Part shown: positions 1-64,000 of the stretch, one piece after another | Layout: each line of letters opens with the position of its first letter | How positions within the stretch are numbered: the stretch's first letter is position 1 | Assembly (NCBI GenBank): GCA_050949175.1 | Contig: JBMNFG010000011.1 | Location: 195,749-259,748, forward strand | Reading direction: 5' to 3' | DNA: 64,000 nt | Source of the DNA: Bacillota bacterium | GTDB taxonomy: Bacteria; Bacillota; SHA-98; UBA4971 | Program-made: the position numbers and the translations under genes | The notes under the pieces: generated by a model | Told to the model about the DNA's origin: nothing | What the model saw: the letters and a program-made list of their open reading frames with translations, nothing else | The model's database searches: none

Positions 1-86
1 ACCTGTAGCCTTTCAGGTAGCTGAAAACGGGATGATAACTACAATTGACATGGATCTTGCACTTCTCTGAAAATATTACGGTATTA

Positions 87-1265
87 TCACCTTTCAACTA
101 TGACTGAAAGGCCCATACCTCCGCCTATACATAAGGTGGCAAGGCCAAATCTTACATCTCGTTTAATCATTTCGTGCAAAAGCGTAACGAGAATCCTTGC
201 TCCGCTTGCCCCGATGGGATGGCCGAGAGCTATGGCACCTCCGTTGACATTGACTTTATCGATGTCCCAGCCAAGCTCTCGCCCGACTGCAAGGGACTGG
301 ACGGCAAATGCCTCGTTTGCCTCGATTATGTCTATATCATCCAGGTTCAACCCTGCCTTTGCCAAAGCTTTTCTTGTGGCAGAGACAGGCCCGATTCCCA
401 TCACTTTAGGCTCTACGCCTGAACTTGCGTACGCCTTGACGGTAGCCATCGGTTTTATCCCAAGTTCAGAAGCCTTATCTTTTGATGCTATGACAAGCGC
501 AGCTGCTCCGTCATTGATGCCTGAGGCATTCCCCGCTGTAACAGTTCCGTCTTTCTTAAAGGCAGGCCTTAGAGATGCGAGTTTTTCCTTGGTAGTACCG
601 GGCCTTGGGTGTTCGTCCCGGGAAAAGACTATCGGATCGCCTTTTCGCTGAGGGATTTCCACCGGTACTATCTCGTCTTCGAATCTCCCTTCAGCGATCG
701 CTTTTTCAGCTTTCTGCTGGCTTCCGGCTGCAAATTCATCTTGCTCCTCCCGGGTGATGCCGTACAGTTCTGCGAGGTTTTCAGCGGTAATCCCCATGTG
801 CACGTCATTGAAGATGCACCATAAGCCGTCTGATATCATACTGTCAATGAGCTCCCCATGACCCATGCGGTACCCGTATCGAGCCTTGTGAAGGATATGC
901 GGGGCCAGATTCATATTCTCCATGCCGCCTGCCACTATTACGTCTGCGTCTTCGCACATTACGGCTTGAGCTGCAAGCACTACAGCCTTGAGACCGGAAG
1001 CGCATACCTTGTTCACAGTCATGGCAGGCACTTTCGCATCTAACTTCGCTTTCATCGCTGCCTGCCTGGCAGGGTTTTGGCCTTGCCCTGCCTGGAGTAC
1101 ATTTCCCATAATCACCTCATCTACAGTATCCAGGGATATCCCTGCTCTTTTAATCGCTTCTTTAATGACGACTGCACCTAGGTCACCGGCACGAACATTC
1201 TGAAGTGTACCCCCGAAAGTACCGATCGCCGTCCTCACACCGCTCAAAATCACAACCTCGCGCAC
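87..1265 (-). CDS. acetyl-CoA C-acetyltransferase (thiolase II)
   Basis: 392 aa. N-terminal [16 protein letters not shown] and C-terminal [12 protein letters not shown] thiolase signatures, with the catalytic Cys region NKVCASGL. Confidence 0.9.
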
Positions 1266-1271
1266 CTTTCC

Positions 1272-1991
1272 TCACTCCCTGTCTGCGTGTTGTGGGAAGG
1301 GAACACACCGTTTCGGTGATTCTGTCCTCTCATAACCTCTATATTCCACGGTTATTCTGAAGACACGGCCCAACGTAAACAATCCTGCACCTATCTCCAT
1401 GGTCATCATCTCAGGAAACCACTCTTCAGAGGATTCGCTGCGGAAAACCACGGTCACGTATCGCATGGAAAAAGGCTGAGCAAATGCCCGTTCTGTTGAG
1501 GACGACTCGATTTTCACAGGTATGCCGGATTCCTTCTCCAACCAAGCTGTACCTTCCAGCGCCTCTGTCCCTTTACGCCAAATATACTCGTACTTGACGC
1601 ATTGTTTTCCTTCTATGTCTTTTATCTCAGGGGTTGTATTGAGCGATATATCATTTTGAGACTCAGGTTCAAAAGGGCTGTTATCTACAATATTAAGAGA
1701 GTTTGGATCAACGTAGGAATTGAAAGAAGATTCGTCTTTGCTTTTTGGTGTGAAATCCAGCAGGGCTTCCTCTTTATGCTCCACCTCACCGCGTTTGTTT
1801 AGAATCTCAATCCTCAACACCGCCGACTGCGGAGCCCATCCCTTGTTTGCTTCCGCTATAGCAACTGCCTTTTGCCACAAGGGGTCTTTTTCGGCGCCCT
1901 TTGCCAAATTACATGAGGAGAAGACAGATAAACCGGTAACGCATATTATCAAAACGACAGTATACAACCGAAAACAATAGGAAAGAGACAT
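1272..1991 (-). CDS. hypothetical lipoprotein
   Basis: 239 aa. Signal peptide with lipobox-like LSVFSSC. Gap of 6 bp to the thiolase gene. No recognisable domain. Confidence 0.45.
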   Translation of the reverse strand: MSLSYCFRLYTVVLIICVTGLSVFSSCNLAKGAEKDPLWQKAVAIAEANKGWAPQSAVLRIEILNKRGEVEHKEEALLDFTPKSKDESSFNSYVDPNSLNIVDNSPFEPESQNDISLNTTPEIKDIEGKQCVKYEYIWRKGTEALEGTAWLEKESGIPVKIESSSTERAFAQPFSMRYVTVVFRSESSEEWFPEMMTMEIGAGLFTLGRVFRITVEYRGYERTESPKRCVPFPQHADRE

Positions 1992-2074
1992 TCAAGAGGC
2001 AGCCCCCAGTAAATGGTAATATATGCATATTATACATATATTACCATATGGGGGTCAATGCCTCTTCTTTCGTG

Positions 2075-4591
2075 CTAGCACTCAGTATATCCACAAGCCA
2101 TGCATTTGAGACAACCTTCAACATGGATCAGATTCCACGTACCGCATGCCGGGCATAGGCTGAATAATTTAGCTGTCGGGCCGGCGTCTTCAAACCCGGA
2201 CATATCGTCCGAACTGCCTTGGGCGTTTTCGTCGCCTCGCAGCTCGTCAAGGTATCCTGCGAGGAACTGGCCTATAGCATCAGGAACAGACCGGACTCTG
2301 CTGGGCCCGAACCCGATACTCCTGGAACCGCCTATCCCGGTCAATTGGGCAGCAATCTCATCGGGGTCAACACCGCATCTTAGGGAAATTGATACCAGCC
2401 TTGCAATTGCCTCTGTAAATGCGCTGACATCACTTCCTGCCTTACCGATCTGTGCAAAGAGCTCAATGGGATGACGGTCCACTGTATTCAGTGTAAGGAA
2501 GAGCTTGCCGAGGGGGGTTGCCCGTACATCAGTAAACCCAACCAGCCTCGACGGCCTGTCTATAGGACGAATCTTGCCCCATACCCCATTTATGCGTTGC
2601 TGCACTCCACTTAAGGCTAATTCCGATCGGACACCGTCTGTGTCAGCAGCAGCAGAAGCCTCCGTACCTACAGTCAATACTTGTTCGTCACGGCTGCCGT
2701 CCCGATACACAGTAACACCTTTGCATCCGAGAGTATAGGCAAGAAGGAAAACCTCCTCCACATCGTCAGGTGTTGCTTCTCTCGGGAAATTCACAGTCTT
2801 GGAAACTGCGTTGTCAGTATACTTCTGAAATGCTGCTTGCATCCGGATATGCCATTCCGGCTCTATTTCATGGGCTGTGACAAATATCCTCTTAACTTCC
2901 TCAGGCACGCCTTCAACATCAACAAGAGAGCCTTTCCTTGCTACCTCGTCCATGAGCTCGTCTGAATAGAACCCCATCTCCTTTGCAAGGGATTCAAACA
3001 CCGGGTTGACTTCGCGAAGGGTAGTCCCGTCCAGAATATGCCTGGTGAATGCAAGGCTGAAAGCAGGCTCTATCCCGGAAGATGCACCTGCTATGATGCT
3101 TATTGTTCCGGTAGGCGCGATTGTTGTTGTAGTTGCATTTCTGACCCTGAGGCCTTCCTCTTCCCTCCTGCTTCCCTTCCAGTTAGGAAACACTCCTCTG
3201 CTCTTGGCCAGCTCCTTAGATGCCTCCCTGCTAACCGCTTGGATGAATTCCATTACATCACCGGCAAGATTGACGGCTTCCTCTGAGTCATATGCAATAC
3301 CCAGCTGCATCAGGAGATCTGCCCATCCCATCAGGCCCAGGCCTATCTTACGATTCGCTTTATGCATGTCCTGGATTTCGGGCAACGGATACTTGCTGGC
3401 ATCAATCATATTGTCGAGGAAGTGGACTGCCGTGTAGATGGACTCACGCAGGCTTTCCCAGTTAATCTTCGGTGTACCGTCAACTCTTGTAACAAACCTG
3501 CCGACATTGAGAGAGCCCAGATTACACGCCTCGTATGGCAGGAGCATCTGCTCGCCGCAGGGGTTTGTAGCTTCGTACAAACCTATATTGGGAGTGGGGT
3601 TGAACTCATTAAGACGATCAATAAAAATAATACCGGGCTCCCCTGTTTTCCATGCCGACTCTACTATGAGGTCAAAAACATCTCTTGCCCGAAGCTTTCC
3701 GGCAATCTCCCCGGTCCTGGGATTTGTCAGTTCGTATTCACCGTCGTCTTTCAGGGCAGTCATAAACGCCTCAGTGACTGCTACTGAAATATTGAAGTTA
3801 GTCAGCTGCCTCGTATCGTTCTTCACAGTAATAAACTCAAGAATATCCGGATGATCGACGCGAAGTATTCCCATATTGGCACCGCGCCTGACTCCGCCCT
3901 GCTTAATCGCTTCTGTAGCCGCATTAAACACCTTCATAAAAGAGACAGGGCCTGAAGCAACACCACCTGTAGTCCTGACAACATCATTCTTCGGACGCAG
4001 CCGGCTGAATGAAAAACCTGTGCCTCCCCCGGATTTATGTATCAATGCCGCGTTCTTTAAGGTTTCAAAGATGCTTACCATGGAGTCGTCAATCGGCAAA
4101 ACAAAACATGCAGAAAGCTGCTGAAGCTCTCTCCCGGCATTGCTCAGGGCTGGTGAGTTCGGTAAGAATTTTCGTTCTACCATGAGGTTATAGAAACTTA
4201 CTGCAGTCCGGACGAGTCTGGGCATACGCTGGGCTATTGACGCATGGAGATCCTCCCAGGTCCCCTCCACTTGACCTCTGGATGATAAATCTTCAAAAGC
4301 ATGCTTCAATGTGGTCCAATCCCATGATGAAAGCTCCAGGGCAGGAAGAGAAGCTTCTTCTTCGGAGGAAGATGAATCGTGCGGCACTTCCGATCCCGGC
4401 TCATGTCCGTTATCATACGCAGGATCATATAGCACGTCTATAACGGCTATATTCTTTGCCACCCTCCACAGCATCTCTTTGGGAGTCTCAATAATCTCTC
4501 CTGACTCGTCCCTACTTAAGTAACGGTTTTCAAGGACCGTCACAGCACTGGGGGATAACTCTGGCTCAGGCAAGGATAATTCTGATTTCAC
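2075..4591 (-). CDS. nrdJ: adenosylcobalamin-dependent (class II) ribonucleoside reductase NrdJ
   Basis: 838 aa. VLENRYL...ETP N-terminus, NPCGEQ and EACNLGSLN active-site motifs, and a C-terminal Cys4 ribbon CPACG...CLKCMACG. Acidic Ser-rich insert near the N-terminus. Confidence 0.88.
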   Translation of the reverse strand: MKSELSLPEPELSPSAVTVLENRYLSRDESGEIIETPKEMLWRVAKNIAVIDVLYDPAYDNGHEPGSEVPHDSSSSEEEASLPALELSSWDWTTLKHAFEDLSSRGQVEGTWEDLHASIAQRMPRLVRTAVSFYNLMVERKFLPNSPALSNAGRELQQLSACFVLPIDDSMVSIFETLKNAALIHKSGGGTGFSFSRLRPKNDVVRTTGGVASGPVSFMKVFNAATEAIKQGGVRRGANMGILRVDHPDILEFITVKNDTRQLTNFNISVAVTEAFMTALKDDGEYELTNPRTGEIAGKLRARDVFDLIVESAWKTGEPGIIFIDRLNEFNPTPNIGLYEATNPCGEQMLLPYEACNLGSLNVGRFVTRVDGTPKINWESLRESIYTAVHFLDNMIDASKYPLPEIQDMHKANRKIGLGLMGWADLLMQLGIAYDSEEAVNLAGDVMEFIQAVSREASKELAKSRGVFPNWKGSRREEEGLRVRNATTTTIAPTGTISIIAGASSGIEPAFSLAFTRHILDGTTLREVNPVFESLAKEMGFYSDELMDEVARKGSLVDVEGVPEEVKRIFVTAHEIEPEWHIRMQAAFQKYTDNAVSKTVNFPREATPDDVEEVFLLAYTLGCKGVTVYRDGSRDEQVLTVGTEASAAADTDGVRSELALSGVQQRINGVWGKIRPIDRPSRLVGFTDVRATPLGKLFLTLNTVDRHPIELFAQIGKAGSDVSAFTEAIARLVSISLRCGVDPDEIAAQLTGIGGSRSIGFGPSRVRSVPDAIGQFLAGYLDELRGDENAQGSSDDMSGFEDAGPTAKLFSLCPACGTWNLIHVEGCLKCMACGYTEC

Positions 4592-4787
4592 ACGGAATTC
4601 CTCCTATGAATAATCAAGTCTGCTACTTTGATAATTATTATGAAGATTTTAGTGTGGCTTGTTGGTAACAAAATGCTTGTTCTCAGATTTAGATTCCCCG
4701 CCGGGCATGGATCTCCTTCTCGAATTTGTGCGGCAAGATTCAAAATCCATCTACACCATTCGACAAGCTATTCTCATGTATGACAGC

Positions 4788-5075
4788 GGATCTTGCCGCG
4801 CCTTGTATAGCGAACCTTGCTGCGCCTCGCAGAGCGAACCTTGGTGTTTCTTGTACGCGAATCTTACTGTCTCTTGTATAGCGGGCCCTGCTATCTCTTG
4901 TACGCAGATCTTACTGCGCCTCGCCCAGTGAACCTTTCTGTCGCCTGTATAGCGAGCCTTGCTGTTTCCTGTATAGCGAGCCTTGCTGTTTCCTGTATAG
5001 CGAACCTTTCTGTCTCTTGTACGGCGGACCTTGCTGTGTCTTGTACAGCGAACCGTACTGTCTCTTGCACAGCGG
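4788..5075. repeat. tandem array A: about 12 degenerate units of about 24 bp (consensus CTTGCTGTNTCTTGTATAGCGAAC)
   Basis: Direct reading of the sequence. Lies between the MATE stop codon and the nrdJ start codon. ORF-track ORFs here (4751-5179, 4817-5152, 4891-5142) are repeat artefacts. Confidence 0.9.
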
Positions 5076-5117
5076 GTGTTGCCATGTCGTGTTGCGAGTA
5101 TACTAAAACTGCGGTAG

Positions 5118-6488
5118 CTAGCGGATTTCGATGCGCTCCCAATTGCCCTTAGAGAAATATATCCGCCCGACAATGGCACGGACTACCCATTCAATGCATA
5201 TCCCAACCCATACCGCAGCAAGAGAGAGACGAAGGACATATACGATGAACGCAATCACAGGTATGCGCACAACCCATGTTCCGATGGCAGTCATTTTCAG
5301 GGCGGATCTTGTATCACCTGCACCTCTCAGCGAACCGCGGAAAGTATCAGCAATACCGATGAAGACCTGTTCCAAGCCGGCTATTCTCAAGCAGGTTGCA
5401 GCCAGCAGCATAACCTCAGTCTCAGCAGTAAAGAACGACACGATAATATGGGGAACCGCAAAGAAAAGAACAGCGAAACCGCCCATTGTCATAACAGCAT
5501 ACCTGATAGCCCTGTACGTAACCAGTCTGGCTCGGTCAGCCTTTTTCGCACCAAGGTTCTGTCCTACAAGGACCCCGGATGCGGTGGCAAAACCTAAGCC
5601 GGGCATAAAGGAAAGGGATTCTGCAGCGATCGTCACTTGATGAGCTGCGAAAGCTACTGTACCGAGGGATGCAATCATGAATGATGAGAGTATCCTCGCT
5701 GTGCTCGTCAGTGTTTCTTCGAGAGCAGCGGGGATGCTCAGTGTCACCAGGGTCTTAACTGTATTCATGTCAATCGCAAAAAGCTTTCGGATCTTCATGG
5801 AAAGCATTGATCTTCCCTGGAATAAGGCAACTAATGTAAGAATTCCTCCTACCACGTTTGCAAACAGCGTGGCAATAGCTGCACCGGTCACACCCAGCCT
5901 GGGAAATCCAAGAACACCGAAGATAAGGACATAGTCACCGATTGCATTGATCGTGTTGGTGACAAAAGACACAAACATCGGAGTGCGGGTATCCCCTGCA
6001 CCTCTTAGGATGCCTGCACCGACCTTCGTTAAAACGAGCATCACAGAGCCTGCTCCGACAATACGAAGGTATCCGATACCCATGGCGCTTACTTCGTCTT
6101 CAAATCCACCGAGGCGAAACACAAGAGGAGCAGAAAGGTGCGTACCAACGGTAAATATAATGCCTAAGAGAATCGAAATGAGCAATGCCTGCCCCGCAGC
6201 GTGAGCTGCTCTGCCGGTATCTCCTGCACCGACTGATCTGGCCACAACAGCCATAGCACCTACAGCAACCGCAGAAAACACCCAGACGAGGTTCCAGTAG
6301 ACACTCCCTGACAGGCCTACCGCACTGAGGGCCTGAGCTCCCAAATGTCCCACCATAGCGGTGTCTACAACCCAAATGAAGGTATGGAGGATATTCTCAA
6401 CAATTGCAGGCCACGCAAGCTTCAATACTTCCCTGTCTAACTCAGGATCGGAAAATTCCCTGGCATATACTGTGTTAATATCGGACAT
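5118..6488 (-). CDS. MATE family efflux transporter
   Basis: 12-TM profile with the MATE-typical N-terminus LKLAWPAIVENIL and a duplicated half. The ATG at 6488 has a GGAGAT RBS; the ORF could extend to 6596. Confidence 0.82.
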   Translation of the reverse strand: MSDINTVYAREFSDPELDREVLKLAWPAIVENILHTFIWVVDTAMVGHLGAQALSAVGLSGSVYWNLVWVFSAVAVGAMAVVARSVGAGDTGRAAHAAGQALLISILLGIIFTVGTHLSAPLVFRLGGFEDEVSAMGIGYLRIVGAGSVMLVLTKVGAGILRGAGDTRTPMFVSFVTNTINAIGDYVLIFGVLGFPRLGVTGAAIATLFANVVGGILTLVALFQGRSMLSMKIRKLFAIDMNTVKTLVTLSIPAALEETLTSTARILSSFMIASLGTVAFAAHQVTIAAESLSFMPGLGFATASGVLVGQNLGAKKADRARLVTYRAIRYAVMTMGGFAVLFFAVPHIIVSFFTAETEVMLLAATCLRIAGLEQVFIGIADTFRGSLRGAGDTRSALKMTAIGTWVVRIPVIAFIVYVLRLSLAAVWVGICIEWVVRAIVGRIYFSKGNWERIEIR

Positions 6489-6650
6489 AGTTTCTTCATC
6501 TCCTAAGTTGGACGCATCCCCTACTTTAACAAAAACCTTCATCTGCCGCAAGATACAGAGTCCGGTCTTCGTGTCCCTGTCATACTGCTTTGCCATTGCG
6601 ACACCGCAGGACGACGCCCCATTTATTATCGTCGATCTTTTCGGTGTTCG

Positions 6651-6980
6651 CTAGTAGGGTACCGCAGCCTCACCACAGTCCAGTGTCCGCCACTAGGGTA
6701 CCACAGTCCACAGCCCGGTCTCCTCTAGTAGGGTACCAGAACCGGTGTCATCTAGTAGAGTACCACAGCCCTGTGTCCGCCAGCAGGGTACCACAGTCCA
6801 CAGCCCGGTCTCCTCTAGTAGGGTACGTGAGCTCGTTGTCCTCTAGTAGAGCACCATAGTTCGGTGTCCTGTAGTAGAGTACCACAGCCCAGTGCCCTCT
6901 AGTAGAGTACCACAGCCCAGTGTCCTGTAGTAGGGTACCAGAGCCCAGTGTCCTGTAGTAGGCTATCACAGCCCGATAGC
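6651..6980. repeat. tandem array B: about 10 units of about 30 bp (CTAGTAGRGTACCACAGYCCAGTGTCCTG)
   Basis: Direct reading. Lies immediately upstream of the MATE start codon. Confidence 0.9.
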
Positions 6981-7064
6981 TACAAAAAGCGGCAGAAATC
7001 TAACTACATTTCCTCATCCAACCACACTTCCTTACATCGCCGGCCGGATTTGGGCCACCTCTTG

Positions 7065-7560
7065 AGATTTTTTCGGGCACATGCTCATAAGTGGTCTGTT
7101 TTCAACCACCTTTCCTCAAAGAGGTGCTTCAATTTCGACCACACTTTCCGATTTTTTCGAGCAAATGTTCATAAATGGGAGATTTTGAACCACCAAAACC
7201 GGCTCAGGTGGTAGAGATTCGACCACATTTTCAGGTTGTAGGCGGGTTTTGGGAGCTTTTTCGGGCTTAGGTGGTAGATTCTCTACCACATTTTCTAAGA
7301 ACGTGGCAGTTTTTCGCCCACCTTTTCAGAAAATGTGGGCGAGTTTCGACCACCAAACCGTGATTTGTAAGATTATGGGAGGCGCGGTGGTCGATATTCT
7401 ACCACCTTAACGCCTGATCATGGTAGAAAACCTTCCACCTTTAGGCCTCCTGGTGGGCGAAACTCTACCATTTTAGAGCTTACGCTCAAAACTGTGGTCG
7501 AAAAGCTGCCACCAAAAGGCGTTAAGGTGGTTGGTTTTCGACCACTCCAGCCCGTATGCC
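7065..7560 (-). repeat. dispersed hairpin-array element, copy 1 (inverted relative to copies 2 and 3)
   Basis: The reverse complement of 7300-7380 matches 38180-38260 almost base for base. The element is built of 20-nt hairpin cores GGTGGTMGA-N4-TCKACCACC. Confidence 0.88.
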
Positions 7561-8058
7561 TAGGCATTGGTGTATCGACGCATGCCTCGACGCCAGTATA
7601 TTGACAAATGCCCAGGCGCCAGTATATTAACGGATGCCTATGTGCCAGCGTATTGAGGTATACCTAGGCGTTAGTATATTAACGCGTGCCTAGGCGTTGG
7701 AGTGTTGACGAATGCATAGGCATTGGTGAATAGACGCATGTCTAATCGTCAGTGTATTGACGCAGGCATAGGCGTTAGTGTGTTCACGCATTGCTAGGCG
7801 ATAGCGATCGACTCAGGCCTAGTATGCCTAGGCATTGACATGTTGATGCGTGCCTAGGCGATACTGTATTGACGCATGCGGAGCATACCTAAGCGCTAGT
7901 GTATTGGCGCATTCCTAGGCCATACTTCATTGACGCAGACCTAGCATGCGTAGACGCTAACGTATCGACACGTGCCTAGGCGCCGGTGTATCGACACATG
8001 CATAGTCACTGGTGTATTGACGCATGCATAGGCTTTGGTGTATTGACGCATGCCTAGG
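7553..8058. repeat. tandem array C: about 17 units of about 30 bp (GCATGCCTAGGCGTTAGTGTATTGACGCAT)
   Basis: Direct reading. Abuts copy 1 of the dispersed element and the 3' end of the A2M-like gene. Confidence 0.9.
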
Positions 8059-11000
8059 GAGTGTATGCCACTGCGTGGATAGGTTTATAATAGTCTTCCG
8101 ATATCAGCTCCCGGACAACTGTGCCGCCTGTGTCAATAGTCCGCCAGACTGCAACCCGGATTCCAGGCTTTCCGGCGGAAATCTTCTCATTTTCGGAGTT
8201 GCCGCCTGCCATGAGTCTGGGCCTTTCTACATTCAAGACTTCCCGCGTCACCTCCACTTGCCTCTTGGCTAAAAGACCAGCCTTTACCTCGACGGTAAGT
8301 CTCGGTCCCTCTGTGCGTGCACTTATAGTCACCGGGACATCCAGTTGGTTCTTGAACCGCAAGTCAAGCCCGCTTTCTTCACTGATCGTAGCATCAAAGC
8401 CCGGTGGCACATAGTCTACAGGCTGTGAGTGCGGGTGACGCTCGACTATCTCCAGCCCCGCCCTGAGAACCGCGTTATATAGCGTAGTCGACACCTGGCA
8501 GATACCTCCTGCCACTCCTGGCACGCTCTTGCCTCCTGAGATCACCCTGGCTTCTTTGTACCCCTGCGCCTCAAGCCTCGGCCCTAATACCTTGTCCAAA
8601 GAAAACACTTCTCCGGGCTGGAGCACAAATCCGTCAATAGCCTGCGCAGCAAGGGCGATGTTGTGATTCCTATTCAATTCTGGCTCTTTAACAGTAGTAG
8701 AAAAACCCGCTAAGGTAGGCATCTCAACAACTATATCGTGGCTCCTGGAAGCACCGTATACGTCAGGCAAGTACATCCCCCACGCCATAGTCGGCATCAC
8801 CTTGTATTCTCCAGGCCGTTCAGCCCTCATGGAATACACTATCTCGTTCTCGCCCTCATCAAGATAAGTGCTGAAGATCGCTACTTTCTCATCGCGGATT
8901 TCTTTCTGCGCAAACCAGAAATCCCAGCTGTAGCGGTCAACCGGCTTATCGATCACTTCAAATCCTGACGGAAGGGGATCCTCAATCATGATGTACGTGC
9001 GAGGCCTATCCGTTCTCACGGTGAGCCTGACTATAATCTCATCTCCCTGATTCACACGGCCTGTAATCGGCTCAAAGGTGTTGCTTCCTTGGACTTTGCG
9101 GTAGTAATTGCGACTCACCTTCAGGCCGTTATCAACTTCTGCCATGGATTCAGACGGAGTCACGTACTTGCAGCTAACAGAGTAATAGAGCCTTCCCGTA
9201 CCCGTTTTCTTGACAACAAGTTCATTCTTGCCCGGAACCAATTGGCTCGGGTCTATCTCTATCACGCTCTCCTTATCCCATGCATTTTTCCCGGAAAACG
9301 CGATCCTTTCCACCTGTTTTCCATTGAGTGATACGTTTGCCGTTATATTTGACTTAATCTCCTCACGGAGCTTCATATACTCAGTTAGCGCCATTACGGC
9401 AATGGCAGTGTCTTTCGTAGATGTCCAGGCATTCCCCATGCGTGCTTCAGACAGCCACCTCACAACTTGCGGAGCCACAGGATGGTCAGGCTCTACAGCC
9501 AGTATTGCCAAAAGGGCATATGCAGTAGTCTCAATCCGATTGTCGGCCCAGTACCACTCCTCCTGTGACGCATCCCAGTAAGTCCTCGCGTTATCACCGC
9601 GAGCACGCTGCAAGAGGTCGCCAAGGACTATCCTTGCATCATCAAGCCTCTCCACGTTCTTCAAAGTCAGAGTAAGGAGAGCCAGAGAATAGTTGGAAAG
9701 CTCCTCGCGCCTCACGATCATCTCATCAAGACGGGGCAGGAACCTCTCTCCGACCTCAGACATAATGAACAAGTTGTATACCAGGTCATCAACGCTTTTC
9801 GGCTTGTTAAGGAATACGCCAAGTGCCCTCTTGCCTCGCATTAAAACGCCGTCATCTACGTGGTAACCTGCTTTCTTTGCGAGATTGAGGCCATACACTA
9901 CGTACGCAGTTGTCCTTGCTTTAGGCTCGTCATATCCCCACCAGCCCCAGCCGCCTTCCCAGTGCTGATACTTGTATAACCGGGCAAGGCCTGCGTTTAC
10001 CATATCCGGAAGGTCCTTCTCAATCTCAGGCATCTCAATGCCCAGTTCACGAAGGGTATTGGAAACGATAATGTTAGGCAGGAACGAGTTCATCGTCTGC
10101 TCGGTACAGCCGTACGGATAGGACGTTAGATATTCTAGAGCTCCTAAAGCAGTGGCAGCCACAGAAGGTGCAAGCCTGACTTCCACATTCAATGTGTTAT
10201 CTATTACATCTTCCGGAACATCAAATACGATTTTCACTTCTCCGTCTTCTGCCGGGTCTTTCCCTACCTCGCCGCCATCAAATACCTGAACCTGGTTACC
10301 AAAGGGCAGCACGGAAACGTTAAGCTCCAGAGCATCACTGAGTCTTCCTGCACTTGCTGACGCAGTAAACTTAGCAACACCTACTGTGTCGCATTTGATC
10401 TTCCAGTTAAGTGTAGCCTGCGCGCCGGGAGCCAGGTCTACTCCTCGCTCTTTCCCATCAACCAAGGCGACCCCTTCTGCTTTGAGGCTGACCTTGGCGT
10501 TTATTTGCCTGTCAGTATAGTTGTGGACGATTGTAGATATATAAGTAGTATCGCCCAGCCTGAAGAACCTAGGCACAGCCATCCTGACAATAAGGTCCTT
10601 CGTGGTCTTCACGTCACGCGTAGCGGACCCCACTTGGGTAGCCAATGTATGGCCTCTGACAGTTGCCCTCCATGTAGTTAAGGAATCAGGCATGGTGAAA
10701 CTGACTTTCGCTGTGCCTTTTCTGTCAGTCATAACTACAGGCGCCCAAAAGGCTGTATCCGGAAAATCCCTTCGGACATCTGAGTCACCTGCCTCCTTGT
10801 CTGCGCCTCCATAGTACCACCGCGGGAAAGAGTAGTTTGTCATAATCTGGTTCCATATCGACCCGTAGAATGCTTTCCGGATATCAGGTGCAAGCTCGCC
10901 CTGGATGGCATAAATCGATGCGTCCACAACTCCTATTGAGACTTCAGCCTGCACGGGACGGCCTGCATGGTCCAGCGTCTTAATGGTATAGGAAGCCCGC

Positions 11001-13084
11001 TCGCCAGGGCTATAAGTCTCTTTGTCCGGAGTAATGGATATATCAAGGAAGTTCTCTTTTACTGAAACATACATCACCTTTTCCTGCATATAAAGCTGTT
11101 TCCCACGGACAAAAGTGACTGTAAAGAACGAGTTAGGACTGAATTCCTGGGTTATGGGGATCTCAAACAGCCTCGTATGTCCTGTGAGCTCAACCACTTC
11201 CCAGGAGGCTAAGTCGCGCCCTTCAATGGTAATCAATGCCCAAACATGGTCAAACGTTGTATTCACAAGGACCTTTGCAACATCACCTATCTCATAGACA
11301 TCCTTGTCAGTAATGATCTCGATTTCAGTCCCGCCGTAACTGGACCAGCTCCCTTCATAGCCGGCTACCCAGACGTACGCTTCCTCAACAATGCGGTTCC
11401 CTCTTTCGTCAACCCCAGAGACTTCCACCAGGTAAGACCCTTCTTCTTTCGGAGTAAACTCGAACTCCGCCTTCCCGTCCTTACCTGTGGATACCTTCCC
11501 TGATTGCTCCTTCCACCTGATGGATTTGTCCCCATCCCAGGTTTCCTTCATGCTTTGCCATTCAAGATCTACGGCATGAGGTTGGCCGTCTATGGTCTCT
11601 GCTTTTATAAGAATCTTTGAAGGCTCTCCGGGAGGTACTACGTATTTGGCAGGCTGGACAGTTATATCGAAAAGGCCTCGAGAGAGAATCACTGACGACC
11701 TTCCCGTAACCTCCCTTAAACTCTCATCAGTCACGGTTGCTTCTAAATACAATCTCTGAGACCTCTGGATCTTATCTGTCTTTATAGTAAACTGCATGGT
11801 TCCGTCATCTGACGTAACACCTTCGCCTGAATCTACAAGCTCGCCATAATACCCGTAACCCGCGTCGAAAACAGGATAATAGCCCAGGTCTTCTGTGGAG
11901 TAATAACTACGCCAGTACGGTTGGGCGTACACGGCGTACTTTACCTTTGCGCCGGCAACAGGTTTGCCGAAGTAGTAATTAGCTGAAATCCTGGCAGATA
12001 TCTCATCCCCTGCCACATAAATGTCCTTGTCAGCAGTGACTGTGACCTCATACTCCGGCTTCCTGTATTCAGCCACTTTAAACCAGCCATTATGCGTGCT
12101 TCCACACACATTGACAAGGACCCGGTAATCACCTAAAGAAGGCTCATCTCCTAGGGTAAGTTCTCCTGTAACAGAGCCGTACTTGTTGGTCTTAGTGTCT
12201 GCCCTGTAAATAACCGCATCCGTTGAATCTCTAACCTCAATTGTGACTTCTTCATCAGCCAAAACTTCAAAAACTCCGCCTTTATCTTCACGAAGAATGC
12301 CTTTAATCGATACCTTCTGACCCGGCCTGTATATCGGCCGGTCAGTGTAGATATACACCTTATAACGGGCATCTTCCCAGTACCTCCAAGAACTTATCTG
12401 TGCAAAACTGACGCCATCGTCCTCTTCCCGGACACCGAGTATGAACATTTCTCCCCTGGGAGTGCCGGTAAGATCAAAAGCGAAGAGCCCGTCGCGATCT
12501 GTGGTTCCCTCTCCGATGATTTCCCTGTTTTCGTTGTATATGGTAATCCTGGCGCCTTCACACGGGGCCTCCTTGCTGAAGGTGTAGGCGTAGACCAAGA
12601 GTTTACCCTCACCTTGTTTAGTCACGAGCCCAAGGTCTGTTACAATAAACCAGTCGCTGGCTTCACGTCCTTCACTGTCTCTGGCCGTGACCATGTACAC
12701 TCCTTTACCCTCGGACCCGATTCCCGGATCTACCCTGAATCCCGATCCTGCCGGGCCTTGACGAGGACGTTCCCAGAACTCCCGAACCAGTACTGCGTCT
12801 TCCGGCATAACCTGCTCAGTTAAGGATAATGACCCGTGCTGTCTAAAAAACGCTTCTGCATCGAATTTCCAGACAGAAAAGTCAACTCTGGTAGCACCCT
12901 CGCTCCTCACGCGGATCAGGGGCGTCTCAGCCGGTGTATTAACCCGTACGTCTGAGTCCACGTACAAGTGACCTTCAGCTGCTTTGCTGTCTACCGGAAA
13001 CGAGCGTAGAGCAAAAGCCAGTCCGATAAAGAAAGCCACGATTACACCTGTTACAAATAAATTCCGATGACGCTGTGTTTTCAT
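8054..13084 (-). CDS. alpha-2-macroglobulin family protein with intact thioester motif, fused to a C-terminal VanW domain
   Basis: 1676 aa. N-terminal signal anchor and a large beta-rich MG-domain region. YPYGCTEQ (CxEQ thioester) at about residue 950, then a receptor-binding-like domain. Last about 170 aa carry the VanW signature GGICQVSTTLYNAVLRAGLEIVERHPHSQPVDYVPPGFDATI. Confidence 0.72.
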   Translation of the reverse strand: MKTQRHRNLFVTGVIVAFFIGLAFALRSFPVDSKAAEGHLYVDSDVRVNTPAETPLIRVRSEGATRVDFSVWKFDAEAFFRQHGSLSLTEQVMPEDAVLVREFWERPRQGPAGSGFRVDPGIGSEGKGVYMVTARDSEGREASDWFIVTDLGLVTKQGEGKLLVYAYTFSKEAPCEGARITIYNENREIIGEGTTDRDGLFAFDLTGTPRGEMFILGVREEDDGVSFAQISSWRYWEDARYKVYIYTDRPIYRPGQKVSIKGILREDKGGVFEVLADEEVTIEVRDSTDAVIYRADTKTNKYGSVTGELTLGDEPSLGDYRVLVNVCGSTHNGWFKVAEYRKPEYEVTVTADKDIYVAGDEISARISANYYFGKPVAGAKVKYAVYAQPYWRSYYSTEDLGYYPVFDAGYGYYGELVDSGEGVTSDDGTMQFTIKTDKIQRSQRLYLEATVTDESLREVTGRSSVILSRGLFDITVQPAKYVVPPGEPSKILIKAETIDGQPHAVDLEWQSMKETWDGDKSIRWKEQSGKVSTGKDGKAEFEFTPKEEGSYLVEVSGVDERGNRIVEEAYVWVAGYEGSWSSYGGTEIEIITDKDVYEIGDVAKVLVNTTFDHVWALITIEGRDLASWEVVELTGHTRLFEIPITQEFSPNSFFTVTFVRGKQLYMQEKVMYVSVKENFLDISITPDKETYSPGERASYTIKTLDHAGRPVQAEVSIGVVDASIYAIQGELAPDIRKAFYGSIWNQIMTNYSFPRWYYGGADKEAGDSDVRRDFPDTAFWAPVVMTDRKGTAKVSFTMPDSLTTWRATVRGHTLATQVGSATRDVKTTKDLIVRMAVPRFFRLGDTTYISTIVHNYTDRQINAKVSLKAEGVALVDGKERGVDLAPGAQATLNWKIKCDTVGVAKFTASASAGRLSDALELNVSVLPFGNQVQVFDGGEVGKDPAEDGEVKIVFDVPEDVIDNTLNVEVRLAPSVAATALGALEYLTSYPYGCTEQTMNSFLPNIIVSNTLRELGIEMPEIEKDLPDMVNAGLARLYKYQHWEGGWGWWGYDEPKARTTAYVVYGLNLAKKAGYHVDDGVLMRGKRALGVFLNKPKSVDDLVYNLFIMSEVGERFLPRLDEMIVRREELSNYSLALLTLTLKNVERLDDARIVLGDLLQRARGDNARTYWDASQEEWYWADNRIETTAYALLAILAVEPDHPVAPQVVRWLSEARMGNAWTSTKDTAIAVMALTEYMKLREEIKSNITANVSLNGKQVERIAFSGKNAWDKESVIEIDPSQLVPGKNELVVKKTGTGRLYYSVSCKYVTPSESMAEVDNGLKVSRNYYRKVQGSNTFEPITGRVNQGDEIIVRLTVRTDRPRTYIMIEDPLPSGFEVIDKPVDRYSWDFWFAQKEIRDEKVAIFSTYLDEGENEIVYSMRAERPGEYKVMPTMAWGMYLPDVYGASRSHDIVVEMPTLAGFSTTVKEPELNRNHNIALAAQAIDGFVLQPGEVFSLDKVLGPRLEAQGYKEARVISGGKSVPGVAGGICQVSTTLYNAVLRAGLEIVERHPHSQPVDYVPPGFDATISEESGLDLRFKNQLDVPVTISARTEGPRLTVEVKAGLLAKRQVEVTREVLNVERPRLMAGGNSENEKISAGKPGIRVAVWRTIDTGGTVVRELISEDYYKPIHAVAYTP

Positions 13085-13091
13085 GGTTGCT

Positions 13092-13937
13092 TTACCCCCT
13101 TACGGGCAGAGTTTTCCCGAACTTTTCTGTTTCAAAGACATATAACTCGAACGGAGTCTGAGCTCCTATACCTGCTTCCCGCATAGCCCATTCCTTTTGA
13201 TATTTGCTTGTCCTGGCCTCACCCGGCAGTATTACCCCGGAGCGCCCACTTGTCTTTATCAGAATCCCTTCCAAACGCGGGTTAACTATCACATCGGGAC
13301 TCTCTCTTCTGACCCGTCCTACAACAGATACGCAAAACTCGAGGTTATCAAGGTCTTCCGCTGTTATCGGAGGATGGCGGATGTCCATGGTAGCAGCCAT
13401 CCGGGCTGCCCTCTTAATCTCTTCATATAAGTTGGGCTCGCCGGGATAAATCCTTCCCATACATCCCCTGACTTTGTTGTCAATTATTATCGTAACGAAC
13501 ACGCCCGCTTGAATGCTCTTAAGGGGGCTTGACGAGGATTTGTCGGCATCATTCTCGCTTGGCCCCGGCTTTTCGCCCAGGACCACGCGGGTTACAGACC
13601 TTCCGGCAATATCCAGAATCTCCTGTTCCAAAGCAGGCGAGCGCAATGCTCTCAGCCTGTCCAAAGGGTCGCTTCCTTGAAAGATCGGAGATGCTTCGCC
13701 AAGCCGAGAGGGACTTTCCTCATCCGGCCTCTGCTCCTCTAGCGGTGATTTCAAAGATAAAGAATCCAGCCCTCCACGGCCTTCTCCTTGAACACCGTGG
13801 GGGCTGTATGAAGCCTTAAGAATGAAGAGGCCTACAATAATCAGGAAAGCAGTGATGCAACTAATAGTTACCCGTCTATTGCCAGGCTTCCCCCGGCCTT
13901 GCGAAGTCACAGAATCCAAAGCTCCTTTTTCAAGCAA
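13092..13937 (-). CDS. membrane-anchored AMMECR1-domain protein
   Basis: 281 aa. Basic N-terminus, one TM helix (ITAFLIIVGLFIL), a Pro/Ser/Glu-rich linker, then the AMMECR1 core GVFVTIIIDNKVRGCMG...DIRHPPITAEDLDNLEFCVSVVG. Only 8 bp downstream of the A2M-VanW gene. Confidence 0.68.
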   Translation of the reverse strand: MLEKGALDSVTSQGRGKPGNRRVTISCITAFLIIVGLFILKASYSPHGVQGEGRGGLDSLSLKSPLEEQRPDEESPSRLGEASPIFQGSDPLDRLRALRSPALEQEILDIAGRSVTRVVLGEKPGPSENDADKSSSSPLKSIQAGVFVTIIIDNKVRGCMGRIYPGEPNLYEEIKRAARMAATMDIRHPPITAEDLDNLEFCVSVVGRVRRESPDVIVNPRLEGILIKTSGRSGVILPGEARTSKYQKEWAMREAGIGAQTPFELYVFETEKFGKTLPVRG

Positions 13938-14140
13938 GACGGTCTTTTTCGGTTGAACGTAATTACCTGTGAGTTCAGTTCTATTCGTCTATGCTCGATT
14001 CCTTCCCAATTCCCTATGTAAACCTTATAAATTTTGGATCTTAATTCGTAAATAAGGTTTTTTGCCCTCTCCGACATAGTAACGTCCATTATACGTTGGA
14101 ATAACATGTTGTGAGGAAGACTTATGAAGGGAGAATCATT

Positions 14141-15001
14141 ATGATTACATATATAGTCCAACCCGGTGATACCCTTGCCTTAATCGCACAACGCTTCGGT
14201 TCTACAGTGCAGTCAATCGTCTCCACAAACAACATATCTGACCCGAACCTTATTTTTGTGGGACAGGTACTGCAGATACCGGTGGCAGGTGCACCGCCGA
14301 CTGCGACTCCGCCTACTACGCCGGCACCACCTACTCCTGCCCCTACACCGCCGTCGATTACAGTCCCTGACGGCTTCAGGCTCTACATTGTACAGCCTGC
14401 AGATACCCTGGCTGAGCTCGCAAGACGCTTCGGGACGACTGTTCAGGTCCTGGTTTCGGTAAACCGCATCCCTGATATAAACCTGATAACTGTGGGACAG
14501 GTCTTGTTTGTTCCCATAAGGCCGATTACAGTTGTGCCTGTGCCGCCGCCCAGTCCGCCGACACCGCCGGCACCGCCTACTCCACCTACACCTCCGGGAC
14601 CGCCTGTCACCGGAGTGAACCAGGTTTCCCTGGTCCAAGGCGGGCTTAGGCATACTTTCATGGTAAGTAGGACAACATTTTCACGGGGTGAGCCTGTCAG
14701 GCTGAGCCTCAGCAAGACGAATGTCACAGGATCCCCTGTGTCCATCACTTACAGAGGAAGCCAAAGATATGACTTTATCGTTACACGGGCAGGCAGAGAG
14801 ATTTGGCGGTGGTCTGAAGGGCGCTTCTTCACATTTGCTATCGAAACAATCTCTGTAGCCCCGGGAGAGCGTCTCCTCCACATACAGATATGGAATCAGA
14901 CTACAAACCGCGGAGTTCCGGTGTCTCCGGGAGTCTATACTGTCACAGCAGTTAACACAGGGACAGGAGTGAGGCTTAGCATTCAAATCGAGATTAGATG
15001 A
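14141..15001 (+). CDS. LysM-LysM protein with Pro/Thr-rich linkers and a C-terminal beta-rich domain (possibly BsuPI-like protease-inhibitor fold)
   Basis: Two LysM repeats ([17 protein letters not shown]..., [17 protein letters not shown]...) and PT-rich linkers. ATG at 14141 with a GGGAGA RBS; the ORF is also open from a GTG at 14111. Confidence 0.72.
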
Positions 15002-15117
15002 CGATCGAAGTCAGGCAGGCAAGTAATTGTCCTCGACTTGCCATATAATTACGGTATATAATCGTGGAAGACAGACACCCAATGCTCAGGCTGAGTTAAC
15101 AAGAGGAGGCATGCGAT

Positions 15118-15336
15118 TTGCGCGAACAAGTAGAAAAAGCCCTTGATAAGATAAGGGTTGCGCTAAAAGCGCACGGCGGCGACGTAGAACTTGTGGATGT
15201 TGAGGGCAATGTAGTGAAAGTAAGACTTACAGGCGCATGTGGAGGATGTCCCTTTTCCACAATGACACTGAAGAACGGTATTGAGCGGACACTGAAGGCG
15301 GAGATCCCTGAGATAGAGAGAGTGGAAGCTGTATAG
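15118..15336 (+). CDS. NifU-like (Nfu C-terminal domain) Fe-S assembly protein
   Basis: 72 aa. LTGACGGCPFS motif. TTG start 8 nt after AGAGGAGG. Confidence 0.7.
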   Translation: MREQVEKALDKIRVALKAHGGDVELVDVEGNVVKVRLTGACGGCPFSTMTLKNGIERTLKAEIPEIERVEAV

Positions 15337-15400
15337 GCCGAAAATACAATTTTGCCTTGTATTTACGAAGGGAAGCCGCCCAGGATCTGGGCGGCTGACG
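15337..15400. terminator. hairpins between convergent nifU-like and aorC-like genes (AAATACAA-N7-TTGTATTT; GCCGCCCAG-GATC-CTGGGCGGC)
   Basis: Perfect 8- and 9-bp stems read directly. The flanking U-tracts are weak. Confidence 0.45.
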
Positions 15401-15455
15401 ATTGTACTTCCGTGATTAACTGGAATCGCGCAGTCAGCTATAATCGTTAGTATAG

Positions 15456-16769
15456 CTATCCTAATGGACCGCAATAGGAAAGCCTTGTCCCCGTATGCAC
15501 AACATCTCCATAGCTTAACCTGGCACCAAGCAGCACGTTCCTTATGCCGGCAGTATCTTCACCCCGTGCTATCAGGCTCCGTAAGACACCTGCCGCTTGT
15601 GTGGAAGGGCCTGAGATCACAGCTCCTACCAACCGCCCGTCGGAGAACACCAGGCGCCTGTACTCTTTTCTACGCCTATCCAGGAACAATACTGCCTCGT
15701 CCCCTTCTTCAGGCCGGATTTTCCCTAAGGTTATCAAAGACTTATCACCGAACGAGACTGAATTCAGGCCTACGTCCCCCGGATATGACACTCTGCGCCC
15801 GGCCATATTGTATCCTGCAACTCTTCCCTGCCAGACAGCGCTGGACCAAAGCGCGTTTACCCAATGCTTCCCGCGGGCTCTGTCATGGCCTTCAGCAATG
15901 TCGCCTGCCGCGTAGACATTCGGGACATTCGTCTCCATCCTGTCGTTTACAAGAATACCGAACCCTGCCTCGATCTCGGTCCCTTTTATGCTAGACAGAT
16001 TGGGGCTTACACCTTTCCCGATGACAACCATGTCACAGTCTATAACCTCGCCTGTTGAAAGGCGGACCCTTTCAACTTCTCCGTCTCCTTCAATCGCTGC
16101 GGCATCGCATCTTAGCCTGATATCCAAACCGGGCACTTGGAACATATTGAACACTACTTCTTGATCCTCGGGGGCTGTGATCTGAGACAGCAACCTTCCG
16201 GAAGTTACGACAAGCACGACATCTATGCCGCGGGCAAGCAAGCCTTCAACTGTCTTAATACTGACAAGGCCTCCGCCTAGCACCACTGCCCGCTTGGATG
16301 TGGGAGTCTTCTCCTTGATCTTCTTCGCATCCTCCAGAGTCCTTAAAGAATACACACCTGACAGCGTAGCCCCGGGAATATCAGGAACCTGGGGACTGCT
16401 GCCCATTGCAAGCAGCAGCGAATTATAAGCCAGGCGGCGTCCGTCTTCAAGTTCAACGACTTTTCCGATGGGATCAACACGAGAAGCCCCTACACCCAGC
16501 AATGGCCTGACCCCGTTCTTTTCGTAAAAATCCTCATCTACCAGAAAGACGTCGTCAAGATCGGTTTTTCCGCCTATCCAGTAGGTTAGGAGAATCTTGG
16601 AATAATACCTCTCAACCTCGGGAGATACGATTGCTACCTCGCCGTCAGGGTCTACCTCGCGTATGGCAAGGAGGGCGCTGATTCCCGCAGGACCGTTCCC
16701 TAGGATCACGTAATTGCTAAAGCCAGAGTCTGCTTTACCTTCTTCGAACGCCTTATCAACCAAAGGCAA
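15456..16769 (-). CDS. FAD/NAD(P)-binding pyridine nucleotide-disulfide oxidoreductase family protein (AorC-like electron-transfer subunit)
   Basis: 437 aa. GxGxxG dinucleotide folds (ILGNGPAGISA, VVLGGGLVS). Last gene of the AOR operon. Confidence 0.72.
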   Translation of the reverse strand: MPLVDKAFEEGKADSGFSNYVILGNGPAGISALLAIREVDPDGEVAIVSPEVERYYSKILLTYWIGGKTDLDDVFLVDEDFYEKNGVRPLLGVGASRVDPIGKVVELEDGRRLAYNSLLLAMGSSPQVPDIPGATLSGVYSLRTLEDAKKIKEKTPTSKRAVVLGGGLVSIKTVEGLLARGIDVVLVVTSGRLLSQITAPEDQEVVFNMFQVPGLDIRLRCDAAAIEGDGEVERVRLSTGEVIDCDMVVIGKGVSPNLSSIKGTEIEAGFGILVNDRMETNVPNVYAAGDIAEGHDRARGKHWVNALWSSAVWQGRVAGYNMAGRRVSYPGDVGLNSVSFGDKSLITLGKIRPEEGDEAVLFLDRRRKEYRRLVFSDGRLVGAVISGPSTQAAGVLRSLIARGEDTAGIRNVLLGARLSYGDVVHTGTRLSYCGPLG

Positions 16770-16808
16770 TTCCCCTCCCTCGAAGCCTGTGGCTTGAGCA
16801 AAGTAAAA

Positions 16809-17087
16809 CTAGCCGCCGGCGACAGCCGAGAGGAAACTGACGGTGTCGCCGTCATTCAGTTTGGTCTTGACTCCGGAGATAAACTCAATATTCCTTCCGT
16901 TTACAAGGATATTGATATCCCGCCTGAGTTCTCCGGATCCGGTAAGCAATTCATTCTTAAGAGGCAGGCCGAAGCGGGATACCAGGACTTCGACTAAAGT
17001 TTCTATATCAGGAGCCAAGTCAGCAGGTATCTCCACTTCGTCAACGCCTGTCGCTGTCTTCATGAAGAAGAAGAACCTAACGCGCAC
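16809..17087 (-). CDS. MoaD/ThiS-family small protein (AorD-like)
   Basis: 92 aa ending in GG. The beta-grasp length fits. The real start may be the internal Met at 17063. Confidence 0.6.
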   Translation of the reverse strand: MRVRFFFFMKTATGVDEVEIPADLAPDIETLVEVLVSRFGLPLKNELLTGSGELRRDINILVNGRNIEFISGVKTKLNDGDTVSFLSAVAGG

Positions 17088-17118
17088 GTTATGCCTCCTC
17101 TTACACCCATCTTGACTC

Positions 17119-18924
17119 TTATTCTTCGAGACCCAGCCTTTCCAGGGTTTCAGGGGTCGGGTCTCCTTTATCTGTCCAGCCTCTGAGCGCGTAGTACTCA
17201 GCTAACATCTCAGCGAGTTCCACTACCTGGCCTTCGGCCGGCCCTTCCGGCATCTTTTCTTCAGTAAGCCTGGGCACAAGTCTGTCCTCGTTCCCTGTCA
17301 ATCCTTCCCTCATGTTGTAGAGGCGTTCCAGGTTCCATATGCGTTCACCTGCAAGGAGCGCTTTCTCCTCAGGGAACGGTATGCCTGTTGCAGGCTCAAG
17401 CATGCTTGCCACATCAGGCGCACCCAGGGCAAATGTGGTGAACAAACACACGCCTGAAGAGTCCACCAAAGCTGTTACATCCTGAAAAGCCTTGACCCAG
17501 AAAGCCTTGTTTTCCTTGGACAGAGGATCCAGCTTTTCAGGGACACCCAGCATCTCAGGGGAGATGGTGTAGCCTCGCACGTGACACCCGCCTCTGTTGG
17601 ATGTCGCGTAGTTGAGTCCGATACCCTTAGATCCACGAGGATCGTAAGCCGGATACTCCTGCTTCTTCGTGCTCATCGAAAGCTCAGGATGGCCGAACTC
17701 CTCCGCAAGGCGGTATGACCCTTTGGCCAGCAGCTCGCCGATTCCCTCTTTATAAGCAGTCTTCTTAATCGCCTCAATCAAGATATCAGGGTCACCGAAC
17801 CTCAGCGGTATATCGGTGGCATCCTTCGGCATGTAACCTTTCTCGTAGAGTTCCATGGCGCAAGCTATGGTTGATCCCATGGTGATGGGGTCAAGTCCAA
17901 GCTCATTGCACAAGTAGTTGCCTTTCGTGATGGCTTCCAGGTTGTCTATGCCGCATGTTGCACCGAAGGCCCAGATAATCTCATATTCAGGACCTTCGCC
18001 TTTGCCTGCGTATTTTCCGGTGGCCACTTCAGTTGGCCTGCTGCAGGCGATTGGACAGGCAAAGCATGAGCGCTTCCTTACAAGGAGCGTGTCTGCCAAG
18101 GTCTCGCCGGATATCTTCTCTGCTCCTTCAAACACACCGGTCTGGAAGTTCCTTGTAGGGAACGCTCCGTGCTGGTTGACTACGTTCACCAGGACAGGAG
18201 TGCCGTAAGTCGGCAGGCCTTGCGAGGTAACAGGATGTTCCTTGATCTTCTTCAAAGCAGCTGCCACAGCCTGTCTGAATCCATCCATGTCTGCAATTCT
18301 AACGTCACCTGTTCCGCGCACGACAACGGCTTTCAGGTTCTTTGAACCCATGACAGCACCGACTCCTGAGCGGCCGGCAGCTCTGCCTTTGTCATTGATG
18401 ATGCATGCAAACAATACCTGGTTCTCACCTGCAGGCCCTATGCATGAGACTTTAGCGTCAGGATCTGTCTCAGCCAGGAGGATATCTGTGGTTTCCGATG
18501 TGTCCTTGCCCCAGACATGTTTCGCAGAACGGATTTCCACTTTTCCGTTGTTTACCCAGATATAAACCGGCTCATCAGCTTTCCCTTCGAAGATGAAAGC
18601 GTCAAAGCCCGCGTACTTCATTTCAGCAGGGAAATACCCGCCTGAATTAGACGCAGCTATATACCCGGTAAGGGGAGACTTTGTGATAACGTTGTAACGG
18701 CCTGATGATATGGCTCCTGTCCCTGTAAGAGGTCCTGTTGCAAATATCAGCTTGTTTTCCGGGCTGAACGGATCTATTCCAGGTTTAGTCTCGTCGTACA
18801 AGATCTTTGTACCCAAGCCTCTGGCGCCCAGATACTCCTCAGCCAGCTTGGGATCAAGATCTTCTACCTTAACTGACCTATTGGTCAGGTCTATCCTGGC
18901 CAGTTTTCCTATCCAACCGTACAT
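17119..18924 (-). CDS. aor: tungsten-containing aldehyde:ferredoxin oxidoreductase (AOR family)
   Basis: 601 aa. The N-terminus [24 protein letters not shown]...[15 protein letters not shown] closely resembles Pyrococcus AOR, and the full-length layout is AOR-type. Confidence 0.9.
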
Positions 18925-19424
18925 CAGATCTTCACCTCCTGCAGGGCACGCTTCAGTTTGTCACCGATTTCCATACGTTTACGGACCATCGCACTGTCTG
19001 CTTCCACAAACTTAATGGCGTCCCACGGACAGAACTTAACGCACTCCGGATCACCGCCGCACAGGTCGCATTTGACTGCCTTGCCGTCAGGAGAGCAATA
19101 GGAAATCGCTCCGAACGGGCAAGCAGCTGAGCACATTCTGCAGCCTATGCATTTGGATTCTTCGATTACTACAGCACCTGTTTCGGGGTTCTTGGATATT
19201 GCGCCGGTGGGACATACGTCTCTGCAGAGGGGTTCTTCACAATGCTGACATGTTACTGGGAAGAAGAAGTTGTCTTCGAGGAAAATAGCTACTGTGATTC
19301 TTGCCTTAGCCGGATTGATTACCCCACACTGCCTTGCTGAACAAGCCAGCTCACAAATACGGCATGCGGTACACTTCTCATGCTCTACGAGCAAGAGTTT
19401 CTCCAAGGCACCATCCCTCCTCAA
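18924..19424 (-). CDS. 4x[4Fe-4S] ferredoxin-like electron-transfer subunit (AorA-like)
   Basis: 166 aa with four CxxCxxCxxxCP motifs. The stop codon overlaps the AOR start codon. Confidence 0.85.
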
Positions 19425-19590
19425 ATCTTCAGTTTTTGCCTGCGAGATAATTTATTCGCCGGAATACTATGAAAATCCTTCCATTAAATTCATTTCGGGA
19501 AACCGGTCAGAAAACCGATCAGGGAACCGGCTCCACCGTTTATCGGCCCGGCCCTTTTTTTGTTGGTTTAAGCCTGTAGCAGGGCATAAG

Positions 19591-19630
19591 ATAAAAACAG
19601 CCCCCGGGTCATGGATTAAACCCGGAGGCA
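19591..19630 (-). terminator. putative intrinsic terminator downstream of hutU
   Basis: Hairpin GCCTCCGGG-N12-CCCGGGGGC followed by UGUUUUUAU on the minus strand. Confidence 0.45.
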
Positions 19631-19644
19631 AAGGCGAGCCTCTT

Positions 19645-19690
19645 TTACACCCTCAAGAACAAACTCAAGAACAGACTTAAGAACAAAAGG
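19645..19690 (-). promoter_or_regulatory. three direct repeats TGTTCTTGAG spaced 12 bp apart, upstream of the AOR operon
   Basis: Minus-strand reading TGTTCTTAAGTCTGTTCTTGAGTTTGTTCTTGAGG, about 220 bp upstream of the aorA-like start codon. Confidence 0.4.
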
Positions 19691-19713
19691 ACGCATATGC
19701 TAAGCTATTCTTT

Positions 19714-21384
19714 TCAGCGGTTGATGCCGTCTGTGTCCAACATGGGGACCTTAATGCCATGCTTTCTTGCAGCCTCTATAGCTTTGTCATACCCTGCGTC
19801 AACATGTCGCATTATTCCTGTGCCTGGATCCGTCGTGAGCACTCTTTCCAGACGAAAGTCCGCCTGGTCACTACCGTCTGCGACTACCACCATCCCTGCA
19901 TGGATTGAATAACCTATCCCCACGCCGCCGCCATGATGCACAGAAACCCAGGAAGCTCCGGACACTGCATTCAATAATGCGTTCAAGATAGGCCAGTCAG
20001 CTATAGCATCGCTCCCATCATTCATTCCTTCCGTTTCCCGGTTCGGGGATGCGACTGAGCCTGCATCAAGGTGATCACGTCCGATTACAATAGGAGCTGA
20101 TATCTCACCTCTCCTCACCAGCTCATTGATGGCCTTGCCGAACCTTTCCCGCTCACCATAGCCTAACCAGCATATCCTGGCAGGCAACCCTTGAAACTGC
20201 ACTTTTTCCCGGGCGAATCTGATCCATTGAGCCAGATGCTGATCTTCCGGGAACTCCCTCAGCACAACCTCATCAGTCTTGTAGATGTCTTCAGGATCTC
20301 CGGAAAGCGCAACCCACCTAAAGGGTCCTTTGCCTTCACAGAAGAGCGGACGAATGTAAGCAGGAACAAACCCCGGATAGGAAAACGCCTCTTTAACCCC
20401 TGCATTGAAAGCTTGCTGCCTTATGTTGTTGCCGTAATCGAAGGCTATTGCGCCCTGGCGTTTCATATCAAGGATAGCCTCAACGTGGACTGCCATGGAT
20501 TCCATTGCTCGTTCTATGTACTGCTTCGGATCGCGGCTGCGCAAGCTTTCAGCTTCAGCGAAGGATAGGCCTCTAGGGATGTAGCCTCCTAAGGGATCAT
20601 GGGCTGAGGTCTGGTCTGTAACCAAATCAGGAATGACCCCGCGCTTTGCGAACTCAGGATGGGTCATTGCTGCATTTCCAAGCAAGGCTATGGACAAGGG
20701 GCGCTTCTCATGCTGCGCTTCTCTTGCGAGCCTAATGGCCTCATCAATACTTGTCGTCATAGTGTCGCAATACCCGGTTTCAAGCCTTCGTCTTATGCGC
20801 TCTTCGTTCACTTCCACTGCAATGACGACTCCGCCGTTTAAGGTAACAGCCAGAGGTTGAGCTCCTCCCATTCCGCCAAGGCCTGCGGTGAGGACAAGCC
20901 TCCCGGCAAGGCTACCGTCAAAGTGCTGTTTTGCAGCCTCAGCAAAGGTCTCGTACGTTCCCTGCAAGATGCCCTGAGTGCCTATGTAGATCCAGCTCCC
21001 TGCAGTCATCTGCCCGTACATGGTAAGGCCCATTTCCTCAAGCTCCCAAAACTTCTCCCATGTAGCCCATTTAGGGACGAGCATTGAGTTGGATATCAGC
21101 ACCCTCGGAGCAAGTTCATGTGTACGAAAGACACCAACAGGTTTTCCTGACTGCACCAGGAGAGTCTCGTCACTTTCCAACTCTTTGAGGGTTCTGGCTA
21201 TAGCGTCAAAACAATCCCAGTTCCGCGCTGCCTTACCTCTTCCGCCGTAAACCACAAGCTCGTCCGGGTTCTCCGCTACCTCAGGATCCAGGTTATTCAT
21301 GAGCATCCTCATGGCAGCTTCCTGCTGCCACCCTTTGCACGAAATTGCAGAACCCCGCGGGGCCTTCACTATCCTCGACACCAC
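19714..21384 (-). CDS. hutU: urocanate hydratase
   Basis: [32 protein letters not shown] matches the HutU N-terminus. A GTG at 21384 has an AAGGGGG RBS; the ORF is formally open to a TTG at 21408. Confidence 0.9.
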
Positions 21385-21404
21385 CTTCGCCCCCTTTTCA
21401 AATA

Positions 21405-21454
21405 TCAAAGTAAAACGGGCAAGGTTTTGGCTCTGTCAAAATCCTTGCCCGTTC
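21405..21454 (-). terminator. intrinsic terminator of ftsH
   Basis: 11-bp perfect stem AACGGGCAAGG / CCTTGCCCGTT followed by UUUUAC on the minus strand. Confidence 0.7.
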
Positions 21455-21472
21455 CTAAACTGCGATGCTTTA

Positions 21473-23458
21473 CTATGCTCCACCTGGGCTTTCCGCAAGC
21501 TTCGGCGGACTCGGCGAAACCCTGGCTTTACCCGGGCTAAGCTGCTCTTCTTGGCCTGCCTCTTCGTCTGCGGCGACTGCAGCTGCAACATGGTCCGCTA
21601 CTCTCTCAGTATCAGTATCTTCAGCAGCTACGCTGACTTCATCTGAGAGCACCTCGTCGATTTCAGCGCCTTCCAGAGTCTCTTTTTCTTTCAGGGCATT
21701 GGCCAGTCTTATCAGCTTATCCCTATTGTCTATCAAGAGTGTTCTTGCACGTTCGTAGGATTCGTCCACTATCCTCCGGACCTCACGGTCAATCAGAGCG
21801 GCCACCTCTTCGCTGTAGTCTCTGTCATGGCCTAAGTCGCGTCCGAGGAAGACAGTTTCCTCGCGACGGCTTCCCAGGGACAGAGGGCCTAGTTCTTCAC
21901 TCATGCCATACTGGGTAATCATCCTACGAACCAGCTTCGTAACCTTGTTCAGGTCGTTCTCAGCACCTGTCGATATCTCGTCAAATGTTATTTCCTCAGC
22001 AACCCGTCCGGCAAGGGTTACGACTACGTTGTCAAGGATTTCAGACTTAGTCCTGAAGAACCTGTCCTCCTCCGGAAGCATCAGCGTGTACCCGCCCATT
22101 CTCCCTCGAGGGATTATCGATACCTTCTGGACAGGATCCACATTCGGCAGGAGTTTCGCGGCTAAAGCGTGCCCTGCCTCGTGGAATGCCACTAAGTCTT
22201 TCTCCCTCTCAGTCATGACTCTGCTCTTTTTCTGAGGCCCTGCTATAACCCTGTCGATAGCCTCGTCGCAGTCCTGCATCGAGATCTTTCTTCTTCCGCG
22301 CCTTGCTGCCAGAATTGCAGCCTCGTTAAGGACGTTTTCCAAGTCAGCGCCGGTAAATCCGGGAGTCCTCTGGGCTATTACCCTGAGATCTACGTCTGCT
22401 GCCAGAGGCTTATTCCTTGCATGGACCTTCAGGATCGCCTCTCTGCCATTAAGGTCCGGCATATCCACTACTATTTGCCGGTCGAAACGCCCCGGCCTAA
22501 GCAGTGCCGGGTCAAGCACGTCAGGCCTGTTCGTTGCGGCAAGAAGTATTATGCCTGTGTTTGACTCGAACCCGTCCATCTCGACTAGGAGCTGGTTCAA
22601 GGTCTGCTCTCTCTCGTCGTGTCCTCCGCCAAGGCCTGCCCCACGCTGCCTTCCGACAGCATCTATCTCGTCAATGAACACAATGCACGGGGCATGCTTT
22701 TTGGCTTGATCGAAGAGGTCTCGCACCCTGGAAGCGCCGACACCGACAAACATCTCTACGAAGTCTGAACCGCTTATGATAAAGAACGGGACACCTGCCT
22801 CGCCGGCAACAGCACGTCCGAGAAGGGTCTTACCTGTTCCCGGAGGCCCTACCAAAAGGACTCCCTTGGGTATCTTAGCTCCTAGCTCCACAAACTTCCG
22901 GGGATGTTTGAGGAATTCCACGATCTCAGCAAGCTCTTCCTTGGCTTCGTCAACACCTGCTACATCAGCAAACGTGGTTTTCCCGCGTTCTTCCATGTGC
23001 AGCCTGGCCCTGCTCTTTCCAAAGGAAAGGGCTCTGTTGCCTCCGCCTTGCATCTGATTAAGAAGGAAGAACCACAGCCCAATGAAGAACAACATGGAAA
23101 GAGCCTGTGGCAATATCGTATACCACCACGGCGCCGCCGGTTTCGGTTCGGCTAAGACCTCAATTCCTGCAAGCGTACCTTCACTATCTTTCAGCTTGTC
23201 GGTGACGAGGGATATATCCGGCACATAGGTTTCAAATTCTTGACCGTTGGCCAAACGTCCCTGGACTTTGTCGTCACCGATTATGCGGAGCATCTCAATA
23301 TTGCCCGAATCAAGGTTTTCCATAAACGTGCTCAGGCTGATCTCTTGCGGCGTCGCTTTCTGACCGTAAAAAGTGCTGGCAATTGACACGGTCATCAGGC
23401 CAAGCAAAATCCATAGCCCAAGCGTTCTTAATATGTTGTTCAACTGATCTCCTCCCAT
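21473..23458 (-). CDS. ftsH: ATP-dependent zinc metalloprotease FtsH
   Basis: 661 aa. Walker A GPPGTGKT, second region of homology, and the HEAGHA zinc site. Confidence 0.95.
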
Positions 23459-23587
23459 TAGTCACCACCCGGCGTCAGGTCGCGCCGGTATCCAAAATAG
23501 CAAGCTCCTCTCCAGAGCGGAAACAAAGATATCTCTAGAGTAAGAATTGGCTAATAATTTGCATGCACATTATAACACACGGCATTA

Positions 23588-25123
23588 TCAATCACAACTT
23601 AGATACCTGCGCCTAGCTCTAAGGTGGAGGACCTTTTCGGTAGTAGGTGAAAGCTTAGCAAAATCGCTTACGCATACCCCAACTACCCATAGAATCTCTG
23701 TTCCCCATATAATAACGGGAATACGGTCTCGTACGTTCCTGGGTATTTTCTTGTCTATGAAAACATCCTTGAGTTTCTTGTGGCCCTTCATGCCGAGAGG
23801 AGATAACCTATCTCCGGGACGCCTATTTCTTACTGTGATGTGCCCGGTGATCACGCCAAGGTCAAAGTAGGCTTCATTGTGATCAGTCAAAGATATCGTA
23901 TCCAGTAGGCCCGGCTTATCTTCAATATTAAATATGTCAGCTTCTATAGTAATACCGGCTTCCACAATCTCAGTATCACCGGGAACTCGGAGTACATACT
24001 CAAAAGGATGGCTATCTTCAGATAGGGCTGATTCAAAGCCTTCCTCTTCCGCCCACTCTAAGATAATTCGATCATATTCGCGCCTAGCCTGGAGATTGCC
24101 TGGCAGCGAGATGCGGGATCCGGTCTTGCCGCTTCGTGCAAGCTCCAGCACTTTCTCAACGTGTATAGACTCGAAGTCTTCAAGGTCCCCTGCGAGTTCA
24201 TATACTGCCTGTCTGATAATCCGCCTCTGAATCGCTATGTGCTGCCGGCTCAGAGCAGGTATATTGATGATTACCTCGTGCGGCAGGATAACTTCTGTGA
24301 TCTGTCCCATCATCTCGCAGACTCTACCCGAAATATAATCGTCATCATCCTGCACAAGCTCTGCAGTGGTGCTTAGTGTGTGGATCACTCTCGGGTTATA
24401 GTCCTGCTCAAGATGGGGAATGAGCTCGTGCCTGATCTTGTTCCTGAGATAGACAGGGCTCACATTCGATGCGTCTATATAGTATACAAGCTGCGCTTCG
24501 TGACAATACGAGCGAATCTCAACAGGGGTTGCGTTGATCAGGGGACGGATGACTGTGATCCCGCTGGCCGGATCAAGCGGCCTCAGCGGAGGAATTCCGC
24601 CCAGCCCTCTCAGTCCCGTCCCGCGGATAAGCCTGAGAAGAACAGTCTCGGCCTGATCTCCAGCGTGATGCCCTAATGCCACCTTGGAGGCGCCTTCATC
24701 AAGGGCAATGTGACGGTAAAAGCCGTAGCGCACATTGCGGGCTGCAAGTTCTATGGACAGTTTCTCGTTTTTGGCGTACTCATTTACGTCCACTGCTTCG
24801 ACTGTGCAGGGGAGCCCTAATCTCGCAGCAAGGCCTTGAACATATTCGGCTTCCTCATCAGCGGCCTCGCCTCGAAGCATGTGGTTGAGGTGGGCTACGT
24901 GAAGCGAGATGTCGAGTTTGTCCTTTAGCACATACAACGCATGCAAAAGGGCGATAGAATCAGGCCCTCCGGAGACGCCTGCCACGACTTTATCTCCCGG
25001 AGCCAGCATGTCATATCGCCTAATGGTTGCAAGCACATTACCGATGAACCGGTTGTCTTTTGCATTCATGCGCAAATCACACTCATCAAAAACAAGGATT
25101 CGGCGGCCGCCAAAGGATTTCAC
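23588..25123 (-). CDS. tilS: tRNA(Ile)-lysidine synthetase
   Basis: PP-loop VVAGVSGGPDS, followed by substrate-binding and C-terminal domains. GTG start at 25123; the internal ATG at 25069 is the alternative. Confidence 0.85.
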   Translation of the reverse strand: MKSFGGRRILVFDECDLRMNAKDNRFIGNVLATIRRYDMLAPGDKVVAGVSGGPDSIALLHALYVLKDKLDISLHVAHLNHMLRGEAADEEAEYVQGLAARLGLPCTVEAVDVNEYAKNEKLSIELAARNVRYGFYRHIALDEGASKVALGHHAGDQAETVLLRLIRGTGLRGLGGIPPLRPLDPASGITVIRPLINATPVEIRSYCHEAQLVYYIDASNVSPVYLRNKIRHELIPHLEQDYNPRVIHTLSTTAELVQDDDDYISGRVCEMMGQITEVILPHEVIINIPALSRQHIAIQRRIIRQAVYELAGDLEDFESIHVEKVLELARSGKTGSRISLPGNLQARREYDRIILEWAEEEGFESALSEDSHPFEYVLRVPGDTEIVEAGITIEADIFNIEDKPGLLDTISLTDHNEAYFDLGVITGHITVRNRRPGDRLSPLGMKGHKKLKDVFIDKKIPRNVRDRIPVIIWGTEILWVVGVCVSDFAKLSPTTEKVLHLRARRRYLSCD

Positions 25124-25169
25124 TACTTGGGTCCCTACCAGTCCTCGTCATAACACTCTACCTGCAATG

Positions 25170-25535
25170 CAGCCAGGAAAACCTTCGCGTCTAGTGTATC
25201 ATGGAAGAATTCCCCGTCTTGTATATCCTGGAAAAGCTTCGCGCCCAGTCTATCCTGGAAACACTCAGCGTCTTGTATAGCCTAGAAATTCTTCGCGCGT
25301 TGTATAGCCTGGAAAAACCTCGCGTCCTGTGTATCCAGGAAGCCTGGAAAAACCTCGCGCCCTGTGTATCCAGGAGAGGCTTCGCGTGCAATACGTGCCG
25401 GAAAGACTTCGTGTCTGCTTTAACCTTGACGGACCTCGCGTCTTGTATATACCCCAAACACCTCACTGCCAGTGTATCCTGGATAGACTCTGCGTCTAGT
25501 ATATCCTGGAAAGACTTCACCTGTAGTATAGCACA
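25170..25535. repeat. tandem array D: about 12 units of about 30 bp (CTTCGCGTCTTGTATAKCCTGGAAAAG)
   Basis: Direct reading. Lies immediately upstream of tilS. It shares the decamer CTTGTATAGC with array A. Confidence 0.88.
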
Positions 25536-25559
25536 AGTAAGCATACAAACGCTTCCATC

Positions 25560-26570
25560 TTTCCCTAAGCGCGAGCGCGTTGAACCGGCGGATTGGCTCA
25601 TCAGGAGAACCGACCAAAAGATTCAGGAAGCTTCTCGCATTTAACATGGCTCATGTCGTGCGCCAATGAACGCCATTTTGTGACGTACCAGCGCCGGAAT
25701 GGCTCCTCGACAAAGCCATTCAAGAGGATTCAGACTCCTTTTAGCCGCCGATTGGCTCATCGTGTGCGCCATTTAAGCTCATCTAAGACTCTTCGTGCGC
25801 ATGGATGGCTCTCACACAGAGCCATCCATGCACATTTACGGTCCTTTGAAGTCCTTTTGAGGCCAGAACGGATCATCAGTTAAGCCATTCAGAGCTGTCT
25901 TCAAGCTTTTTTGTCTTAGATCGGCTCGCGTGGTGAGCCATTCCGATCGATTTGAGAGTTTGTCAGCAGTTGATCGGCTCATCACGTGAGCCAACATGCG
26001 CATTTAAGTTCCTTTTGATGCCCTGTTGCGGCCAAAACGGTTCACAGGGTGAGCCATTCACAGCGACCCTAGCGCTTTTTGCTCCTAGATCGGCTCACGT
26101 GGTGAGCCATTCCGATCGCTTTGAGAGTTTGTTAGCAGTTGATCGGCTCATCACGTGAGCCAACATGCGCATTTAAGTTCCTTTTGATGCCCTGTTGCGG
26201 CCAAAACGGTTCACGAGGTGAGCCAATCATGCCGACCTGAGGAGTTGTTGCCCGCGGATTGGCTCGCACCGTAAGCCATTCTCACCGGTTTAGTCGCTTT
26301 CAGGTAGTAGATCGGCTCGTGATTGGCTCGCTTTATGAGCCAACCCGAGCCGTCTAACGGTTTCTCAGCAAACACATGGTTCTTCGGAAGAGCCATCTGG
26401 GTCTACTTGAGACTCTTGCTGCTATCGAACGGCTCACTCCATAAGCCGCTCGGGTCCGCTTCAGGCTTTTCGGGCTGCTAAATGGCTCTCGCCATGAACC
26501 GACCAGAAGGATTTGCCTATGTGCGTATGCTTGTGCAGTCGATCAGCTCGCGGGATCAGACAATTTGCCC
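25560..26570. repeat. array E: about 1 kb of about 50-bp units built on the palindrome (AT)GGCTCA-N3-5-TGAGCC(AT), with a near-identical 160-bp higher-order duplication at 25941-26100 and 26101-26260
   Basis: Direct reading. Includes a perfect 14-bp inverted repeat GCATGGATGGCTCT-cacac-AGAGCCATCCATGC. Confidence 0.9.
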
Positions 26571-26629
26571 AGTTTAAGGGTTCTTTATATGCTGATCTTT
26601 ATATACCCGCCCGGACCATGATGGTTTAC

Positions 26630-29122
26630 CTAAATCAATAGGCCAATACTTCGCCTCGGATACAACGTATCGTCTGCAGAAGACTCGTTCTGCGGGTTCT
26701 GTCTGCGAGACTTCCTTTTGTAAACTCGCACTACAAGAACGGTCATATCGTCAGAAGCACGCCCCCCGGAATACTGTAACGCACGGTTAAGGATAAGCTG
26801 GGCTATTTCGTCAGGACGCTCTGTTGTGACAGTGGAAATCAGCCTCTCAACCCAGTCATCAGGTGCATGCACAGGGGCAGCTGAACCGTAAAGTCCTGCT
26901 GTAGAGTTTAAAACCCCATCGCTGACCATGACCACAAGGTCACCTGCAGACAGCTTCTGCCGGGTCTTTCGGATTTCTATCGCGTCAAATATTCCTGCAG
27001 GAAGAGATGGGGATTCGATTGTCTTTACGACTCTACCCCGTTTGACAAAACTCGGAGGTGAACCTACCTTTATGAACTGTATCTCTCCTGTGACCATGTC
27101 CATAGTGGCCACATCCAAAGTGGCAAATGATTCTCCGGGTGACCTCAACAGAAGAATAAGGTTTGCGGTCTTCACTGCAAACTCCTGGTCAAAGCCTGCC
27201 TCAAAGAGCCTTTCCAGCATACTTACTGCTGTAGAACTCTCTATTGCGGCCCCTTTTCCTGTTCCCATACCGTCACTGACAATGAAGACTCCTCGCCCGT
27301 CTGCAAGTTCCAGCACTGAATGGGCATCTCCGGATATGTCAGTTCCGAACTTTGCCGTTACCGCAACTCCGCTCTCAATGCCATAGATCCTTGCTTGAGA
27401 AAACATGATCTCGCACGTAGGTTGCCCTGCTCTGTTTCCGCACCTTACCTTGGAAACCTCAAGCTCCCTGTTGAGAAGCCGGGAAATCAGCGGACCCACC
27501 GCGTTCCTACACTCCCTCTCTCCACAGCACGCTGCCTTTTTTACAGTGACATCAAGCCTCCCCCTTCTGCTGGCGACGACACTGACCTCTGTAATTCCCA
27601 GCCCGAGACGGGAAAGTTCTCGCATGATCCTCTGTTCTGCACTGGTCTCCAGCTCAACGCAGGCCCAGACATCTTCACCCAGGTTGTGGAGGATTTTAGC
27701 TATCCCTTGCAATTGCCCGGAAAACATGTATCGCCCTTCCGCAAGCCTCCTGGCATAAGCCAGATTGTGTCTGTGGGAACCGGTGGAACTGTTCACTGCG
27801 GCCACGAGTCCGGGAACATTAAGACACCTCCAGCTGAGCTGGTCCTTGACTTCACTAACCTCTACCCGGGACTTTAATTCAGCCAGCGCAACCAGGTTCA
27901 GCACATCTCGGAAAGTCCTGTGGAAAGCATCGCCCCAGCAGAAAAGATAAGCCCTGCACTTGCTGCATACAGATGAGGAAATCTCATGTAACATGTGGGC
28001 GATATCTGCTCGTTCCGCCAACTCCGGATCGTACGGGATCTGTCTTAGCATCGATGAAAGTTCACCGAATACCTTTGAGAAATCCACCAGCTTCTGCGAG
28101 AGAAGCTCCTGGACTCTCCTGGCATGCGCCTCCCCGCCCCCTCCAGGTCTCCTCTGCAAAATCGGCAACAACTTAGCCACTCTTTGTAGACCTCTTCTCG
28201 GAACAAGCAGGAACAACAAACCTGACGCACCCAGCTCCGCGGTAAAAAGCAACACATTCCTCCTGCCAGATACCTGAAACACAAGGAGTCCCGCCCCCAG
28301 CGTAAACCCTATGGAAGATGCAATCTTCCCATAACTACGCATACTGCCCGCCAAAAGTCCGCCTAGAGCGTATGCGCCAACTATAGGAGGCAGCCCCTGC
28401 CCTGACACAGCGCACGCGAACCCGGTTAAAGCCCCCGCTGCAGCTCCAAAAGGTGCTCCTCCTGAGTAGGCTATGACAGTAGTCGCAACACCGGCAGCTA
28501 CCGGGCCTAACGAAACACCCTTGATCTCTACACCTGCCAACCCCATGGTGATTCCTGCGCAAAGCAATCCGAATGAGGCTGCCTGCTCAGGCCCAAGAGC
28601 TCCCCAGTGGGGTAAGGCAGAGAATCCCCTTCCAACTCCGCCCCAGCTGAAAATAGCAGCAGCAAGCCCACCTATGGCAGCTTCCAATCCTACTATCGCC
28701 ACGGAAGGCCGGGATACACCGACGATGTATTGGAGGAATTGAGGCACGATAAAACCGAATATCATTATACTTACAGGCAACAGAAGAGGTCTTGCCTCTA
28801 CTCGACGGGAAAACAACCGTGCAAAGAGCACAACAAGGACCAAAGGAGCACCTGTCCATATCGTGTCAGAACCCAGTGTCAGTCCGTTCATTCCTAAGAA
28901 GACGCCAAACATTGTGAGCGGGGCGATAGGGCCTCGACACGCTGCCAGCACTCCGAGGTAGGCTATGCCAAAGGGAGCACCTGCACCGAAAATATGTGCT
29001 CGCCCTAGAAGAGTCCCGATTAAAGCGCAAAACACAGCTGCCGGTGAGAGTGCATGGATCCAGAAATCCCGGATGCGACCGGCTCTCATCGGTGCAACTC
29101 GCTTCCTATCCTTCCTATCCAT
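26630..29122 (-). CDS. spoIIE: stage II sporulation protein E (PP2C phosphatase with multi-TM N-domain)
   Basis: About 10 TM helices followed by a C-terminal PP2C domain (GVFIVSDGMGTGKGAA...DDMTVLVVRV). Start chosen at 29122, which has a GAGG RBS. The ORF-track N-terminal extension to 29416 is basic and Gly-rich and is probably not translated. Confidence 0.85.
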   Translation of the reverse strand: MDRKDRKRVAPMRAGRIRDFWIHALSPAAVFCALIGTLLGRAHIFGAGAPFGIAYLGVLAACRGPIAPLTMFGVFLGMNGLTLGSDTIWTGAPLVLVVLFARLFSRRVEARPLLLPVSIMIFGFIVPQFLQYIVGVSRPSVAIVGLEAAIGGLAAAIFSWGGVGRGFSALPHWGALGPEQAASFGLLCAGITMGLAGVEIKGVSLGPVAAGVATTVIAYSGGAPFGAAAGALTGFACAVSGQGLPPIVGAYALGGLLAGSMRSYGKIASSIGFTLGAGLLVFQVSGRRNVLLFTAELGASGLLFLLVPRRGLQRVAKLLPILQRRPGGGGEAHARRVQELLSQKLVDFSKVFGELSSMLRQIPYDPELAERADIAHMLHEISSSVCSKCRAYLFCWGDAFHRTFRDVLNLVALAELKSRVEVSEVKDQLSWRCLNVPGLVAAVNSSTGSHRHNLAYARRLAEGRYMFSGQLQGIAKILHNLGEDVWACVELETSAEQRIMRELSRLGLGITEVSVVASRRGRLDVTVKKAACCGERECRNAVGPLISRLLNRELEVSKVRCGNRAGQPTCEIMFSQARIYGIESGVAVTAKFGTDISGDAHSVLELADGRGVFIVSDGMGTGKGAAIESSTAVSMLERLFEAGFDQEFAVKTANLILLLRSPGESFATLDVATMDMVTGEIQFIKVGSPPSFVKRGRVVKTIESPSLPAGIFDAIEIRKTRQKLSAGDLVVMVSDGVLNSTAGLYGSAAPVHAPDDWVERLISTVTTERPDEIAQLILNRALQYSGGRASDDMTVLVVRVYKRKSRRQNPQNESSADDTLYPRRSIGLLI

Positions 29123-29704
29123 TGAGCCTCTATCAACTCTGCCTTTTTTAGAAGTCCTCCTATCGAGTCCATTTCCGTCAAATCCATCAGTCTCAGATCG
29201 ATAAGCTCCGGGTGTACTTCGGCCGGTCTTACTTTTACCACGCCTATTACCTGCACCTATTGATGATACCCGTACCCTTTTACCCTGGCCCAGAGAAACA
29301 CCATATCCGGAACAACGAGAGGTTCTGTGCTTAGCCTCTCTACCCATCCCCGGCTCCCCCTTTTCTTGCCCGCAGTGGGTTGTCCCACAGTTGACTGACT
29401 GTTGCGATACTACCACAGGGGGTTGGGAGGAACCTGACGGAAATTGTACTCATCGCCACAAAATCTTGCGGCATGCCTTTCTCGAAATCTCCAAAAGTCA
29501 GCCCCGCATTCAAAGAGTACCCATGAACATCGTCTTGCTTCTTAATCCTTTGCTAGCTGGTTTTCAGTGGTTTTGTTCGGAGGATCAGCCGAGCAGAAAT
29601 CACAGGTTAAGGAGGAATGCGGCATGTTGGCAACTCGGTAGGGGATGATGACACATCAGTAAGGCATTTGACTATTCTCGCCACATAAAAACCTCGTCCC
29701 CGGT

Positions 29705-29800
29705 TTCATGCAACGTTTAGCAAGAGTATTGACTTGGTCTTTGTATGAGTATGAACACGGACAGCGGAGCAGATACAAGGATTGACTTGCTCTTTGTAAG
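29705..29800 (+). promoter_or_regulatory. pair of about 30-bp direct repeats ATTGACTTGNTCTTTGTAWGAGTATGAAC upstream of the lysE-family gene
   Basis: Direct reading. Each repeat has a TTGACT -35-like hexamer. Confidence 0.35.
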
Positions 29801-29934
29801 AGTATGAACCGCACAGGTGAGCAGGTCCTTTGCAAGACCCACGCACATCCACGCACATCTATGAATGGACGCAAGCAGAATCTGAGTGTATACTAATGAG
29901 ACTGAGTACTCGGCAGATGAGGAGATACTGTAAA

Positions 29935-30546
29935 ATGCCTGATATGTTTGCATGTCTGTCATACGTATTTATCATGACCATCACCCCAGGTCCGAACAAC
30001 ATGGTATGCCTGGTAAACGCCACAAAATTCGGTTTCAGAAGAACGCTTCCCTTCCTTTCCGGGCTTGCTGTGGGAGTCATCGTAATAATGATCGGATCCA
30101 GTTATCTGAACCTCTCTCTGTCCAGATTCATCCCGAGTTTTAGGCCTATAGCTGAGGTTTTCGGCGGATTGTACATGACGTACCTTGCAGTGCGCATCTT
30201 AAGAAGCGAAGGGGTCACAGCTGATGCAGACACCGGTAGTGCAACTTTCGCTATGGGTTTCGGTATGCAGTTTATCAATGCCAAACTGATACTTTATGCC
30301 TTGACAGTGACTGCCAACTTTGTTACCCCTTACTATCAGTCGTTTATAGCTATAGTTCTCATCTGTACATTCCTGGGATGCGTTTCCGCTATGATGGCTT
30401 CCTGTTGGGCTCTGTTCGGAACTGCAATCCAACACTTCTTCGGGAAGTACAGGAAGATAGTTAACACAGGCATGGCATTACTTCTTCTTTACGCAGCGCT
30501 CTCCATATCAGGGCTGCTTACTCGCATTGGGCTTCTAACGAAATGA
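29935..30546 (+). CDS. LysE/RhtB family amino-acid exporter
   Basis: 203 aa with the MTITPGPNN N-terminal motif. ATG at 29935 with a GAGGAGAT RBS. Confidence 0.8.
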   Translation: MPDMFACLSYVFIMTITPGPNNMVCLVNATKFGFRRTLPFLSGLAVGVIVIMIGSSYLNLSLSRFIPSFRPIAEVFGGLYMTYLAVRILRSEGVTADADTGSATFAMGFGMQFINAKLILYALTVTANFVTPYYQSFIAIVLICTFLGCVSAMMASCWALFGTAIQHFFGKYRKIVNTGMALLLLYAALSISGLLTRIGLLTK

Positions 30547-30582
30547 TGGATGCGATAAACCTCAGAATCCCAAATCCCGGGA

Positions 30583-31779
30583 TCACTCGTATCTCAGAGC
30601 TTCAATAGGATCCAGGTTCGCTGCCTTATACGCAGGATAGACTCCAAATACGACTCCAGAGAAAGAAGCGGAGATAACCGCGACAGCAATGGAGAACAAT
30701 GATACATATGTAGGCCATTTAGCTATCTTGGCGATCAAGGCAGCCAGCGCCCATCCAAGCAGAATTCCTATCGCTCCACCGACCAGGCAAAGGGATATGG
30801 CCTCAAACAGAAACTGTTTTAAGATATCGCCTTTCTTGGCACCGACAGCTTTCCTTATCCCCACCTCGCGGGTGCGTTCAGTAACTGACACCAGCATGAT
30901 ATTCATAACGCCTATCCCACCAACAAGCAGGGAGATGCCGCCTATGCCTCCAAGAATCACAGTAAATATCCGCGCGACGGTCTCTGTGACCTCCAGAATA
31001 GAAGCACTGCTTATGACACTGAAAGAAGCATCCTTACCATGACGTTGGGCAAGGACTCTTTTGATCTGGTCCATGGCCTCTCTCACTTGGCTCGTGTCGC
31101 GGGCTTCGCAATATATGAAAGCTACTTCGTCACTGCCTGTCATGCGCTTAGAATGAGTAATCGGCAGGTAGACAGACATGTCAGAAGGATTCTCCCCAAA
31201 GATGGTCCTGCCTTCCTCCTTCATGACTCCTATTACAGAAAAACTCTGCCCGTTTACCTTGACCTTTTCGCCTATTGCACCGGATTCGCCGAAAAACTTA
31301 TTCGCCAGGCTTCCGCCGAGGATCACCACAGGACGCTGGATCCTAACATCAAGTTCTTGGAGGAATCTGCCCTCCTTCAGGCGCCCTTGATACATGGTAG
31401 AGAGTCCTTCGTCTGTAAAAGTAGCACTTGTGTTGTATCTGTCCGTGCCGTATTTCACTGTGACCATTCCCACACGTTGCACACTTACACCGGCAACAGC
31501 AGGACACCATTTACGTATCGCCTCGGCATCTTCATACGTCAGTGATTTCCTACGCGCTCCTGAGATTGCCTCTGCAGTATAGTCGGGCTGTACAAAAATA
31601 AGATCGGAGCCGAGCCCGGCCAGCTCCATACTGACCAGCTTTCTCCCGCCTTCGCCTATGGACATCATGGCGATGACAGATGCAATCCCGATCACTATAC
31701 CGAGAAGGGTAAGGGCCGACCGCAGCTTGTTCGTTCTCAAGCTGGCGAGGGCAAGTCTCATGCATTCAAAGAATGTCAA
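30583..31779 (-). CDS. ABC transporter permease, MacB/FtsX family
   Basis: 398 aa. N-terminal TM helix, a large extracytoplasmic domain, and a C-terminal 3-TM FtsX-like region. Confidence 0.85.
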
Positions 31780-32504
31780 CTCGCGCCCCCCTTCCCTTCT
31801 TCCGCTCCTGCAGGTCTCTCAAGGATATCTGATCCATTTCCCTCTCTGACGATCAGTCCGTCCCTTATCTCAACAAACCGATCTGCCATAGCCGCTATCT
31901 CAGGGTTGTGAGTGACGAGTATTATGGTTATTCCCTGTTCATGGAGCTCCCTAAGAATCCTCATAACCTCAAGGCCGGACTTGGTGTCAAGGTTTCCTGT
32001 GGGTTCGTCCGCCAGTATGATAGCAGGCTCTGTCACCAAGGCCCTGGCAATCGCCACCCTCTGTGCCTGGCCGCCTGAAAGCTCATTGGGCCTGTGGTGC
32101 GCCCTGTCAGCCAGTCCTACCTTCTCAAGAGCGCTTAAAGCCCGCTTTCTGCGGACAGAACCTTGAACACCGGAGTACACAAGGGGGAGCTCAACGTTTT
32201 CCAGAGCTGTAGCACGGGGCAGGAGGTTGAAGGTTTGAAACACAAACCCGATCTTCTTATTTCGAATCTCAGCCAGCTCATCATCGGACAGTGTGCTTAC
32301 CTCTCTCCCGTCGAGAGAGTAAGTACCGCTCGTAGGCCTGTCAAGGCACCCGAGGATATTCATTAGCGTTGACTTACCTGACCCTGAAGGCCCTATGATA
32401 GCCACTGACTCACCGCGCTCTACCTTGAGGGATACCCCCCTTAGAGCGGCCACCTGGATTGCGCCGGTATCATAAACCTTCTCTATATCCTTTGCATTAA
32501 TCAT
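31776..32504 (-). CDS. ABC transporter ATP-binding protein (MacB/LolD-type)
   Basis: Walker [10 protein letters not shown], signature LSGGQAQR and Walker B ILADEPT. 4-bp overlap with the permease gene. Confidence 0.9.
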
Positions 32505-32538
32505 ATAGTGTCACCTTGGTTCATCGTAGTCAGTCACC

Positions 32539-33972
32539 TTAGTTGTGCGTACTTAACCGCACCTGTTTGCCGTCCTCAAGCTGTCGTAAGGCATTGTAGT
32601 CACCGATTATCACCTGGTCGCCGATGTCGATCCCTTCGAGGATCTCCGCATCTATCGCATCTGTACGCCCGATAACCACCTTGATTCGGCGAGCCTTGGA
32701 GTCTTCTTCATCCACCACAAAAATCGCGTCTTCCCCGTCTTTCCCGACAATGGCTTGGATCGGAACCACCAGAGCATTCTCGTTAGAGTATGTAATAATC
32801 TCCACATCTGCGCTCATCCCGGAGCGGAGGTCATTTCCCGGATCATCGACATCTATCAAGACATGGAACCCGGGTGTAATCCCGTCGTGCACTGCCTGAG
32901 GAGCAATCTCTGACACCACGCCGAAGAATGTCTCACCCCACATGGCATCTGTAGAGAAGGTTACACGTTGCCCCACTTTCACCCTGGCAATGTCTGTTTC
33001 ATCTACCTTTGCCCTCACCCTCATGCCGTCGGAAGCCGAGATTACAACAAGGGGCATTCCTTCTGTAACGACTGCGCCTTCCTTTACGGAAACAGCGGTG
33101 ACTACACCGTTCTCGCTCGAGGTTACCGTAGCCTTGGCAAGGGCCGATTCAGCCAACCTGAGTGCGGTATTGGCCTGGGTAAGCCGGGCCTTCACCGCTT
33201 CTCTGCTCTTTTCCTTCAAAACCTCTTGTTCCTTGGCAATGGCCAATGCCATCTCAGCTTCTCTTACCTGGGCCTCTGCAAGCTCCACCTGCTCTCTGGA
33301 AGGCTGCTCAAGAAGAGCCTCATACTGCTTCTTCGCTGCCTGGTGCTGGGCCTTAGCACTCTCAACCCTTGCCCGCGCATCTTCCAAGGCAGCCTTGGTC
33401 ACTGCCCCTTCCTCGTAGAGAGCCTCCATTGCCTCGAGTTGGCGGATTCCCTCGTTCAGTGCGATTTCCGCTTGAGCCACCTGGGCTTCTGCCTGGGCAA
33501 TCTGGGCTTCAGACGGACCCTTGAGGAGATCCTGAAGCTTCATTTTTGCCGCCTGCAGCTGGGTCTCAGCCTGCTGGACAGCGAGGGTTTTACCTGATTC
33601 GCCCGCCAGCTGCGACTCGACCTGCGCAAGTTCCGCTTCCATTGCCACAACTTGCGCTCTAGCCTGCTGCACCTGGGCTTCAAGGTCCTGTGTCTCAAAT
33701 CTTACCAGCCGCTGGCCGGCTTTGACCGTATCCCCTTCCCGCACATAGACCTCTCGTACCCTTCCCGTAATCCCTGCCCTGACCTCTACTGTCCTGGCAG
33801 GCTCGATTACTCCTTGTGCTGACACAGCCACATTAAAAGGGCGCGGCTCGACTTTGATACTGTCTACTGTAATGACATCCTTATCGCCGCCAAGCCTCTT
33901 TCCTGCAACAATTGTCGCCAGGCATATTAAAACAAGCCCTATTATTACTATGGGAAGCCTTCGTCTTACCAA
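32539..33972 (-). CDS. HlyD/MacA-type periplasmic adaptor (efflux membrane fusion protein)
   Basis: 477 aa. N-terminal TM helix, a long Ala/Gln/Glu coiled coil, and beta-barrel/lipoyl regions. Confidence 0.82.
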   Translation of the reverse strand: MVRRRLPIVIIGLVLICLATIVAGKRLGGDKDVITVDSIKVEPRPFNVAVSAQGVIEPARTVEVRAGITGRVREVYVREGDTVKAGQRLVRFETQDLEAQVQQARAQVVAMEAELAQVESQLAGESGKTLAVQQAETQLQAAKMKLQDLLKGPSEAQIAQAEAQVAQAEIALNEGIRQLEAMEALYEEGAVTKAALEDARARVESAKAQHQAAKKQYEALLEQPSREQVELAEAQVREAEMALAIAKEQEVLKEKSREAVKARLTQANTALRLAESALAKATVTSSENGVVTAVSVKEGAVVTEGMPLVVISASDGMRVRAKVDETDIARVKVGQRVTFSTDAMWGETFFGVVSEIAPQAVHDGITPGFHVLIDVDDPGNDLRSGMSADVEIITYSNENALVVPIQAIVGKDGEDAIFVVDEEDSKARRIKVVIGRTDAIDAEILEGIDIGDQVIIGDYNALRQLEDGKQVRLSTHN

Positions 33973-34094
33973 TGGAAGTGACCCCTTTCCCTTGCCATAT
34001 CCTGTAGCACTTCAACTCATTACTCATTCTAATACTTTTTCTAGACTTTGTCCTATTCCACGCACACTCCGGTTTACCTTTTTTCCTTCGCTGA

Positions 34095-34335
34095 AGGTTT
34101 CAGAATGCCCTAAACGGCGTCGGTCTCTCTACAGGGCACCGGTCTTTCCATACAGGGCATAGATTTTTCCCTACACCGCGTAGATATCTCCCTACAAGGC
34201 ATCGGCCTTTCATTACAAGGCATCGGCATCTCCTGAAAATGCATCGGTCCCTCCTTACACAGCATTGGTCTATCCGTACAAAGCATCGGTATCTCCCTAC
34301 AGAGCATCGGTCTCTCCTCACACAGCGCCGGCCTC
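34095..34335. repeat. tandem array F: about 11 units of 22 bp (GGCATCGGTCTCTCCCTACAGA)
   Basis: Direct reading. Lies in the divergent promoter gap between the hlyD-like and YIP1-family genes. Confidence 0.88.
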
Positions 34336-34498
34336 ACGGATCAGGCACCTAAATACCAGGCGGGCGGCGTCCAAGCAAGATGAGAGGATTGGCCCGTCTA
34401 CCTTTCAAGTTACGCTGAACATCAGAGGAAAACCCTGGTTCGCGATGAATATATATGAAACAGTCTTTCTTACCGTAGAAAAGGAGTTGACCTTTATC

Positions 34499-35197
34499 AT
34501 GTCTCATTCAAACTCATCTCGTAAAAAGAGCCTCATTTCCCGTGCGGTAGGTGTGCTTGCAGACCCCGGCCCTACCTTTGAAGATATAGTCAAAAGCCCG
34601 GACTATGTGGCGCCTGTCATATTCATTCTCCTTGCAGGAGTGCTAACGTTAGTAACCACGATTCACACACTTAGAAGCATGCCCGAATTGTTTCCCTCAG
34701 ACATCCCCATGCCTGCCCAGTCCATTACAATAGGGATTTCCTTGGTGACCTTTGTCATAGGGCAGATATTCATATGGCTTTTGCGGGCATTGGTATTCAC
34801 GGGAATAGGAGCGATGATAGGATCAAAGGCAGATTATCGAAAGAGCCTTGCTGTCTCAGGTTACTTAAACATAACCCTTGTGATCTCCGGGATAATAACT
34901 GCAATCGCCATTGCCACCACAGGACAGCCTGTCGTCCTCGGACTGGGAATGACGCTGTCGCCTCAGGATTTAGCTACTGTGAAGGGAGTTATCTTATCAA
35001 ACATAAATGTGTATACCCTCATTTATATTGTCCTAAGCTCTGTCGCACTGGCAAAGTTATGGGACGTGAAAGTATCTAAAGCAGCTTTGATTACAATAAT
35101 AATGTGGATCATAGTTGTAGCTGCTTCAGCCGGTACCGCACATCTAAGCTCTCAACTGACTCAGTTCCAGGTAGACATGGGCGTAAGCCCGAATTAA
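34499..35197 (+). CDS. YIP1-family membrane protein
   Basis: 232 aa with 5 TM helices. ATG at 34499 with an AAGGAG RBS. The upstream part of the ORF-track ORF lies in repeat array F. Confidence 0.6.
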   Translation: MSHSNSSRKKSLISRAVGVLADPGPTFEDIVKSPDYVAPVIFILLAGVLTLVTTIHTLRSMPELFPSDIPMPAQSITIGISLVTFVIGQIFIWLLRALVFTGIGAMIGSKADYRKSLAVSGYLNITLVISGIITAIAIATTGQPVVLGLGMTLSPQDLATVKGVILSNINVYTLIYIVLSSVALAKLWDVKVSKAALITIIMWIIVVAASAGTAHLSSQLTQFQVDMGVSPN

Positions 35198-35229
35198 CCG
35201 GGCTGCTGCAGGCATCACAACCTGCAGCA

Positions 35230-35475
35230 GCTTAATGAAAGAACAGGTTTTCTGAAGATGCTTTTCTGAATGTGCTTTTCTGAATGCGCTTCTCTGAATA
35301 TGGTTTTCCAAAAATGCTTTGTTTGCAAAAACATCCACAGGAAGGAAAGCTATACGAATAAGCTGTACAAACACAATAATAGTTAGAACTCATTCACCTT
35401 GGGCTACTCTATTAGTCACTCTATTAGCTACTCTATTAGTTACTCTATTAGCTACTCTATTAGCTACTCTGTTAC
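35230..35475. repeat. two short arrays: 13-bp unit TGCTTTTCTGAAT x about 6, and 12-bp unit CTACTCTATTAG x about 6.5
   Basis: Direct reading. Lie in the convergent gap between the YIP1 and ade genes; the second overlaps the ade stop region. Confidence 0.85.
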
Positions 35476-37266
35476 TAAAGGCACGTGGCAGAATTGTATA
35501 ACATCCACCAAGCCTCGGTTTGTAATGCGAAGCTCAGGGATGACAGGAAGAGACAGAAGTGCCATTGTCATAAACGGAGATGACAACTTGCAGCCCAAGT
35601 CCTTCCATGCCTGTGCCAACCTGTCGACATTCGCCTGGACTTCTTCTACCGGCTCATCTGACATGAGTCCTGCAATGGGTAGCGGCAAGATAGCTAAAAC
35701 TTTACCGTCTCTTGCAACGACCATCCCTCCACCGACCTCAGCCAGGGTATTGGCTGCAAGGACCATGTCGCCGCCGTCCATACCGACAACAAGCAAGTTA
35801 TGGCTGTCATGTGCGACGGTTGAAGCTGCAGCTCCTGCCTTGAGCCCAAATCCTCTGACAAAACCGCAAGCCATAGTTCCTGTAGCGTTGTGCCTCTCTA
35901 TCACAGCTACCTTTGCCAAATCCTGCCGATGGGAAGCATGAATCTCTCCGTTTTCGTCCGCCACAACTTCTACCTCGGCATGCTTTGTCACAGCCTGACC
36001 GTCTGCCACCTCTATGACTCTAATGCGGACATTCTTTCCTGACGGACCGGCTTTGATACGGAAGTCATCGCGGGAGATAGGATGGGAAAGCCGCACTGAT
36101 TTTGTGGCATGGTCAGGATAGGTCCACTTGGGGAATTCCACGAGCATACGGCCGTTTTCTGCAACGATCTCTCCATCTGCCATGACCTTCTCAGGACGCG
36201 GGTCGGCGAGGTCTCTGATGAACAGAATATCGGCAAACTTGCCAGGGGTAATGCTTCCCAAGTCATGACTCATCCTGAAAGACTCTGCAGCATTGATAGT
36301 CGCCATCTGGATAGCAACTATAGGTGGGGTTCCTTCTTCGATTGCACGCCTAACAACATGGTTCACATGGCCGAGAGTCAGCAAAGTGTCAGGGTGCACA
36401 TCATCTGTAACAAGCACGATACGCCTGGGATCAATACCTGTCTCTGTATAGCTCTTAATCGTAGCCTTGATGTCACGCCAGCCTGACCCTTCCCTGAGCT
36501 TTGCGTACATCCCCAGTCGCAGCTTAGCTAAGCTTTCCTGCCATGTGACAGACTCATGGTCTGAGATGATGCCGCACGCTGCGTAAGCAGAAAGATTCGG
36601 ACCTAGATCAGGGGATGCATAGTGGCCGGTAACTACTTTGCCCGCCTTCAAGGTCTCGGCAATCTTGCTCATGACCTCCTCATCCTGCGCCAGGACACCT
36701 GGGAAGTTCATCATCTCGCCGAGGCCGACTACTTCATCCCAGGCCATGGCAGTTCTGATGTCAGATGCAGTTAGCTCCGCGCCTGCATCTTCCATGCCCG
36801 GCGCTGCAGGAACGCACGACGGCATTGTGGCATAAACCTTAAGAGGGAGCCCCCTACCTTCTTCTATCATCAGCCGAATCCCGTCCAGGCCCAGGACATT
36901 TGCAATCTCGTGGGGATCCATGAAAACAGCAGTAGTCCCACACGGGAGAACCGCCCTGGCAAACTGGCTGACTGTTACCATACTGCTTTCAATATGAAGA
37001 TGTCCGTCCAGAAACCCCGGAACTAAATAGAACCCTTCCGCATCGATAACCTCCGTGTCTTCGCCTATACATGAAGCAGCATCCCCGACAAGAGCAATTC
37101 TCCCAAGGCGAACAGCAACATCCACACCGTCAAGGATTTCACCTGTTATAACGTTAACCAATCGTCCGGAACGAATAACTACATCAGCGGGAACCTTTCC
37201 TGTGGCACATGCCACGAGTTCCCGGCAGACTTCATGAAGAGGTTGCCTTGTTTTCCGTCCTGACAT
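35464..37266 (-). CDS. ade: adenine deaminase
   Basis: 600 aa. Amidohydrolase metal site LVPGFLDGHLHIESSMV and the C-terminal adenine deaminase domain. Confidence 0.88.
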   Translation of the reverse strand: MSGRKTRQPLHEVCRELVACATGKVPADVVIRSGRLVNVITGEILDGVDVAVRLGRIALVGDAASCIGEDTEVIDAEGFYLVPGFLDGHLHIESSMVTVSQFARAVLPCGTTAVFMDPHEIANVLGLDGIRLMIEEGRGLPLKVYATMPSCVPAAPGMEDAGAELTASDIRTAMAWDEVVGLGEMMNFPGVLAQDEEVMSKIAETLKAGKVVTGHYASPDLGPNLSAYAACGIISDHESVTWQESLAKLRLGMYAKLREGSGWRDIKATIKSYTETGIDPRRIVLVTDDVHPDTLLTLGHVNHVVRRAIEEGTPPIVAIQMATINAAESFRMSHDLGSITPGKFADILFIRDLADPRPEKVMADGEIVAENGRMLVEFPKWTYPDHATKSVRLSHPISRDDFRIKAGPSGKNVRIRVIEVADGQAVTKHAEVEVVADENGEIHASHRQDLAKVAVIERHNATGTMACGFVRGFGLKAGAAASTVAHDSHNLLVVGMDGGDMVLAANTLAEVGGGMVVARDGKVLAILPLPIAGLMSDEPVEEVQANVDRLAQAWKDLGCKLSSPFMTMALLSLPVIPELRITNRGLVDVIQFCHVPLVTE

Positions 37267-37269
37267 ACG

Positions 37270-37975
37270 GTCTCTCCCTCCTTAAGTCACGGGCCTTGCA
37301 TCTGTTTAAGTCGCGGACCTTACCCAAGGTTAAGGTAAGGTCCTTACCTATGTTTAAGTCACAGGCCTTACCCATGTTTCCTATGCTATATACCAGACTG
37401 CCGTCTCCTTTGTTTCCTCAGTTGTTTCCCCAGCTATATACCAGGCCGCCGTCTCCTTATGACGGGCTACGATCCCCTCTACACAGCTCTGACTGCCATC
37501 TCCTCATGACGAGCTATGATTCCGCCGCCATAACTATATACTAGACTGCCGTCTCCTTGCCGTCTCCTTATGATGGGCTACGATCCCGCCTCCACGACTC
37601 TGGGCCATAGTTGTGCTTTTCACGTTTGGGCTTTCCATAGTCGTGCCCTTTTGTATTTTTTCTGCAAATTGCTCGCAAGTCCTCCCCTCACTGCTGTGGT
37701 AGGAAACCCTTCATCGGTAAGCTTTTGCTGCTACATTCGCAATTCTCTCCCACCCTGACAGATTCAGGCATTGCCAATAATCTAGTTCAAAGCTTGTCCG
37801 GCTCAAAGTTTGCCCAGTTCACAGCCTGTTTAGTTCAAAGGCCGTTTAGTTCAAAGCCTGTCCCTTTTAAAGCGTTTCCTTTTTAAAGCTTGTCTGTTAC
37901 AAAGCTTATCCATTTCAAAGACTGTCCATCTCAAAGACTGTCCGTTTCAAAGATTGTCCATTTCAAAGATTACGC
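37270..37975. repeat. compound repeat block upstream of ade: GTTTAAGTCRCGGRCCTTRC x4, CTATATACCAGRCYGCCGTCTCCTT x3, then a 20-bp array GTCCATTTCAAAGACTGTCC x about 10
   Basis: Direct reading. Confidence 0.85.
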
Positions 37976-38011
37976 ACGATGGAATTCCTGACATTGTTGC
38001 GGAACGGCGAA

Positions 38012-38495
38012 GCCCCGGTGGTCGAAAACCGCCCACCGTTTGGCTGTTTGATGGCAGTTTTTCTACCACGGTTTTGAGCGTAAGCTCTAAAATGGTAGAG
38101 TTTCGCCCACCAGGAGGCTCAAAGGTGGAAGGTTTTCTACCATGATCAGGCGTTGAGGTGGTAGGATATCGACCACCACGACTCCCATAATCTGACAAAT
38201 CACGGTTTGGTGGTCGAAACTCGCCCACATTTTCTGAAAAAGTGGGCGAAAAACTGCCACCTTTTCCAAAAAAGTGGTAGAGAATCTACCACCTGAGCCT
38301 TAAAAAGCTCCCAAAACCGGGCTCCAACCTGAAAATGTGGTCGATTCTCTACCACCTGAGGCAGTTTTGGTGGTTCAAAATCGTCCATTAATGAGCATTT
38401 GCTCGAAAAAACCGGAAAGTGTGGTCGAGATTGAACCACCTCTTGAAGGAAAGCTGGTTGAAAATCTACCATTTATGAGCATTTGCTCAAACAAA
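38012..38495 (+). repeat. dispersed hairpin-array element, copy 2
   Basis: About 12 cores such as GGTGGTAGAGAATCTACCACC (9-bp perfect stem). About 85-90% identical to copy 3 and to the reverse complement of copy 1. Confidence 0.88.
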
Positions 38496-38689
38496 TCCAA
38501 AAGGATAGTCCAAACTGAACTACTGTTCCTAAGAAACATGGCAGAAACTCGCCTACCCCTACCGACAGTATCGACGGCCGTGGCACCATCGACGGTAATG
38601 AGGAATAATTCTGATCAGAAGAGATCCTGATTAGAAAAACCCTGATCAAGGAGGGTTCGGATCAGGGAAAAGCCCAGCGTGCTCACGTA

Positions 38690-38790
38690 CGGAACAAGCA
38701 TCTATGGGACAACCCCCTATGCGACAACAATCCATGAGACAACAATCCATGAGGCAACAACCTAGGGGACAACAACCTAGGGGACAACAA
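38690..38790. repeat. short array CAACAATCCATGAGR / CAACAACCTAGGGGA x about 6
   Basis: Direct reading. Abuts the 3' end of the dehydrogenase gene. Confidence 0.8.
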
Positions 38791-39778
38791 CGTTTTGCGG
38801 ATTTCCTTCGATGAATCTCAGGATGTTTTCGCAGGTGGTGTCAAGAATGCGCAAGGTAGCCTCGCGGCTGTTGAAGGCATTGTGCGGGGTTATTACCACG
38901 TCTTCCCTGCGTAGAAGCATTTGGTTTTGTACAAATGTCTTCAGGACGTTTTTTGAATAGTCCTTATTCAGAACATAACCCTCTTCCAGCATAAGCTCCT
39001 CACCCTCCAGCACGTCAAGGCCTGCGCCTCCGAGGATCCCTTGGTCCAAAGCCCATACCAGCGCTTCTGTCTCGACTAATCCTCCCCTTGCCGTGTTTAT
39101 CAAGATTGCGCCTTTCTTGACTTTCTTAAGGCTCTCCTTATTAATCAGATGATGAGTCTTCTTGTTGTATGGCACATGCAGCGAGATTACGTCTGACGAG
39201 CCCAGCAGCTCTTCAAATGGGACGTAGCGGTAGCCTAAGACTTCTGCCAAAAAGACATCTTTCTTTGTATCATAGGCTAGGACCTCCATGCCAAAGCCTT
39301 TGGCAATTCTGATTACGTGCATACCGATTTTTCCGCACCCTATGACACCGAGAGTCTTGCGTTTAAGGTCAAACCCTTGCAAATCCTCGAGGGAAAAGTC
39401 TTGACGGATAGTCCTACAGTAAGCCTTATGGACATTTCGCGAAAGCGCCAGTATAAGGGCAAATGTATGTTCAGCGACAGTGTTTTCGCCGTAAAACGGC
39501 ACATTCACCACATGTATCTTGTTCTTCTTACAAAACTCAATATCTATATGGTCGAAACCTGTGGATCTCGTCGCTATCAGCTTGAGTTCAGGGAACTTCC
39601 GAAGAGTATCCGAAGTCAGATGAGAGTAAATGAATACTGAAATGCCCCATGAATCGGTAAGACCGTCAAGGTCGGTCTCCTGCACTGTCTCATGGGAAAA
39701 TGCAGTCTCAACATCGCGAAGACGCGTGCGGTACCTATCCTTTTCCCACTTCCCTACCTCAAAGAAAGCGATTTTCAT
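38777..39778 (-). CDS. D-isomer-specific 2-hydroxyacid dehydrogenase, NAD-binding
   Basis: GVIGCGKIGMHV Rossmann motif and the catalytic R/E/H arrangement. Start MKIAFF at 39778; the ORF is open to 39817. Confidence 0.85.
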   Translation of the reverse strand: MKIAFFEVGKWEKDRYRTRLRDVETAFSHETVQETDLDGLTDSWGISVFIYSHLTSDTLRKFPELKLIATRSTGFDHIDIEFCKKNKIHVVNVPFYGENTVAEHTFALILALSRNVHKAYCRTIRQDFSLEDLQGFDLKRKTLGVIGCGKIGMHVIRIAKGFGMEVLAYDTKKDVFLAEVLGYRYVPFEELLGSSDVISLHVPYNKKTHHLINKESLKKVKKGAILINTARGGLVETEALVWALDQGILGGAGLDVLEGEELMLEEGYVLNKDYSKNVLKTFVQNQMLLRREDVVITPHNAFNSREATLRILDTTCENILRFIEGNPQNVVVP

Positions 39779-39861
39779 AGGCTTAGTTTGCCACGGGCCT
39801 CTTGCACTCATGCGCAAGGGGTGTCATAATAATAAAGACATGAAAATTCCATAAAGATGTC

Positions 39862-39980
39862 CGCTGGGGGTGCTGCACATCTCTTCTGTGTGTGGCTGAG
39901 AAGGTCTAGTTAAGGCCTACCCTTTGAACCTGATCACATAATGTCCTGGGTAATGCCAGCGTAGGGAAGCGGGTGATATC
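39862..39980 (+). promoter_or_regulatory. TPP (THI-box) riboswitch aptamer
   Basis: GGGGGUGCUG...GGCUGAGAAGG...UACCCUUUGAACCUGAUC...GGGUAAUGCCAGCGUAGGGAAGCGGG matches the TPP riboswitch consensus blocks. It carries an about 11-nt insertion, ACAUAAUGUCC, between the CUGAUC and GGGUAAU blocks. Confidence 0.85.
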
Positions 39981-40008
39981 TGGTAAGAAGAGGCGTAAGA
40001 TTAGGTTG

Positions 40009-40050
40009 AAAAGGCCGCGGACACATTAGAGTCCCGCGGCCTTAAGTTTT
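40009..40050 (+). terminator. riboswitch expression-platform terminator
   Basis: GGCCGCGGAC-N10-GUCCCGCGGCC followed by UUAAGUUUU. Confidence 0.65.
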
Positions 40051-40059
40051 AATGGGGTA

Positions 40060-40150
40060 CTGATCGGAAAAACTATCAGAAATCCGGGAAAGTATCAGAA
40101 ACACCACAAAGCATGAGAAACTCCACAAAGCATTAGAAACACCGCTTAGG
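40060..40150. repeat. array M: about 18-bp units AGCATKAGAAACYCCACAA x about 5, inside the thiT leader
   Basis: Direct reading. Lies between the riboswitch terminator and the thiT RBS. Confidence 0.8.
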
Positions 40151-40186
40151 TAAGTCCTAGATTACTTTCAGAGGAGTTGTTCAAAA

Positions 40187-40837
40187 GTGACTGATTCATC
40201 ATGGCTGAAGAGCGTGGGAGATGCCCTTCTAAGAACAGAGAATATTATTATGATTGTGGCCATAGGCATCCTGGTCTATCTTTTGTGGCTCACAAATCCA
40301 TCTAAAACGAAGACAAGTGCAGGTAGAAGGCCTGTCTATACGATAACTGAAATCGGCGTGGCTGTTGCGCTTGCTTCGATACTCGGTATGATTAGACTCT
40401 ACAGAATGCCTCAAGGAGGCTCAGTTTCCCTGGAAATGCTGCCTATCTTCTACGTCGCACTCCGGAGCGGCGGAGGTGTAGGCATACTGACAGGCCTTGC
40501 ATTAGGGCTTGTACAATTGCTCTTAGGAGCGTATATCGTCCATCCGGTGCAACTCCTTCTTGACTACCCTCTGGCATTTGCCTTCCTCGGAGTGGCAGGT
40601 TTCTTCCGAAGACACCAGGTGCTCGGAATCATCTTAGGCGGGCTGGGCAGGTTCATAATGCACGTATTGTCAGGCGTTGTGTTCTTCGGAACCTATGCCC
40701 CGGAAGGGACTAACGTGTGGCTGTACTCAATGACATATAATGCGTCTTATATGATACCTGAACTCATCATCTGCATAATCGTCATGCTTGTCCTGGGTTT
40801 AGGGAGAAGCACCTCCACATCTGTGGGAAGAGGGTAG
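40187..40837 (+). CDS. thiT: thiamine transporter ThiT (ECF S-component, YuaJ family)
   Basis: 6-TM protein. The block LRSGGGVGILTGLALGLVQLLLGAYIVHP...LLLDYPLAFAFLGVAGFFRR aligns to L. lactis ThiT (LRRGLTAGLVGGLIWGIL...HAYIL...LEYLVAPVSLGIAGLFRQ). GTG start with a GAGGAG RBS. The TPP riboswitch lies upstream. Confidence 0.78.
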   Translation: MTDSSWLKSVGDALLRTENIIMIVAIGILVYLLWLTNPSKTKTSAGRRPVYTITEIGVAVALASILGMIRLYRMPQGGSVSLEMLPIFYVALRSGGGVGILTGLALGLVQLLLGAYIVHPVQLLLDYPLAFAFLGVAGFFRRHQVLGIILGGLGRFIMHVLSGVVFFGTYAPEGTNVWLYSMTYNASYMIPELIICIIVMLVLGLGRSTSTSVGRG

Positions 40838-41038
40838 CCCAAAGAAAAGAGTAGTCAGGGAAAGCAGCAGCACTATAGAACTAATGAAGTTTATTGTCCA
40901 TTGTCTCATATTGAAGTCCCTCCCTGAGCGAATGGTCATAGTGTATAAGTGGGAAGCATAAGCACTACTACAAGAAGGAATACTTATACTGACCTTTACA
41001 ACTTTACAATTTTAGTTTGGATGGGAGGGCGCGAGGCA

Positions 41039-41797
41039 ATGGAAAGCGTGAGAGAGCCAATGGATACTCAAGTAGCAGAAATTGCGCCTGAAGTATCCAC
41101 CCAGGAAAAACCTAAGAAGAAGAGAAAGCGGCATGTATTTACTGAGTATGAAGACGGGCTTCTAAGGAAGGTCCTGGAGAAAAAGCCGGGGGAACGGAAG
41201 AAGGAAATCGAAAGGCTTGCAAATCTCTTTCAGGTTCCTTATCTTACTTTGAGACACAGGTTTTATACGGTTATAAAGAAGCGCGCTGATGAAGAGGCTA
41301 AGGCAGCAGCTAAGAAGCGCGCCGCTCGGGCTGTTGAGGAGGTAATTCCAACCGCAATCGTGCCTCCTGAGGCAATACCTGATACCGAGCCCCGTCTTCA
41401 CAAAGATCCCATGGAAGAGATCCTGACTTTGCCTGCACGGGTGGAGCGTCTGGAAAAACGGATGTATGGAATGCTCGACCTCAAAGGCTTTGTAGATAGG
41501 CTGATCGACATCCAACACCAACTCGAACGGGAGCAAGAGCTCCTTGAGGAATTGGCTCGGAAAGAGCGGGAAATCGAACGCATTCAGGCTGACATGCAAA
41601 AGAAGATGGAGCGGATGAAAGCCCGGGAAGAGGAATTGGATGACCTGTATAAGCAGCTGGAAGTCACTCTCCACCAGTTTATGAACTTGTCATCCATAGA
41701 CAAACTGAAGGTGCTGGGCGATTTCACCATCAAGATAGAAACAGTAGTTGATAAATTCGGTAATATCATAAGGAGACGGCCAATCGTTGTACCATAA
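41039..41797 (+). CDS. putative Myb/SANT-like (RsfA-family-like) regulator with C-terminal coiled coil
   Basis: HVFTEYEDGLLRKVL...YLTLRHRFYTVIKKR resembles the RsfA helix-turn-helix; the Glu/Arg/Leu-rich C-terminus is coiled coil. ATG at 41039 with a GGGAGGG RBS. Confidence 0.38.
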   Translation: MESVREPMDTQVAEIAPEVSTQEKPKKKRKRHVFTEYEDGLLRKVLEKKPGERKKEIERLANLFQVPYLTLRHRFYTVIKKRADEEAKAAAKKRAARAVEEVIPTAIVPPEAIPDTEPRLHKDPMEEILTLPARVERLEKRMYGMLDLKGFVDRLIDIQHQLEREQELLEELARKEREIERIQADMQKKMERMKAREEELDDLYKQLEVTLHQFMNLSSIDKLKVLGDFTIKIETVVDKFGNIIRRRPIVVP

Positions 41798-41835
41798 TCA
41801 CACGTAATCGCACGTAATCGCACGTAATCACACAT
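41795..41835. repeat. 10-bp unit CACGTAATCG x4
   Basis: Direct reading. Confidence 0.8.
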
Positions 41836-42015
41836 AATCAGGATTGAGCTTAATGGCACCCCACAAATGCCATACACGTGGGTTTATCAACGGCGCGTGC
41901 CGATCATCCTCGCATGGACTCAATCGTGCTTCGGCACACACCGTGCTCACTCAGGTTTGCATCGCTGATACGCATGTTTTAAACTCTGTGCGTATCAGCA
42001 ATGTCATCCTGGACA

Positions 42016-45000
42016 TCATGTGATAAGTATTGCTTTTCTCATGGATAGAAGATATATGTAAGCCTCTTTTACAGGTTTTTTATAGATAGTCTCCAAAGCT
42101 TCTTTGTATACTAGGATCTGGCCAAGATACCTGCCGGCAATTGCCTCGGGATCATCCCCCGGCCTTCCGCCGGTCTTAAAGTCGATGAGGACAAACCCGT
42201 CATCTTCGTCAATAATGCAGTCAATGATACCTTGGACCAAGACGCGTTCGGTCTCAAGGACATCTTCGCCAAGCCCGGAAAGCTCGGGATATACTCTTGC
42301 AGCCGGAATTCCCAGAGAGAACGGTACCTCCCGCATAACTCTGTCAGGGTCTGCCGTGACACGCCTGCCCAAAGAACTCTCGAAAAAGTCACTGATCGAT
42401 CGAACATCAACTTCGCGCGCAAGTTCACCGGTGAGAAGCTCAGCATCGACCATCGTTTCGATACTCTCCTCGATGCTGGAGACATCCAATGGCCCTTTAA
42501 GATCTAAGTGCTGAATAACGAGGTGAGTGGCTTCCCCGCGCTCAGAAGGGGTAATTTTGGCTGATTGGAGAAATCCGGGAGGCGGCGCAAGCCGGCCTTG
42601 CTCAGGCGGAGCAGGAAACGCATCTTCCCGGCTCAATTCCGCATCTTCCGTGCTGAAATCGAATCTACGTTTTATCTCAGCCCAGGCTACTTTAGATGCC
42701 TTCTCCGCCAAAGGGCTGTACGGGTATTGCCAGGATGCGTGCGCCTGGATTTCCTGCCAGAGCTCGGGGTTAGGTTGCCTGCCAAGGGGGTGTGCCCTGA
42801 CAACCAGGTTCCAATCAATGTCTGCTCCTTTTAACCCTGAGTCTGTTAAGTTCTCAAACCCTGAACATGCTTCGCCCACAGAAAGCACGCTGACTGTGAA
42901 TTCAGCAAGATCATCGTAAACAACAGGATCCGCAGAATACCTGCCTGAGTCCTCATCCCCCGGTATTCGGGCTCCGTTTTTGTGCCGGACAAGACACGGC
43001 CCTACCCAATCCAGGAACCGTCTGGCCGAGTACAGCACATCCTCAGGCAAACCCCATCCTGTTGCCGGAGCGTTGGAACGCCATTCGGCAGCGGCTTTCG
43101 TAAGGTCCTTGTCTGATCCTACCAGGATCAATCTCTCTCTCGCCCTTGTCATGGCCACATAAAGGACGCGCATCTCTTCAGAGATTGTCTCCTTGAGCCT
43201 CGCCTCTCTCACGCCGTGATATGCAATTGTCGGATATTTAATCCGCTTTAAAAAGTCAGAATACACAGGCCCGAGCCCCTCTTCTGAATGGAAAAGGATA
43301 TCGCCTTTAAGGTCTTGCATATTGAACTCTTTCCCCATATCAGGGATGAAAACCACAGGGAACTCCAAGCCTTTGCTCTTGTGGATACTCATGATCCTTA
43401 CCACGTCTTCAGTCTCCCCTAAGGCCCTAGCTGTCCCAAGATCCCCTTCGGCCTCTCTCAACCTGTCAATAAAGCGAAGGAACCTTACCAGGCCTTGCCG
43501 GGAGAACCTGTCAAACTGCCTTGCGCGTTCGTGAAATGCCCTGAGGTTCGCCTGACGCTGGACGCCTCCGGGCATACCGCCGACATAGTCAAAGTACCCG
43601 GTATCGCGGTACAGCTGCCATACTAAAGCTGAAAGAGGAACCCTTCGCGCCACTGTTCGCCAGGATTCCAACCTCTCCAAGAATCCTGCAACCTTAGATG
43701 CGAGCTGCACATCTTCAAGCTCTGACGGAGCAGTCTCCAAGGCATGATAGAAGTCATTGTCCTTGCTGCACAAACGGATCTTAGCCAGCTCATCAGGGGA
43801 GAAACCGACTAATGGCGAACGGAGCACGGCAGCAAGGGGAATATCTTGCCTCGGGTTGTCGATGATCCTCAAAAGCGACAGCATCGTCTCTACTTCAACT
43901 GCCTCAAAGTAGCCTGTTCCAAGCTCTGCATAAGCCGGGATATCCGCTTGCCTGAAAACCTCCATCAACACATTTGCCCTTGCCTTCGTAGCGCGCATCA
44001 GCACAACGATATCCCGATATGACACAGGCCTATAGGCCTTTCTTTCTTTATCCCACACTTGAAACTCAGGGCCCGGATCGGTTGTTGTGCCTCGCACCAT
44101 CTCCGCAATGCGGCGGGCTATCAATCTCCCTTCAACCTCCAAGGCTTCCAGGTCTTCCGGATCCTCCGGATCTTTCAGGTCTTCCGGATCTTCGTCTTTC
44201 CATCCCCTGTCAGTGTCTTTGTCCGCAGCACCTCCGGGGCTGCCGTCACCGGGCCTGCCTGGCAGGTCTTCTACGTCACCTGACACCTGCCTATCCCAAG
44301 CAGCCCCCCTGTCAACTAGGTACACCTCTACAGGAGGGTTATCGATGTCCCCTCTGAAAAGCCCGGTATCGTGGGCAGGATAATCATATCCTGCCACCAA
44401 TTCAGCATCAGCATCATAGTCAATCTCGCCTACGCCTTGTGAAAACACCTGGCGAAAGATGAAATTGACGAAATTAATCACCGACTGCCTGCTACGAAAA
44501 TTCTTCGCAAGGTCAATCCGTTTACTGTCACCGGTTGCATCGCCTTTTGGATATTCTCTATGTTTCTCCATGAACAGCCTGGGCTCAGCCAGGCGGAACC
44601 TGTATATACTCTGCTTTACATCGCCTACCATGAAGCTGTTCCTGGGAGATGAAACAAGGCTCAAAATCTCATTTTGAACAGGGTTAATATCCTGGTACTC
44701 ATCGACCAGGATTTCCTTATACCTCTCCTGCAGCTCCTTCGCAACGTCAGACCCGGTCCATCCCCCTGTCTCTTCATCCGGCTCTCTCAGCACCTCCAGG
44801 CACAGATGCTCAAGATCATTAAAATCTACCAGGCTCTTCTCACGCTTTGCAGCCGTATACGCTTTGGCAAATTCCTTCACCACATGGACGAAGGCCTGCA
44901 TAGACTGGGCTATCGCTCTGATATCGTCAACCAGTTCTTGAGGAGGCCTTGAAAAGCAGTCCTCCTTTAGGCCTTTTAGGAGTTCTCTTGCCTCATTCCT

Positions 45001-45951
45001 TCGGGCTTGGGCTTCAGATTTCAAATCCTCATCACAAGAGCCAGGTTTTGCACTTGGAAGACGCGCAAACTCCAACGCGCTCAACAGCCGGGCAAGCCCT
45101 TCCCAATCCTTGTCCGTGCACGCCTCCAGTATCTTGCTGCAAGAATCCATCTCAGCCCTGAGCAGCTCTAAATAGGAGGAAGGGCCTCCGGGCATGCCTG
45201 CCAGCTCCACTGCCCGCTCAAGGCTGCGGTATGCCATCTGTGCTTTGCGTATCACTCCCTGGCGGGCACGTTCTGCCCAATGCAGGTCATAGATGGAGGT
45301 ATCAGCCTTGATAGAGAACATTGAGGACAGCCGGGACAACCATTTATTAGGATCAGGCCTGCTCCGGGAAAACTCATAAACACGGAGGGCCAGGTCTTTA
45401 ACTCTTTCGTCACCCCTTCTGCCTCCGTACCTGTCTATGAGATCTGTAAAAGCATCTGCGAAGAGAGGATCGTCATAGAAGCTTTCAAACAGCTCATCTA
45501 TAACTTCCAGCTCCAGCAGCTGGCTTTCCACGTCATCCATTACTCGAAAAGCAGGGTCGATTCCCAATCTGTAGAAATACTGCCTGATGATCCTGTGACA
45601 AAAAGAATGGATCGTCGAGATGTCAGCCCTGCTGACCAAGGCCAATTGCTTGGCAAGCCTTGTGCATCCGGGGTTGGAATCCAGCTCCTCTTCCAGAGCT
45701 CTTGCTATTCTGTCCCTCATCTCGGATGCTGCTGCATCAGTAAAAGTGACAACAAGCAGCTCGTCTATGTCTACAGGATTCTGAGCACGAGTAAGGAGGT
45801 AGACTACCCGCTCGACTAAGACTGCAGTCTTCCCTGCACCTGCTGCAGCAGAGACCAGGAGGTTGCGGCCTCGTGTAGTTATTGCATCCAGCTGCTCTTC
45901 AGTCCACTTGATTTTACTCTTGGCACTAGGGGATCCTGTCTTATCTGTCAT
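42016..45951 (-). CDS. addA: ATP-dependent helicase/nuclease subunit A AddA
   Basis: UvrD-type helicase motifs (AAAGAGKTAVL, the later helicase motif blocks) and a C-terminal RecB-type nuclease. The start ATG overlaps the addB stop codon as ATGA. Contains an acidic low-complexity insert. Confidence 0.93.
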   Translation of the reverse strand: MTDKTGSPSAKSKIKWTEEQLDAITTRGRNLLVSAAAGAGKTAVLVERVVYLLTRAQNPVDIDELLVVTFTDAAASEMRDRIARALEEELDSNPGCTRLAKQLALVSRADISTIHSFCHRIIRQYFYRLGIDPAFRVMDDVESQLLELEVIDELFESFYDDPLFADAFTDLIDRYGGRRGDERVKDLALRVYEFSRSRPDPNKWLSRLSSMFSIKADTSIYDLHWAERARQGVIRKAQMAYRSLERAVELAGMPGGPSSYLELLRAEMDSCSKILEACTDKDWEGLARLLSALEFARLPSAKPGSCDEDLKSEAQARRNEARELLKGLKEDCFSRPPQELVDDIRAIAQSMQAFVHVVKEFAKAYTAAKREKSLVDFNDLEHLCLEVLREPDEETGGWTGSDVAKELQERYKEILVDEYQDINPVQNEILSLVSSPRNSFMVGDVKQSIYRFRLAEPRLFMEKHREYPKGDATGDSKRIDLAKNFRSRQSVINFVNFIFRQVFSQGVGEIDYDADAELVAGYDYPAHDTGLFRGDIDNPPVEVYLVDRGAAWDRQVSGDVEDLPGRPGDGSPGGAADKDTDRGWKDEDPEDLKDPEDPEDLEALEVEGRLIARRIAEMVRGTTTDPGPEFQVWDKERKAYRPVSYRDIVVLMRATKARANVLMEVFRQADIPAYAELGTGYFEAVEVETMLSLLRIIDNPRQDIPLAAVLRSPLVGFSPDELAKIRLCSKDNDFYHALETAPSELEDVQLASKVAGFLERLESWRTVARRVPLSALVWQLYRDTGYFDYVGGMPGGVQRQANLRAFHERARQFDRFSRQGLVRFLRFIDRLREAEGDLGTARALGETEDVVRIMSIHKSKGLEFPVVFIPDMGKEFNMQDLKGDILFHSEEGLGPVYSDFLKRIKYPTIAYHGVREARLKETISEEMRVLYVAMTRARERLILVGSDKDLTKAAAEWRSNAPATGWGLPEDVLYSARRFLDWVGPCLVRHKNGARIPGDEDSGRYSADPVVYDDLAEFTVSVLSVGEACSGFENLTDSGLKGADIDWNLVVRAHPLGRQPNPELWQEIQAHASWQYPYSPLAEKASKVAWAEIKRRFDFSTEDAELSREDAFPAPPEQGRLAPPPGFLQSAKITPSERGEATHLVIQHLDLKGPLDVSSIEESIETMVDAELLTGELAREVDVRSISDFFESSLGRRVTADPDRVMREVPFSLGIPAARVYPELSGLGEDVLETERVLVQGIIDCIIDEDDGFVLIDFKTGGRPGDDPEAIAGRYLGQILVYKEALETIYKKPVKEAYIYLLSMRKAILIT

Positions 45952-48900
45952 ACCTTTTCGCCTTTCCCTCCGGAGGCACACCCTTGGCCTTGTATTACCG
46001 ACCAGAACTCGTCATCCTCCAGTCGTCTCAGGTTGCGGTAGGTATTGCCGCGAATCAAGATATCAAACCCGCATACCGGTTTGTAACTGCAATGCTCACA
46101 CGCTCGCTTAGTCCCTTTCCTGTATGGTTTGATCCCTATCTCTCCCCTTCGGATCTCTTCAGCGAGGTCCTTCAGTTTATCCTTCAAAAACTCAGAAAGA
46201 ACCTCATACTTCTCTGAATCAATAACAGGCGCCTTCGACCTCTTCGAGGGGAGCCCTTTCTTCGTTATGCCTGCAGCAATCAGTTTCGATTCTCTACCGG
46301 CTTCGACCTGGGAATCCATAAGTTGTATTACATCTTTACCTCCTATGATGATCCCGTTCATTCGGAGTTTCTTCATGCGTTCTTCTTCCAGTTCATCGTC
46401 GTCGATGGGGCCGTCGGCGGAAACAAACGGGTCAATTATGGGGAAGTACAGAGCACCTGCAGGCAGGACTTCTGTCCCCTTGGATTTCTTCCAGTTCTCC
46501 ACAACTACAAGGAGATAGACAAGGAGCTGGAGGGTAAGCCCGTAGTACACATCGTGAAGACGCAAGGATTTTGGGCTGCTTTTGTAATCGATGACCCGAA
46601 CATAGCAGCTATCCTCTGACTCTGCGATATCGACCCTGTCTATGCGGCCTCTTATCGCCAGGCTTCCACCTGTCTCAAGGGGGATGCTAAGAGCAGGCAT
46701 TCCTCCCGGCTCGCCAAAAACCACCTCATGCTCTATCGGCTGAAAGCTGCTATGCTTTTCGTGTTCCGCCAAAACGGCAACTGCATTATTAAGTATCCTC
46801 TCAAGCACCCTTGCCATATAACGATACCTGGCAGATGACAAGAGGATTTCGTTTTGGAGTTTAGGCGCCAGTTCATCCACTATCCCTTTAACAAGATCAG
46901 CGATCTCAGACTGCTCCATAGCTGCCAGTCTTTTTGAATCTTCAAGCTCAGAAAAAAGCCTATTCATTGCTTCGTGCATAAACATGCCCATTCCCGGGGG
47001 CTCCAGCTTATAGAGCTCCCTCTCTTTAAGCCCTAAGATACTCCCGGCAAAATGAGCAAACGGACACGATGCAAACTTCTCCAGCCGGGTTACGCTTGTG
47101 CGCAACCGATCTTTGATATAACCTTCGATCACAGGCTTGCTGAGCTTTCCTGCATCGTTTGAGAACCCAAGACTCCCCAGGATGAATGAGGCATCCTTTC
47201 GCCGGCCGGGCTCGCTTACAAGCCATTCATAGACATCCAACCAGAACCCGCCGATCTGCTGTCCGCCGCGGCTTCTCTGGAAGACCCGGGAAAGAAGGGC
47301 TGCAGCCTTCTTCTCCGATGTGATGCTGTCAAGGGCCTCGTCTCCGGGTGCAGGCAGATCCATCCCTTTGAACTCCTCTTTGACTTTAGGAAAGAGCTCC
47401 TTTATCTGACCGACAACCTGGGATGGGCGTTTTGCTTTTCCTTCCCCGTCAGCCAGGGGATAGCTTATCTGGAGGAAATCCCATGCTCTGGTAAGGGCAA
47501 CATAGACGTTGTATTGCTCCTGCAATTGAGTGAGCCTGCTGTCAGGAGCAATGGCCAGGTGAGACTCTTTTAACCGCAGCCTGTCCCGGTCTGTAAGGAT
47601 AGAGTCTTCCGCTGTCCGCTTGGGGAAAGCGTCATATGTAGCTCCCATCAGGAAGGCCGCCTTAAGCGGAGGATGTCTCGACCTGTCAGTTGAACCTACT
47701 ATGACCTGGTCCAAGGCCGGCGGAATAAGACCGAGAGTCAGGTTCTCGAGGCCTGCCTCCATTATTTCAGCGAATTCTTTCGAAGACATCTCCTTATCGC
47801 CTAGAGCTTGGACGACTTCATCAAGGAGTTCGATAATGGCATTCCAAACCTGTTCGTTTTCCCTTGCCCCTTCCGGATCCCCTGAATCAATACGCTCCTT
47901 TCGCCACTTGTCCAAGCGCTGATCGACTCCCAAACCGATGAGAAGCTCAAATAAGGCTTCGGCCATATCCCGCACTGAGATGCTGGGTCTCTGCAATCTG
48001 CGGTAGAACGTTATTAAGTCTTCCGTAGCCCTTCTTCTGACATCATCAATAATCGTGAGAGGATCTTCGTCTCCGGCCCAGTCTTCCTGTATGACTTCCT
48101 CAGGTTCGCCGAATCCGTATGTCCGCCGGAAAGCCCACGGCTTTGCATCAAGCCATGACTCTCCCAGAATGCCGTGGGCTAGCACGTAGTTTTCCAGTAT
48201 ATCGACTTCGCTTCGCAACACGGGAATAAGGTCTGTTTTCAGGTAACGGAATACAGGCTCCTGCCTGAACCCGTACGAAGCTATCTCAAGGGCTGATCTT
48301 ATGAGTTCAATTAAAGGGTGATGGGCCACAGGACGTCTTCTGTCTATAAAACACGGTATCCCGTAATCCCGGAAGATCGGTGCGATGAGGTCGTGGTATT
48401 CATCGAGTTCAGGGACGATGACTCCTATATCGCGAAAGCGCATGCCTTCTTCCCTTACAAGCCTGAGGATCTCCAGGGCCACAGCTTCCGTTTCAGCCCT
48501 GGGATTTGCACACGCCACCAACTTAAGCCCGTGCGGTACTTCCGTAAACCGTTTGGCCGGCCTTGAAGCGAATTCCCGCTCAAGATGGCAAAGGGCAGGC
48601 ACTCTCTTCGGGGCATCTTTACCGTCAAGGATCAAAGGAGGCTCTATCTCAACGTTAAGCTCGTAAGCAAGGCTTTTGAGATAATTGTACGTCTCCCATG
48701 TAGGATAAAAGAGATCTATTTCTGAAGGGCGCCGAGATGCATCTTCGGGATCCAACAGGAGAGCGATGTTGACTTCCTCTGCAGCGACAAGCAATGCACC
48801 GAGCACCGAATACTCCTGCGGAGCAAAACCTCGAAACCCGTCAACCCACACAATCGCCCCTCGCACCAGACTCGACTTACGTATCCTTTGTGCAGCGCAA

Positions 48901-49460
48901 GTCAGGTACTCGTCAGGGTCCAGGTACTTATCTCCCAGATACTCGCGATAGGCTTTGGTCAAGATTATGAGATCGTTCAGTTTAAGAGTGACAGGAATAT
49001 CACCGAGGCCCTTATCCACAAGCTCATCTCTGGCTTTCTCCAGGTCGGGAAGACTGACGTTATACATGCTCATTTCCTTTAAAGTGGAAGACAGGCACGC
49101 AGCAAATCCATACTGCTTTGATGCCGAGGCAAAAAGCCTGAGGCTGTCCCTGTTTTCATGGATCAAGGATCGCAAGGCCATAACCTTGCCGAGCTCTCTG
49201 ATTTGTTTACGCCCGCCCCCTCCCACCTCATTCAGAACCCTGCCTGCAAGCCGCTGGAAGCTTAGCACCTGTGCACGGGCAAACCCGCGCAAGCCGGGCA
49301 TGTTGATGAGCATATGCTCCATCTGGAAGGTAGCCTGATCAGGCACAAGGAGAATAATGGGGGGTCCGTTGGGGTCCTCGATAAGGGCTTTTCTGATGTT
49401 TTCAAGACAGGTGCGGGTCTTGCCTGTTCCCGCCCGTCCCAAAATGAATCTTAGACTCAT
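45948..49460 (-). CDS. addB: ATP-dependent helicase/nuclease subunit B AddB
   Basis: 1170 aa. N-terminal Walker A GRAGTGKT and a C-terminal nuclease with the Fe-S Cys cluster CEHCSYKPVCGFD. Confidence 0.9.
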   Translation of the reverse strand: MSLRFILGRAGTGKTRTCLENIRKALIEDPNGPPIILLVPDQATFQMEHMLINMPGLRGFARAQVLSFQRLAGRVLNEVGGGGRKQIRELGKVMALRSLIHENRDSLRLFASASKQYGFAACLSSTLKEMSMYNVSLPDLEKARDELVDKGLGDIPVTLKLNDLIILTKAYREYLGDKYLDPDEYLTCAAQRIRKSSLVRGAIVWVDGFRGFAPQEYSVLGALLVAAEEVNIALLLDPEDASRRPSEIDLFYPTWETYNYLKSLAYELNVEIEPPLILDGKDAPKRVPALCHLEREFASRPAKRFTEVPHGLKLVACANPRAETEAVALEILRLVREEGMRFRDIGVIVPELDEYHDLIAPIFRDYGIPCFIDRRRPVAHHPLIELIRSALEIASYGFRQEPVFRYLKTDLIPVLRSEVDILENYVLAHGILGESWLDAKPWAFRRTYGFGEPEEVIQEDWAGDEDPLTIIDDVRRRATEDLITFYRRLQRPSISVRDMAEALFELLIGLGVDQRLDKWRKERIDSGDPEGARENEQVWNAIIELLDEVVQALGDKEMSSKEFAEIMEAGLENLTLGLIPPALDQVIVGSTDRSRHPPLKAAFLMGATYDAFPKRTAEDSILTDRDRLRLKESHLAIAPDSRLTQLQEQYNVYVALTRAWDFLQISYPLADGEGKAKRPSQVVGQIKELFPKVKEEFKGMDLPAPGDEALDSITSEKKAAALLSRVFQRSRGGQQIGGFWLDVYEWLVSEPGRRKDASFILGSLGFSNDAGKLSKPVIEGYIKDRLRTSVTRLEKFASCPFAHFAGSILGLKERELYKLEPPGMGMFMHEAMNRLFSELEDSKRLAAMEQSEIADLVKGIVDELAPKLQNEILLSSARYRYMARVLERILNNAVAVLAEHEKHSSFQPIEHEVVFGEPGGMPALSIPLETGGSLAIRGRIDRVDIAESEDSCYVRVIDYKSSPKSLRLHDVYYGLTLQLLVYLLVVVENWKKSKGTEVLPAGALYFPIIDPFVSADGPIDDDELEEERMKKLRMNGIIIGGKDVIQLMDSQVEAGRESKLIAAGITKKGLPSKRSKAPVIDSEKYEVLSEFLKDKLKDLAEEIRRGEIGIKPYRKGTKRACEHCSYKPVCGFDILIRGNTYRNLRRLEDDEFWSVIQGQGCASGGKGEKV

Positions 49461-49606
49461 GGATTATTCCTCCGCTCCTTCATAAATTGTTCCTCTTGTT
49501 GATAAAAAATCCTCCTCCCCTTGGATCCACAGGAAGTTCCCCTTGACGCAATATTGAACTTGGGGCATGCTTGATCCGAAGACGTGTTTGAGAGGAGAAG
49601 GCCACA

Positions 49607-50998
49607 ATGAACTCATCCGCCGGCCAACTGCACAGAGACTCCGGAATGTTCCACGTAACTCTGGATCCTGAAGGACCCGGTGTAATCAGGCTCCATTTGA
49701 GAAGGGCGGAGAAGAACTTGTGGAACCTCTTAGGAAAGCCGAGACTGTCTAAGCTATGGATCAACGGAACCCAGCTCCTTCTGCTTGAAGATTCAGCAGC
49801 AGATATAGTTCAGTCCATCATAGAGACGGCCCAAGATGAAACGCGCCCCGGGGAAGAGGTTTCTTTGGAGAGTTGGCGCAAGATCAAAAAAGAAATCGGA
49901 AAGAGAGTTCAGAATCTTTATCCGCGAACCCCTATTTCGCGGATTGAAGAAGATATCGATTATATATACGGATTGATTGTGGAATTATCTAAAGGCGCGT
50001 GTCCGAAAGATTTAGGAATAGAAGGCCAGATAATCGATTATGAGGAATGGCATATCCCCGCCAGGATGGACCTTATGATCTCGTCAATGAAGGGTTCAGG
50101 CTGCCAGAATGCGTGCTCATGGTGTTATGCAGCTGATATGCCTGATATACCTGAGCTGGACACCGATTCCTGGAAAAAGGTCCTGGATATGCTATGGGAA
50201 ATCGGTATCCCGCATATAGATTTCACCGGAGGAGAGCCGACAACAAGGTCTGACCTGATTGAACTCATAGAGTATGCCGAAAGATTCGTAACAGGCCTCA
50301 TAACCAACGGAAGAGCCATACCGCACCTTGCGAAAGATTTAAAGAGGGTAAGTTTAGATTACATCCAGATAAGCATAGAATCAGCTGACCCTAAGATCCA
50401 TGATAAGATTGTCAACTCGCCGGGGGCATGGAAGGAGACGGTCAGCGGAATCCGGGCCGCTCTCGATGAAGGGCTTTATACATCCACCAATACGACCCTT
50501 ACGCGGGAGAACGCAGATGGTTTCCCTGAGCTCATTCGGTTTCTTGCAGATCTGGGTGTCCGCTACATCGGATGCAACAGCCTGATTAAAACAGGCGGAG
50601 GGCGAAACCACAAAGATGCCATGGATGAGGCTGAGCTCGAAGCAATCCTCAAGAAGGCTGTTGATGTTGCAGATGAACTTAAGCTTGAACTTAGCTGGTT
50701 TACACCCACGTGCTACCTGAAGCTGAATCCTGTTAACCTTGGGTTAGGAGCCAAATCCTGTTCAGCATGCACAACTAATATGGCAATAAGGCCTGACGGA
50801 GTGGTGGTGCCTTGCCAGTCATGGCTGCACGATGAAGGTCTCGGCAACATCCTCGAGGAGCCATGGGAGAGGATCTTCAACCATCCCCTTGCACGCAGGA
50901 TAAGAGCACATGAACTCAAGGACCCAAAGTGCGGCGATTGCCCGCACCTTGCTGTGTGTGGTGGCGCTTGTCAGATAGAACAAGTCTTGCCTAAGTGA
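49607..50998 (+). CDS. radical SAM protein with C-terminal SPASM-like Cys-rich domain and an about 150-aa N-terminal extension
   Basis: CQNACSWC (Cx3Cx2C) at about residue 165; C-terminal CSACTT...PCQSW...KCGDCPHLAVCGGACQ. Confidence 0.78.
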   Translation: MNSSAGQLHRDSGMFHVTLDPEGPGVIRLHLRRAEKNLWNLLGKPRLSKLWINGTQLLLLEDSAADIVQSIIETAQDETRPGEEVSLESWRKIKKEIGKRVQNLYPRTPISRIEEDIDYIYGLIVELSKGACPKDLGIEGQIIDYEEWHIPARMDLMISSMKGSGCQNACSWCYAADMPDIPELDTDSWKKVLDMLWEIGIPHIDFTGGEPTTRSDLIELIEYAERFVTGLITNGRAIPHLAKDLKRVSLDYIQISIESADPKIHDKIVNSPGAWKETVSGIRAALDEGLYTSTNTTLTRENADGFPELIRFLADLGVRYIGCNSLIKTGGGRNHKDAMDEAELEAILKKAVDVADELKLELSWFTPTCYLKLNPVNLGLGAKSCSACTTNMAIRPDGVVVPCQSWLHDEGLGNILEEPWERIFNHPLARRIRAHELKDPKCGDCPHLAVCGGACQIEQVLPK

Positions 50999-51105
50999 TG
51001 TGCAGGGAAACGAAAAGCGGAAACGAAAGGCTGCACGAAACCCAGATGCTGCGCAAAACCTAAGTCGCGGTCACGCACAGGATCTAAGAGAAAGAGGTTA
51101 TTATA

Positions 51106-52266
51106 ATGGGAAAAAGCCTCCCTCATACAAGACATATAACATGGATCCGTATATGTATCTTCCTCGCAGTCTTCTGCTGCGTTCTCACGCTTCCGGTATT
51201 TGCAGATACCGGCACCTATAAGATAAAAGACTATGCAGTAGAGATAACCCCCCAGCCTGACGGCAGCTGGGTGGCTTACTATACTCAAGAATGGGAAGTG
51301 CTCAGCGGATCGATTCCTTGGGTTACCGTAGGCCTGCCTAACGCAAACTATGAAGTGATTTCTTGGACCGGCGCAGCAACCCAAGTGAAGCCTGACAACC
51401 AGGGTGCGTGGAGCGGGGTTTACGTCCAACTGGATAATGACTACAGAAGGGGAGAAAGCTTCAATTTCGGGTTTAAGGTGATTCAGCAGAGAGTCGCCTA
51501 CCCCAAAGAAGGTTCACACGTGGAGTTTTCCTTCACTCCCGGTTGGTACGATAACAGTCCGGTTGAGCGCATGACGATTACTTTAGATAACCCCTGGTCG
51601 CCGGAGGATTTAAGATATACATCCCCTACCCCTACGGAGCAGCACGACAATAAGGTCGTATGGGTGACATCTCTCAGGCCGGGTCAGCGCTTCAACGTCG
51701 ATTTCGCGTTTTCACCTGAAGTCTTCACCGAACTCCGGCAGACTCCAAGGGGATCTATGCCAGGGGCATCCGGTGAGGGCGAAGAAATGTTCGATGCTGC
51801 CATCATCGGCTTTATCATCCTTTTCATTTTTATCTTGCTATTCCTTATAATTATCAGCGCCATCTTAAGAAGCCGTCGAAGGTATTACCGCCCGAGACGT
51901 GGAATTTACTATGGGACTCCTAAGCCTTTCGTTGCACCTGTACCTGCCGTTCCGGGCACAAGACTACGAAGGGTGCCAGGTAAGAAGGGAGAGTCTCCTA
52001 AGTCGGGAGATTCCAAGAAATCCGGAAGCGGAGGCGGTGGTTTCGGCGGTAGATCTAGCGGGTGTTATTGCGTATCGTGCGCATGTGCCTGCGTATCATG
52101 TGCATGCGCATGTGCGTGCGCAGGAGGGCGAGGAGCAGGTTGTGCACAGAAGTTCAGCCGGATGGGCTTAACTGATAAACGAGACACAAAGGCAGAGATC
52201 GCCCGGAAGAACACAGAGGCCGCTTGGAAGAACCATGAGACGGAAACAGAAAGAGCTGACATGTGA
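51106..52266 (+). CDS. DUF2207-like membrane protein (signal peptide, extracellular domain, TM helix, low-complexity C-tail)
   Basis: Architecture plus the Gly-rich tail GSGGGGFGGRSSG. The tail continues into an unusual Cys/Ala stretch CYCVSCACACVSCACACACA. Confidence 0.65.
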   Translation: MGKSLPHTRHITWIRICIFLAVFCCVLTLPVFADTGTYKIKDYAVEITPQPDGSWVAYYTQEWEVLSGSIPWVTVGLPNANYEVISWTGAATQVKPDNQGAWSGVYVQLDNDYRRGESFNFGFKVIQQRVAYPKEGSHVEFSFTPGWYDNSPVERMTITLDNPWSPEDLRYTSPTPTEQHDNKVVWVTSLRPGQRFNVDFAFSPEVFTELRQTPRGSMPGASGEGEEMFDAAIIGFIILFIFILLFLIIISAILRSRRRYYRPRRGIYYGTPKPFVAPVPAVPGTRLRRVPGKKGESPKSGDSKKSGSGGGGFGGRSSGCYCVSCACACVSCACACACAGGRGAGCAQKFSRMGLTDKRDTKAEIARKNTEAAWKNHETETERADM

Positions 52267-52934
52267 TGAACACCCACATGACACGTGTCAAACGGACTTC
52301 GCCTGACTTCGTAGGCGTGAAAACACCGCAATCTGTGGATTTTGCCAGGCTCTTATGGTTTCTCCTGGTTACAGCCTTGATCGTAGTCACAGTGTCAGGA
52401 TGCGGGTTTATCAAGAACGCTCAACAATCCCCCGGCGGGACACCGGATATGCCTTATGACGAAAACGTTGAAGTCCCGTCAGGAGACCCTGATTTCCCCC
52501 CGCTAGGGCAGTACTGGGTAGTCGACCCTGACGGCCTCGTAGGGATATCAGCCATCCGGATGGCAGATGAAACACTTGACGACCTGAAATCTCAACGCAT
52601 AGCCGAAGTGGTAATAGTCGTCCAAAAAGGTGTCAAGCATCCGGTTGAGTGGTCCACGCATTACGGTAGATGGCTCCGGCTGGGTGAAGCTGAAGGCCCA
52701 CATCAGAATAATGGTCTTGTATTCTTGATAATACCTGATGCGCCTGGCAGCTCAGGCAGAGTTTGGTATAGTATCGGCAGAGGCTTGCCGAAGTTGACAT
52801 CTTCTGATATGGGACCTCTCCTTGAAGAGGCAGCTTCATACGCTAATGCCGATGATTTGGACGGAGCGGTAATATCCATCGCAAGGAATATCCATGACAT
52901 TCTCCTGAAGATATATGGGAGGGGAGCGCAATGA
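52263..52934 (+). CDS. TPM-domain (TLP18.3/Psb32-like phosphatase) lipoprotein
   Basis: Lipobox VTVSGC. The TPM core runs VVIVVQKG...LVFLIIPDAP...RVWYSIGRGL. 4-bp overlaps with both neighbouring genes. Confidence 0.68.
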   Translation: MMNTHMTRVKRTSPDFVGVKTPQSVDFARLLWFLLVTALIVVTVSGCGFIKNAQQSPGGTPDMPYDENVEVPSGDPDFPPLGQYWVVDPDGLVGISAIRMADETLDDLKSQRIAEVVIVVQKGVKHPVEWSTHYGRWLRLGEAEGPHQNNGLVFLIIPDAPGSSGRVWYSIGRGLPKLTSSDMGPLLEEAASYANADDLDGAVISIARNIHDILLKIYGRGAQ

Positions 52935-53566
52935 GAAGAGGTTGCCTCTTTGGGGCAATAATAGGCATTGTAATCTTAGTTATCGTTATCTCCGGATTCT
53001 CCTGGATAATGGGGATACAAAGGACCTTGGTACAGCGGCAGCAATCTGTATTGGCTCAAGAAGGCCGGTACGGAGCTGCTCTTGAGACTCTCAGCGAAAA
53101 AATCAAAGGAATATGGGCAATTCAAAGGGATTTCCTTGAACACGAAAAAGATACGCTCACCGATGTAATAAGAGCAAGGGCCGAAGCCTTGGACCGTTCA
53201 GGCCAGGAGTTTGCAGCTGCAGTAGCTGAAGGGGATCCTGACAAGACTATAGAAGCAGCAAACAGGTTCCAGGAAGCAACCCGTGGGCTCGCGCTGTCTG
53301 TGGATGTCGTTGCTCTTCAAGAAGCCTATCCGCAACTGTTTTCCCCTCCAATAGTGCAACAGACCATGCGAGGCCTTGAAGAAGCCGTTAATGAGATTCG
53401 CACAGCTCTCGATGACTGGCAAGTGGCGATCCGAACATACAACACCTATCGAGGACAATGGCCTCAGAGCTTCGTAGCAGGTTTCCTGGGCTTCCCCGAG
53501 TCTTACGACTACTACAAGGCTGAAAAAGCCAAGCTGGACATGGATAAGCTTATGCCTTCCAGATAG
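52931..53566 (+). CDS. lemA: LemA family protein
   Basis: N-terminal TM helix and a LemA core (RAEALDRSGQEFAAAV...NTYRGQWPQSFVAGFLGF). Confidence 0.85.
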   Translation: MRRGCLFGAIIGIVILVIVISGFSWIMGIQRTLVQRQQSVLAQEGRYGAALETLSEKIKGIWAIQRDFLEHEKDTLTDVIRARAEALDRSGQEFAAAVAEGDPDKTIEAANRFQEATRGLALSVDVVALQEAYPQLFSPPIVQQTMRGLEEAVNEIRTALDDWQVAIRTYNTYRGQWPQSFVAGFLGFPESYDYYKAEKAKLDMDKLMPSR

Positions 53567-53639
53567 AAGGAAGGATATGGTGGGATAGAAGATAGGCTTA
53601 CCTGGCCTACCTACTATAAACAAGAAAGGGTGATTAGGG

Positions 53640-54860
53640 TTGACGAGTACCGTAGTTGAGCTCACCGGGCATATTATTGATTCGAGGAGCCTTCCTAAGG
53701 TGCTGGACGTCATTATCGAGCGAGGCGGCGACTTCGACATCGAAGAACTCAAAGTAGGTAGGAAGAACAATGACCCTAGCTATGCCAGGATAATGATTGA
53801 AGCAGAAAGTCAGGAAGCCCTGGACATGATACTTGAAGAAATAAGACGTTTGGGTGCTGTTGAAATGCATCTGGATGAGGCAGAGGTAGAACCGGCACCG
53901 AAAGACGGAGTATTTCCGGACAACTTCTATTCCAGCACTAACCTGGAGACATTTTTGAAGATTCGTGGTTCATGGATCCCTGTAGATGACATTGAGATGG
54001 ATTGCGGCATTGTCGTTGATTTCTCAGGGGACCCCCCCACAGCTCGCTGCGTGCCTCTGGGCAACATAAAGAAAGGCGACATGGTAGTTGTCGGAGGAAA
54101 AGGAATCAAAGTGATTCCCCTTGAGAAATCCAGGAAACGAGAGGTATTCAGTTTCATGGGGAGTGAAGTGTCCAGTGAGCGCCCTAAGGCCTTGGCTTTA
54201 GCAAGCATCGCTGAGACAATGAAAGACATCAGGTCCCGCAATAAGAAGATCCTTGCAGTTGTAGGGCCTGCAGTTATCCATACAGGCGCAGGCAGGCATC
54301 TTTCCGCGCTTATTGACGCAGGCTATATCAATGTACTGTTCGGCGGAAATGCCGTAGCAACCCATGACGTGGAATGGGCCTTGCTGGGAACCTCCCTCGG
54401 CGTTTATCTGGACACAGGGATTGCAGCTCCTGCAGGGCATACCCACCATATTAAGGCGATTAACACAATCCGAAAGTACGGAAGCTTTGAAAAAGCTGTA
54501 GAAGCAGGCGTGCTTACTAAGGGGATCATGTATTCATGTGTCAAGAACGGAATAGACTACGTCCTTGCAGGATCAATACGAGACGATGGGCCGATGCCGG
54601 GTGTCATCACTGATTCGGCAGAAGCTCAAGATGCAATGCGCCGTTGCCTGAAAGATGTGGAGTTAGCGCTGATGCTGTCTACAATGCTGCACTCCATAGC
54701 CACAGGCAATCTGCTGCCGGGAAAGGTCAAGACGGTGTGTGTCGATATAAACCCTGCTACCGTTACAAAGCTGGTAGACCGCGGCAGCCACCAGGCTGTG
54801 GGGGTAGTAAGTGACGTAGAGCTGTTCTTGAAAGAACTGGCGTATCAACTTATAGGGTAG
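53640..54860 (+). CDS. LOR/SDH-conserved-region (TIGR00300) family protein, archaeal-type ornithine-cyclodeaminase-like
   Basis: 406 aa. The N-terminus MTSTVVELTGHIIDSRSLPKVLDVI and the overall length fit the family. Assigned from memory of the family, not from a search. Confidence 0.5.
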   Translation: MTSTVVELTGHIIDSRSLPKVLDVIIERGGDFDIEELKVGRKNNDPSYARIMIEAESQEALDMILEEIRRLGAVEMHLDEAEVEPAPKDGVFPDNFYSSTNLETFLKIRGSWIPVDDIEMDCGIVVDFSGDPPTARCVPLGNIKKGDMVVVGGKGIKVIPLEKSRKREVFSFMGSEVSSERPKALALASIAETMKDIRSRNKKILAVVGPAVIHTGAGRHLSALIDAGYINVLFGGNAVATHDVEWALLGTSLGVYLDTGIAAPAGHTHHIKAINTIRKYGSFEKAVEAGVLTKGIMYSCVKNGIDYVLAGSIRDDGPMPGVITDSAEAQDAMRRCLKDVELALMLSTMLHSIATGNLLPGKVKTVCVDINPATVTKLVDRGSHQAVGVVSDVELFLKELAYQLIG

Positions 54861-54990
54861 CTGCTTATAGGATAGTTGATTATCGCATAGTTGCGGATAG
54901 TTGCCTATCGGATAGTTGCTTATCGGATAGTTGCTTATCGGATAGCTACTTATGGGATAATTGCTTAATAGGATCGCTGCTTGTAGGGTA
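54856..54990. repeat. array O: 13-bp unit GGATAGTTGCTTATC x about 10
   Basis: Direct reading. Starts at the stop codon of the preceding gene. Confidence 0.85.
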
Positions 54991-55116
54991 CGCCCTCTAA
55001 ACTTAAGATAGGACTCAAACCGGACACGCGGTGAGCCAAACCGTTAACATGCTTTATCCGTGCACATGCTGTGCCGGTAGACACGCTACGCCGACGCATG
55101 AGAGGTGAAACCCTGA

Positions 55117-55548
55117 ATGCTAAGGAACGCAACACTGGTTGCTCCACTTGTCGCATGGACGATTGCTCAAGTACTCAAGTTTGTAATAGATGGAATATCA
55201 AAAGGTAGGGCTGACTTTCGACGACTGGTAAATCCGGGGGGAATGCCCAGCTCCCACTCGACACTTGTGTCATGCATGTCAGTGATGATAGGAAGGATTT
55301 ATGGCTGGGATTCACCTCTCTTTGCTATGGCTGCCGTGCTTTCCCTCATAGTCCTGTATGATGCTGCAGGCATCAGGAGAGCCGCAGGCAAACAGGCGCA
55401 AGTCATCAACCGCATAGTGGAGGACATATACAAGAAACGCAAGGTGCCTGAACAACGTCTCAAGGAACTCCTAGGCCACACCCCGCTCGAGGTATTTGCA
55501 GGTGTTGCGTTAGGTGTTTTAGTAGCTTCCTATTGGCCTATTGGATAG
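55117..55548 (+). CDS. divergent PAP2 (YuiD/DUF212) family membrane protein
   Basis: 143 aa. GMPSSHS motif and the family length. Confidence 0.8.
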   Translation: MLRNATLVAPLVAWTIAQVLKFVIDGISKGRADFRRLVNPGGMPSSHSTLVSCMSVMIGRIYGWDSPLFAMAAVLSLIVLYDAAGIRRAAGKQAQVINRIVEDIYKKRKVPEQRLKELLGHTPLEVFAGVALGVLVASYWPIG

Positions 55549-55554
55549 CGGCAC

Positions 55555-55625
55555 TTTTCAAGGGCCTGCCTTTTTTGGGGTCTACCTTTTTCAAGAGTCT
55601 GCTTTTTCAGGAGTTCGCTTTTTGT
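55555..55625. repeat. about 18-bp unit (GYCTGCTTTTTCAAGRG) x4
   Basis: Direct reading. Confidence 0.7.
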
Positions 55626-55757
55626 CAACTGTTAAGCCCCAACCTCTGCTACCCCATAAGATACCGGTTTCGTTTGTATATGCACCGGGCACACTGCACG
55701 TTCCACATGTGTATATATAGCAAAGGCAGACTCTTGTGAAAATAGGAGGGGATCCCC

Positions 55758-57551
55758 TTGTCCCGGCTCAGACGGCTCCTTACACTAGCCCTCTTAAGTC
55801 CCATTTTCCCCGCATTTTTATGGGGGCCTTTCACCCATACGCACATTAACAGGAAAGCCTTGCAGAAAGCCAAGAAGCTTATGGAAAGCGGTGACGACAC
55901 AATCAACAAGCCGCTCGTCAACATGCTCACTTCATCAAAGAGAGTCCAAGAATCATATGCACTCGCCGCCAACGGTGCTGATGCCATATCCAGCTACCAT
56001 ACGTTAAATAACTTTACGGCCTACGACTATACCCATAATTCAATTCCTGACAACGCGAAAGGCCTTCCGAATTTCGGCTACACCCTGGTAGATACCTGGC
56101 ACAAGATGCCTGAATCAGCATGGAGTTCTCCTGATGCGAGGCTCCTCGACCTGGCTATTGCCTGCGGTTGGCTGTCTCATCAAGTAGCGGACTGGTACGC
56201 GCATTATGCATGTATAGACGGAGACGGCAACCTATGTGACCCGGAAGATGCCATAGCTGACGAAGTTTTTCGGTTTTCCGGATACTCCGATTCTCATAGA
56301 GTGATCGGGCACGATTATCCCGTGCCTCATCTTCGCCGCTATAACCTGGCTGACCATGGTTTGGCTGAATTTCTGGTAGATACGATAATCGTCGCCTCCC
56401 CCGACGGGCCGCAATTGCGCAATCTCTCCCTTCCCAACCTCTCGACTTTGAAAAACGGCTCCAATATTATCAGCACCGCATCTTTGGATTTCGGAGGGGC
56501 TGTTAAACTTCCCGAGGACCATGTCCCTATCTTGTGGCAAAACATGAACTTGATACTCCTGGGAATGTCCATCTTGCAGAAGCTGATATACCTGCGCAAG
56601 CCCAACTTCCACCGTGAAGCCGAACAGGTGGTCACCACGAAATATGTGGATCTTTCCATAGATCGCGTTGTAGATAAGGTCTTTAGAAAGAGTTTTGACG
56701 AAATGGCTGAGCTGGCAAGGTTCGGTAGGAAAATCCGCTCCCGGAACATGCCTATTGAACCATTAGACTCTAAGATCCAAAAGTATCCTGGCACTGTAAT
56801 ATTCAAGATAGCGCACTCCCTCGCGTCCTCTATGTCTCTTCCCGGCGGAAGTATCAGCCAAGCAACGTTCAATCGCACCCTAGCCATGATCGACAACCCT
56901 CTGGTGGCCTTTGAAAAAGCTCCTGTAATCGGCCCTTTAATGCGCTCACAATCCATAAGAAAAATCTTGTGGAACAAGGTAGGAAAACCGTCCCTTGAAA
57001 CCCTGATCACCGAATCCCTTGACAGCCTCGGAGGTCCTGACAAAGGTGTGCGAATACCTACAAGAGATGCACTCCTTGTCCTAGCCAATGCAGTGCTGCT
57101 AAAAGGAAGATCTTTAGAAAAGGCCCGACAGGACCTTGCATTGTCGCTGAAGCCTGTCATAACGGTGGTAAACTACGATGGGACAGCACTGGCTTCAGGT
57201 GCGGAATTGCCGACACAAAAAGAGCTCCTGGACATGGTGTTCAGACGACGAATGCTTATCTTCAGGCTCATACCGGCAGTCTCCAAACTGCGAGGCTTGC
57301 GTCATGCAGAGGAGAAATCTCTGGACATATCTTCGGTAAGGGTACGGTTCAACGGTTTTTCAATAACAGAATATCCGGAGTTCGCAGAAGCAGAGGCAAC
57401 TTACGAGAACGACAGCATAACCTCACCTGTGCTGGTTAAGGTCTCTTTTAAGTCCGGCTTCAGGCCAGGCAGGTACGACATCTTCGTTGACGTGCATGAC
57501 AAGGCCGGCGTGGGAGCTGAGTATCTCTACTGGGAGGTGGATCTCAGCTGA
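55758..57551 (+). CDS. secreted protein with N-terminal zinc-dependent phospholipase C / S1-P1-nuclease-like domain
   Basis: Signal peptide. After it, WGPFTHTHIN (the W-x-H metal ligand start) and a later HQVADWYAH His cluster. The C-terminal 300 aa are uncharacterised. Confidence 0.45.
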   Translation: MSRLRRLLTLALLSPIFPAFLWGPFTHTHINRKALQKAKKLMESGDDTINKPLVNMLTSSKRVQESYALAANGADAISSYHTLNNFTAYDYTHNSIPDNAKGLPNFGYTLVDTWHKMPESAWSSPDARLLDLAIACGWLSHQVADWYAHYACIDGDGNLCDPEDAIADEVFRFSGYSDSHRVIGHDYPVPHLRRYNLADHGLAEFLVDTIIVASPDGPQLRNLSLPNLSTLKNGSNIISTASLDFGGAVKLPEDHVPILWQNMNLILLGMSILQKLIYLRKPNFHREAEQVVTTKYVDLSIDRVVDKVFRKSFDEMAELARFGRKIRSRNMPIEPLDSKIQKYPGTVIFKIAHSLASSMSLPGGSISQATFNRTLAMIDNPLVAFEKAPVIGPLMRSQSIRKILWNKVGKPSLETLITESLDSLGGPDKGVRIPTRDALLVLANAVLLKGRSLEKARQDLALSLKPVITVVNYDGTALASGAELPTQKELLDMVFRRRMLIFRLIPAVSKLRGLRHAEEKSLDISSVRVRFNGFSITEYPEFAEAEATYENDSITSPVLVKVSFKSGFRPGRYDIFVDVHDKAGVGAEYLYWEVDLS

Positions 57552-57720
57552 TAGCTCGCGCCCGTCACTAATGCTGGTTAGGATCTCTTTTGAGTCCGGC
57601 TTCAGGCAGGCAGGTACGATATCCTCGTTGCGGTACATGACAAGACCGGCGTGGAAGCTGAGCACCTCTACTGGCAGGCAGATCCCAGCTGATAGCTAGC
57701 GTTCGTCAAACGCGATGTTA
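57552..57720 (+). repeat. degenerate tandem duplication of the last about 130 bp of the preceding gene (57420-57551), including its stop region
   Basis: Direct comparison. GATAGCTCGCGCCCGTCAC...GGCTTCAGGC...GGTACGA...GACAAG.CCGGCGTGG.AGCTGAG...CTCTACTGG occurs twice. Confidence 0.85.
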
Positions 57721-57784
57721 GTTGAAAAAAATATCACGATGAGCATCTTCTGAGCAAATTAAGGCAAAGCCGGCCTAAGTTGTG

Positions 57785-58080
57785 GCCTGCTAATACCGGA
57801 TGCACCCCGGCTCAGTTGGAATCTGTATGTCGCTCTATTGTAATGGACACTCGGGTAATACCCCAACAGCCTCACACTGTCACCCTGGATCGGCTGAAGC
57901 CTGCATATCGCACTACTGTAATGCACATTTGGGTAATACGTCAACATGCTATCGCTCTCACGTCCGCTCCGTTGAAGCCAGCATATCGCACTATTATAGT
58001 GCGCGCTTAGGCAATAACCCAACGTGCTCATACTCTCCCACGATTTGTTGCATATATGCGACAAATCGCACCATTAGATG
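57785..58080. repeat. array R: about 77-bp unit x about 3.5 (GCCTGCATATCGCACTACTGTAATGCACATTTGGGTAATACGTCAACATGCTATCGCTCTCACGTCCGCTCCGTTGAA)
   Basis: Direct reading. Lies immediately upstream of dmpA. Confidence 0.85.
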
Positions 58081-58102
58081 TAAAATACATTTGAGTGCAA
58101 CG

Positions 58103-59149
58103 ATGACGAGTATAAACAAGGATAAAGAACAAGAAACCGTCAGAACGAGGTGTTATGAGTTGCCGACCATTACAGATGTACCGGGCGTGCTTGTTGGACA
58201 TGCAGAGGACAGAGAGGGGCTTACCGGCTGCACTGCTGTTTTAGTCACCGATGGTGCAGTGGCAGGAGTTGATGTAAGAGGATCAGCCCCCGGCACGAGA
58301 GAAACGGATCTTATGAAACCCTGCAACCTGGTGGAGAAAGTCCACGCCATTGTGTTGGCAGGAGGCAGCGCATATGGCCTGGACGCTGCATGTGGAGCTA
58401 TGAGGTTTCTGGAGGAAAAAGGTGTGGGATTTGACACCGGTTTCGGTATAGTCCCTATTGTAGGCGCAGCGGTGATTTTCGATCTGGATGTTGGGAATCC
58501 GAAGCTGCGGCCTGATTCTGAAATGGGCTACTTAGCATGTAAGAACGCCTCTTCTTCAGTGCCTAGAGAAGGCAATGCCGGAGCCGGTCTCGGTGCAACT
58601 GTAGGCAAGCTTTACGGTCAGAGGTTTGCCATGAAAGGCGGATTGGGGAGCTGGTCAATAAAACTAGGCGCAGGAAAAGACCCGGAAGGCAACGAGGTTT
58701 CCGTTATTGTTGGGGCAATAGTCGTCGTAAATGCCCTGGGAAATATCATTGACCCGAAATCAGGAGAAGTGATTGCAGGTGCATACGACAGAGACAGAGG
58801 AGAGTTCATCTCCCTGACCTATGGTGATTTCCAGGGCTTCTCAGGCAACACCACTATAGGCGTTGTAGCCACAAACGCTGTCCTCTCCAAAGAAGGAGCA
58901 AATAAAGTTGCCCAGATGGCCCACAATGGCTTAGCCCGGGTGATACGGCCTGTGCACACAATGTACGATGGAGACACTGTTTTTGCTCTCTCAACGGGAC
59001 AAGTAGCATTCACCGGAGATAAGGCAAAAGATATCTCTTTGATTGGAGAAGCAGCTGCATCTGCCATAGAAGTCGCAGTCGTACGGGCTGTTAAGAACGC
59101 GGACGAATTAGCCTCAATTCCTGCTGCAAGCAGTATTATGGATTCCTAA
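58103..59149 (+). CDS. peptidase S58 (DmpA/L-aminopeptidase) family protein
   Basis: GTGCTAVLVTDGAVAGVDVRGSAPGTRETDL and the self-processing G-S/T region. ATG at 58103; the ORF-track extension to 57800 lies inside array R. Confidence 0.85.
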   Translation: MTSINKDKEQETVRTRCYELPTITDVPGVLVGHAEDREGLTGCTAVLVTDGAVAGVDVRGSAPGTRETDLMKPCNLVEKVHAIVLAGGSAYGLDAACGAMRFLEEKGVGFDTGFGIVPIVGAAVIFDLDVGNPKLRPDSEMGYLACKNASSSVPREGNAGAGLGATVGKLYGQRFAMKGGLGSWSIKLGAGKDPEGNEVSVIVGAIVVVNALGNIIDPKSGEVIAGAYDRDRGEFISLTYGDFQGFSGNTTIGVVATNAVLSKEGANKVAQMAHNGLARVIRPVHTMYDGDTVFALSTGQVAFTGDKAKDISLIGEAAASAIEVAVVRAVKNADELASIPAASSIMDS

Positions 59150-59191
59150 TGTAAACAGCTCGATTCCAACCCTCCCGTCCGAAGCGACAGC

Positions 59192-59675
59192 CTGGGGTGG
59201 TCGAAAAACAACCACCGAAACGCTCTTTAGTGGCAGCTTTTCTACCACAGTTTTGGGCGCTTGCTCGTAAATGGTAGATTCTCGCCCACCAGAACGCTCA
59301 AAGGTGGAAGGTTTTCTACCATGATCAGGTGCTAGGGTGGTAGGATATCGACCACCACGCCTCCCATAATCTGGTAATTTGCGGTTTAGTGGTCGAAACT
59401 CACCCACATTTTCTGAAAAAGTGGGCGAAAAACTGCCACGTTTTTAAAAAAAGTGGTAGAGAATCTACCACCTAAGCCCCAAAAAGCTCCGAAAACCGGG
59501 CCGCAACCTGAAAACGTGGTCGAATCTCTACCACCTGAGCCGGTTTGGGTGGTTCAGAATCGCCCATTTATGAACGTTTGCTCGAAAAAATCCAAAAGTG
59601 TGGTCGACATTGAACCACCTCTTCAAGGAAAGGTGGTTGAAACCGAACCATTTATGAGCGTTTGCTCGTAAAAAC
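59192..59675 (+). repeat. dispersed hairpin-array element, copy 3
   Basis: Collinear with copy 2 along the whole length (for example GTGGTAGAGAATCTACCACCTAAGCC, GTGGTCGAATCTCTACCACC). Confidence 0.88.
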
Positions 59676-60169
59676 CGGGAAGCGGGCTAAATCAGTTCAG
59701 CATTTCGAGAAAATGTGGTCGGAAACAGGCTCGGTTACCTTGCCTTAGCTCATCAAGCCCGGTTCTCAGAAGCTATGGCCTTCGTTAATAGGTGCAGTTA
59801 CGATTACATAGGTCCAGTTGAGATTACAGATGAGAGAAATCGTGTACTGTGTGAAAGCTACATAGCAACACCTCTCCCTAGGATCAGATAGTAGAAGGAT
59901 TGCTAGCGTATAAACGAGAGTATACAATATAGTAGGGTATATATCAGAGAGAAACACATGCAGGAAGCGTGGTTCGTAACTTCGTAACAAGGATACATGT
60001 AGAATCCTGATCCTTACCAGGACCGGAATTCTGCACAGGTACACCTGTTACCCGGCGTTTCTCTCAAACTTACAACGTCCGGCACTCTGATAGGGACTGT
60101 CAGTAGGCGGCTTTTTTCAAGAAGGCTGTTTTGCGAAGAGTCGTAACCGAGCAAGACCGCACTTTTGGA

Positions 60170-60262
60170 AAAGCTGCCGCAAGAAGAGCCTCAGAGCACT
60201 CAAAGCGCTCAAAGCACTGAGAGCATTCGGAGCACTCAGAGCACTCGGAGCACTCTTGGATC
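60170..60262. repeat. array T: 9-bp unit AGCACTCAG/AGCGCTCAA x about 9
   Basis: Direct reading, about 50 bp upstream of the GTG start of the next gene. Confidence 0.85.
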
Positions 60263-60314
60263 AGCGGCTCTAAAGGGCTGTCCCGGAAAGAGGCTGGAAC
60301 GGAGGTGTCGTAAG

Positions 60315-60854
60315 GTGAAACTAAATACGAAACAGATTGTTATCTCCGGTTTGTTGGTAGCTCTGGCGCTCGTCCTCGGAGTTACAGGGCTCGGATTCGT
60401 TCCGGTGCCTACCCCGGCAGGTGCCGCAACCCTCATGCATCTTCCAGTGGAACTCGCAGGAATATTACAAGGGCCTGTTGTCGGATCATTCGTTGGGCTG
60501 ATCTTCGGCCTCTTCACTCTCAGATTCTTGCCGGATCCACGTGTCGTCATACCTGCACGTCTCCTTATCGGAATAGTATCATACCTGGTATACGCAGGAT
60601 GCGGTAAGAAGTCTTGGAGCATCCCCCTTGCCGCAATCGCGGGAAGCTTAACAAACACCGTGGGAACTCTTGGCCTGGCAGTTGTCTTTGGATATATCCC
60701 CTTCTCCGGTCCTGAAGGGGCCATCGGTATAGCGCTGCTCCAAGGGGTGCCGGAAGCGATCCTCGCTGCAGTTGTAATCACACCTGTAGCTATCGCAGTA
60801 AAGAGGCTGGAAGCAAATAGACCTCTGGCTTATCCCATCTACAAAGGCAAATAA
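60315..60854 (+). CDS. small polytopic membrane protein, ECF-transporter S-component-like
   Basis: About 180 aa with 5-6 TM helices. GTG start with a GGAGGTG RBS. Substrate unknown. Confidence 0.45.
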   Translation: MKLNTKQIVISGLLVALALVLGVTGLGFVPVPTPAGAATLMHLPVELAGILQGPVVGSFVGLIFGLFTLRFLPDPRVVIPARLLIGIVSYLVYAGCGKKSWSIPLAAIAGSLTNTVGTLGLAVVFGYIPFSGPEGAIGIALLQGVPEAILAAVVITPVAIAVKRLEANRPLAYPIYKGK

Positions 60855-60921
60855 ACTGCAGTTGAGACTAAGCTTCAGCAACAGATCAGGAATGCAAATA
60901 GCCCCAAGGAGTGGAACACGA

Positions 60922-61872
60922 ATGCCAACTGCAAAAAAGGCTAACCCTGCCGCACCTGGGATTCGACAGAATCCTCGCCTCGGATACGTGCTGGCTTTGG
61001 CAGCTGCCGTAATCTGGGGTACTCTCGGCATTTTCGCAAAACTCATATATGCCTACGGAATCGACCCTATAGTCGTGGTATCACTACGGTCTTCCCTGGC
61101 TTTCATAGCCTTACTTATATCCTTTGTTATCCTAAACCCCTCTCAACTCCGTATCGATATAAAAGATATCCCTTTCTTTTTGGCATTCGGTTTTATCGGG
61201 GTTACCCTTAATCACTTGTCATACTTCGAAGCATTAAAGCGCATATCAGCAACGACTGCAGTGATTATCCTTTACACAGCCCCTGCCTTTGTGGCTTTGG
61301 GAGCTTGCATGTTTTTTAGGGAACGCCTGACAAAGACGCAAATGATTGCCCTTATTATTGCTTTTGCCGGATGCTTCCTCGTTGCCGGTGGCTATGATAG
61401 GGAGCTTATCTCTTTGAATCCAGCAGGCATTCTTTTAGCGCTCTTAGCCGCCATTACTTATGCTTCCTACACATTACTCAGCAAATATGCTCTTTCGAAA
61501 TACTCTTCATGGACAACGGTGCTTTACTCATTTGGGTTCGGCGGCTTCTTTTTGGTATGTTTTGCAGGCAAGAATCTCGCACAGGTCCTGGAGTTTTCTC
61601 CGACAGTATGGTTGTTAGTGCTTTGCATCGTATTCGGCCCGACGGTCGCTTCGTATGTTATGTACGTACTGGCTCTTCACCACATAAAGGCGGCTGACGC
61701 CGGGATCACCTGCATGGCCGAACCTGCTGCTGCCACCTTGCTTGCATTTCTGATTCTCGGCGAGACGCTGGCAGGCTGGCAGTTGGTAGGAGCTGCCCTT
61801 GTCCTCGCCGGAATATTTCTTATCCAGACGAAAAAGCCTGAAGACGAACCCTCCTGTAAAGAGGTCGCCTAG
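60922..61872 (+). CDS. EamA/DMT family transporter
   Basis: Ten TM helices in two EamA repeats. ATG at 60922 with an AAGGAGTGG RBS. Confidence 0.8.
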   Translation: MPTAKKANPAAPGIRQNPRLGYVLALAAAVIWGTLGIFAKLIYAYGIDPIVVVSLRSSLAFIALLISFVILNPSQLRIDIKDIPFFLAFGFIGVTLNHLSYFEALKRISATTAVIILYTAPAFVALGACMFFRERLTKTQMIALIIAFAGCFLVAGGYDRELISLNPAGILLALLAAITYASYTLLSKYALSKYSSWTTVLYSFGFGGFFLVCFAGKNLAQVLEFSPTVWLLVLCIVFGPTVASYVMYVLALHHIKAADAGITCMAEPAAATLLAFLILGETLAGWQLVGAALVLAGIFLIQTKKPEDEPSCKEVA

Positions 61873-62015
61873 CGGGATCCGGCATCGCACTTCATTCAAA
61901 GGCACAAGGAGATTTTGCATAGAAATCAGCATGGCTCCGAGGCTGTCCTCGGAACCATTAATGTCCCGGCTATGAGCATTTCTAAGTCTTCTGTATCCCG
62001 GTCTCGTGGATTCTC

Positions 62016-63668
62016 TTAAGCCCCCAGTATCGCTTTGAGATCTTCCTCCGGTGTGCTGATAGGCATAATACCGAACTTCTCCACAAGAACCTCAAGTACG
62101 TTGGGCGTAACGAACGCGGGCAAAGTAGGCCCGAGTCGGATATTCTTAATACCCAAGTACAGCAGAGATAGGAGTATAGCTACAGCTTTCTGCTCATACC
62201 AGGACAGAATCAGTGAAAGAGGCAGACTGTTTACGTCAGTTCCCAGCTTCTCCGCAAGAGAAACGGCCAACTGCACTGCTGAGAAAGCGTCGTTGCACTG
62301 ACCGACGTCGAGCAGCCTCGGAATGCCGTCGATTTCACCGAATTCAAGGTCATTGAATCTGTATTTTCCGCAAGCGAGCGTTAGGATAATGCAATCCTCA
62401 GGAACTGCCTTGGCAAGCTCTGTGTAGTAATTACGTCCGGGTTTTGCGCCATCGCAACCTCCAATCAAGAATACATGGCGGAGCTTGCCTTCCTTTACAA
62501 GGTCGACGACCTTATCTTGAGCTCCGAGAAGCGATGCCCGGCCAAACCCTACGATCATCGTTTTCTCAGGCTCATCTTCAGCAAATCCCTCTGCTGCCAG
62601 AGCAGCTTCAATCACAGGAGTAAAGTCTTTGTCTTTGATGTGACGAACACCGGGCCATGCTACGAGCCCTGTTGTGAAAATCCTGTCCTTGTAGGAGTCC
62701 TTCGGTCTTTGGATGCAGTTTGTAGTCATCAGGATTGCACCTGGGAATTTCTCAAATTCCGTGCTCTGGTTCTGCCATGCGCTACCGTAGTTGCCTACAA
62801 GATGCTTATACTTCTTAAGTTGCGGATAACCATGGGCAGGAAGCATCTCTCCATGAGTGTATATATTAATCCCTTTGCCTTCTGTCTGTTTAAGCAGCTC
62901 TTCCAGATCCTTGAGGTCATGTCCTGATACGAGTATAGCCTTGCCTGCAACAGGAGTAGTTCTGACAGCAGTAGGTACGGGGTCTCCGTAAGCTTCTGTG
63001 TTTGCCTTATCCAGTAGCGCCATACTACGTACATTAAGTTCACCTACGCGAAGAGCAGTGCCCAGCAAGTCGTCTAATGACGGGTCGCTTGCCGTAAGGA
63101 AGTCCAATACTTCGTGGAAGTCGCCGTACACTTTTTCATCTTGCACTCCCAGTATTTGCGCATGGTCCACATAAGCTGCGGCACCTTTCAGGCCGAACAG
63201 GATAAGATCACGTAGAGCGGCTCTATCCTCCCCCAGAGTCTCAACGCCACTGCGCCACTCCTCGGAGATTCTTGCTCCTTCCTCAATAAGCTTGGACAGA
63301 TCCTCGTCGCCTTGCCACTCAGCAGGGCCTTTTAGGGACTCAGGAGTTTTGCCTTGAGCCATACATGCGTCTTCATAGAGTTTTTTAGCCTTATCCTTTA
63401 GGGCCACACCTTTCTGGATAAGTTCAGCAACTCGCTCAGGGTCGAAGTTAACATTTGTGATAGTGGTAAAAAGAGCTTTAATTACAAACTCATCAATCTC
63501 TTGATCCCTCACACTCAGACTCCGGGCCCTCGTTGCATACATTGATATACCTTTCATGACATAGATTAGAAGGTCCTGAAGTACTGCAGTGCTTTCATCC
63601 TTACCGCAAACACCTACAACTGTACACCCTGTTCCTTTTGCTCGTTGTTCGCATTGATAGCAAAACAT
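62016..63668 (-). CDS. hcp: hydroxylamine reductase / hybrid-cluster protein
   Basis: The MFCYQCEQ N-terminal Cys motif and the full-length Hcp domain layout. ATG at 63668 with a G-rich RBS. Confidence 0.9.
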   Translation of the reverse strand: MFCYQCEQRAKGTGCTVVGVCGKDESTAVLQDLLIYVMKGISMYATRARSLSVRDQEIDEFVIKALFTTITNVNFDPERVAELIQKGVALKDKAKKLYEDACMAQGKTPESLKGPAEWQGDEDLSKLIEEGARISEEWRSGVETLGEDRAALRDLILFGLKGAAAYVDHAQILGVQDEKVYGDFHEVLDFLTASDPSLDDLLGTALRVGELNVRSMALLDKANTEAYGDPVPTAVRTTPVAGKAILVSGHDLKDLEELLKQTEGKGINIYTHGEMLPAHGYPQLKKYKHLVGNYGSAWQNQSTEFEKFPGAILMTTNCIQRPKDSYKDRIFTTGLVAWPGVRHIKDKDFTPVIEAALAAEGFAEDEPEKTMIVGFGRASLLGAQDKVVDLVKEGKLRHVFLIGGCDGAKPGRNYYTELAKAVPEDCIILTLACGKYRFNDLEFGEIDGIPRLLDVGQCNDAFSAVQLAVSLAEKLGTDVNSLPLSLILSWYEQKAVAILLSLLYLGIKNIRLGPTLPAFVTPNVLEVLVEKFGIMPISTPEEDLKAILGA

Positions 63669-63696
63669 CTTTCCGCCCCCCCTCGTTCGGATTGGT

Positions 63697-63725
63697 CTTA
63701 TAGAAGCCGCATATATAAGCAGCAA
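63697..63725 (-). promoter_or_regulatory. candidate sigma-A promoter of hcp (TTGCTG-N17-TATAAG)
   Basis: Read on the minus strand. A perfect palindrome GGACC-N-GGTCC lies about 45 bp further upstream (63767-63777). Confidence 0.4.
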
Positions 63726-64000
63726 GAGTCGAGGTAGTCTACTAATAATAATAGATCTCTCGTCTGGGACCTGGTCCTAGGCAGTCAGCCAAAACTCGCA
63801 GTATTGCCCTTAGCGCTGAAACGGTTTTTCTGAAGAAACACTGTCTCTAAACGTTCCTTGTTGTCCAATAGATCAGCTAAAGTAGTCTTTTCTGCAATAC
63901 CATCTATACTCGCTTGTACCTTGAGCCAAAGCTCGTTAAGAGGACATATTTGTTTGCGGTCGCAATGATAGTGTGTGGAAACGCATGGTTTGACAATGAC

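Follow-up and report, generated by a model that had tools for sequence, protein, structure and literature searches.

Decayed locus-specific tandem repeats and a dispersed 0.5-kb repeat make up about half of the intergenic DNA of an uncultured Bacillota species

The window, by which we mean the entire 64-kb stretch of DNA analysed, comes from an uncultured Bacillota species from anaerobic digesters, and its gene content, which the initial annotation had judged ordinary, is indeed so for a spore-forming, Clostridia-like bacterium. That annotation had also described many degenerate tandem-repeat arrays, each with its own sequence, at both ends of genes, and these were borne out. Tandem Repeats Finder (TRF) identified approximately 20 sequence-distinct arrays in the window, upstream and downstream of genes, with units of 9–169 bp and 67–88% matches. 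They covered 3,066 of the 10,719 non-coding bases (29%) and 357 of the 53,281 coding bases (0.7%), which is 5.3% of the whole window, or 53 bp/kb; an E. coli control, scanned identically, had approximately 0.1% array cover. No bases were covered in 20 dinucleotide-preserving shuffles of the gaps, so head-to-tail units in the 10–200-bp minisatellite range occur above chance. Among gaps at least 200 bp long, 13 of 15 carried an array. Nearly every gap had been said to carry one, but TRF found none in the gap at 29345–29931 or in the small gaps. Unit lengths had been read slightly off (those given as 30 bp are 26–28 bp, and those given as 13, 22 and 160 bp are 14, 21 and 169 bp), units within an array differ by 12–33% rather than by 5–20%, and the arrays do not fill essentially all long non-coding space: TRF arrays make up approximately 30% of the long gaps, and three copies of a dispersed element another 14% or so. 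About half of the intergenic DNA of this species is decayed, locus-specific tandem repeats together with a dispersed 0.5-kb repeat.

In the left part of the window, TRF placed a degenerate 24-bp array (about 12 units, higher-order period 71 bp) between the MATE stop and the nrdJ start (4785–5094), a 28-bp array (about 12 units, higher-order period 90 bp) upstream of MATE (6642–6975), and a 26-bp array (about 19 units, higher-order periods 52 and 61 bp) downstream of the A2M-VanW gene (7556–8058). The last contains CCTAGG and GCATGC palindromes and is among the few arrays that fold better than shuffled sequence. Two small 12-bp arrays (2.6 and 3 units) fall at 19500–19687, between hutU and the Fer4/AOR gene, and the tilS leader carries a 27-bp array of about 14 units (25136–25530; all TRF). 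The SpoIIE-TilS gap contains approximately 18 palindromes of the GGCTCA-N5-TGAGCC type, counted by eye, one every 53–57 bp or so (25560–26560); at 25819–26330, TRF detected 169-bp higher-order units built from them. Further along, TRF located a 21-bp array of ten units in the divergent HlyD/Yip1 gap (34115–34335), a 14-bp array of five units (35248–35320) and a 12-bp array of six (35393–35474) in the convergent Yip1/Ade gap, and a 24-bp array of four units upstream of ade (37282–37379). The region upstream of ade also holds a repeat of about 48–64 bp in three copies (37375–37602) and a 16-bp array of 12 units (37786–37977, to 37968 in TRF).

A 15-bp array of six units abuts the stop of the 2-hydroxyacid dehydrogenase gene (38702–38791, TRF), a 19-bp array of three units lies between the TPP riboswitch and thiT (40084–40143, from 40089 in TRF), and a 10-bp array of 4.6 units overlaps the stop of a gene for 282 amino acids (41795–41840, TRF). 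Downstream of the LOR/SDH gene there is a 15-bp array of 9.5 units (54849–54987, TRF), and at 55549–55628 a T-rich array with about five degenerate units of approximately 16 bp, of which TRF reported the part at 55586–55623 only. The 141-bp tandem duplication at 57423–57708 (84–86% identity, TRF) has as its first copy the 3′ end of a 597-aa gene plus its stop codon. A 78-bp array of three units upstream of dmpA (57803–58036), found apart from the main TRF run, lies outside the real dmpA gene, because the long ORF enters its Pfam S58 domain only at residue 123. TRF also reported a 20-bp repeat of two units (59788–59828) and a 9/18-bp array of seven units (60185–60255) upstream of the ECF S-component, in whose long ORF the Pfam domain starts from about residue 52.

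Three of the largest gaps in the window are the sites of copies of a dispersed element of approximately 500 bp, at 7049–7555 (minus strand), 38017–38514 (plus strand) and 59187–59674 (plus strand, with a less conserved 5′ head from about 59150); the initial annotation had missed it. Each copy consists of 12 phased GTGG-N11-CCAC sites, whose invariant tetramers are spaced 32–33, 41, 51–52 and 63 bp apart, close to whole helical turns. All 29 GTGGTCGAAAA-N4-CCAC-like sites, on both strands, fall within these three copies. The core has a semi-conserved head in front of its sharp boundary at GTGGTCGAAAA, and the 3′ end is ragged; the site core, GTCGAAAA, may resemble a Spo0A box. There are dozens of copies in related metagenome contigs: a conserved 19-mer of the element occurred in 80 metagenome stretches, most of which carry much or the whole of the element at 84–93% identity. 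It is strictly intergenic, occurs about once per 20–30 kb in both orientations, and has no coding capacity. In the gap holding the second copy, the element is also present in relatives L011, L012 and L060, and missing in L013 and L016. The element is newly recognised and is scattered genome-wide.

Short imperfect palindromes, intergenic location, high copy number, inverted-repeat modules in both orientations, a GTGG start and non-coding sequence are traits that the element shares with REP, BIME, REPIN and MITE-like repeats. Unlike REP clusters, in which REPs are freely combined, the whole element of approximately 500 bp is collinear between copies. REPINs are palindromic repeats associated with RAYTs, IS200/IS605-like Y1 transposases for which their hairpin stems are the single-stranded DNA substrate. 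In the element, stems appear not to be maintained past 4 bp: the four core pairs are invariant, and the fifth and sixth are mostly unpaired. No terminal inverted repeats or target site duplications, the marks of MITEs, were recognised by eye in 20 copies, and no RAYT or transposase gene was found in approximately 280 kb of representative loci around element copies. A CRISPR array, which has near-identical repeats, unique spacers of similar length and usually cas genes, was considered and rejected: spacers are lacking in the arrays, and the element has degenerate sites with 'spacers' that are conserved from copy to copy; no cas genes were found in the window.

Arrays also occur beyond the window. 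Other loci with this species' variant of the element were picked for element presence, and were assigned to the species only because their element copies are similar and the loci turn up together in the same metagenome assemblies; arrays were present in 19 of their 39 long gaps, a sparser distribution than in the window. In the 8.8 kb on the window's left side there were almost none. Approximately 100 non-element arrays from about 340 kb fell into approximately 90 unrelated sequence clusters, no motif common to the arrays was found, and the gap sequences of the window had no match in approximately 450 kb of other loci except in orthologous conserved cores. The suggestion that the phenomenon is lineage-specific was upheld. 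Related uncultured genomes keep the gene order, with gaps 3–10 times shorter and almost no arrays at syntenic positions: TRF density was 6–16 bp/kb in the syntenic relatives versus 53 bp/kb in the window, and 1 of 12 long gaps versus 13 of 15 held arrays. The SpoIIE-TilS gap is 1506 bp in the window versus 76–500 bp in relatives, the dehydrogenase-Ade gap 1510 versus 142–628 bp, and the Ade-Yip1 gap 266 versus 32–106 bp. A sister species has the element, and arrays in one of nine non-element gaps. Thus, the element alone does not cause arrays.

Several observations point to a local origin. Two arrays have seeds in the relatives: the 21-bp unit of 34115–34335 is present as a single copy at the matching position in L011–L013, and relatives hold 2–5 degenerate copies of approximately 19 bp at the place matching the tilS-leader array. 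The 141-bp array duplicates the end of a gene. Adjacent units were more alike than distant units in all 13 arrays with enough units for comparison, and higher-order periods were present. Periods divisible by three were found in 23 of 63 intergenic arrays (P = 0.59) and in 8 of 10 genic arrays. The AT skew of the arrays ranged from −0.42 to +0.52, with no common base bias. Across strains, the 169-bp array was the only one that varied, with four lengths of the SpoIIE-TilS gap (1506, 1418, 1337 or 1280 bp) among strains 99.5–99.9% identical; every other array covered by strain or metagenome loci was identical in length, among strains that differ by only 0.03–0.5%. This one array aside, many independent samples agreed in copy number, so the arrays seem not to be unstable at present.

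We consider it reasonably probable (roughly 0.6) that minisatellites accumulated in this species in particular, through local duplication and slippage, and were retained only where genes escape harm, alongside an element that multiplied separately. A short local sequence would be duplicated in tandem through slipped-strand mispairing or unequal exchange, and the array would then expand, in part by blocks of several units, through more slippage or through unequal recombination, while its units decayed by point mutation. Arrays would persist only at sites harmless to genes, and would therefore pile up between genes; within genes, they would persist only if in-frame. The element of approximately 0.5 kb would have multiplied separately in this species and its sister. 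Slippage or unequal recombination is the probable molecular mechanism, most arrays are probably selectively neutral, and the species presumably duplicates sequence at a higher rate than its relatives, or is subject to weaker deletion and selection. Neither the dedicated repeat-generating mechanism nor the selection for filled intergenic space initially proposed is required; ordinary local duplication, slippage and weak removal fit the data. Against this reading stand the matching copy numbers of all arrays but one, the very uneven conservation of unit positions, and the recurrence of the tilS-leader repeats in other species.

It seems doubtful that the arrays are instead functional double-stranded cis-elements, selected binding sites for regulators or nucleoid proteins that tune or insulate neighbouring genes. 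Conservation is very uneven along the units, with some positions invariant and others variable, as with TTCAAAG in the 16-bp unit and TACA..GC in the 21-bp unit. This could reflect a bound motif instead of common ancestry of the units; however, the re-amplification of mutated units also predicts such unevenness. Palindromes of 6–8 bp in several units (CCTAGG, GGTACC, GGCTCA-N5-TGAGCC), the positional conservation of the tilS-leader repeats, the stable copy number and the helical spacing of the element's tetramers are all consistent with binding. Yet the unit differs in every array, so tens of distinct binding proteins would be needed, and relatives lack arrays at the same genes. Arrays also lie in the convergent gaps 35198–35463 and 41798–42015, where there is nothing to regulate, one is merely a duplicated gene end, and promoter-like sites were at chance level in the stretch scanned (4592–8060).

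An array-making machine particular to the lineage, such as an unusual polymerase, loss of an anti-slippage exonuclease or of mismatch repair, or an activity linked to the element, is unlikely. It would account for the sharp contrast with syntenic relatives, for arrays of many unit sizes at many loci, and for the other arrays found in approximately 60% of element-containing gaps. A precedent exists in the tandem repeats of Borg extrachromosomal elements (Schoelmerich et al. 2023, PMC9879509), for which something similar has been suggested. As in Borgs, the arrays in the window are pervasive, unique to their locus, derived from local sequence and missing at the same place in close relatives, and units divisible by three prevail in genic arrays only. 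However, the repeats of Borgs are A-rich, perfect and of very recent origin, they vary within populations, and some half of them lie inside genes (PMC9879509), whereas the arrays described here are diverged, without common base bias, nearly all fixed among strains and nearly all intergenic, and belong to a bacterial chromosome rather than an archaeal extrachromosomal element. The divergence of the units and the fixed lengths of almost all arrays give no sign of ongoing high activity, and the sister species has the element with few arrays. No recurrent protein gene or family adjoined elements or arrays in the approximately 280 kb of representative loci, and no window gene suggested such an activity. 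With similarly low probability, the repeats may be more than junk: the element and at least the palindromic arrays may serve to load or bind a DNA-binding protein that organises or regulates the chromosome, or the species may carry a dedicated repeat-generating activity, the bacterial chromosomal equivalent of that in Borgs.

It is very unlikely that transcripts of the arrays work as structured RNAs or UTR elements, for example as riboregulators, sponges or stabilisers of mRNA. Many are probably located in 5′ or 3′ UTRs, and about four arrays, as well as the element, were predicted to fold better than shuffles, but 16 of 20 arrays were not. Across the entire window, no Rfam 15 covariance model reached its gathering score, and at E ≤ 1 the TPP riboswitch was the sole family to appear in 37200–40200. 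Pairing within the element appears limited to the invariant tetramers, pairs changed on both sides (6 versus 4.8 in shuffles) are at control level, and orientation is random with respect to neighbouring genes. Strong palindromes with structured-RNA or protein-binding roles, as initially envisaged, are not a general property of the arrays. It is scarcely credible that the arrays encode small repetitive proteins or extensions of neighbouring ones. Long ORFs traverse several arrays and some are annotated, including a 117-aa ORF in the SpoIIE-TilS gap, but multiples of three are not enriched among intergenic periods, the variability of the 27-bp unit, checked by hand, ignores the codon positions of both overlapping ORFs, no Pfam domain was found in the single array ORF searched, in Yip1, DmpA and the ECF component the Pfam domain starts after the array, and relatives lack such extensions. 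Assembly artefacts can practically be discounted: some contigs terminate within arrays or elements, but the same arrays recur base for base in assemblies made independently of different samples and held at ENA, NCBI and JGI.

Divergent tandem repeats are generally enriched between genes in prokaryotes, with a mean of 2.1% of a genome (PMC12418385). The arrays in the window resemble bacterial minisatellites and VNTRs in their head-to-tail intergenic units of 10–170 bp, their apparent expansion by slippage or unequal exchange, and the presence of one strain-variable array. They differ from usual minisatellites in their far higher density, from the MIRU loci of Mycobacterium tuberculosis in not being one dispersed family, and from VNTR loci in that most are not polymorphic among the closely similar strains compared. 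The persistence of the tilS-leader repeats across species hints at a possible function for that array. Most likely the repeats are junk DNA that is tolerated, not machinery. They would represent a known phenomenon in an extreme form, at a density that bacterial chromosomes very rarely show.

Tandem Repeats Finder (TRF) applied to the entire window returned 60 rows, which reduced to approximately 24 arrays. Genes were mapped as the longest non-overlapping ORFs and annotated with Pfam, and coverage figures count arrays scoring at least 50. By this measure 29% of non-coding bases (3,066/10,719) and 0.7% of coding bases (357/53,281) lay under arrays, compared with no covered base in 20 dinucleotide-preserving shuffles of the gaps. 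Matches within arrays ranged from 67 to 88% (TRF) and adjacent units were 65–91% identical; read in register, the arrays are genuine and strongly decayed. An array was found in 13 of the 15 gaps of at least 200 bp, and decayed minisatellite plus a dispersed repeat made up about 45% of the window's intergenic DNA. The same scan of 50 kb of E. coli K-12 gave one 48-bp array, which was genic. Thus, the gap arrays reported in the initial annotation are real. The unit lengths given there were near the actual ones without being exact (TRF periods of 9/18, 10, 12, 14, 15, 15, 16, 19, 21, 24, 24, 26, 27, 28, 78, 141 and 169 bp), and the statement that arrays fill essentially all non-coding space was too strong, as gap 29345–29931 is array-free and the 8.8 kb directly left of the window nearly so.

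Gene content, also described there as ordinary, fits a spore-forming Clostridia-like bacterium (ORF map and Pfam): thiolase, NrdJ, a MATE transporter, a 1676-aa alpha-2-macroglobulin/VanW protein, AOR, urocanase, FtsH, TilS, SpoIIE, a MacAB-type ABC system, Yip1, adenine deaminase, ThiT, AddAB, a radical-SAM/SPASM enzyme, LOR/SDH, DmpA, an ECF S-component and a hybrid-cluster protein. Among arrays within genes only two were sizeable, both in-frame 9/27-bp arrays, at 14546–14605 in the LysM/BsuPI protein gene and at 44136–44193 in the AddA gene. Arrays break short-read assemblies and also mislead annotation: where an array lacks stop codons, Yip1, DmpA and the ECF S-component acquire false N-terminal extensions (34265–34450, 57800–58140 and 60165–60300), and public gene callers annotate a spurious 117-aa ORF within the SpoIIE–TilS array (L001:7915–8268, in a locus fetched for comparison).

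The species, hereafter species A, forms a close group whose TilS proteins share at least 99.2% identity; since the next relative falls to 76%, the TilS homologue search found no intermediate relatives in the databases. The assembly collection had 515 blocks with the exact FtsH protein, the closest SpoIIE relatives were MAGs, several with anaerobic-digester-style isolate names, and a literature search on the taxon name found no paper. Arrays were not confined to the 64-kb window, contrary to the first refuting condition set in the initial annotation, although the window is richer than average: TRF density was 53 bp/kb here and 34 bp/kb across approximately 275 kb of other loci, all chosen for carrying the dispersed element. 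Arrays occurred in 19/39 gaps of at least 200 bp (12/31 of those without the element) in loci with the species A element type, which were assigned by element-copy similarity and by sharing metagenome assemblies with window-identical contigs, not from a closed genome. The corresponding counts were 1/9 non-element gaps in loci of the sister species (species B, represented by MAG loci L011 and L012), 1/12 in more distant relatives (L013–L016) and 0/7 in E. coli.

Gene order across approximately 11–41 kb of the window was kept in six related MAG loci (SpoIIE 60–83% identical), with much shorter gaps than in the window. The SpoIIE–TilS gap measured 1506 bp in the window and 76–500 bp in relatives, the dehydrogenase–Ade gap 1510 bp and 142–628 bp, and the Ade–Yip1 gap 266 bp and 32–106 bp; the array-free TilS–FtsH gap measured 129 bp (relatives ~106–198 bp) and the array-free FtsH–HutU gap 64 bp (~64–80 bp). 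When window gaps were compared with all other loci by BLAST, the arrays were never matched; matches were limited to conserved cores adjoining genes, namely the region upstream of SpoIIE, the TPP riboswitch and the promoter region of HlyD. Approximately 345 bp upstream of SpoIIE (29345–29690), in the sole long gap without any array, are 74–79% conserved in all six relatives and probably represent a conserved promoter or leader, or else a SpoIIE start farther upstream. Precursors were visible for two arrays: the HlyD/Yip1 21-bp unit is a single copy at the same position in L011–L013, and the tilS leader, with about 14 units of 27 bp in the window, has 2–5 degenerate ~19-bp copies in the same loci. 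Repeats just 5′ of the ade start (37375–37602; L012:916–983; L013:~915–985) include CCGTCTCC / GGAGACGG, also present in the ribosome-binding region, and by their sequence look like a duplicated ribosome-binding segment in the species and its relatives. Another dispersed repeat (beginning GATCACCATGAGAC...GGTGGAGACCGTTGAAC...) lies in three gaps of the relatives (L012:12650–12850, L013:3640–3830 and L013:18110–18215) and not in the window.

The arrays most likely arise by plain local duplication, in which a local sequence would be duplicated, expanded into an array and then decay. Each array has its own unit, and approximately 100 non-element arrays fell into about 90 unrelated sequence clusters. 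The 141-bp repeat at 57423–57708 is a duplicated gene 3′ end with its stop codon, and the duplicating process therefore copies any sequence present. Adjacent units were more similar than distant ones, and multi-unit periods (71, 90, 52, 54 and 169 bp) were seen. The 169-bp array of the SpoIIE–TilS gap, with units 85–87% identical, is the youngest; it had four length alleles among strains otherwise 99.5–99.9% identical, whereas all other arrays were constant in length between strains. Ten such strain loci contained only 78 polymorphic sites, a number insufficient for setting array rates against synonymous ones. Their gap polymorphisms were concentrated in the misaligned 169-bp array and one recombination-like tract; the 289-bp gap at 19425–19713, with 17 of the 78 sites, has the appearance of a recombination tract carried by one or a few strains. 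Periods divisible by three showed no bias in intergenic arrays (23/63, P = 0.59) and made up 8/10 of genic arrays, as expected from a filter by selection. An apparent general enrichment of such periods (53/126) vanished after arrays in genes and repeats internal to the dispersed element were treated separately.

Three of the largest gaps contain a dispersed repeat of approximately 500 bp overlooked in the initial annotation, at 7049–7555 (inverted), 38017–38514 and 59187–59674. The copies are 86–88% identical end to end and comprise 12 GTGG-N11-CCAC sites in both orientations, frequently as GTGGTCGAAAA-N4-CCAC, with start-to-start spacings of 33, 41, 33, 33, 52, 32, 32, 63, 33, 51 and 33 bp. 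All 29 site matches in the window lay within these copies (0.06 expected by chance). A conserved 19-mer of the element was found in at least 80 stretches of public metagenome contigs; those listed formed 38 locus clusters, and most of the stretches carried much or all of the element at 84–93% identity, with neighbouring genes that differ from those around the window copies. Many of the listed contigs end within the element, and one 111-kb contig carries four copies. A second class, approximately 66–70% identical, belongs to the sister species, and copies group by species (87% identity within A, 83% within B, 66% between them). This high-copy element of phased GTGG-N11-CCAC sites is new and a handy marker of the lineage in digester metagenomes.

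The element occupies the dehydrogenase–Ade gap in L011, L012 and the related locus L060, and is missing there in L013 and L016; it was therefore likely gained before the arrays. On these sequence comparisons, gain would have occurred in an ancestor shared by species A and its sister, with array proliferation following in species A. Since species B carries the element but lacks the arrays, the element is not by itself sufficient to cause them. In appearance it is close to REP/BIME clusters or to a non-autonomous mobile element, and it would be at most a candidate member of those families, whose defining features are maintained stems, a RAYT gene and terminal repeats. The element folds far above shuffles on either strand; however, in a 20-copy alignment pairing was consistent only at four invariant core pairs per site, positions 5 and 6 were mostly unpaired, and compensatory changes were at the level of shuffled controls. 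Thus, the conserved feature appears to be the sequence GTGG...CCAC and not a stem. No Rfam match, terminal inverted repeats or target duplications were seen in the element, its flanks, in about 280 kb of representative loci, had no transposase or other recurrent protein gene or family, and its orientation showed no preference relative to neighbouring genes.

Several features leave some room for a functional reading of the arrays, for example as putative protein-binding sites. Conservation along units is very uneven, copy number is stable, tilS-leader repeats are kept by position, and regularly spaced palindromic sites occur in two regions, the element and the GGCTCA-N5-TGAGCC array at 25.6–26.5 kb. 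The latter is unique to its locus, so these palindromes are not a dispersed family. However, 16 of 20 arrays folded no better than shuffles (the 26-bp, the 24-bp at 37282, the 10-bp and the 9/18-bp arrays did), and Rfam matched nothing in the window except a TPP riboswitch slightly under threshold. Promoter arrays were rejected, with one TTGACA-N16-TATATT match (26-bp array) and promoter-like sites in 4592–8060 at shuffled expectation. No Pfam domain was found in the array ORF tested, and a manual comparison with the unit profile showed that variability along the 27-bp unit does not track codon positions of either overlapping ORF. A motif common to the arrays was likewise rejected: all-versus-all BLAST joined only element-internal repeats and same-locus duplicates, and CTTGTATAGC, common to the 24-bp and 27-bp units, does not extend to other arrays. 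Nor was there restriction-site enrichment, CTAG being merely undepleted in non-coding DNA and depleted in genes. We consider it unlikely that the phased palindromic arrays serve as platforms for protein binding or that the species has a dedicated activity generating repeats; should the phased GTGG-N11-CCAC arrays nevertheless bind protein, they would be a new chromosome-wide site family.

The TPP riboswitch (39856–39984, plus strand) precedes the gene for the ThiT-type thiamine transporter and was missed by the default Rfam search because it scores 52.7 bits, under the gathering score of 54.3. The nrdJ stop and the start of a 239-aa gene flank a 73-nt near-perfect palindrome (1994–2066), in which two 36-nt arms with 75% complementarity are separated by 1 nt. 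At approximately 49.5 kb (gap 49461–49606, addB/radical-SAM), gene strand switches from minus on the left to plus on the right at the cumulative GC skew minimum, which could be a local gene-orientation effect or replication-related; dnaA is absent from the window.

The closest analogues of the arrays are the tandem repeats that pervade Borg elements. Those repeats are likewise locus-unique, derived from local sequence and in frame only within genes; unlike the window arrays, they are perfect, recent and A-rich, vary within populations and lie in genes in half of cases (PMC9879509). Divergent tandem repeats, enriched between genes, averaged 2.1% of prokaryotic genomes in a 2025 survey (PMC12418385). 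Features of this kind are therefore known, and the density here is extreme. In this organism the species-specific expansion of intergenic DNA through decayed minisatellites, together with the new element, is real and unusual, and is probably non-adaptive. Compact bacterial chromosomes are normally maintained by deletion bias. A free-living spore-former with about 45% repeat in its intergenic DNA over 64 kb, and with closest known same-order relatives that lack it, is a natural test case for the birth of tandem repeats, the persistence time of neutral DNA in bacteria and the balance of insertion and deletion.

What the first reader, a model, noticed from the sequence alone, without database searches (positions are those of the whole stretch)
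8054..13937. Thioester-containing alpha-2-macroglobulin fused to a VanW domain, co-operonic with an extracytoplasmic AMMECR1-domain protein
The 1676-aa protein has the A2M layout: MG domains, the thioester GCTEQ motif, and a receptor-binding-like domain. It ends in a clear VanW domain (GGICQVSTTLYNAVLRAGLEIVERHPHS...). Bacterial A2Ms are normally paired with PBP1C, and VanW is normally a stand-alone, cell-wall-associated domain of unknown function, so the fusion is not a described architecture as far as I know. Only 8 bp downstream lies an AMMECR1-domain protein whose predicted topology (basic N-terminus, one TM helix, long linker) places the AMMECR1 domain outside the cell; AMMECR1 is normally cytoplasmic. 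Divergently transcribed is a LysM-LysM protein with a possible protease-inhibitor-like C-domain. Together these suggest a cell-envelope protease-trapping or cell-wall-surveillance module of unknown mechanism.
Basis: partly seen in the sequence, partly recalled or inferred. Interest (0 to 1): 0.72.

Follow-up and report, generated by a model that had tools for sequence, protein, structure and literature searches.

The report
Protease trap fused to cell-wall cross-linker
A spore-forming bacterium known only from metagenomes encodes a giant membrane-anchored protease trap (alpha-2-macroglobulin) fused to a VanW-type cell-wall cross-linking enzyme, always preceded by an exported AMMECR1 protein; this conserved three-part envelope module does not appear in the paper library I searched.

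Summary
ORF 8054-13084 (-) encodes a 1676-aa thioester alpha-2-macroglobulin (GCTEQ, with the pocket residues kept). It ends in a complete VanW domain and a G5-like tail. An AMMECR1 gene with an N-terminal membrane helix lies 7 nt upstream, not downstream.

Two points of the interpretation need updating:
- VanW is no longer of unknown function. Since 2024 it is a known L,D-transpeptidase catalytic domain, and its Cys-His-Asp triad is invariant here.
- The fusion is a derived state. It is confined to one clade of uncultured Bacillota. In at least four other genomic contexts the same three genes occur as AMMECR1, then A2M, then a separate membrane-anchored VanW.

Of 38 informative metagenome loci carrying this AMMECR1 subfamily, 35 have A2M directly downstream. 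VanW follows in 20 of the 21 loci that reach that far.

The LysM-BsuPI neighbour has no signal peptide and occurs only in the fused clade. It is probably not part of the module.

Best reading: an envelope "defence and repair or anchoring" unit, analogous to the A2M-PBP1c pair of Gram-negative bacteria. A 3-3 cross-linking enzyme takes the place of PBP1c, and an exported AMMECR1 enzyme of unknown chemistry is added. This is a new variant of a known kind.

The parts
8054..13084 (-). A2M-VanW fusion gene, 1676 aa.
   Evidence: The exact protein is in public data as P0121. NCBI MAG entries name it 'VanW family protein' or 'YfaS'.
12974..13084 (-). N-terminal signal-anchor or signal peptide, residues 1-37 (MKTQRHRNLFVTGVIVAFFIGLAFALRSF...). 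There is no lipobox cysteine.
   Evidence: Read directly from the sequence. Homologous A2Ms in all groups also start with a hydrophobic segment.
10484..12973 (-). Array of MG domains, the bait-region domain (588-726) and the A2M domain (777-867). The bait-equivalent loop is about residues 755-776, just before FPDTAFW.
   Evidence: Pfam. Aligns to ECAM/YfhM and Salmonella A2M structures.
9377..10297 (-). Thioester domain. YPYGCTEQ is at residues 989-996 (window 10097-10120); the thioester cysteine is Cys993.
   Evidence: CxEQ is kept in all complete A2Ms of groups I, II and IV and in L004.
8762..9127 (-). C-terminal MG domain (bMG10), with IRDEK (1396-1400) and WGMY (1435-1438). These correspond to the RDDR and ExMY thioester-pocket motifs.
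   Evidence: The motifs are described in PMC4498604. The MY motif is lost together with the thioester in group III.
8675..8761 (-). Structured junction, residues 1442-1470, homologous to the segment that precedes VanW in the separate VanW proteins (FSTxxxxxxxNRxHNIALAA).
   Evidence: The AF2 model has strands across the junction.
8285..8674 (-). [quoted passage not shown]
   Evidence: Pfam 7.6e-50. The triad is invariant in a 40-sequence alignment. It is among the best conserved segments of the fusion. Its function comes from PMC11348318.
8057..8284 (-). G5-like C-terminal beta domain, residues 1601-1676.
   Evidence: Homologous to the region after VanW in PG4-VanW-G5 proteins. Pfam G5 is only weak, E 0.015, below the cut-off. 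The AF2 model shows long beta strands here.
13092..13910 (-). AMMECR1 partner gene. The likely product is 272 aa from GTG 13910; the ORF extends to TTG 13937.
13818..13871 (-). Transmembrane or signal-anchor helix of the AMMECR1 protein (VTISCITAFLIIVGLFIL), preceded by GRGKPGNRR.
   Evidence: 17-residue Kyte-Doolittle mean of 2.69. An equivalent segment is present in about 50 of the 62 orthologue loci scored.
13119..13544 (-). AMMECR1 domain, with RGCMG (13455-13469), DIRH (13374-13385) and the subfamily signature GVILPGEA (13215-13238).
   Evidence: The AF2 model has pLDDT 89. Foldseek matches only the archaeal AMMECR1 structures 1zq7, 1vaj and 1wsc.
13938..14140 (.). Divergent intergenic region with two conserved non-coding blocks (13966-14040 and 14078-14119). 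These are candidate promoter or leader elements.
   Evidence: Function not established.
14141..15001 (+). LysM-LysM-BsuPI gene (the ORF starts at 14111). It has no signal peptide. It is syntenic only within the fused clade and is probably not part of the module.

Best explanation
The locus is a three-part extracytoplasmic envelope module.

1. A thioester alpha-2-macroglobulin is held at the outer face of the cytoplasmic membrane by an N-terminal signal-anchor. It is expected to trap proteases that reach the wall: cleavage of the bait loop, then a conformational change, then covalent capture by the thioester.

2. A VanW L,D-transpeptidase domain with a G5-like tail is fused to the C-terminal MG domain of the macroglobulin. 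It uses Cys1529-His1552-Asp1564 to form a thioacyl intermediate with a peptidoglycan tetrapeptide stem. It then makes 3-3 cross-links. This keeps the trap at the wall and reinforces or repairs the peptidoglycan around it.

3. An exported, membrane-tethered AMMECR1 enzyme keeps its conserved cleft cysteine. It is translationally coupled upstream and acts on or with the other two in an unknown reaction.

The unit is a functional analogue of the A2M (YfhM)-PBP1c 'defence and repair' pair of Gram-negative bacteria, with an L,D-transpeptidase in place of the class A PBP.

Shown here: domain identities, catalytic motifs, predicted topology, operon structure, conserved gene linkage, and split-versus-fused evolution. 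Inferred: protease trapping, transpeptidase activity, and any role of AMMECR1.
For: - Domain architecture, thioester motif and pocket residues.
- The full VanW domain has an invariant Cys/His/Asp triad in 40 sequences. It is among the best conserved segments of the fusion, 0.77 mean identity against 0.52-0.75 for most A2M domains. VanW is an LDT catalytic domain with a Cys-His-Asp triad and is inhibited by meropenem (PMC11348318).
- Rosetta-stone evidence. The nearest unfused A2M (44% identity) sits in a different neighbourhood, with AMMECR1 upstream and a separate TM-anchored VanW downstream. The same triad occurs in L020 and L021 and in 15 further metagenome loci.
- Linkage statistics. 12 of 12 genome loci and 35 of 38 metagenome loci with this AMMECR1 subfamily have A2M next. 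20 of 21 have VanW after A2M.
- A2M-VanW pairs also occur without AMMECR1. Other A2Ms are flanked by a transpeptidase-only PBP plus SpoIID. A2M linked to a peptidoglycan enzyme is therefore a general theme, as with pbpC (PMC4498604; PMC7554673).
- About 50 of the 62 AMMECR1 partner loci scored carry an N-terminal hydrophobic anchor; most of the others are truncated contigs or cases where the scan missed the N-terminus. The cysteine of R[GA]CxG is invariant in the three alignments made.
- A 7-nt spacer, with the ribosome-binding site inside the upstream gene, indicates one operon.
Against: - No activity was measured.
- Only 3 of 7 heterologous VanW proteins showed LDT activity in the published test.
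- The bait-equivalent loop is short and well conserved in this clade. This differs from broad-spectrum baits.
- Group III modules have lost the thioester and the MY motif but keep VanW and AMMECR1. Covalent trapping is therefore not essential to every version.
- The PBP1c 'repair' model it is compared with is itself a hypothesis.
- The envelope type (one membrane or two) of this uncultured lineage was not determined.
- The role of AMMECR1 is unknown.
Confidence: 0.55

Rival explanations
1. Anchoring rather than repair. The main job of the VanW transpeptidase is to link the macroglobulin, or its protease complexes, covalently to peptidoglycan. This would resemble YkuD-type LDTs attaching Braun lipoprotein or OutB. 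The wall would become a protease 'flypaper'. Fusion would simply make the attachment act in cis.
For: LDTs are known to attach proteins to peptidoglycan (review PMC12729407; PMC12274547, listed). VanW is always next to A2M and is either membrane-anchored or fused. The acyl-enzyme intermediate of a fused LDT is itself a covalent A2M-peptidoglycan link.
Against: Protein attachment has not been shown for any VanW enzyme. The unfused A2Ms have no conserved C-terminal Lys or Arg acceptor; their ends vary (SK, SR, SE, GE, EQ, VE, VR). This reading is not exclusive of the main explanation.
Confidence: 0.2
2. A wall-remodelling machine in which the macroglobulin is not a protease inhibitor. The MG-domain body would serve as a long spacer, scaffold or sensor that positions the LDT, and in other lineages the transpeptidase-only PBP and SpoIID. 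It might act during sporulation or cortex synthesis.
For: Group III modules lack the thioester yet keep the other parts. SpoIID and PBP-transpeptidase genes are co-operonic in groups III and IV. The host is an endospore former, with SpoIIE in the window. The neighbouring LysM protein lacks a signal peptide and gives sub-threshold NCBIfam matches to the SafA and SpoVID spore-coat models.
Against: The thioester, its Tyr-x-Tyr and MY pocket, and the bait-region domain are all conserved in the fused clade and in groups II and IV. That is hard to explain for a passive scaffold. I could not recognise a sporulation promoter. SpoIID-domain proteins also occur outside sporulation; this last point is from my own knowledge and was not tested here.
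Confidence: 0.12
3. Artefact: the fusion is an assembly or frameshift error that joins two adjacent genes.
For: In relatives the two genes are adjacent and sometimes overlap.
Against: One uninterrupted ORF is found in 14 protein clusters at the 90% level and in more than 20 independently assembled loci spanning 56-100% identity. The separate VanW's own TM helix has been cleanly lost and the junction is conserved. The exact protein was seen on up to 197 contigs.
Confidence: 0.01

Closest known systems
E. coli ECAM/YfhM and Salmonella A2M, with the co-operonic PBP1c
   Same: It is a membrane-anchored extracytoplasmic thioester macroglobulin. It has the same domain order from the MG domains through the bait region and TED to the C-terminal MG domain, and aligns at E about 1e-31 over residues 509-1450. 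It keeps the CxEQ, Tyr-x-Tyr and MY pocket residues. It is genetically coupled to a peptidoglycan cross-linking enzyme.
   Different: The anchor is a signal-anchor helix, not a lipoprotein. The partner is a VanW L,D-transpeptidase (3-3 links, Cys nucleophile) instead of a class A PBP, and here it is fused to the C-terminal MG domain. There is an extra obligatory AMMECR1 partner. The host is a spore-forming Bacillota, not a proteobacterium.
C. difficile Ldt4/Ldt5 and B. subtilis YoaR (PG_binding_4-VanW-G5 proteins)
   Same: The VanW catalytic domain has the Cys-His-Asp triad and is followed by a G5-like region. Identity is 40-55% over about 215 residues.
   Different: The N-terminal TM helix and PG_binding_4 domains are replaced by a 1450-residue macroglobulin. 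The G5 match is below the Pfam threshold.
Archaeal and eukaryotic AMMECR1 (PH0010 1vaj, MM0484 1zq7, ST0229 1wsc; human AMMECR1)
   Same: It has the same fold (Foldseek probability 1.0). It keeps the RGChG cysteine motif and the DxR motif.
   Different: It carries an N-terminal membrane anchor and a low-complexity linker, so the domain is predicted to lie outside the cell. It has its own signature, GVILPGEA. It is not linked to Memo or radical SAM genes, and it scores below the TIGR04335 cut-off.
Pseudomonas MagD / E. coli YfaS type macroglobulin operons
   Same: Both are a large bacterial macroglobulin in a multi-gene envelope operon. MagC-linked A2Ms appear among the distant homologues.
   Different: By my recollection, not checked here, MagD and YfaS lack the thioester and sit with MagA-F-type partners. 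The window gene has a thioester and no Mag partners.

Membership tests
Bacterial thioester alpha-2-macroglobulin (ECAM/YfhM type) | MG-domain array, bait-region domain, A2M domain, TED and C-terminal MG domain, in that order. | tested here: met
   Pfam. Alignment to 5a42, 4ziq, 4rtd and 4u48.
Bacterial thioester alpha-2-macroglobulin (ECAM/YfhM type) | CxEQ thioester motif with protecting pocket residues (two Tyr before GC; MY in the C-terminal MG domain). | tested here: met
   YPYGCTEQ at 989-996 and WGMY at 1435-1438. The motif definitions come from PMC4498604.
Bacterial thioester alpha-2-macroglobulin (ECAM/YfhM type) | Lipoprotein anchor (lipobox cysteine). | tested here: not met
   The N-terminus is a hydrophobic helix without a lipobox cysteine.
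Bacterial thioester alpha-2-macroglobulin (ECAM/YfhM type) | Co-operonic pbpC (PBP1c). | tested here: not met
   No PBP gene flanks the locus. A VanW domain takes that place.
Bacterial thioester alpha-2-macroglobulin (ECAM/YfhM type) | Protease-triggered covalent trapping. | not testable with these tools
   Needs biochemistry.
VanW-family L,D-transpeptidase | Complete VanW domain (PF04294). | tested here: met
   E 7.6e-50, profile positions 1-129 of 130.
VanW-family L,D-transpeptidase | Conserved Cys-His-Asp catalytic triad. | tested here: met
   C1529, H1552 and D1564 are invariant in a 40-sequence alignment. The triad is as defined in PMC11348318.
VanW-family L,D-transpeptidase | Usual accessory domains (PG_binding_4 N-terminal, G5 C-terminal). 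| tested here: inconclusive
   PG_binding_4 is absent. The G5 match is weak (E 0.015, below cut-off), although the region aligns with VanW-G5 proteins.
VanW-family L,D-transpeptidase | 3-3 cross-linking activity and carbapenem sensitivity. | not testable with these tools
   Only 3 of 7 foreign VanW proteins were active in the published assay.
AMMECR1 | AMMECR1 domain and fold. | tested here: met
   Pfam 1.5e-24. AF2 pLDDT 89. Foldseek hits 1zq7, 1vaj and 1wsc.
AMMECR1 | RGChG cysteine motif and DxR-aromatic motif. | tested here: met
   RGCMG and DIRH in the window protein (His in place of the aromatic residue). The cysteine is invariant in three alignments. The motifs are defined in PMC2034487.
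AmmeMemoRadiSam system protein A (TIGR04335) | Score above the curated cut-off, and neighbouring Memo and radical SAM activase genes. | tested here: not met
   73.7 bits against a cut-off of 99. The neighbours are A2M-VanW and LysM-BsuPI. The only radical SAM gene in the window is 36 kb away.
Known anti-phage defence systems (PADLOC) | Match to any PADLOC model. | tested here: not met
   No hits for the three proteins.

The most novel reading that the evidence does not exclude
The exported AMMECR1 protein is a cysteine-dependent enzyme that acts on peptidoglycan stem peptides or on the macroglobulin-VanW pair. It could, for example, supply, edit or transfer the acyl donor for the L,D-transpeptidase. 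That would give the first biochemical function for the AMMECR1 family, which has gone uncharacterised for two decades. It would also point to peptide or acyl chemistry rather than the proposed RNA modification.
Probability: 0.2. Interest if true: 0.85.

Novelty: new variant of a known kind. Interest (0 to 1): 0.66.

Why it matters
Bacterial macroglobulins have so far been discussed mainly as Gram-negative periplasmic proteins paired with PBP1c. This work shows three things.

- Macroglobulin genes across many uncultured lineages are coupled to other peptidoglycan enzymes: VanW L,D-transpeptidases, and transpeptidase-only PBPs with SpoIID.
- In one Bacillota clade the coupling has become a physical fusion. 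This is strong genomic evidence that protease trapping and wall cross-linking work as one unit. It supports the untested 'defence and repair' idea and offers a single polypeptide in which to test it.
- A predicted extracytoplasmic AMMECR1 subfamily travels almost only with the A2M-VanW pair. This gives a concrete experimental context for a protein family whose human member is a disease gene and whose chemistry is unknown.

VanW LDTs are also candidate antibiotic targets, so unusual architectures help to define what the domain can do.

Tried and rejected
- Rfam (gathering thresholds) and tRNA scans of the whole window found nothing.
- PADLOC gave no hits, so this is not a known anti-phage system.
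- Searching the PDB by sequence for the VanW-G5 part found nothing at E <= 1. Foldseek against the PDB with the bMG10-VanW-G5 model gave only generic beta-sandwich hits driven by the MG domain. This agrees with the published statement that VanW has no solved structural relative.
- Idea: A2M carries an Lpp-like C-terminal Lys as acceptor for the LDT. The C-termini of unfused A2Ms are not conserved.
- Idea: AMMECR1 services the thioester. Group III modules have no CxEQ or MY motif but keep AMMECR1.
- Idea: LysM-BsuPI is part of the module. It is present only in the fused clade, is absent from L004 and from groups II-IV, and has no signal peptide.
- Idea: membership of the AmmeMemoRadiSam system. 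The score is below the cut-off and the neighbours are wrong.
- I tried to read a sporulation-type promoter in the conserved intergenic blocks. The result was inconclusive.
- I looked for further conserved neighbours in group II. Only general synteny appeared, with CDF transporter-like, HAD-like and EamA-like genes recognised by eye and not checked against Pfam, and nothing functionally suggestive.
- Three AMMECR1 loci with the same signature (L055, L057, L059) have no A2M. For L055 and L059 the neighbouring genes were checked and are unrelated.
- Budd et al. 2004 could not be read because it is not held.


Full report
**Observation**

The ORF map and translations confirm three genes.

- A 1676-aa ORF lies at 8054-13084 on the minus strand.
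- A 281-aa ORF lies at 13092-13937 on the same strand.
- A divergent 296-aa ORF lies at 14111-15001.

Pfam gives these matches for the large protein:
- bMG3, MG2 and MG3;
- A2M_BRD (588-726);
- A2M (777-867);
- TED_complement;
- bMG10 (1320-1441);
- a full-length VanW domain (1471-1600; E 7.6e-50; 129 of 130 profile positions).

The second protein matches AMMECR1 (E 1.5e-24). The third is LysM-LysM-BsuPI (4e-30 and 4e-22).

Three corrections are needed.

- Both large genes are on the minus strand, so AMMECR1 is upstream of the macroglobulin. Its TAA stop is followed by 7 nt and then the ATG. The GGGGG ribosome-binding site lies inside the end of the AMMECR1 gene. This is the arrangement of a translationally coupled operon.
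- The likely AMMECR1 start is GTG 13910, with AAGGAG 11 nt upstream. This start is conserved in relatives and matches the JGI gene call of 272 aa.
- The LysM protein most likely starts at ATG 14141. It then begins directly with its first LysM domain ([11 protein letters not shown]), as do all its orthologues. It has no signal peptide.

**Anatomy of the large protein**

The N-terminus (MKTQRHRNLFVTGVIVAFFIGLAFALRSF) is a signal-anchor or signal peptide without a lipobox cysteine.

The body aligns with the solved E. coli ECAM/YfhM and Salmonella A2M structures from residue 509 to residue 1450 (E about 1e-31).

The thioester context is complete. YPYGCTEQ lies at 989-996, with the two tyrosines that shield the bond in bacterial A2Ms. 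The C-terminal MG domain keeps IRDEK and WGMY, the counterparts of the RDDR and ExMY motifs that form the other half of the pocket (motifs from PMC4498604).

After the C-terminal MG domain comes a 29-residue junction, then VanW, then a 76-residue beta-rich tail. The last 215 residues are 40-55% identical to ordinary PG_binding_4-VanW-G5 proteins. Pfam G5 itself is only a sub-threshold match (E 0.015).

An AlphaFold2 model of residues 1312-1676 is confident (pLDDT 88.3, pTM 0.78). The VanW core scores mostly 94-98, and beta strands run through the junction. Neither sequence search nor Foldseek finds a solved relative of the VanW part.

**What VanW is**

Bollinger et al. 2024 (PMC11348318) showed the following.
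- C. difficile Ldt4 and Ldt5 use their VanW domains as L,D-transpeptidase catalytic domains.
- These domains have a conserved Cys-His-Asp triad.
- They form 3-3 cross-links.
- They are inhibited by meropenem.
- They lose transpeptidation when the cysteine is mutated.

A 2025 review counts VanW as the second LDT family (PMC12729407).

I aligned the fusions with 26 diverse VanW proteins, 40 sequences in all. Cys1529 (GGICQ), His1552 (RHPHS) and Asp1564 (GFDAT) are invariant.

Across the 14 fusion orthologues, VanW is among the best conserved segments. Its mean identity is 0.77, against 0.52-0.75 for most macroglobulin domains. It is therefore under purifying selection and is not a decaying appendage.

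**How common the fusion is**

A search of 5.8 billion proteins with the full-length protein found the exact sequence and 13 further clusters carrying both the A2M families and PF04294. These are 56-80% identical over 97-100% of the length. All come from uncultured Bacillota/Firmicutes MAGs, apart from one labelled Betaproteobacteria.

An exhaustive phmmer search with residues 777-1676 against 1.84 billion representatives returned 35,917 macroglobulin relatives. Among the best 150, only two representatives continue into the VanW part. All the others end where bMG10 ends.

The fusion is therefore confined to one clade. Proteins of the window's own 90%-identity cluster are abundant in public assemblies, occurring on up to 488 contigs, the longest 1.46 Mb. 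NCBI and JGI name them 'VanW family protein', 'hypothetical protein' or 'YfaS'.

The window also carries SpoIIE, FtsH, TilS and AddAB. The host is an endospore-forming Bacillota.

**The conserved module**

Neighbourhoods of fused orthologues all show the order LysM-BsuPI (divergent), AMMECR1, A2M-VanW, MatE. The wider synteny is conserved as well, so this alone could reflect relatedness.

The decisive cases are outside the clade.

- The nearest unfused macroglobulin (P0135, 44% identity) sits in an unrelated neighbourhood. It still has an AMMECR1 gene upstream and a separate VanW gene downstream. That VanW has its own TM helix and near-identical motifs.
- More distant AMMECR1 homologues (48% and 34% identity) again lie directly upstream of macroglobulin genes followed by stand-alone VanW genes. 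Here they are flanked by a transpeptidase-only PBP, a SpoIID-domain protein and a polytopic membrane protein of about 500 aa with no Pfam match.

A scan of GTDB species genomes with the AMMECR1 alignment gave 13 loci. All 12 that extend far enough carry the fused gene.

A metagenome scan gave 41 loci at 76-31% identity. Of these:
- 3 are too short to judge;
- 35 of the remaining 38 have a macroglobulin gene directly downstream;
- 20 of the 21 that reach past its end have VanW next.

A stop-to-stop ORF test shows that VanW is fused only in the window clade. Everywhere else it is a separate gene. In the 15 metagenome loci tested, its reading frame opens within about 140 nt of the macroglobulin stop codon, and it has its own N-terminal TM helix.

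Group II loci share only the triad with the other groups. The ancestral unit is therefore AMMECR1, A2M, VanW, and the fusion is a derived state that removed VanW's own anchor.

I also sampled five further distant macroglobulins.
- Two have a downstream VanW without AMMECR1.
- Two have MagC upstream, and one of these also has a transpeptidase-only PBP plus SpoIID.
- One has none of these.

Coupling of macroglobulins to peptidoglycan enzymes is thus general. The VanW pairing is broad, the AMMECR1 triad is a subset, and the fusion is a subset of that.

**The AMMECR1 partner**

About 50 of the 62 partner loci scored carry a basic stretch followed by a hydrophobic segment of about 17-22 residues (Kyte-Doolittle mean 2.0-3.5). 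Most of the others are truncated contigs or cases where the scan missed the N-terminus. The sequence of the segment itself is not conserved.

Next come a low-complexity linker, a conserved helix and the AMMECR1 core. By the positive-inside rule the domain is outside the cell, where both of its partners are.

The cysteine of the R[GA]CxG motif is invariant in the three alignments made. The DxR motif is largely kept, and the subfamily has its own signature, GVILPGEA. These are the residues Balaji and Aravind proposed as the active site (PMC2034487).

The AF2 model is confident (pLDDT 89.1). It matches only the three archaeal structural-genomics AMMECR1 structures, all of unknown function.

The protein scores below the TIGR04335 cut-off and has no Memo or radical SAM neighbours. 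It is not an AmmeMemoRadiSam component.

Its chemistry cannot be deduced here. One constraint emerges. Group III modules have lost both the CxEQ thioester and the MY pocket motif but keep AMMECR1 and VanW. AMMECR1 is therefore not there solely to service the thioester.

**The LysM-BsuPI gene**

It is confirmed by Pfam. However, it lacks a signal peptide. It gives only sub-threshold NCBIfam matches to the SafA and SpoVID spore-coat models. It is linked only within the fused clade. I do not count it as part of the module.

**Mechanism**

Best-supported reading (confidence about 0.55): this is an envelope unit analogous to the A2M-PBP1c pair, for which a 'trap the protease, repair the wall' role has long been proposed (PMC4498604; PMC7554673).

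The membrane-anchored macroglobulin traps proteases that enter the wall zone. The VanW domain on its C-terminal MG domain forms a thioacyl intermediate with tetrapeptide stems and makes 3-3 cross-links. This holds the trap at the wall and reinforces the local peptidoglycan. The exported AMMECR1 enzyme cooperates in an unknown step.

Main rival (about 0.2): the LDT mainly tethers the macroglobulin or its complexes covalently to peptidoglycan, as YkuD-type LDTs do for Lpp. The lack of a conserved C-terminal basic acceptor does not favour a strictly Lpp-like mechanism, but it does not exclude others.

Second rival (about 0.12): the macroglobulin is a scaffold in a wall-remodelling or sporulation machine.

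An assembly artefact is excluded by the many independent assemblies.

**Novelty**

Full-text searches found no paper that links AMMECR1 to bacterial macroglobulins, VanW to macroglobulins, or macroglobulins to SpoIID or LD-transpeptidases, beyond the known PBP1c pairing. PADLOC gives no match.

The proteins are in public databases but only with generic names.

I rate this a new variant of a known kind. The known kind is a bacterial macroglobulin coupled to a peptidoglycan synthase. The new features are the L,D-transpeptidase partner, its fusion to the macroglobulin, and a predicted extracytoplasmic AMMECR1 subfamily.

Noticed in passing
window 6600-8054: About 1.45 kb without a credible ORF lies between the MatE gene and the stop codon of the A2M-VanW gene. 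It is made of three blocks of degenerate short repeats: a 28-nt period at 6641-6990; dispersed hairpins GGTGGTAGAnnTTCnACCAC at 7050-7550; and a 26-nt period at 7556-8058 running up to the stop codon. Rfam finds nothing. In relatives this gap is only about 150-260 bp.
   Followed up: partly
window 13966-14040 and 14078-14119: Two non-coding blocks in the divergent intergenic region are strongly conserved among close relatives, and partly in L005. A sigma-70-like match at 14115-14088 overlaps the second block, but its -10 hexamer is not conserved. No sporulation-type promoter could be assigned.
   Followed up: partly
L019/L020 10654-15303 and L053 7958-13204: The macroglobulins of one module lineage (group III) lack both the CxEQ thioester and the MY pocket motif. 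They keep the AMMECR1 and VanW partners and are co-operonic with a transpeptidase-only PBP and SpoIID.
   Followed up: partly
L020 16067-17611; L021 11764-13269; also L056, L058, L062, L064: A polytopic membrane protein of about 500 aa with no Pfam match recurs next to the A2M-VanW pair in several lineages.
   Followed up: no
L015 (JBLNCC010000119.1) and P0131: This MAG is labelled Betaproteobacteria, yet it carries the same AMMECR1/A2M-VanW/LysM-BsuPI/MatE synteny as the Bacillota MAGs. The contig is probably mis-binned.
   Followed up: no
L031-L051 (group II) A2M N-termini: Group II macroglobulins have a lipobox-like LxAC or ITAC in the N-terminal hydrophobic segment, unlike the window protein. 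They may be lipoproteins.
   Followed up: no
L008 10642-10814: One fused orthologue has an insertion of about 170 nt near the bMG10 region, giving an ORF of 1743 aa. The orthologue alignment also shows indel hot spots after residues 942, 948, 1335 and 1628.
   Followed up: no
window 49607-54860: A radical SAM/SPASM gene (49607-50998) is followed by four co-directional ORFs. This may be a peptide-maturation cluster. It is 36 kb from the finding and unrelated to it.
   Followed up: no
window residues 755-776 of the large protein (about 10757-10822): The bait-equivalent loop just before FPDTAFW is short. The 727-776 stretch that contains it is well conserved (0.78 mean identity) across the fused clade, unlike the variable baits of broad-spectrum macroglobulins. 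This may indicate a narrow target range.
   Followed up: no

Follow-up and report, generated by a model that had tools for sequence, protein, structure and literature searches.

A probable Moorella-type multisubunit tungsten aldehyde oxidoreductase operon in a Bacillota genome

Four adjacent genes in the analyzed stretch of Bacillota DNA (64 kb, hereinafter the window) very probably encode an orthologue of the multisubunit tungsten aldehyde oxidoreductase (AOR) of Moorella thermoacetica, a member of the 'N type', which accounts for about 26% of WOR clade 87. The operon has the gene content of the N type, namely a small subunit with four [4Fe-4S] clusters and a linked FAD/NAD(P) subunit homologous to AorC, and both the gene order and the position of AorB in the tree (bootstrap support of 96.5% and 99%) place it in the Moorella-type clade with the order A-B-D-C. 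For each of the three subunits, the top-scoring solved structure is a chain from one of two cryo-EM complexes, AorABC or WorABCSL. The enzyme type is already known and catalogued, and its precedent is a Firmicute; the current understanding of the AOR family is unchanged by this operon.

The AOR of M. thermoacetica (Clostridium thermoaceticum), AOR_Mt or 'carboxylic acid reductase', was reportedly studied by White in 1989, Strobl in 1992 and Huber in 1995. The Firmicute host that the earlier note singled out is not a novelty because M. thermoacetica has an identical A-B-D-C operon, and its three-subunit enzyme, purified in 1989-1995, was characterized decades ago (PMC6365974, PMC10816221). The assignment of the Moorella operon as the source of the characterized AOR_Mt follows Arndt et al. 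2019 (PMC6365974). The enzyme is documented as an alpha3-beta3-gamma assembly; its complexes reach 1600 kDa, and it works with pyridine nucleotides (PMC10816221, PMC6365974).

Organization of the operon

The ORF calls and Pfam matches bear out the gene order reported previously: all four ORFs are intact and encoded on the minus strand, from the 4x[4Fe-4S] subunit through the AOR catalytic subunit and a MoaD-like protein to an FAD/pyridine-nucleotide oxidoreductase, and hutU is indeed located upstream on the same strand.

21408..19714, minus strand: hutU, upstream of the aor operon (TIGR01228, 979 bits)
18924..19406 (likely; mechanical ORF 19424..18924, 166 aa), minus strand: aorA/worS-like electron-transfer subunit (Fer4_11 and related Pfam domains)
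17119..18924, minus strand: aorB/worL catalytic tungstopterin subunit (601 aa, 65 kDa; AFOR_N and AFOR_C)
16809..17087, minus strand: aorD, MoaD-family small protein (92 aa; ThiS/MoaD)
15456..16769, minus strand: aorC-like FAD subunit (435-437 aa, 46.7 kDa; Pyr_redox_2 and Rubredoxin_C)

The stop codon of aorA and the start codon of aorB overlap in the sequence TGATG. The likely start of aorA is the TTG at 19406: a GAGGAGG Shine-Dalgarno sequence precedes it by 9 nt, and the alignments with WorS and AorA begin at this point. The resulting protein has 160 aa (17.5 kDa). The aorD gene starts with GTG preceded by an AGGAGG Shine-Dalgarno sequence, and aorC starts with a TTG at either 16769 or 16763.

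AorD matches Pfam ThiS and the moaD_arch profile TIGR01687 (68.5 bits against a cut-off of 49.5), ends in Gly-Gly, and is 38% identical to its M. thermoacetica counterpart in the equivalent operon position. Presumably it serves as a sulfur carrier in the synthesis of the pterin cofactor without being part of the enzyme itself; in A. aromaticum, the purified enzyme lacks both AorD and AorE (PMC6365974). No tungstate transporter (tupABC), modABC, moeB/ThiF, moaA or moaE genes were detected by Pfam among 29 other ORFs of the window.

The catalytic subunit

AorB contains the Pfam domains AFOR_N and AFOR_C (E values of 7e-89 and 1e-154; 297 and 515 bits, respectively). In phmmer comparisons with PDB, it scores 832 bits with 9mqx_D, 700 with 1aor, 666 with 9g7j and 664 with 8c0z_A, and far lower with structures other than AOR (FOR, 319; BamB, 248; WOR5, 215 bits); the GAPOR profile of NCBIfam scores only 45 bits. 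Alignment with the Pyrococcus furiosus AOR indicates that the [4Fe-4S] ligands (CxxCxxxC and the Cys of GVCLFTTF) match and that the Glu of GPEYE and the His of GGCHVRGY, both beside the metal, are conserved. By these domain, score and residue features, AorB belongs to AOR sensu stricto, WOR clade 87. The metal in the enzyme is predicted to be tungsten instead of molybdenum. AorB by itself does not indicate the redox partner of the enzyme, its closest solved relative being WorL of the bifurcating Acetomicrobium mobile enzyme.

In a neighbor-joining tree (Kimura-corrected p-distances, 200 bootstraps; the trees in this work are not maximum-likelihood trees), AorB pairs with the protein from locus L090 (96.5% bootstrap) and then joins Moorella and Thermanaeromonas (99%). 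This Bacillota clade is distinct from that of Aromatoleum AorB and also from the single-subunit ferredoxin AORs; accordingly, the expectation that AorB would fall outside the ferredoxin-only enzymes holds, but its grouping is with Moorella and Thermanaeromonas and not within the Aromatoleum clade. The sequence identity of AorB is 67% to the M. thermoacetica protein, 60.6% to A. mobile WorL and 53% to Aromatoleum aromaticum AorB, from which it differs also by lacking two insertions.

The closeness of WorL (832 bits, 60.6%) among solved structures, together with the placement of the bifurcating-type loci L017 and L022 as the next branches in the AorB tree, would fit a bifurcating enzyme of the WorABCSL type, with joint reduction of ferredoxin and NAD. 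This reading is hardly credible, however, given that the NuoE-, NuoF- and HydA-like BfuABC genes, which are present in both of these loci used as controls, are found neither by the operon nor elsewhere in the window, and that a single FAD subunit fills the BfuABC position. An orthologue of the Moorella enzyme, with its single FAD subunit, remains the preferred interpretation.

The iron-sulfur subunit

Direct reading of the AorA sequence reveals 16 cysteines in four CxxCxx(x..)CxxxC cluster motifs. Its top PDB matches are A. aromaticum AorA (8c0z_C, 133 bits) and WorS (9mqx_E, 131 bits), and it is 54% identical to M. thermoacetica AorA, 47% to A. aromaticum AorA and 46% to WorS. In the sequence alignment, the C-terminal tail is kept across the A-B-D-C and bifurcating-type loci; the equivalent C-terminal helix drives nanowire assembly in AorA and WorS (bioRxiv 10.1101/2023.01.23.525143; PMC12318220).

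The FAD subunit and coenzyme preference

AorC combines the FAD motif GNGPAG with a second Rossmann fold in which GGGLVS is followed by VVTSGRLLSQ, and carries an N-terminal extension of approximately 18 residues common only to its closest relatives. The top PDB match is A. aromaticum AorC (8c0z_E, 175 bits, 32% identity), and the identity to M. thermoacetica AorC is 43%. The nine Aromatoleum-type AorC proteins all contain VVEMG(D/N)R(M/L)V where beta-2 of the second Rossmann fold ends, and the Aromatoleum enzyme uses NAD+ but not NADP+ (PMC6365974). The acidic NAD+-type residue (Glu) is absent from the AorC of the window, with Thr/Ser instead, and the motif VV(S/T)SGRLLSQ is shared with M. thermoacetica (VVSSGRLLSQ), whose complex is described as 'a viologen-accepting NADPH oxidoreductase' in the title of Strobl et al. 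1992, as quoted in reference lists (PMC6365974, PMC10221389). Judging from this one motif and that title, NADP(H) appears to be a more likely partner than NAD(H), so that of the predicted coupling to NAD(H), the link to a pyridine nucleotide stands but its identity probably has to be revised.

These observations bear on the strict version of the earlier proposal, under which the operon would encode an NAD+-specific orthologue of A. aromaticum AorABC. The subunit set is identical, and no solved structure matches the small and FAD subunits better than the AorA and AorC chains of 8c0z; in this sense, the description as a three-subunit, pyridine-nucleotide-linked AOR is accurate. Orthology to the Aromatoleum enzyme is nevertheless unlikely: the neighbor-joining trees place neither AorB nor AorC within the Aromatoleum clades, which have 100% bootstrap support, both proteins are less similar to the Aromatoleum proteins (53% and 32%) than to those of M. 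thermoacetica (67% and 43%), the NAD-determining Glu is replaced, the two AorB insertions are missing, and the gene order is A-B-D-C and not A-B-C-D-E.

In the neighbor-joining tree of AorC, the deep nodes of which are unresolved, the proteins from the AorB-clade loci also cluster together (62.5% bootstrap), and the AorC and AorB trees are roughly congruent, suggesting that the two subunits probably co-evolved. The metagenome scan for AorC relied on a 7-sequence alignment with patterns that amount to generic FAD motifs, so that many of the loci are distant flavoproteins.

Gene order in related loci

The order A-B-D-C is found in all 11 loci with an AorB at least 77% identical to that of the window, and also in the 69% relative L090, which has a different genomic neighborhood, in one Thermanaeromonas MAG and in the complete M. 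thermoacetica genome. Two relatives, a Moorella MAG (L089) and Frackibacter (L091), possess A-B-D without C; the Moorella MAG keeps a deletion remnant of aorC, which points to secondary loss. Related pairs of FeS and FAD proteins serve CO dehydrogenase (CODH) in three loci (L086, L087, L098) and glutamate synthase in four (L088, L095, L101, L110), and occur alone in L004, L092 and others.

The versatility of these pairs and the two loci without C would be compatible with a ferredoxin-linked two-subunit AorAB enzyme next to which the FAD protein is an unrelated neighbor, such as a component of another redox module. We consider this very improbable, given that the FAD gene starts 39-45 nt after aorD on the same strand, persists in all close relatives and across different neighborhoods, and yields a tree roughly congruent with that of AorB, that the absence of C in the Moorella MAG is secondary, and that purification of the M. 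thermoacetica enzyme yielded a third subunit as well (PMC10816221). The possibility that homologues of the FAD protein are never linked to AOR in other genomes, which the earlier note named as grounds for abandoning its proposal, is thereby dismissed, and the FAD protein is best viewed as the third subunit of a Moorella-type enzyme.

The region upstream of aorA

Three features were delineated between hutU and aorA.

19652..19687, minus strand: 36-bp tandem repeat with a 12-bp period, three copies (TGTTCTTAAG, TGTTCTTGAG, TGTTCTTGAG; TRF score 58)
19590..19629, minus strand: intrinsic-terminator-like hairpin and T tract (11-bp stem with 8 GC pairs, then TGTTTTTATC)
19407..19496, minus strand: conserved leader, putative promoter region before aorA (alignment of five loci)

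The hairpin itself is strong and spans 19629-19600, and its stem and T tract are kept in all five aligned loci (the window, L001, L006, L007 and L009). Of the remaining sequence upstream of aorA, these loci have only the leader block in common. A consensus scan found no sigma-70 promoter between the hutU terminator and aorA, and no sigma-54 -24/-12 element with correct spacing was seen by eye before aorA. Rfam yielded no match in the operon region at E values up to 1 or in the whole window at gathering thresholds, and in particular no Moco/Wco riboswitch before aorA.

A functional link between hutU and the aor genes, against which caution had rightly been advised, is rejected in view of the conserved terminator between them and the MCP and GGDEF genes that intervene in the 80%-identity relatives.

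The repeat array, with the consensus TGTTCTT(G/A)AG, is located between the hutU stop codon (19714) and the hairpin, with its copies at 19685-19652, outside the interval 15456-19424 to which the earlier note was assigned. It was described there as three direct repeats with 12-bp spacing; the three-copy array is real and, with its TRF score, not a chance occurrence, but only two copies are exact, the third being mismatched, and the 12 bp are the period, with spacers of 2 bp. Direct repeats with a period near one helical turn are typical of response-regulator sites, which speaks for a reading of the array as the operator through which a response-regulator-type activator would act on the aor genes. 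That the array has this role is highly doubtful: it is absent from the four closest loci (L001, L006, L007 and L009), the coding regions of which are 87-90% identical to those of the window, it lies upstream of the conserved terminator, approximately 245 nt from the aorA start, and there is no adjacent response-regulator gene. Furthermore, a second tandem repeat with a 12-nt period (19530-19500), also specific to the window, suggests slippage in the hutU-aorA spacer. The three-copy repeat is probably a neutral slippage product in the 3' region of hutU, outside the control of the operon.

Proposed mechanism and implications

By analogy with AOR_Mt and AOR_Aa, the three proteins would assemble into a single complex in which aldehydes serve to reduce NAD(P)+; the filaments and substrates outlined here are likewise predictions. 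At its tungsten-bis-pyranopterin site, AorB would oxidize a wide variety of aldehydes to the acids, a reaction that should be reversible given a strong enough reductant. Electrons would pass from the [4Fe-4S] cluster of AorB to the four clusters of AorA, which may be arranged in short filaments, probably via the conserved C-terminal tail, and would finally reach the FAD of one AorC, where a pyridine nucleotide, most likely NADP+, would be reduced. AorD would act outside the enzyme as a MoaD-type sulfur carrier aiding pterin cofactor synthesis. The aor operon would be transcribed separately from hutU, with a putative promoter within the 90-nt conserved leader that precedes aorA.

A broader scenario, which we advance tentatively and with less than even confidence, is that there are at least two N-type AOR lineages with separately acquired FAD subunits, one NAD+-specific (Aromatoleum, A-B-C-D) and the other comprising Bacillota including Moorella (A-B-D-C), with an NADP(H)-specific FAD subunit drawn from a pool of swappable FeS and FAD proteins that also serves CO dehydrogenase and glutamate synthase. 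Under this scenario, the enzyme encoded in the window would be an NADPH-linked, filament-forming catalyst of acid/aldehyde redox reactions. The capacity of multisubunit tungsten AORs to reduce unactivated carboxylic acids and to regenerate nicotinamide cofactors makes them interesting for applications, and an NADP(H)-linked variant from Bacillota of anaerobic digesters would add one candidate catalyst. For annotation, the arrangement 'Fer4-AOR-MoaD-FAD' can be read as a Moorella-type operon, the motifs VVEMGDR and VV[ST]SGR may separate NAD from NADP forms, and the FeS and FAD pair can be treated as a swappable output module.

Comparison with known systems

The closest known system is the M. 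thermoacetica operon, with the identical order Fer4-AOR-MoaD-FAD, a common AorB clade (99% bootstrap), the VV(S/T)SGRLLSQ motif and the AorA tail (identities of 54%, 67%, 38% and 43% for AorA, AorB, AorD and AorC, respectively). The window differs in coming from another, uncultured Bacillota lineage, in the N-terminal extension of AorC that it shares only with its closest relatives, and in having no counterpart of the sigma-54 activator located downstream in Moorella.

A. aromaticum AorABC (8C0Z) shares the three subunits with the chain from W-bis-pterin through five [4Fe-4S] clusters to FAD, MoaD-like genes in the operon, the C-terminal tail of AorA and coupling to a pyridine nucleotide. Its AorB and AorC belong to separate clades (identities of 47%, 53% and 32% for AorA, AorB and AorC), its gene order is aorABCDE (PMC6365974) versus A-B-D-C, its AorC, which accepts no pyridine nucleotide other than NAD+ (PMC6365974), carries Glu at the NAD site, in contrast to Thr-Ser-Gly-Arg here, and its AorB contains the two insertions. 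For comparison, Acidovorax and A. aromaticum are 74% identical in AorB and 62% in AorC (PMC6365974, Table 5).

A. mobile WorABCSL (9MQX) includes the closest solved catalytic relative (60.6%) and a WorS that is 46% identical to AorA with an equivalent tail, but reduces ferredoxin and NAD through a BfuABC module, in place of which the window encodes a single FAD subunit and no Bfu genes. The P. furiosus (1AOR) and Clostridium autoethanogenum (9G7J) enzymes share the catalytic fold and the cluster and pterin residues (51-54% identity) but have no FeS/FAD partner genes and occupy a separate branch of the tree. Finally, in the CooF-CooS-FAD/NAD(P) oxidoreductase ('FNOR') clusters of CODH and in the archaeal-type glutamate synthase, the catalytic partner is Prismane/CooS or GltS and not AOR, but the FeS and FAD output module is common with the window, the CODH-linked FAD proteins being 38-42% identical to its AorC and sharing the VSSG motif.

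Gene content and order of the aor operon

The minus strand carries four consecutive open reading frames, all in one orientation. Their order, A-B-D-C, is that proposed from the DNA alone in an earlier note; their content, order and coordinates were confirmed by ORF calls and by Pfam and NCBIfam domain searches.

Genes of the aor operon and the adjacent upstream gene
21408-19714, minus: hutU, upstream of aorA on the same strand
19424-18924, minus: aorA, 166 aa, poly-ferredoxin (Pfam Fer4_11 and relatives) with 16 Cys in four cluster motifs
18924-17119, minus: aorB, 601 aa, full-length large subunit of the AOR family (Pfam AFOR_N and AFOR_C)
17087-16809, minus: aorD, 92 aa, MoaD family (NCBIfam TIGR01687, 68.5 bits, cut-off 49.5)
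16769-15456, minus: aorC, 437 aa, two-dinucleotide-binding flavoprotein (Pfam Pyr_redox_2 and Rubredoxin_C)

Translation of aorA probably begins at the TTG at 19406 and not at 19424, given that a GAGGAGG Shine-Dalgarno sequence is located 9 nt upstream of this codon and that the alignments of both Acetomicrobium mobile WorS and Aromatoleum aromaticum AorA to the aorA product start exactly at the respective residue. The stop codon of aorA and the ATG of aorB overlap as TGATG, and an identical overlap is found in related loci. The aorD product ends in Gly-Gly. The mechanical ORF call leaves the start of aorC ambiguous (TTG at 16769 or 16763), and the N-terminal extension of AorC, about 18 residues in length (PLVDKAFEEG...), is common only to relatives with 68-76% identity. 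Downstream of the operon, a NifU-like gene is encoded convergently.

Relationship to characterized tungsten enzymes

Among solved complexes, AorB scores highest against WorL of the bifurcating WorABCSL of A. mobile (9mqx_D, 832 bits; PMC12318220), followed by Pyrococcus furiosus AOR (1aor, 700 bits), Clostridium autoethanogenum AFOR (9g7j, 666 bits; PMC12727526), A. aromaticum AorB (8c0z_A, 664 bits), FOR (319 bits), BamB (248 bits) and WOR5 (215 bits). Residue-level alignment indicates that AorB retains its key features: the Cys residues (three plus one) that ligate the [4Fe-4S] cluster, the Glu of GPEYE, the His of GGCH and the pterin-binding Asp motifs. AorA gives nearly equal scores with A. 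aromaticum AorA (133 bits) and WorS (131 bits), and the best solved match of AorC is A. aromaticum AorC (175 bits, 32% identity). Across A-B-D-C and bifurcating-type loci, AorA keeps a common pattern over about its final 20 residues; in AorA and WorS, the corresponding C-terminal helix is what drives assembly into nanowires (bioRxiv 10.1101/2023.01.23.525143; PMC12318220), and by analogy the window enzyme would form filaments.

In neighbor-joining trees (Kimura distances, 200 bootstraps), AorB joins its 69%-identical relative L090 (96.5% bootstrap), then Moorella and Thermanaeromonas (99%) and then Frackibacter (83%). A. aromaticum AorB belongs to a separate clade with 100% support, and the AORs of P. 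furiosus and C. autoethanogenum form another branch, the order among these groups being without resolution. The AorC proteins of A-B-D-C loci cluster together (62.5%) outside the Aromatoleum-type AorC clade (100% support), in a tree whose deep nodes lack support. By these trees the enzyme belongs to the Moorella type and not to the Aromatoleum type favored in the earlier note. Neither of the two outcomes that the note had named as refuting its reading was obtained: the AOR does not cluster with ferredoxin-only AORs, and homologs of the FAD protein are AOR-linked in other genomes. Judging by its sequence, the operon encodes an ortholog of the tungsten AOR of the Moorella thermoacetica type (N type), carried here by a Bacillota lineage that is uncultured.

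Gene order in related loci

The A-B-D-C order is found in all 11 loci with AorB at least 77% identical, which all come from Bacillota-type MAGs (genome and SRA assemblies), as well as in L090, which has a different neighborhood, in one Thermanaeromonas MAG and in the complete genome of M. thermoacetica (Fer4, 159 aa; AOR, 599 aa; ThiS, 89 aa; FAD, 407 aa). The closest of the 11 loci also share hutU, NifU, the LysM protein, AMMECR1 and the giant alpha-2-macroglobulin/VanW protein. The corresponding window genes (8054-13084 and 13092-15001: alpha-2-macroglobulin-like/VanW, AMMECR1 and LysM/BsuPI proteins) keep their synteny with the aor operon in every close relative; the bacterial alpha-2-macroglobulin-like protein comprises 1676 aa, with the VanW domain at its C-terminus.

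A Moorella sp. MAG (L089) that seemingly lacks aorC contains a deletion remnant of this gene. Comparison of L089 8105-8563 with 6001-7224 of the M. thermoacetica locus (L172) shows that only residues 23-100 and 382-407 remain: about 850 bp are missing from the interior of the gene, which turns A-B-D-C into A-B-D; this could be either a real gene loss or an assembly artifact.

AORs with 52-58% identity display the order A-B-C in Deferribacter, Desulfobacteraceae, Caldiserica and delta-proteobacterial MAGs, and this order is found also in eleven metagenome loci. In Syntrophomonas and Spirochaetaceae relatives, A-B is followed by NuoE- and NuoF-like genes, the mark of the bifurcating type. In two delta-proteobacterial MAGs (L018 and L019, 7986-15257), an AOR 57% identical to that of the window has a small ferredoxin after it and, next in line, a very large protein of about 1250-1370 aa that begins with an FAD-type GGGVGG motif; this protein is provisionally considered HdrA-like and may be an AOR partner of a further kind.

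The hutU-aorA spacer

Features of the spacer
19685-19652: tandem repeat array with a 12-bp period, one TGTTCTTAAG and two TGTTCTTGAG copies
19629-19600: strong terminator-like hairpin followed by a T tract (feature 19590-19629)
19530-19500, minus: second tandem repeat, in which CTGAYCGGTTTY recurs about 2.6 times with a period of 12 nt

The first array, which had been taken for a response-regulator-type site, begins 29 nt past the hutU stop codon, ahead of the hairpin. In the spacer alignment of the window with the four closest loci, the array is missing from all four, as is the insertion that comprises the second repeat. The regulatory role proposed for the first array is not supported. The hairpin is present in all four loci, and the terminator sequence (GCCCCCGGGTTT...AACCCGGGGGC and the T tract) is kept across the five although the flanking spacer has diverged. 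About 90 nt directly upstream of aorA are conserved as well. Slippage specific to this lineage, within the hutU 3' region, best explains the repeats. Control of the operon probably resides instead in the conserved block 19496-19407, to which the promoter scan and Rfam assigned no promoter or RNA element.

The FeS and FAD subunits and the coenzyme

Beyond its own clade, AorC has its closest relatives (36-42% identity) in three contexts, none of them linked to AOR: CooF-CooS-FAD clusters of CO dehydrogenase, the vicinity of split glutamate synthase genes in Thermotoga and metagenomes, and loci with a ferredoxin only. Homologs of the AorA and AorC pair likewise accompany CooS (L086, L087, L098) or GltS (L088, L095, L101, L110), or stand alone (ferredoxin only: L004, L092, L093, L096, L099, L100, L119). 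Given these associations, the FeS and FAD pair looks like a general, swappable NAD(P)-coupling module joined to several catalytic subunits. Independent gain of extra subunits in different AOR subfamilies has already been suggested (Arndt et al., PMC6365974).

The diagnostic position for the coenzyme is the end of beta-2 in the second Rossmann fold of AorC. This position is occupied by Glu in A. aromaticum AorC and eight metagenomic AorC of its clade (VVEMG(D/N)R(M/L)V); the window AorC has VVTSGRLLSQ, and its close relatives and M. thermoacetica have VVSSGRLLSQ. Among flavoproteins of this family, binding of NADP(H) is usually marked by the absence of the acidic residue and by a Ser and an Arg close by. 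This motif and the Moorella biochemistry together make NADP(H) the somewhat more likely partner of the window enzyme.

Other genes of the window

The earlier note had suggested a search for tungstate transporter (tupABC) and MoaD-activating genes; in Pfam searches of the other large ORFs of the window, no tungstate/molybdate transporter, MoeB/ThiF, MoaA or MoaE was detected. The presence of SpoIIE and AddAB is consistent with a spore-forming member of the Bacillota. A 569-aa Prismane-family protein (Pfam, 569 bits) is encoded at 62016-63725 (minus), a position that leaves about 275 bp to the end of the window; inside the window, neither a CooF nor an FAD gene adjoins it. The region 49607-53566 encodes, in this order, a radical-SAM/SPASM enzyme (463 aa), an ORF without a Pfam match, and TPM-domain and LemA-family proteins. 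At gathering score, Rfam yielded no RNA family in the whole 64 kb: no tRNA was found, nor does a TPP riboswitch precede the gene for a thiamine transporter of the ThiT/YuaJ type (40187-40837).

Comparison with known systems

Arndt et al. (2019) described AorABC of A. aromaticum with two MoaD-like genes, aorD and aorE, and activity with NAD+ and none with NADP+, and noted an equivalent operon and three-subunit enzyme in M. thermoacetica (PMC6365974). The M. thermoacetica enzyme is an alpha3-beta3-gamma assembly that forms complexes of up to 1600 kDa and uses pyridine nucleotides (PMC10816221); the title of Strobl et al. (1992) speaks of "a viologen-accepting NADPH oxidoreductase". Feng et al. 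(2025) recognize four types within WOR clade 87: 66% belong to type M, which has one subunit only, 26% to type N, which adds an FAD/NAD(P) subunit, 7% to the bifurcating type BF and 2% to type U (PMC12318220). The gene-level observation is thus correct, and the enzyme system is ordinary and already catalogued; what is new is one more, uncharacterized ortholog of the N-type AOR. Because the M. thermoacetica enzyme is documented in the literature, the occurrence of a three-subunit AOR in a Firmicute is no novelty: of all known enzymes of this type, the oldest is itself from a Firmicute. The M. thermoacetica proteins are 54% (A), 67% (B), 38% (D) and 43% (C) identical to those of the window, and their identities to A. 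aromaticum AorA, AorB and AorC (40%, 54% and 34%; Table 5 of Arndt et al., PMC6365974) are much like the window's own values.

What the first reader, a model, noticed from the sequence alone, without database searches (positions are those of the whole stretch)
25560..26570. 1-kb palindrome array between spoIIE and tilS with a recent 160-bp higher-order duplication
Units of about 50 bp are built on ATGGCTCA-N3-5-TGAGCCAT. Several extend to long perfect inverted repeats, for example GCATGGATGGCTCT-cacac-AGAGCCATCCATGC (14-bp arms). The blocks 25941-26100 and 26101-26260 are about 97% identical, while other units are only about 70% identical, so the array is still growing by unequal exchange. Its position replaces the yabS/yabT/hprT interval found between spoIIE and tilS in Bacillus. 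A transcript through the array would fold into a long chain of hairpins.
Basis: seen in the sequence. Interest (0 to 1): 0.55.

Follow-up and report, generated by a model that had tools for sequence, protein, structure and literature searches.

The report
Dispersed 53-bp hairpin minisatellite array
The 1-kb stretch between spoIIE and tilS is a real, strain-variable tandem array of 53-bp hairpin-forming units. It belongs to an apparently undescribed family of such arrays scattered through intergenic DNA of uncultured biogas-reactor bacteria, and it looks more like selfish or structural repeat DNA than a gene or a known RNA.

Summary
Window 25587-26591 contains 18 head-to-tail units of 53 bp (a few are 63 bp). 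Each unit carries an imperfect palindrome, GAwyGGCTCAc-N3-gTGAGCCAwTC, and a conserved spacer. The higher-order period is 169 bp (53+53+63), not 160 bp.

Independent assemblies of the same species carry either a 1506-bp or a 1337-bp spoIIE-tilS spacer. The two differ by exactly one 169-bp block with no mismatches, so the array does gain or lose higher-order units.

Six related species have spoIIE and tilS 77-500 bp apart and lack the array. It is therefore a lineage-specific insertion between the spoIIE stop codon and the tilS promoter. It does not replace yabS/yabT/hprT.

The new result is that the unit is not unique. At least 15 other arrays with the same 53-bp period and the same two conserved blocks occur in digester metagenome contigs. 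They sit next to unrelated housekeeping genes, in either orientation, and one is absent from a sister species.

There is no strand bias, no significant covariation within the window's array, no Rfam, plasmid or phage match, and no cas, par or transposase gene nearby.

Best reading: a new family of interspersed palindromic minisatellites, resembling REP/BIME and MIRU but a member of neither. A phased protein-binding array is not excluded.

The parts
26630..29416 (-). spoIIE. Its stop codon lies about 40 nt from the last array unit.
   Evidence: Pfam SpoIIE_N 2.2e-74 and SpoIIE 1e-32.
25587..26591 (.). Array A, the finding. It has 18 direct units of 53 bp; units 5, 8, 11 and 13 are 63-64 bp and unit 17 is 60 bp. 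Each unit is an imperfect palindrome GAwyGGCTCAc-N3-gTGAGCCAwTC followed by the spacer motif ATTTnAGnnCTTTT. 'Forward' orientation of the family consensus is the + strand, which is antisense to the flanking genes.
   Evidence: The core is 92% conserved, the loop 37% and the spacer 56%.
25799..25831 (.). The one long perfect palindrome: 14-bp arms with a 5-nt centre.
   Evidence: (I8). Predicted free energy is -22 to -24 kcal/mol on either strand.
25918..26086 (.). Higher-order repeat copy 1 (units 7-9, 53+63+53 bp).
   Evidence: 89% identical to copy 2 at lag 169.
26087..26255 (.). Higher-order repeat copy 2 (units 10-12). One 169-bp copy is absent from the commoner 1337-bp allele.
   Evidence: The deletion frame can lie anywhere in 25965-26214 with zero mismatches.
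25525..25535 (-). Inferred tilS promoter: an extended -10 element, TGTGCTATACT. It lies between array A and array B.
   Evidence: It matches TGTGCTATAAT / TATGCTATAAT, which sits directly after the spoIIE stop in relatives L001-L003, L005 and L006. The consensus promoter scan did not call it, so this is an inference.
25136..25532 (-). Array B: about 14 degenerate 27-bp units (- strand: GnCTTTCCAGGATAyACaaGACGCGAa) in the presumed tilS 5' leader. It is unrelated in sequence to array A.
   Evidence: lag 27 identity 0.54. Shorter repeats at the same position occur in L001-L003.
23588..25123 (-). tilS, followed by ftsH at 21473-23458.
   Evidence: Pfam ATP_bind_3, TilS and TilS_C.

Best explanation
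Array A is a locus-specific expansion of a 53-bp palindromic unit. The unit belongs to a dispersed family of intergenic tandem arrays, which I call an interspersed hairpin minisatellite. The family is found in uncultured anaerobic-digester Bacillota.

**Proposed history**
1. A founder unit was seeded between the spoIIE stop codon and the tilS promoter in this species only. This step is inferred and its mechanism is unknown.
2. The unit was amplified in register by unequal recombination or replication slippage. That process is still active at the level of a 169-bp three-unit block. This step is shown by strain alleles.
3. Units then diverged by point mutation, while the GGCTC/GAGCC core and the period were retained. 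This step is shown.

**How it acts**
It acts at the DNA level and carries no locus-specific conserved function. Its local consequence is to put about 1 kb of hairpin-forming DNA between a sporulation gene and the promoter of the essential tilS-ftsH genes. That DNA may behave like an E. coli REP/BIME, blocking read-through and protecting the upstream 3' end. This last point is inferred and untested.
For: **The array and its period**
-.

**Strain polymorphism**
- Same-species assemblies differ by exactly one 169-bp block with zero mismatches.
- Two junction types exist, and the breakpoint lies within an 81-bp identity tract.

**Absence from relatives**
- Six related species (SpoIIE 60-83% identical) lack the array. 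Their spacers are 77-500 bp and the promoter directly follows the spoIIE stop.

**Family membership**
- At least 15 other arrays of 3-23 units exist in metagenome contigs.
- Core spacing is 53 bp in 74 of 98 intervals; the rest are 63/64 bp or multiples.
- All share the consensus nnGnnGAnTGGCTC(A/T)..(T/A)GAGCCAnTCAGnnnGATyTGAgGGcTT.
- Each array has its own stem variant, which indicates local amplification from a founder.

**Context of the other arrays**
- Flanking genes are unrelated housekeeping genes, with no conserved neighbour.
- Orientation relative to flanking genes is mixed.
- 9 of 11 arrays lie within about 40-540 nt of a gene's 3' end.
- A second array (L117/L147) is absent from the orthologous site in a sister species with 80% identical SpoIID.

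**No RNA signature**
- Family-wide, G-U and A-C mismatches number 102 and 93.
- There is no covariation within the array and no Rfam family.

**Genome background**
- The same genome is full of other strain-variable tandem arrays.
Against: - The GGCTC/GAGCC core is far better conserved (92%) than loops (37%) or spacers (56%) within the array. A second block, GAT.TGA.GGCTT, is conserved between arrays. Purely neutral satellite DNA should decay evenly. Some constraint must therefore exist, either host function or a requirement of the propagation mechanism.
- The strict 53-bp period, with variants differing by about 10 bp, also suggests a structural constraint.
- No transposase or other mobilising enzyme was seen.
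- Dispersal within this particular genome is not shown: there is one array in about 74 kb.
- All assemblies are short-read. Three have scaffold gaps and two contigs end inside the array, so true copy numbers may be higher.
Confidence: 0.6

Rival explanations
1. The array is a phased protein-binding platform. Each unit would be a binding site for a dimeric sequence-specific DNA-binding protein (half-site GAwTGGCTC), plus an accessory motif (GATyTGAgGGCTT). Sites repeat every 53 bp, about 5.0 helical turns, so all sites face one side of the helix. This resembles the sopC centromere of plasmid F or an iteron array. Such arrays scattered over the chromosome would organise the nucleoid, load a partition or condensin-like factor, or set domain barriers.
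For: - The core half-sites are conserved far above loops and spacers.
- Two conserved blocks are shared across arrays from different hosts.
- The period is invariant at 53 bp, and the only common variant is +10 bp, which is one helical turn.
- There is no strand preference and orientation is mixed. Both fit double-stranded recognition.
- In the long arrays the AA/TT signal peaks at the 10.6-bp harmonic, 0.21-0.30 of power against 0.04 expected.
- Pairing is explained by a conserved palindromic consensus rather than by covariation.
Against: - No candidate protein was found. No par, sop or DNA-binding gene lies next to any array.
- Arrays are absent from orthologous sites in sister species and vary in copy number within the species. 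Any site-specific role is therefore dispensable.
- Stem variants differ between arrays (GATTGGCTCAC vs GAGTGGCTCTC), which a single binding specificity would tolerate poorly.
- The 10.6-bp AA/TT signal is absent from the shorter, GC-richer arrays.
- There is no similarity to plasmids.
Confidence: 0.22
2. The array acts as RNA. Read-through from spoIIE, or a dedicated transcript, would produce a chain of hairpins. These would stabilise the spoIIE 3' end, attenuate transcription into tilS as REP325 does in E. coli, or sequester an RNA-binding protein.
For: - Every unit can form a hairpin of -5 to -24 kcal/mol.
- The whole array folds with z = -8.2 on the gene-sense strand.
- The array starts about 40 nt after the spoIIE stop, and no intrinsic terminator separates them.
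- Most family arrays lie just downstream of a coding region.
- In the window alone, mismatches favour the gene-sense strand: 24 A-C vs 10 G-U on the + strand.
- REP arrays in E. coli act as partial terminators and mRNA stabilisers (bioRxiv 10.64898/2026.03.23.713779).
Against: - Family-wide there is no strand bias in wobble pairs (102 vs 93).
- Orientation relative to flanking genes is mixed, with at least 4 sense and 7 antisense.
- Covariation is not above shuffles within the array and only marginal family-wide.
- Stem sequence is conserved, rather than pairing alone.
- No U-tract follows the hairpins on either strand.
- There is no Rfam match beyond chance miRNA-like hairpins.
- No expression data are available.
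Confidence: 0.12
3. The array, or at least the 169-bp duplication, is an assembly artefact. Short-read assemblers would have expanded or collapsed repeats.
For: Three same-species assemblies carry 100-N scaffold gaps inside the higher-order region, and two contigs end in the array. All available assemblies appear to be short-read.
Against: - The diverged units (60-75% identity) cannot be produced by mis-assembly.
- The window allele is reproduced base for base in an independent MAG (L010). The 1506-bp length recurs in a 2015 data set (L025).
- The 1337-bp allele recurs in at least 11 assemblies from different projects and assemblers.
- The longest exact repeat is 81 bp, shorter than the k = 127-141 in the contig names.
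Confidence: 0.04
4. The array is a degenerate orphan CRISPR array, with a roughly 25-bp palindromic repeat and a roughly 28-bp spacer.
For: Regularly spaced short palindromes recur with a constant period.
Against: - The 'repeats' are only 60-75% identical.
- The 'spacers' are homologous to one another within and between arrays (ATTTnAG..CTTTT / GATyTGAgGGCTT).
- No cas gene occurs in the window or next to any family array.
Confidence: 0.01

Closest known systems
REP / BIME elements of Proteobacteria (repetitive extragenic palindromes arranged in mosaic arrays)
   Same: - The unit contains a palindrome of about 25 nt.
- The arrays are extragenic and mostly lie just downstream of a coding region, between co-directional genes.
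- They are regularly spaced, species-specific in location and variable between strains.
- Hairpins at a 3' UTR could act as read-through barriers or stabilisers, as shown for REP325.
   Different: - Units are all in direct orientation, not alternating.
- There is no GTAG or CGTC tag next to the palindrome (consensus).
- The 53-bp period is strict and the spacer is conserved.
- No RAYT was seen.
- Copy number per genome is unknown.
- The hosts are uncultured Bacillota, not Proteobacteria.
MIRU-VNTR loci of Mycobacterium tuberculosis (own knowledge; 53-bp MIRU repeats are mentioned in papers listed)
   Same: - Direct tandem repeats of about 50 bp sit in intergenic spacers of housekeeping gene clusters.
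- The family is dispersed over many loci.
- Copy number varies between strains.
   Different: - MIRUs are co-oriented with flanking genes and carry small ORFs that overlap the neighbouring stop and start codons.
- Here orientation is mixed and the unit is not a multiple of 3.
- There is no sequence similarity, and the phylum is different.
sopC centromere of plasmid F (12 direct 43-bp repeats, each with a 7-bp inverted repeat bound by SopB; own knowledge)
   Same: - Both are direct tandem repeats, each carrying a short inverted repeat.
- In both the period is close to an integral number of helical turns.
   Different: - This array is chromosomal and present at many loci.
- No adjacent partition genes were found.
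- There is no plasmid match.
- Protein binding has not been shown.
BOX and STAR elements of streptococci and staphylococci (own knowledge)
   Same: These are Gram-positive intergenic repeats with a tandemly iterated internal module, and they vary between strains.
   Different: They have a different modular structure (boxA-boxB(n)-boxC, or a GC-rich 14-mer with about 40-bp spacers). There is no sequence similarity and no strict 53-bp palindromic unit.

Membership tests
REP/BIME | Imperfect palindrome of 20-40 bp (PMC3733652). | tested here: met
   The palindrome GAwTGGCTCAc-N3-gTGAGCCAwTC is about 25 nt. 75-80% of stem cells are paired.
REP/BIME | Unpaired GTAG or CGTC tag at one end of the palindrome (PMC3733652). 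| tested here: not met
   The family consensus TGGCCGATTGGCTCA...TGAGCCAATCAGG has neither tag.
REP/BIME | [quoted passage not shown] | tested here: not met
   All units in an array share one spacer orientation. Strand-specific HMM scores are consistent along each array.
REP/BIME | High copy number, more than 100 per genome (PMC2817692). | not testable with these tools
   Only about 74 kb of this genome is held, with one array of 18 units. Family arrays occur on several contigs of single metagenomes, but their hosts are unassigned.
REP/BIME | A cognate RAYT (Y1 transposase) flanked by REPs (PMC2817692). | not testable with these tools
   No transposase occurs among the window ORFs or the neighbours of family arrays. 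The rest of the genomes was not available.
REP/BIME | Extragenic location, predominantly downstream of coding regions between unidirectional or convergent ORFs (PMC3733652). | tested here: met
   In the window the array lies about 40 nt after the spoIIE stop, between co-directional genes. 9 of 11 family arrays lie near a gene's 3' end.
MIRU-type interspersed minisatellite | Direct tandem repeats of 40-100 bp at several intergenic loci, with copy number varying between strains (own knowledge). | tested here: met
   The units are 53 bp. At least 15 arrays occur at unrelated loci. Same-species alleles differ by 169 bp.
MIRU-type interspersed minisatellite | Same orientation as flanking genes, with small ORFs overlapping the neighbouring stop and start codons (own knowledge). 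| tested here: not met
   Orientation is mixed. 53 is not a multiple of 3, and no ORF spans the array.
CRISPR array | Near-identical repeats separated by unrelated spacers, usually with cas genes. | tested here: not met
   Units are 60-75% identical and the spacers are mutually homologous. There are no cas genes.
Plasmid-type centromere (sopC/parC-like) | A tandem repeat array next to its partition operon, bound by the centromere-binding protein. | tested here: not met
   No parA, parB or sop genes occur near any array. There is no plasmid similarity. Protein binding itself is not testable here.
Any Rfam RNA family | A match at or above the gathering score. | tested here: not met
   There were 0 hits in the window at gathering threshold. 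At E<=5 only sub-threshold miRNA-like hairpin hits appeared.

The most novel reading that the evidence does not exclude
The 53-bp arrays would be a new class of chromosomal, helically phased protein-binding platforms. Each would be a string of up to about 20 identical-face binding sites (palindrome plus accessory motif) for an unidentified dimeric DNA-binding protein. They would be scattered through intergenic DNA of an uncultured Bacillota clade. They would act as nucleoid-organising or centromere-like elements that expand and contract like satellites.
Probability: 0.15. Interest if true: 0.75.

Novelty: new variant of a known kind. Interest (0 to 1): 0.5.

Why it matters
Interspersed palindromic repeats such as REP/BIME, MIRU and BOX have been useful strain-typing markers. 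In E. coli they are real regulators of 3' UTR read-through and mRNA stability. Almost all knowledge of them comes from Proteobacteria and a few pathogens.

This locus exposes a family with an unusually rigid architecture in uncultured spore-forming anaerobes that are abundant in biogas reactors. The architecture is an exact 53-bp period, two conserved sequence blocks and direct orientation.

The family offers three things:
- a ready VNTR marker for tracking strains of a widespread digester organism;
- a clean case of higher-order repeat turnover in a bacterium, with both alleles and the recombination tract in hand;
- a testable question about what maintains an invariant core and period in arrays that are otherwise gained and lost between sister species.

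It also serves as a warning for annotation. Gene callers place spurious ORFs in these arrays, and short-read assemblers break or gap there.

Tried and rejected
- **Replication origin or RacA/ParB-type centromere near oriC.** No dnaA or dnaN is in the window. The strand switch near 49.5 kb is flanked by addB and a radical-SAM gene. The units are not parS; only some loops contain CACGTG.
- **Coding potential.** No ORF spans array A, and 53 is not a multiple of 3. The 136-aa ORF over array B translates to low-complexity repeats, and the equivalent 117-aa ORF that gene callers place there in other assemblies has no Pfam family on record.
- **Intrinsic terminators or sigma-70 promoters inside the array.** None was found.
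- **A second small hairpin (TCAG...yTGA) in the unit.** Only 59% of cells are paired and there is no covariation.
- **RNAalifold on 100 units.** It returned no consensus structure.
- **A conserved gene next to family arrays.** None was found.
- **Conserved array termini or target duplications.** There are no shared flanks apart from identical loci assembled several times.
- **Homology of array A to array B, to the 500-bp GGTGG element, or to anything else in the window.** None was found.
- **Plasmid, phage and viral-contig searches.** No family member was found.
- **Intermediate relatives to date the insertion.** TilS homologues jump from at least 99.4% to 76% identity, so none is available.
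- **Linking the family arrays to the window's species.** I tried SpoIID look-ups and MAG accessions. The result was inconclusive because no accessions were shared.
- **Walking out of the window.** The left flank (10 kb) has no array. The right-end protein is not on record.
- **Literature searches.** Nothing describes this family. Searches for '53-bp repeat' returned only MIRU and eukaryotic hits.
Full report
**What is at the coordinates**

The window encodes spoIIE (26630-29416), tilS (23588-25123), ftsH (21473-23458) and hutU, all on the minus strand (Pfam). The spoIIE-tilS spacer is 1506 bp (25124-26629) and has no convincing ORF. It holds two unrelated tandem arrays.

It runs from 25587 to 26591 and consists of 18 direct units. 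Thirteen units are 53 bp. Units 5, 8 and 11 are 63 bp, unit 13 is 64 bp and unit 17 is 60 bp. The extra bases come from short internal duplications.

Each unit has two parts:
- an imperfect palindrome, consensus GAwyGGCTCAc-N3-gTGAGCCAwTC;
- a spacer with the conserved pattern ATTTnAGnnCTTTT.

Array B (25136-25532) is a degenerate 27-bp repeat immediately upstream of the tilS start codon.

**Is it more than chance?**

Yes.
- Self-identity is 0.445 at lag 53 and 0.49 at lag 169. TRF scores the array at 593.
- The core GGCTC-N7-GAGCC occurs six times in 64 kb, all inside the array, against 0.51 expected from shuffles.
- The 991-nt array folds with z = -8.2 on the minus strand and -6.8 on the plus strand, relative to dinucleotide shuffles.

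**Corrections to the observation**

The higher-order period is 169 bp (53+53+63), not 160 bp. At lag 169, 25918-26086 against 26087-26255 is 89% identical. Identity rises to 96-100% over about 25935-26035, and there is an 81-bp perfect run. Only one unit has long perfect arms.

**Position relative to genes**

On the gene strand, TGTGCTATACT sits at 25535-25525. In five related genomes the motif TGTGCTATAAT or TATGCTATAAT directly follows the spoIIE stop codon and precedes tilS. I therefore place the tilS promoter between the two arrays.

On this reading, array A lies upstream of the promoter, in the spoIIE 3' region. Array B lies in the tilS 5' leader. This is an inference from homology. The simple sigma-70 scan did not call the site.

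**Comparison with relatives**

Six related uncultured Bacillota genomes have the same spoIIE-tilS-ftsH-hutU order, with SpoIIE 60-83% and TilS 51-75% identical. Their spoIIE-tilS spacers are only about 77-500 bp and contain no unit of array A. Adjacency of spoIIE and tilS is therefore ancestral in this clade. The array is an insertion of about 1.07 kb in one species. It does not take the place of yabS, yabT or hprT.

No closer relatives exist in the protein collection. TilS homologues drop from at least 99.4% to 76% identity.

**Polymorphism within the species**

The exact TilS protein is listed in 373 blocks of the assembly collection. The accompanying records are 'Bacillota bacterium' MAGs, and several contigs come from biogas-fermenter metagenomes. 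I compared nineteen same-species loci.

| Spacer state | Where it was seen |
|---|---|
| 1506 bp | the window and L010 (identical); L025 (16 differences clustered at 26006-26081) |
| 1337 bp | at least 11 assemblies, in two sequence types that differ at two positions |
| 1336 bp | one assembly |
| unresolved | three assemblies with 100-N scaffold gaps in the higher-order region; two contigs ending inside the array |

Removing any 169-bp frame within 25965-26214 from the window allele reproduces the short allele with zero mismatches.

The longest exact repeat is 81 bp. That is shorter than the k = 127-141 encoded in the contig names, so both alleles are probably real. The duplicated state in the window is the minority allele.

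**The unit is a family**

I scanned metagenome contigs for two cores 28-42 bp apart. Many hits had exactly the window's spacing.

Closer analysis found at least 15 independent arrays of 3-23 units on contigs of 0.48-0.55 GC: L029/L054/L117/L140, L030, L042, L050/L051/L096/L122, L062, L078, L094, L104/L139, L106, L111, L113, L121, L127 and others.
- Over 15 arrays, core-to-core spacing is 53 bp in 74 of 98 intervals, 63/64 bp in 7 and 106/107 bp in 12.
- In a common orientation all arrays share nnGnnGAnTGGCTC(A/T)nnnn(T/A)GAGCCAnTCAGnnnGATyTGAgGGcTT.
- That consensus has two conserved blocks: the palindrome and GAT.TGA.GGCTT.
- Each array has its own stem variant, for example GATTGGCTCAC/GTGAGCCAATC or GAGTGGCTCTC/GAGAGCCACTC. 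This indicates local amplification from a founder unit.

**Context of family arrays**

- Neighbouring genes are unrelated housekeeping genes: SpoIID, ABC transporters, DUF3084, an SLH porin, formiminotransferase, an aminotransferase, ARMT1-like, MFS, PNP, DUF362/AOR, HSP20, HflX-Dus and PurH.
- No gene recurs next to the arrays.
- Orientation relative to flanking genes is mixed, with at least four sense and seven antisense. The window is antisense.
- Nine of eleven arrays lie 40-540 nt from a gene's 3' end.
- The array next to spoIID (L117/L147) is missing from the orthologous site of a sister species with 80% identical SpoIID. That is the same pattern as in the window.
- No family member was found in viral contigs, plasmids or phages.
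- I could not establish whether these arrays belong to the window's species or to others.
- Within the window plus 10 kb of left flank there is only this one array.

**DNA or RNA?**

Unit hairpins are about equally stable on both strands, summing to -173 kcal/mol on the plus strand and -189 on the minus strand.

Within the window's array, pairing (75%) is no higher than in column shuffles (73%, 62/500). The palindrome is therefore a conserved consensus and not a covarying helix.

Over 100 units from all arrays there is a modest excess of double changes: 78 against 62 cells (3/500), with a covariation score of 0.211 against 0.181 (0/500). The excess is concentrated at pairs 8-28 and 15-21. Relatedness of the units can produce an excess of this size.

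G-U and A-C mismatches are balanced (102 against 93, p = 0.57), so neither strand is preferred. In the window alone, however, A-C outnumbers G-U 24 to 10 on the plus strand.

No Rfam family matches, and no U-tract follows the hairpins. Together with the mixed orientation, this argues against a strand-specific RNA function as the family's reason for existing. A local REP-like effect on spoIIE read-through is still possible. REP325 in E. coli acts as a partial terminator and an mRNA stabiliser.

**Constraint**

Within the window's array, the GGCTC/GAGCC core is 92% conserved, the outer and inner stem 65%, the spacer 56% and the loop 37%. The loop is saturated while the core is nearly invariant, and the period is fixed. 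Something therefore constrains the unit. The candidates are a host function such as protein binding, or a requirement of whatever propagates and amplifies the units.

In the long arrays, AA/TT dinucleotides are phased at the fifth harmonic (10.6 bp). That harmonic holds 0.21-0.30 of the power against about 0.04 expected. The signal is absent from the shorter arrays. The common length variant is +10 bp. These features keep the phased protein-binding reading alive, but no binding protein is in sight.

**Genome background**

The window has many other degenerate tandem arrays in intergenic DNA, with periods of 9-28 bp. It has three spacers of about 1.5 kb. It also has a 500-bp dispersed element in three copies.

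The related MAG loci show far fewer arrays, though short-read MAGs may under-represent them. At least one other array (24-bp units, 4802-5074) also differs by one unit between strains. This species evidently tolerates or generates tandem arrays at a high rate.

**Comparison with known systems**

*REP/BIME.* The family shares with REP/BIME the short palindrome, the extragenic 3'-proximal location, the regular spacing and the strain and species variability. It fails three defining features: the GTAG/CGTC tag, alternating orientation and, so far, RAYT association.

*MIRU-VNTR.* It resembles MIRU-VNTR loci in unit size, dispersal and copy-number variation. It lacks their co-orientation and overlapping ORFs.

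*CRISPR.* It is not CRISPR, because the spacers are homologous to one another and there are no cas genes.

*Plasmid centromeres.* It is not a plasmid-type centromere by context.

I found no description of this family in the literature library. I file it as a new variant of the known kind 'interspersed palindromic repeats or bacterial minisatellites'.

**Verdict**

The finding is real and better than chance. Its register, its supposed gene replacement and its RNA interpretation needed correction.

The most likely nature is a locally amplified member of a dispersed 53-bp hairpin minisatellite family acting at the DNA level (confidence about 0.6). A phased protein-binding array (about 0.2) and a REP-like RNA role (about 0.1) are the live rivals.

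Noticed in passing
window 25136-25532 (- strand): A second array of about 14 degenerate 27-bp units (GnCTTTCCAGGATAyACaaGACGCGAa) fills the presumed tilS 5' leader, between the inferred promoter and the GTG start. Shorter repeats at the same position occur in three related species (L001-L003) but not in L004-L006. This array is therefore older than array A. Gene callers place a spurious 117-aa ORF on it.
   Followed up: partly
window 7049-7545, 38018-38514, 59192-59674: A dispersed non-coding element of about 500 bp is present in three copies at 86-88% identity. One copy is inverted relative to the other two. The element is built from about 13 hairpin units of the type GGTGGtaGAaaatCgaCCACC. 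It sits in three of the five largest intergenic gaps. Fragments of similar units occur in L002 (600-930 and 12790-12850) and L001 (1175-1275). There was no Rfam hit at gathering threshold.
   Followed up: partly
window 4785-5074, 6642-6975, 7556-8058, 34120-34326, 37282-37379, 37786-37968, 38702-38791, 54849-54987: Many other degenerate tandem arrays lie in or at the edges of intergenic DNA. Their periods are 24, 28, 26/52, 21, 24, 16, 15 and 15 bp, and each has its own unit sequence. The 26/52-bp array (units around CCTAGGCATGCGTCAATAC) lies directly after the a2m stop codon, much as array A lies after spoIIE. Orthologous regions of six related MAGs show far fewer arrays.
   Followed up: partly
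window 4802-5074; L148 vs L149: The nrdJ-matE spacer is 526 bp in the window and in L149 but 502 bp in L148. The difference is one 24-bp unit, so other arrays in this species are also copy-number variable between strains.
   Followed up: partly
window 6597-8053, 25124-26629, 37267-38776: Three intergenic spacers between co-directional genes have nearly the same length (1457, 1506 and 1510 bp). Each is filled with several repeat types. No explanation was found for the similar sizes.
   Followed up: no
L002 12700-12990: A related species carries a different insertion of about 300 bp at the same point, between the spoIIE stop and the tilS promoter. It includes a GGTGG...CCACC-type hairpin. This site may be a preferred landing place for repeat elements.
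   Followed up: no
L017 1685-4401; L008, L010, L011 and L020 around 2035-2207: In some same-species assemblies spoIIE is called as two ORFs (272 + 638 aa in L017). In others it is called with a shorter start (819 aa against 905-928 aa). This could reflect a frameshift, a pseudogene, an assembly error or differing start-codon calls at the N-terminus.
   Followed up: no
window 57430-57708 and 60185-60255: A 141-bp direct duplication (85% identical) overlaps the 3' end of the unannotated 597-aa ORF. A 9/18/27-bp repeat lies inside the start of the ECF-transporter S-component ORF. These are repeats that reach into coding sequence.
   Followed up: no
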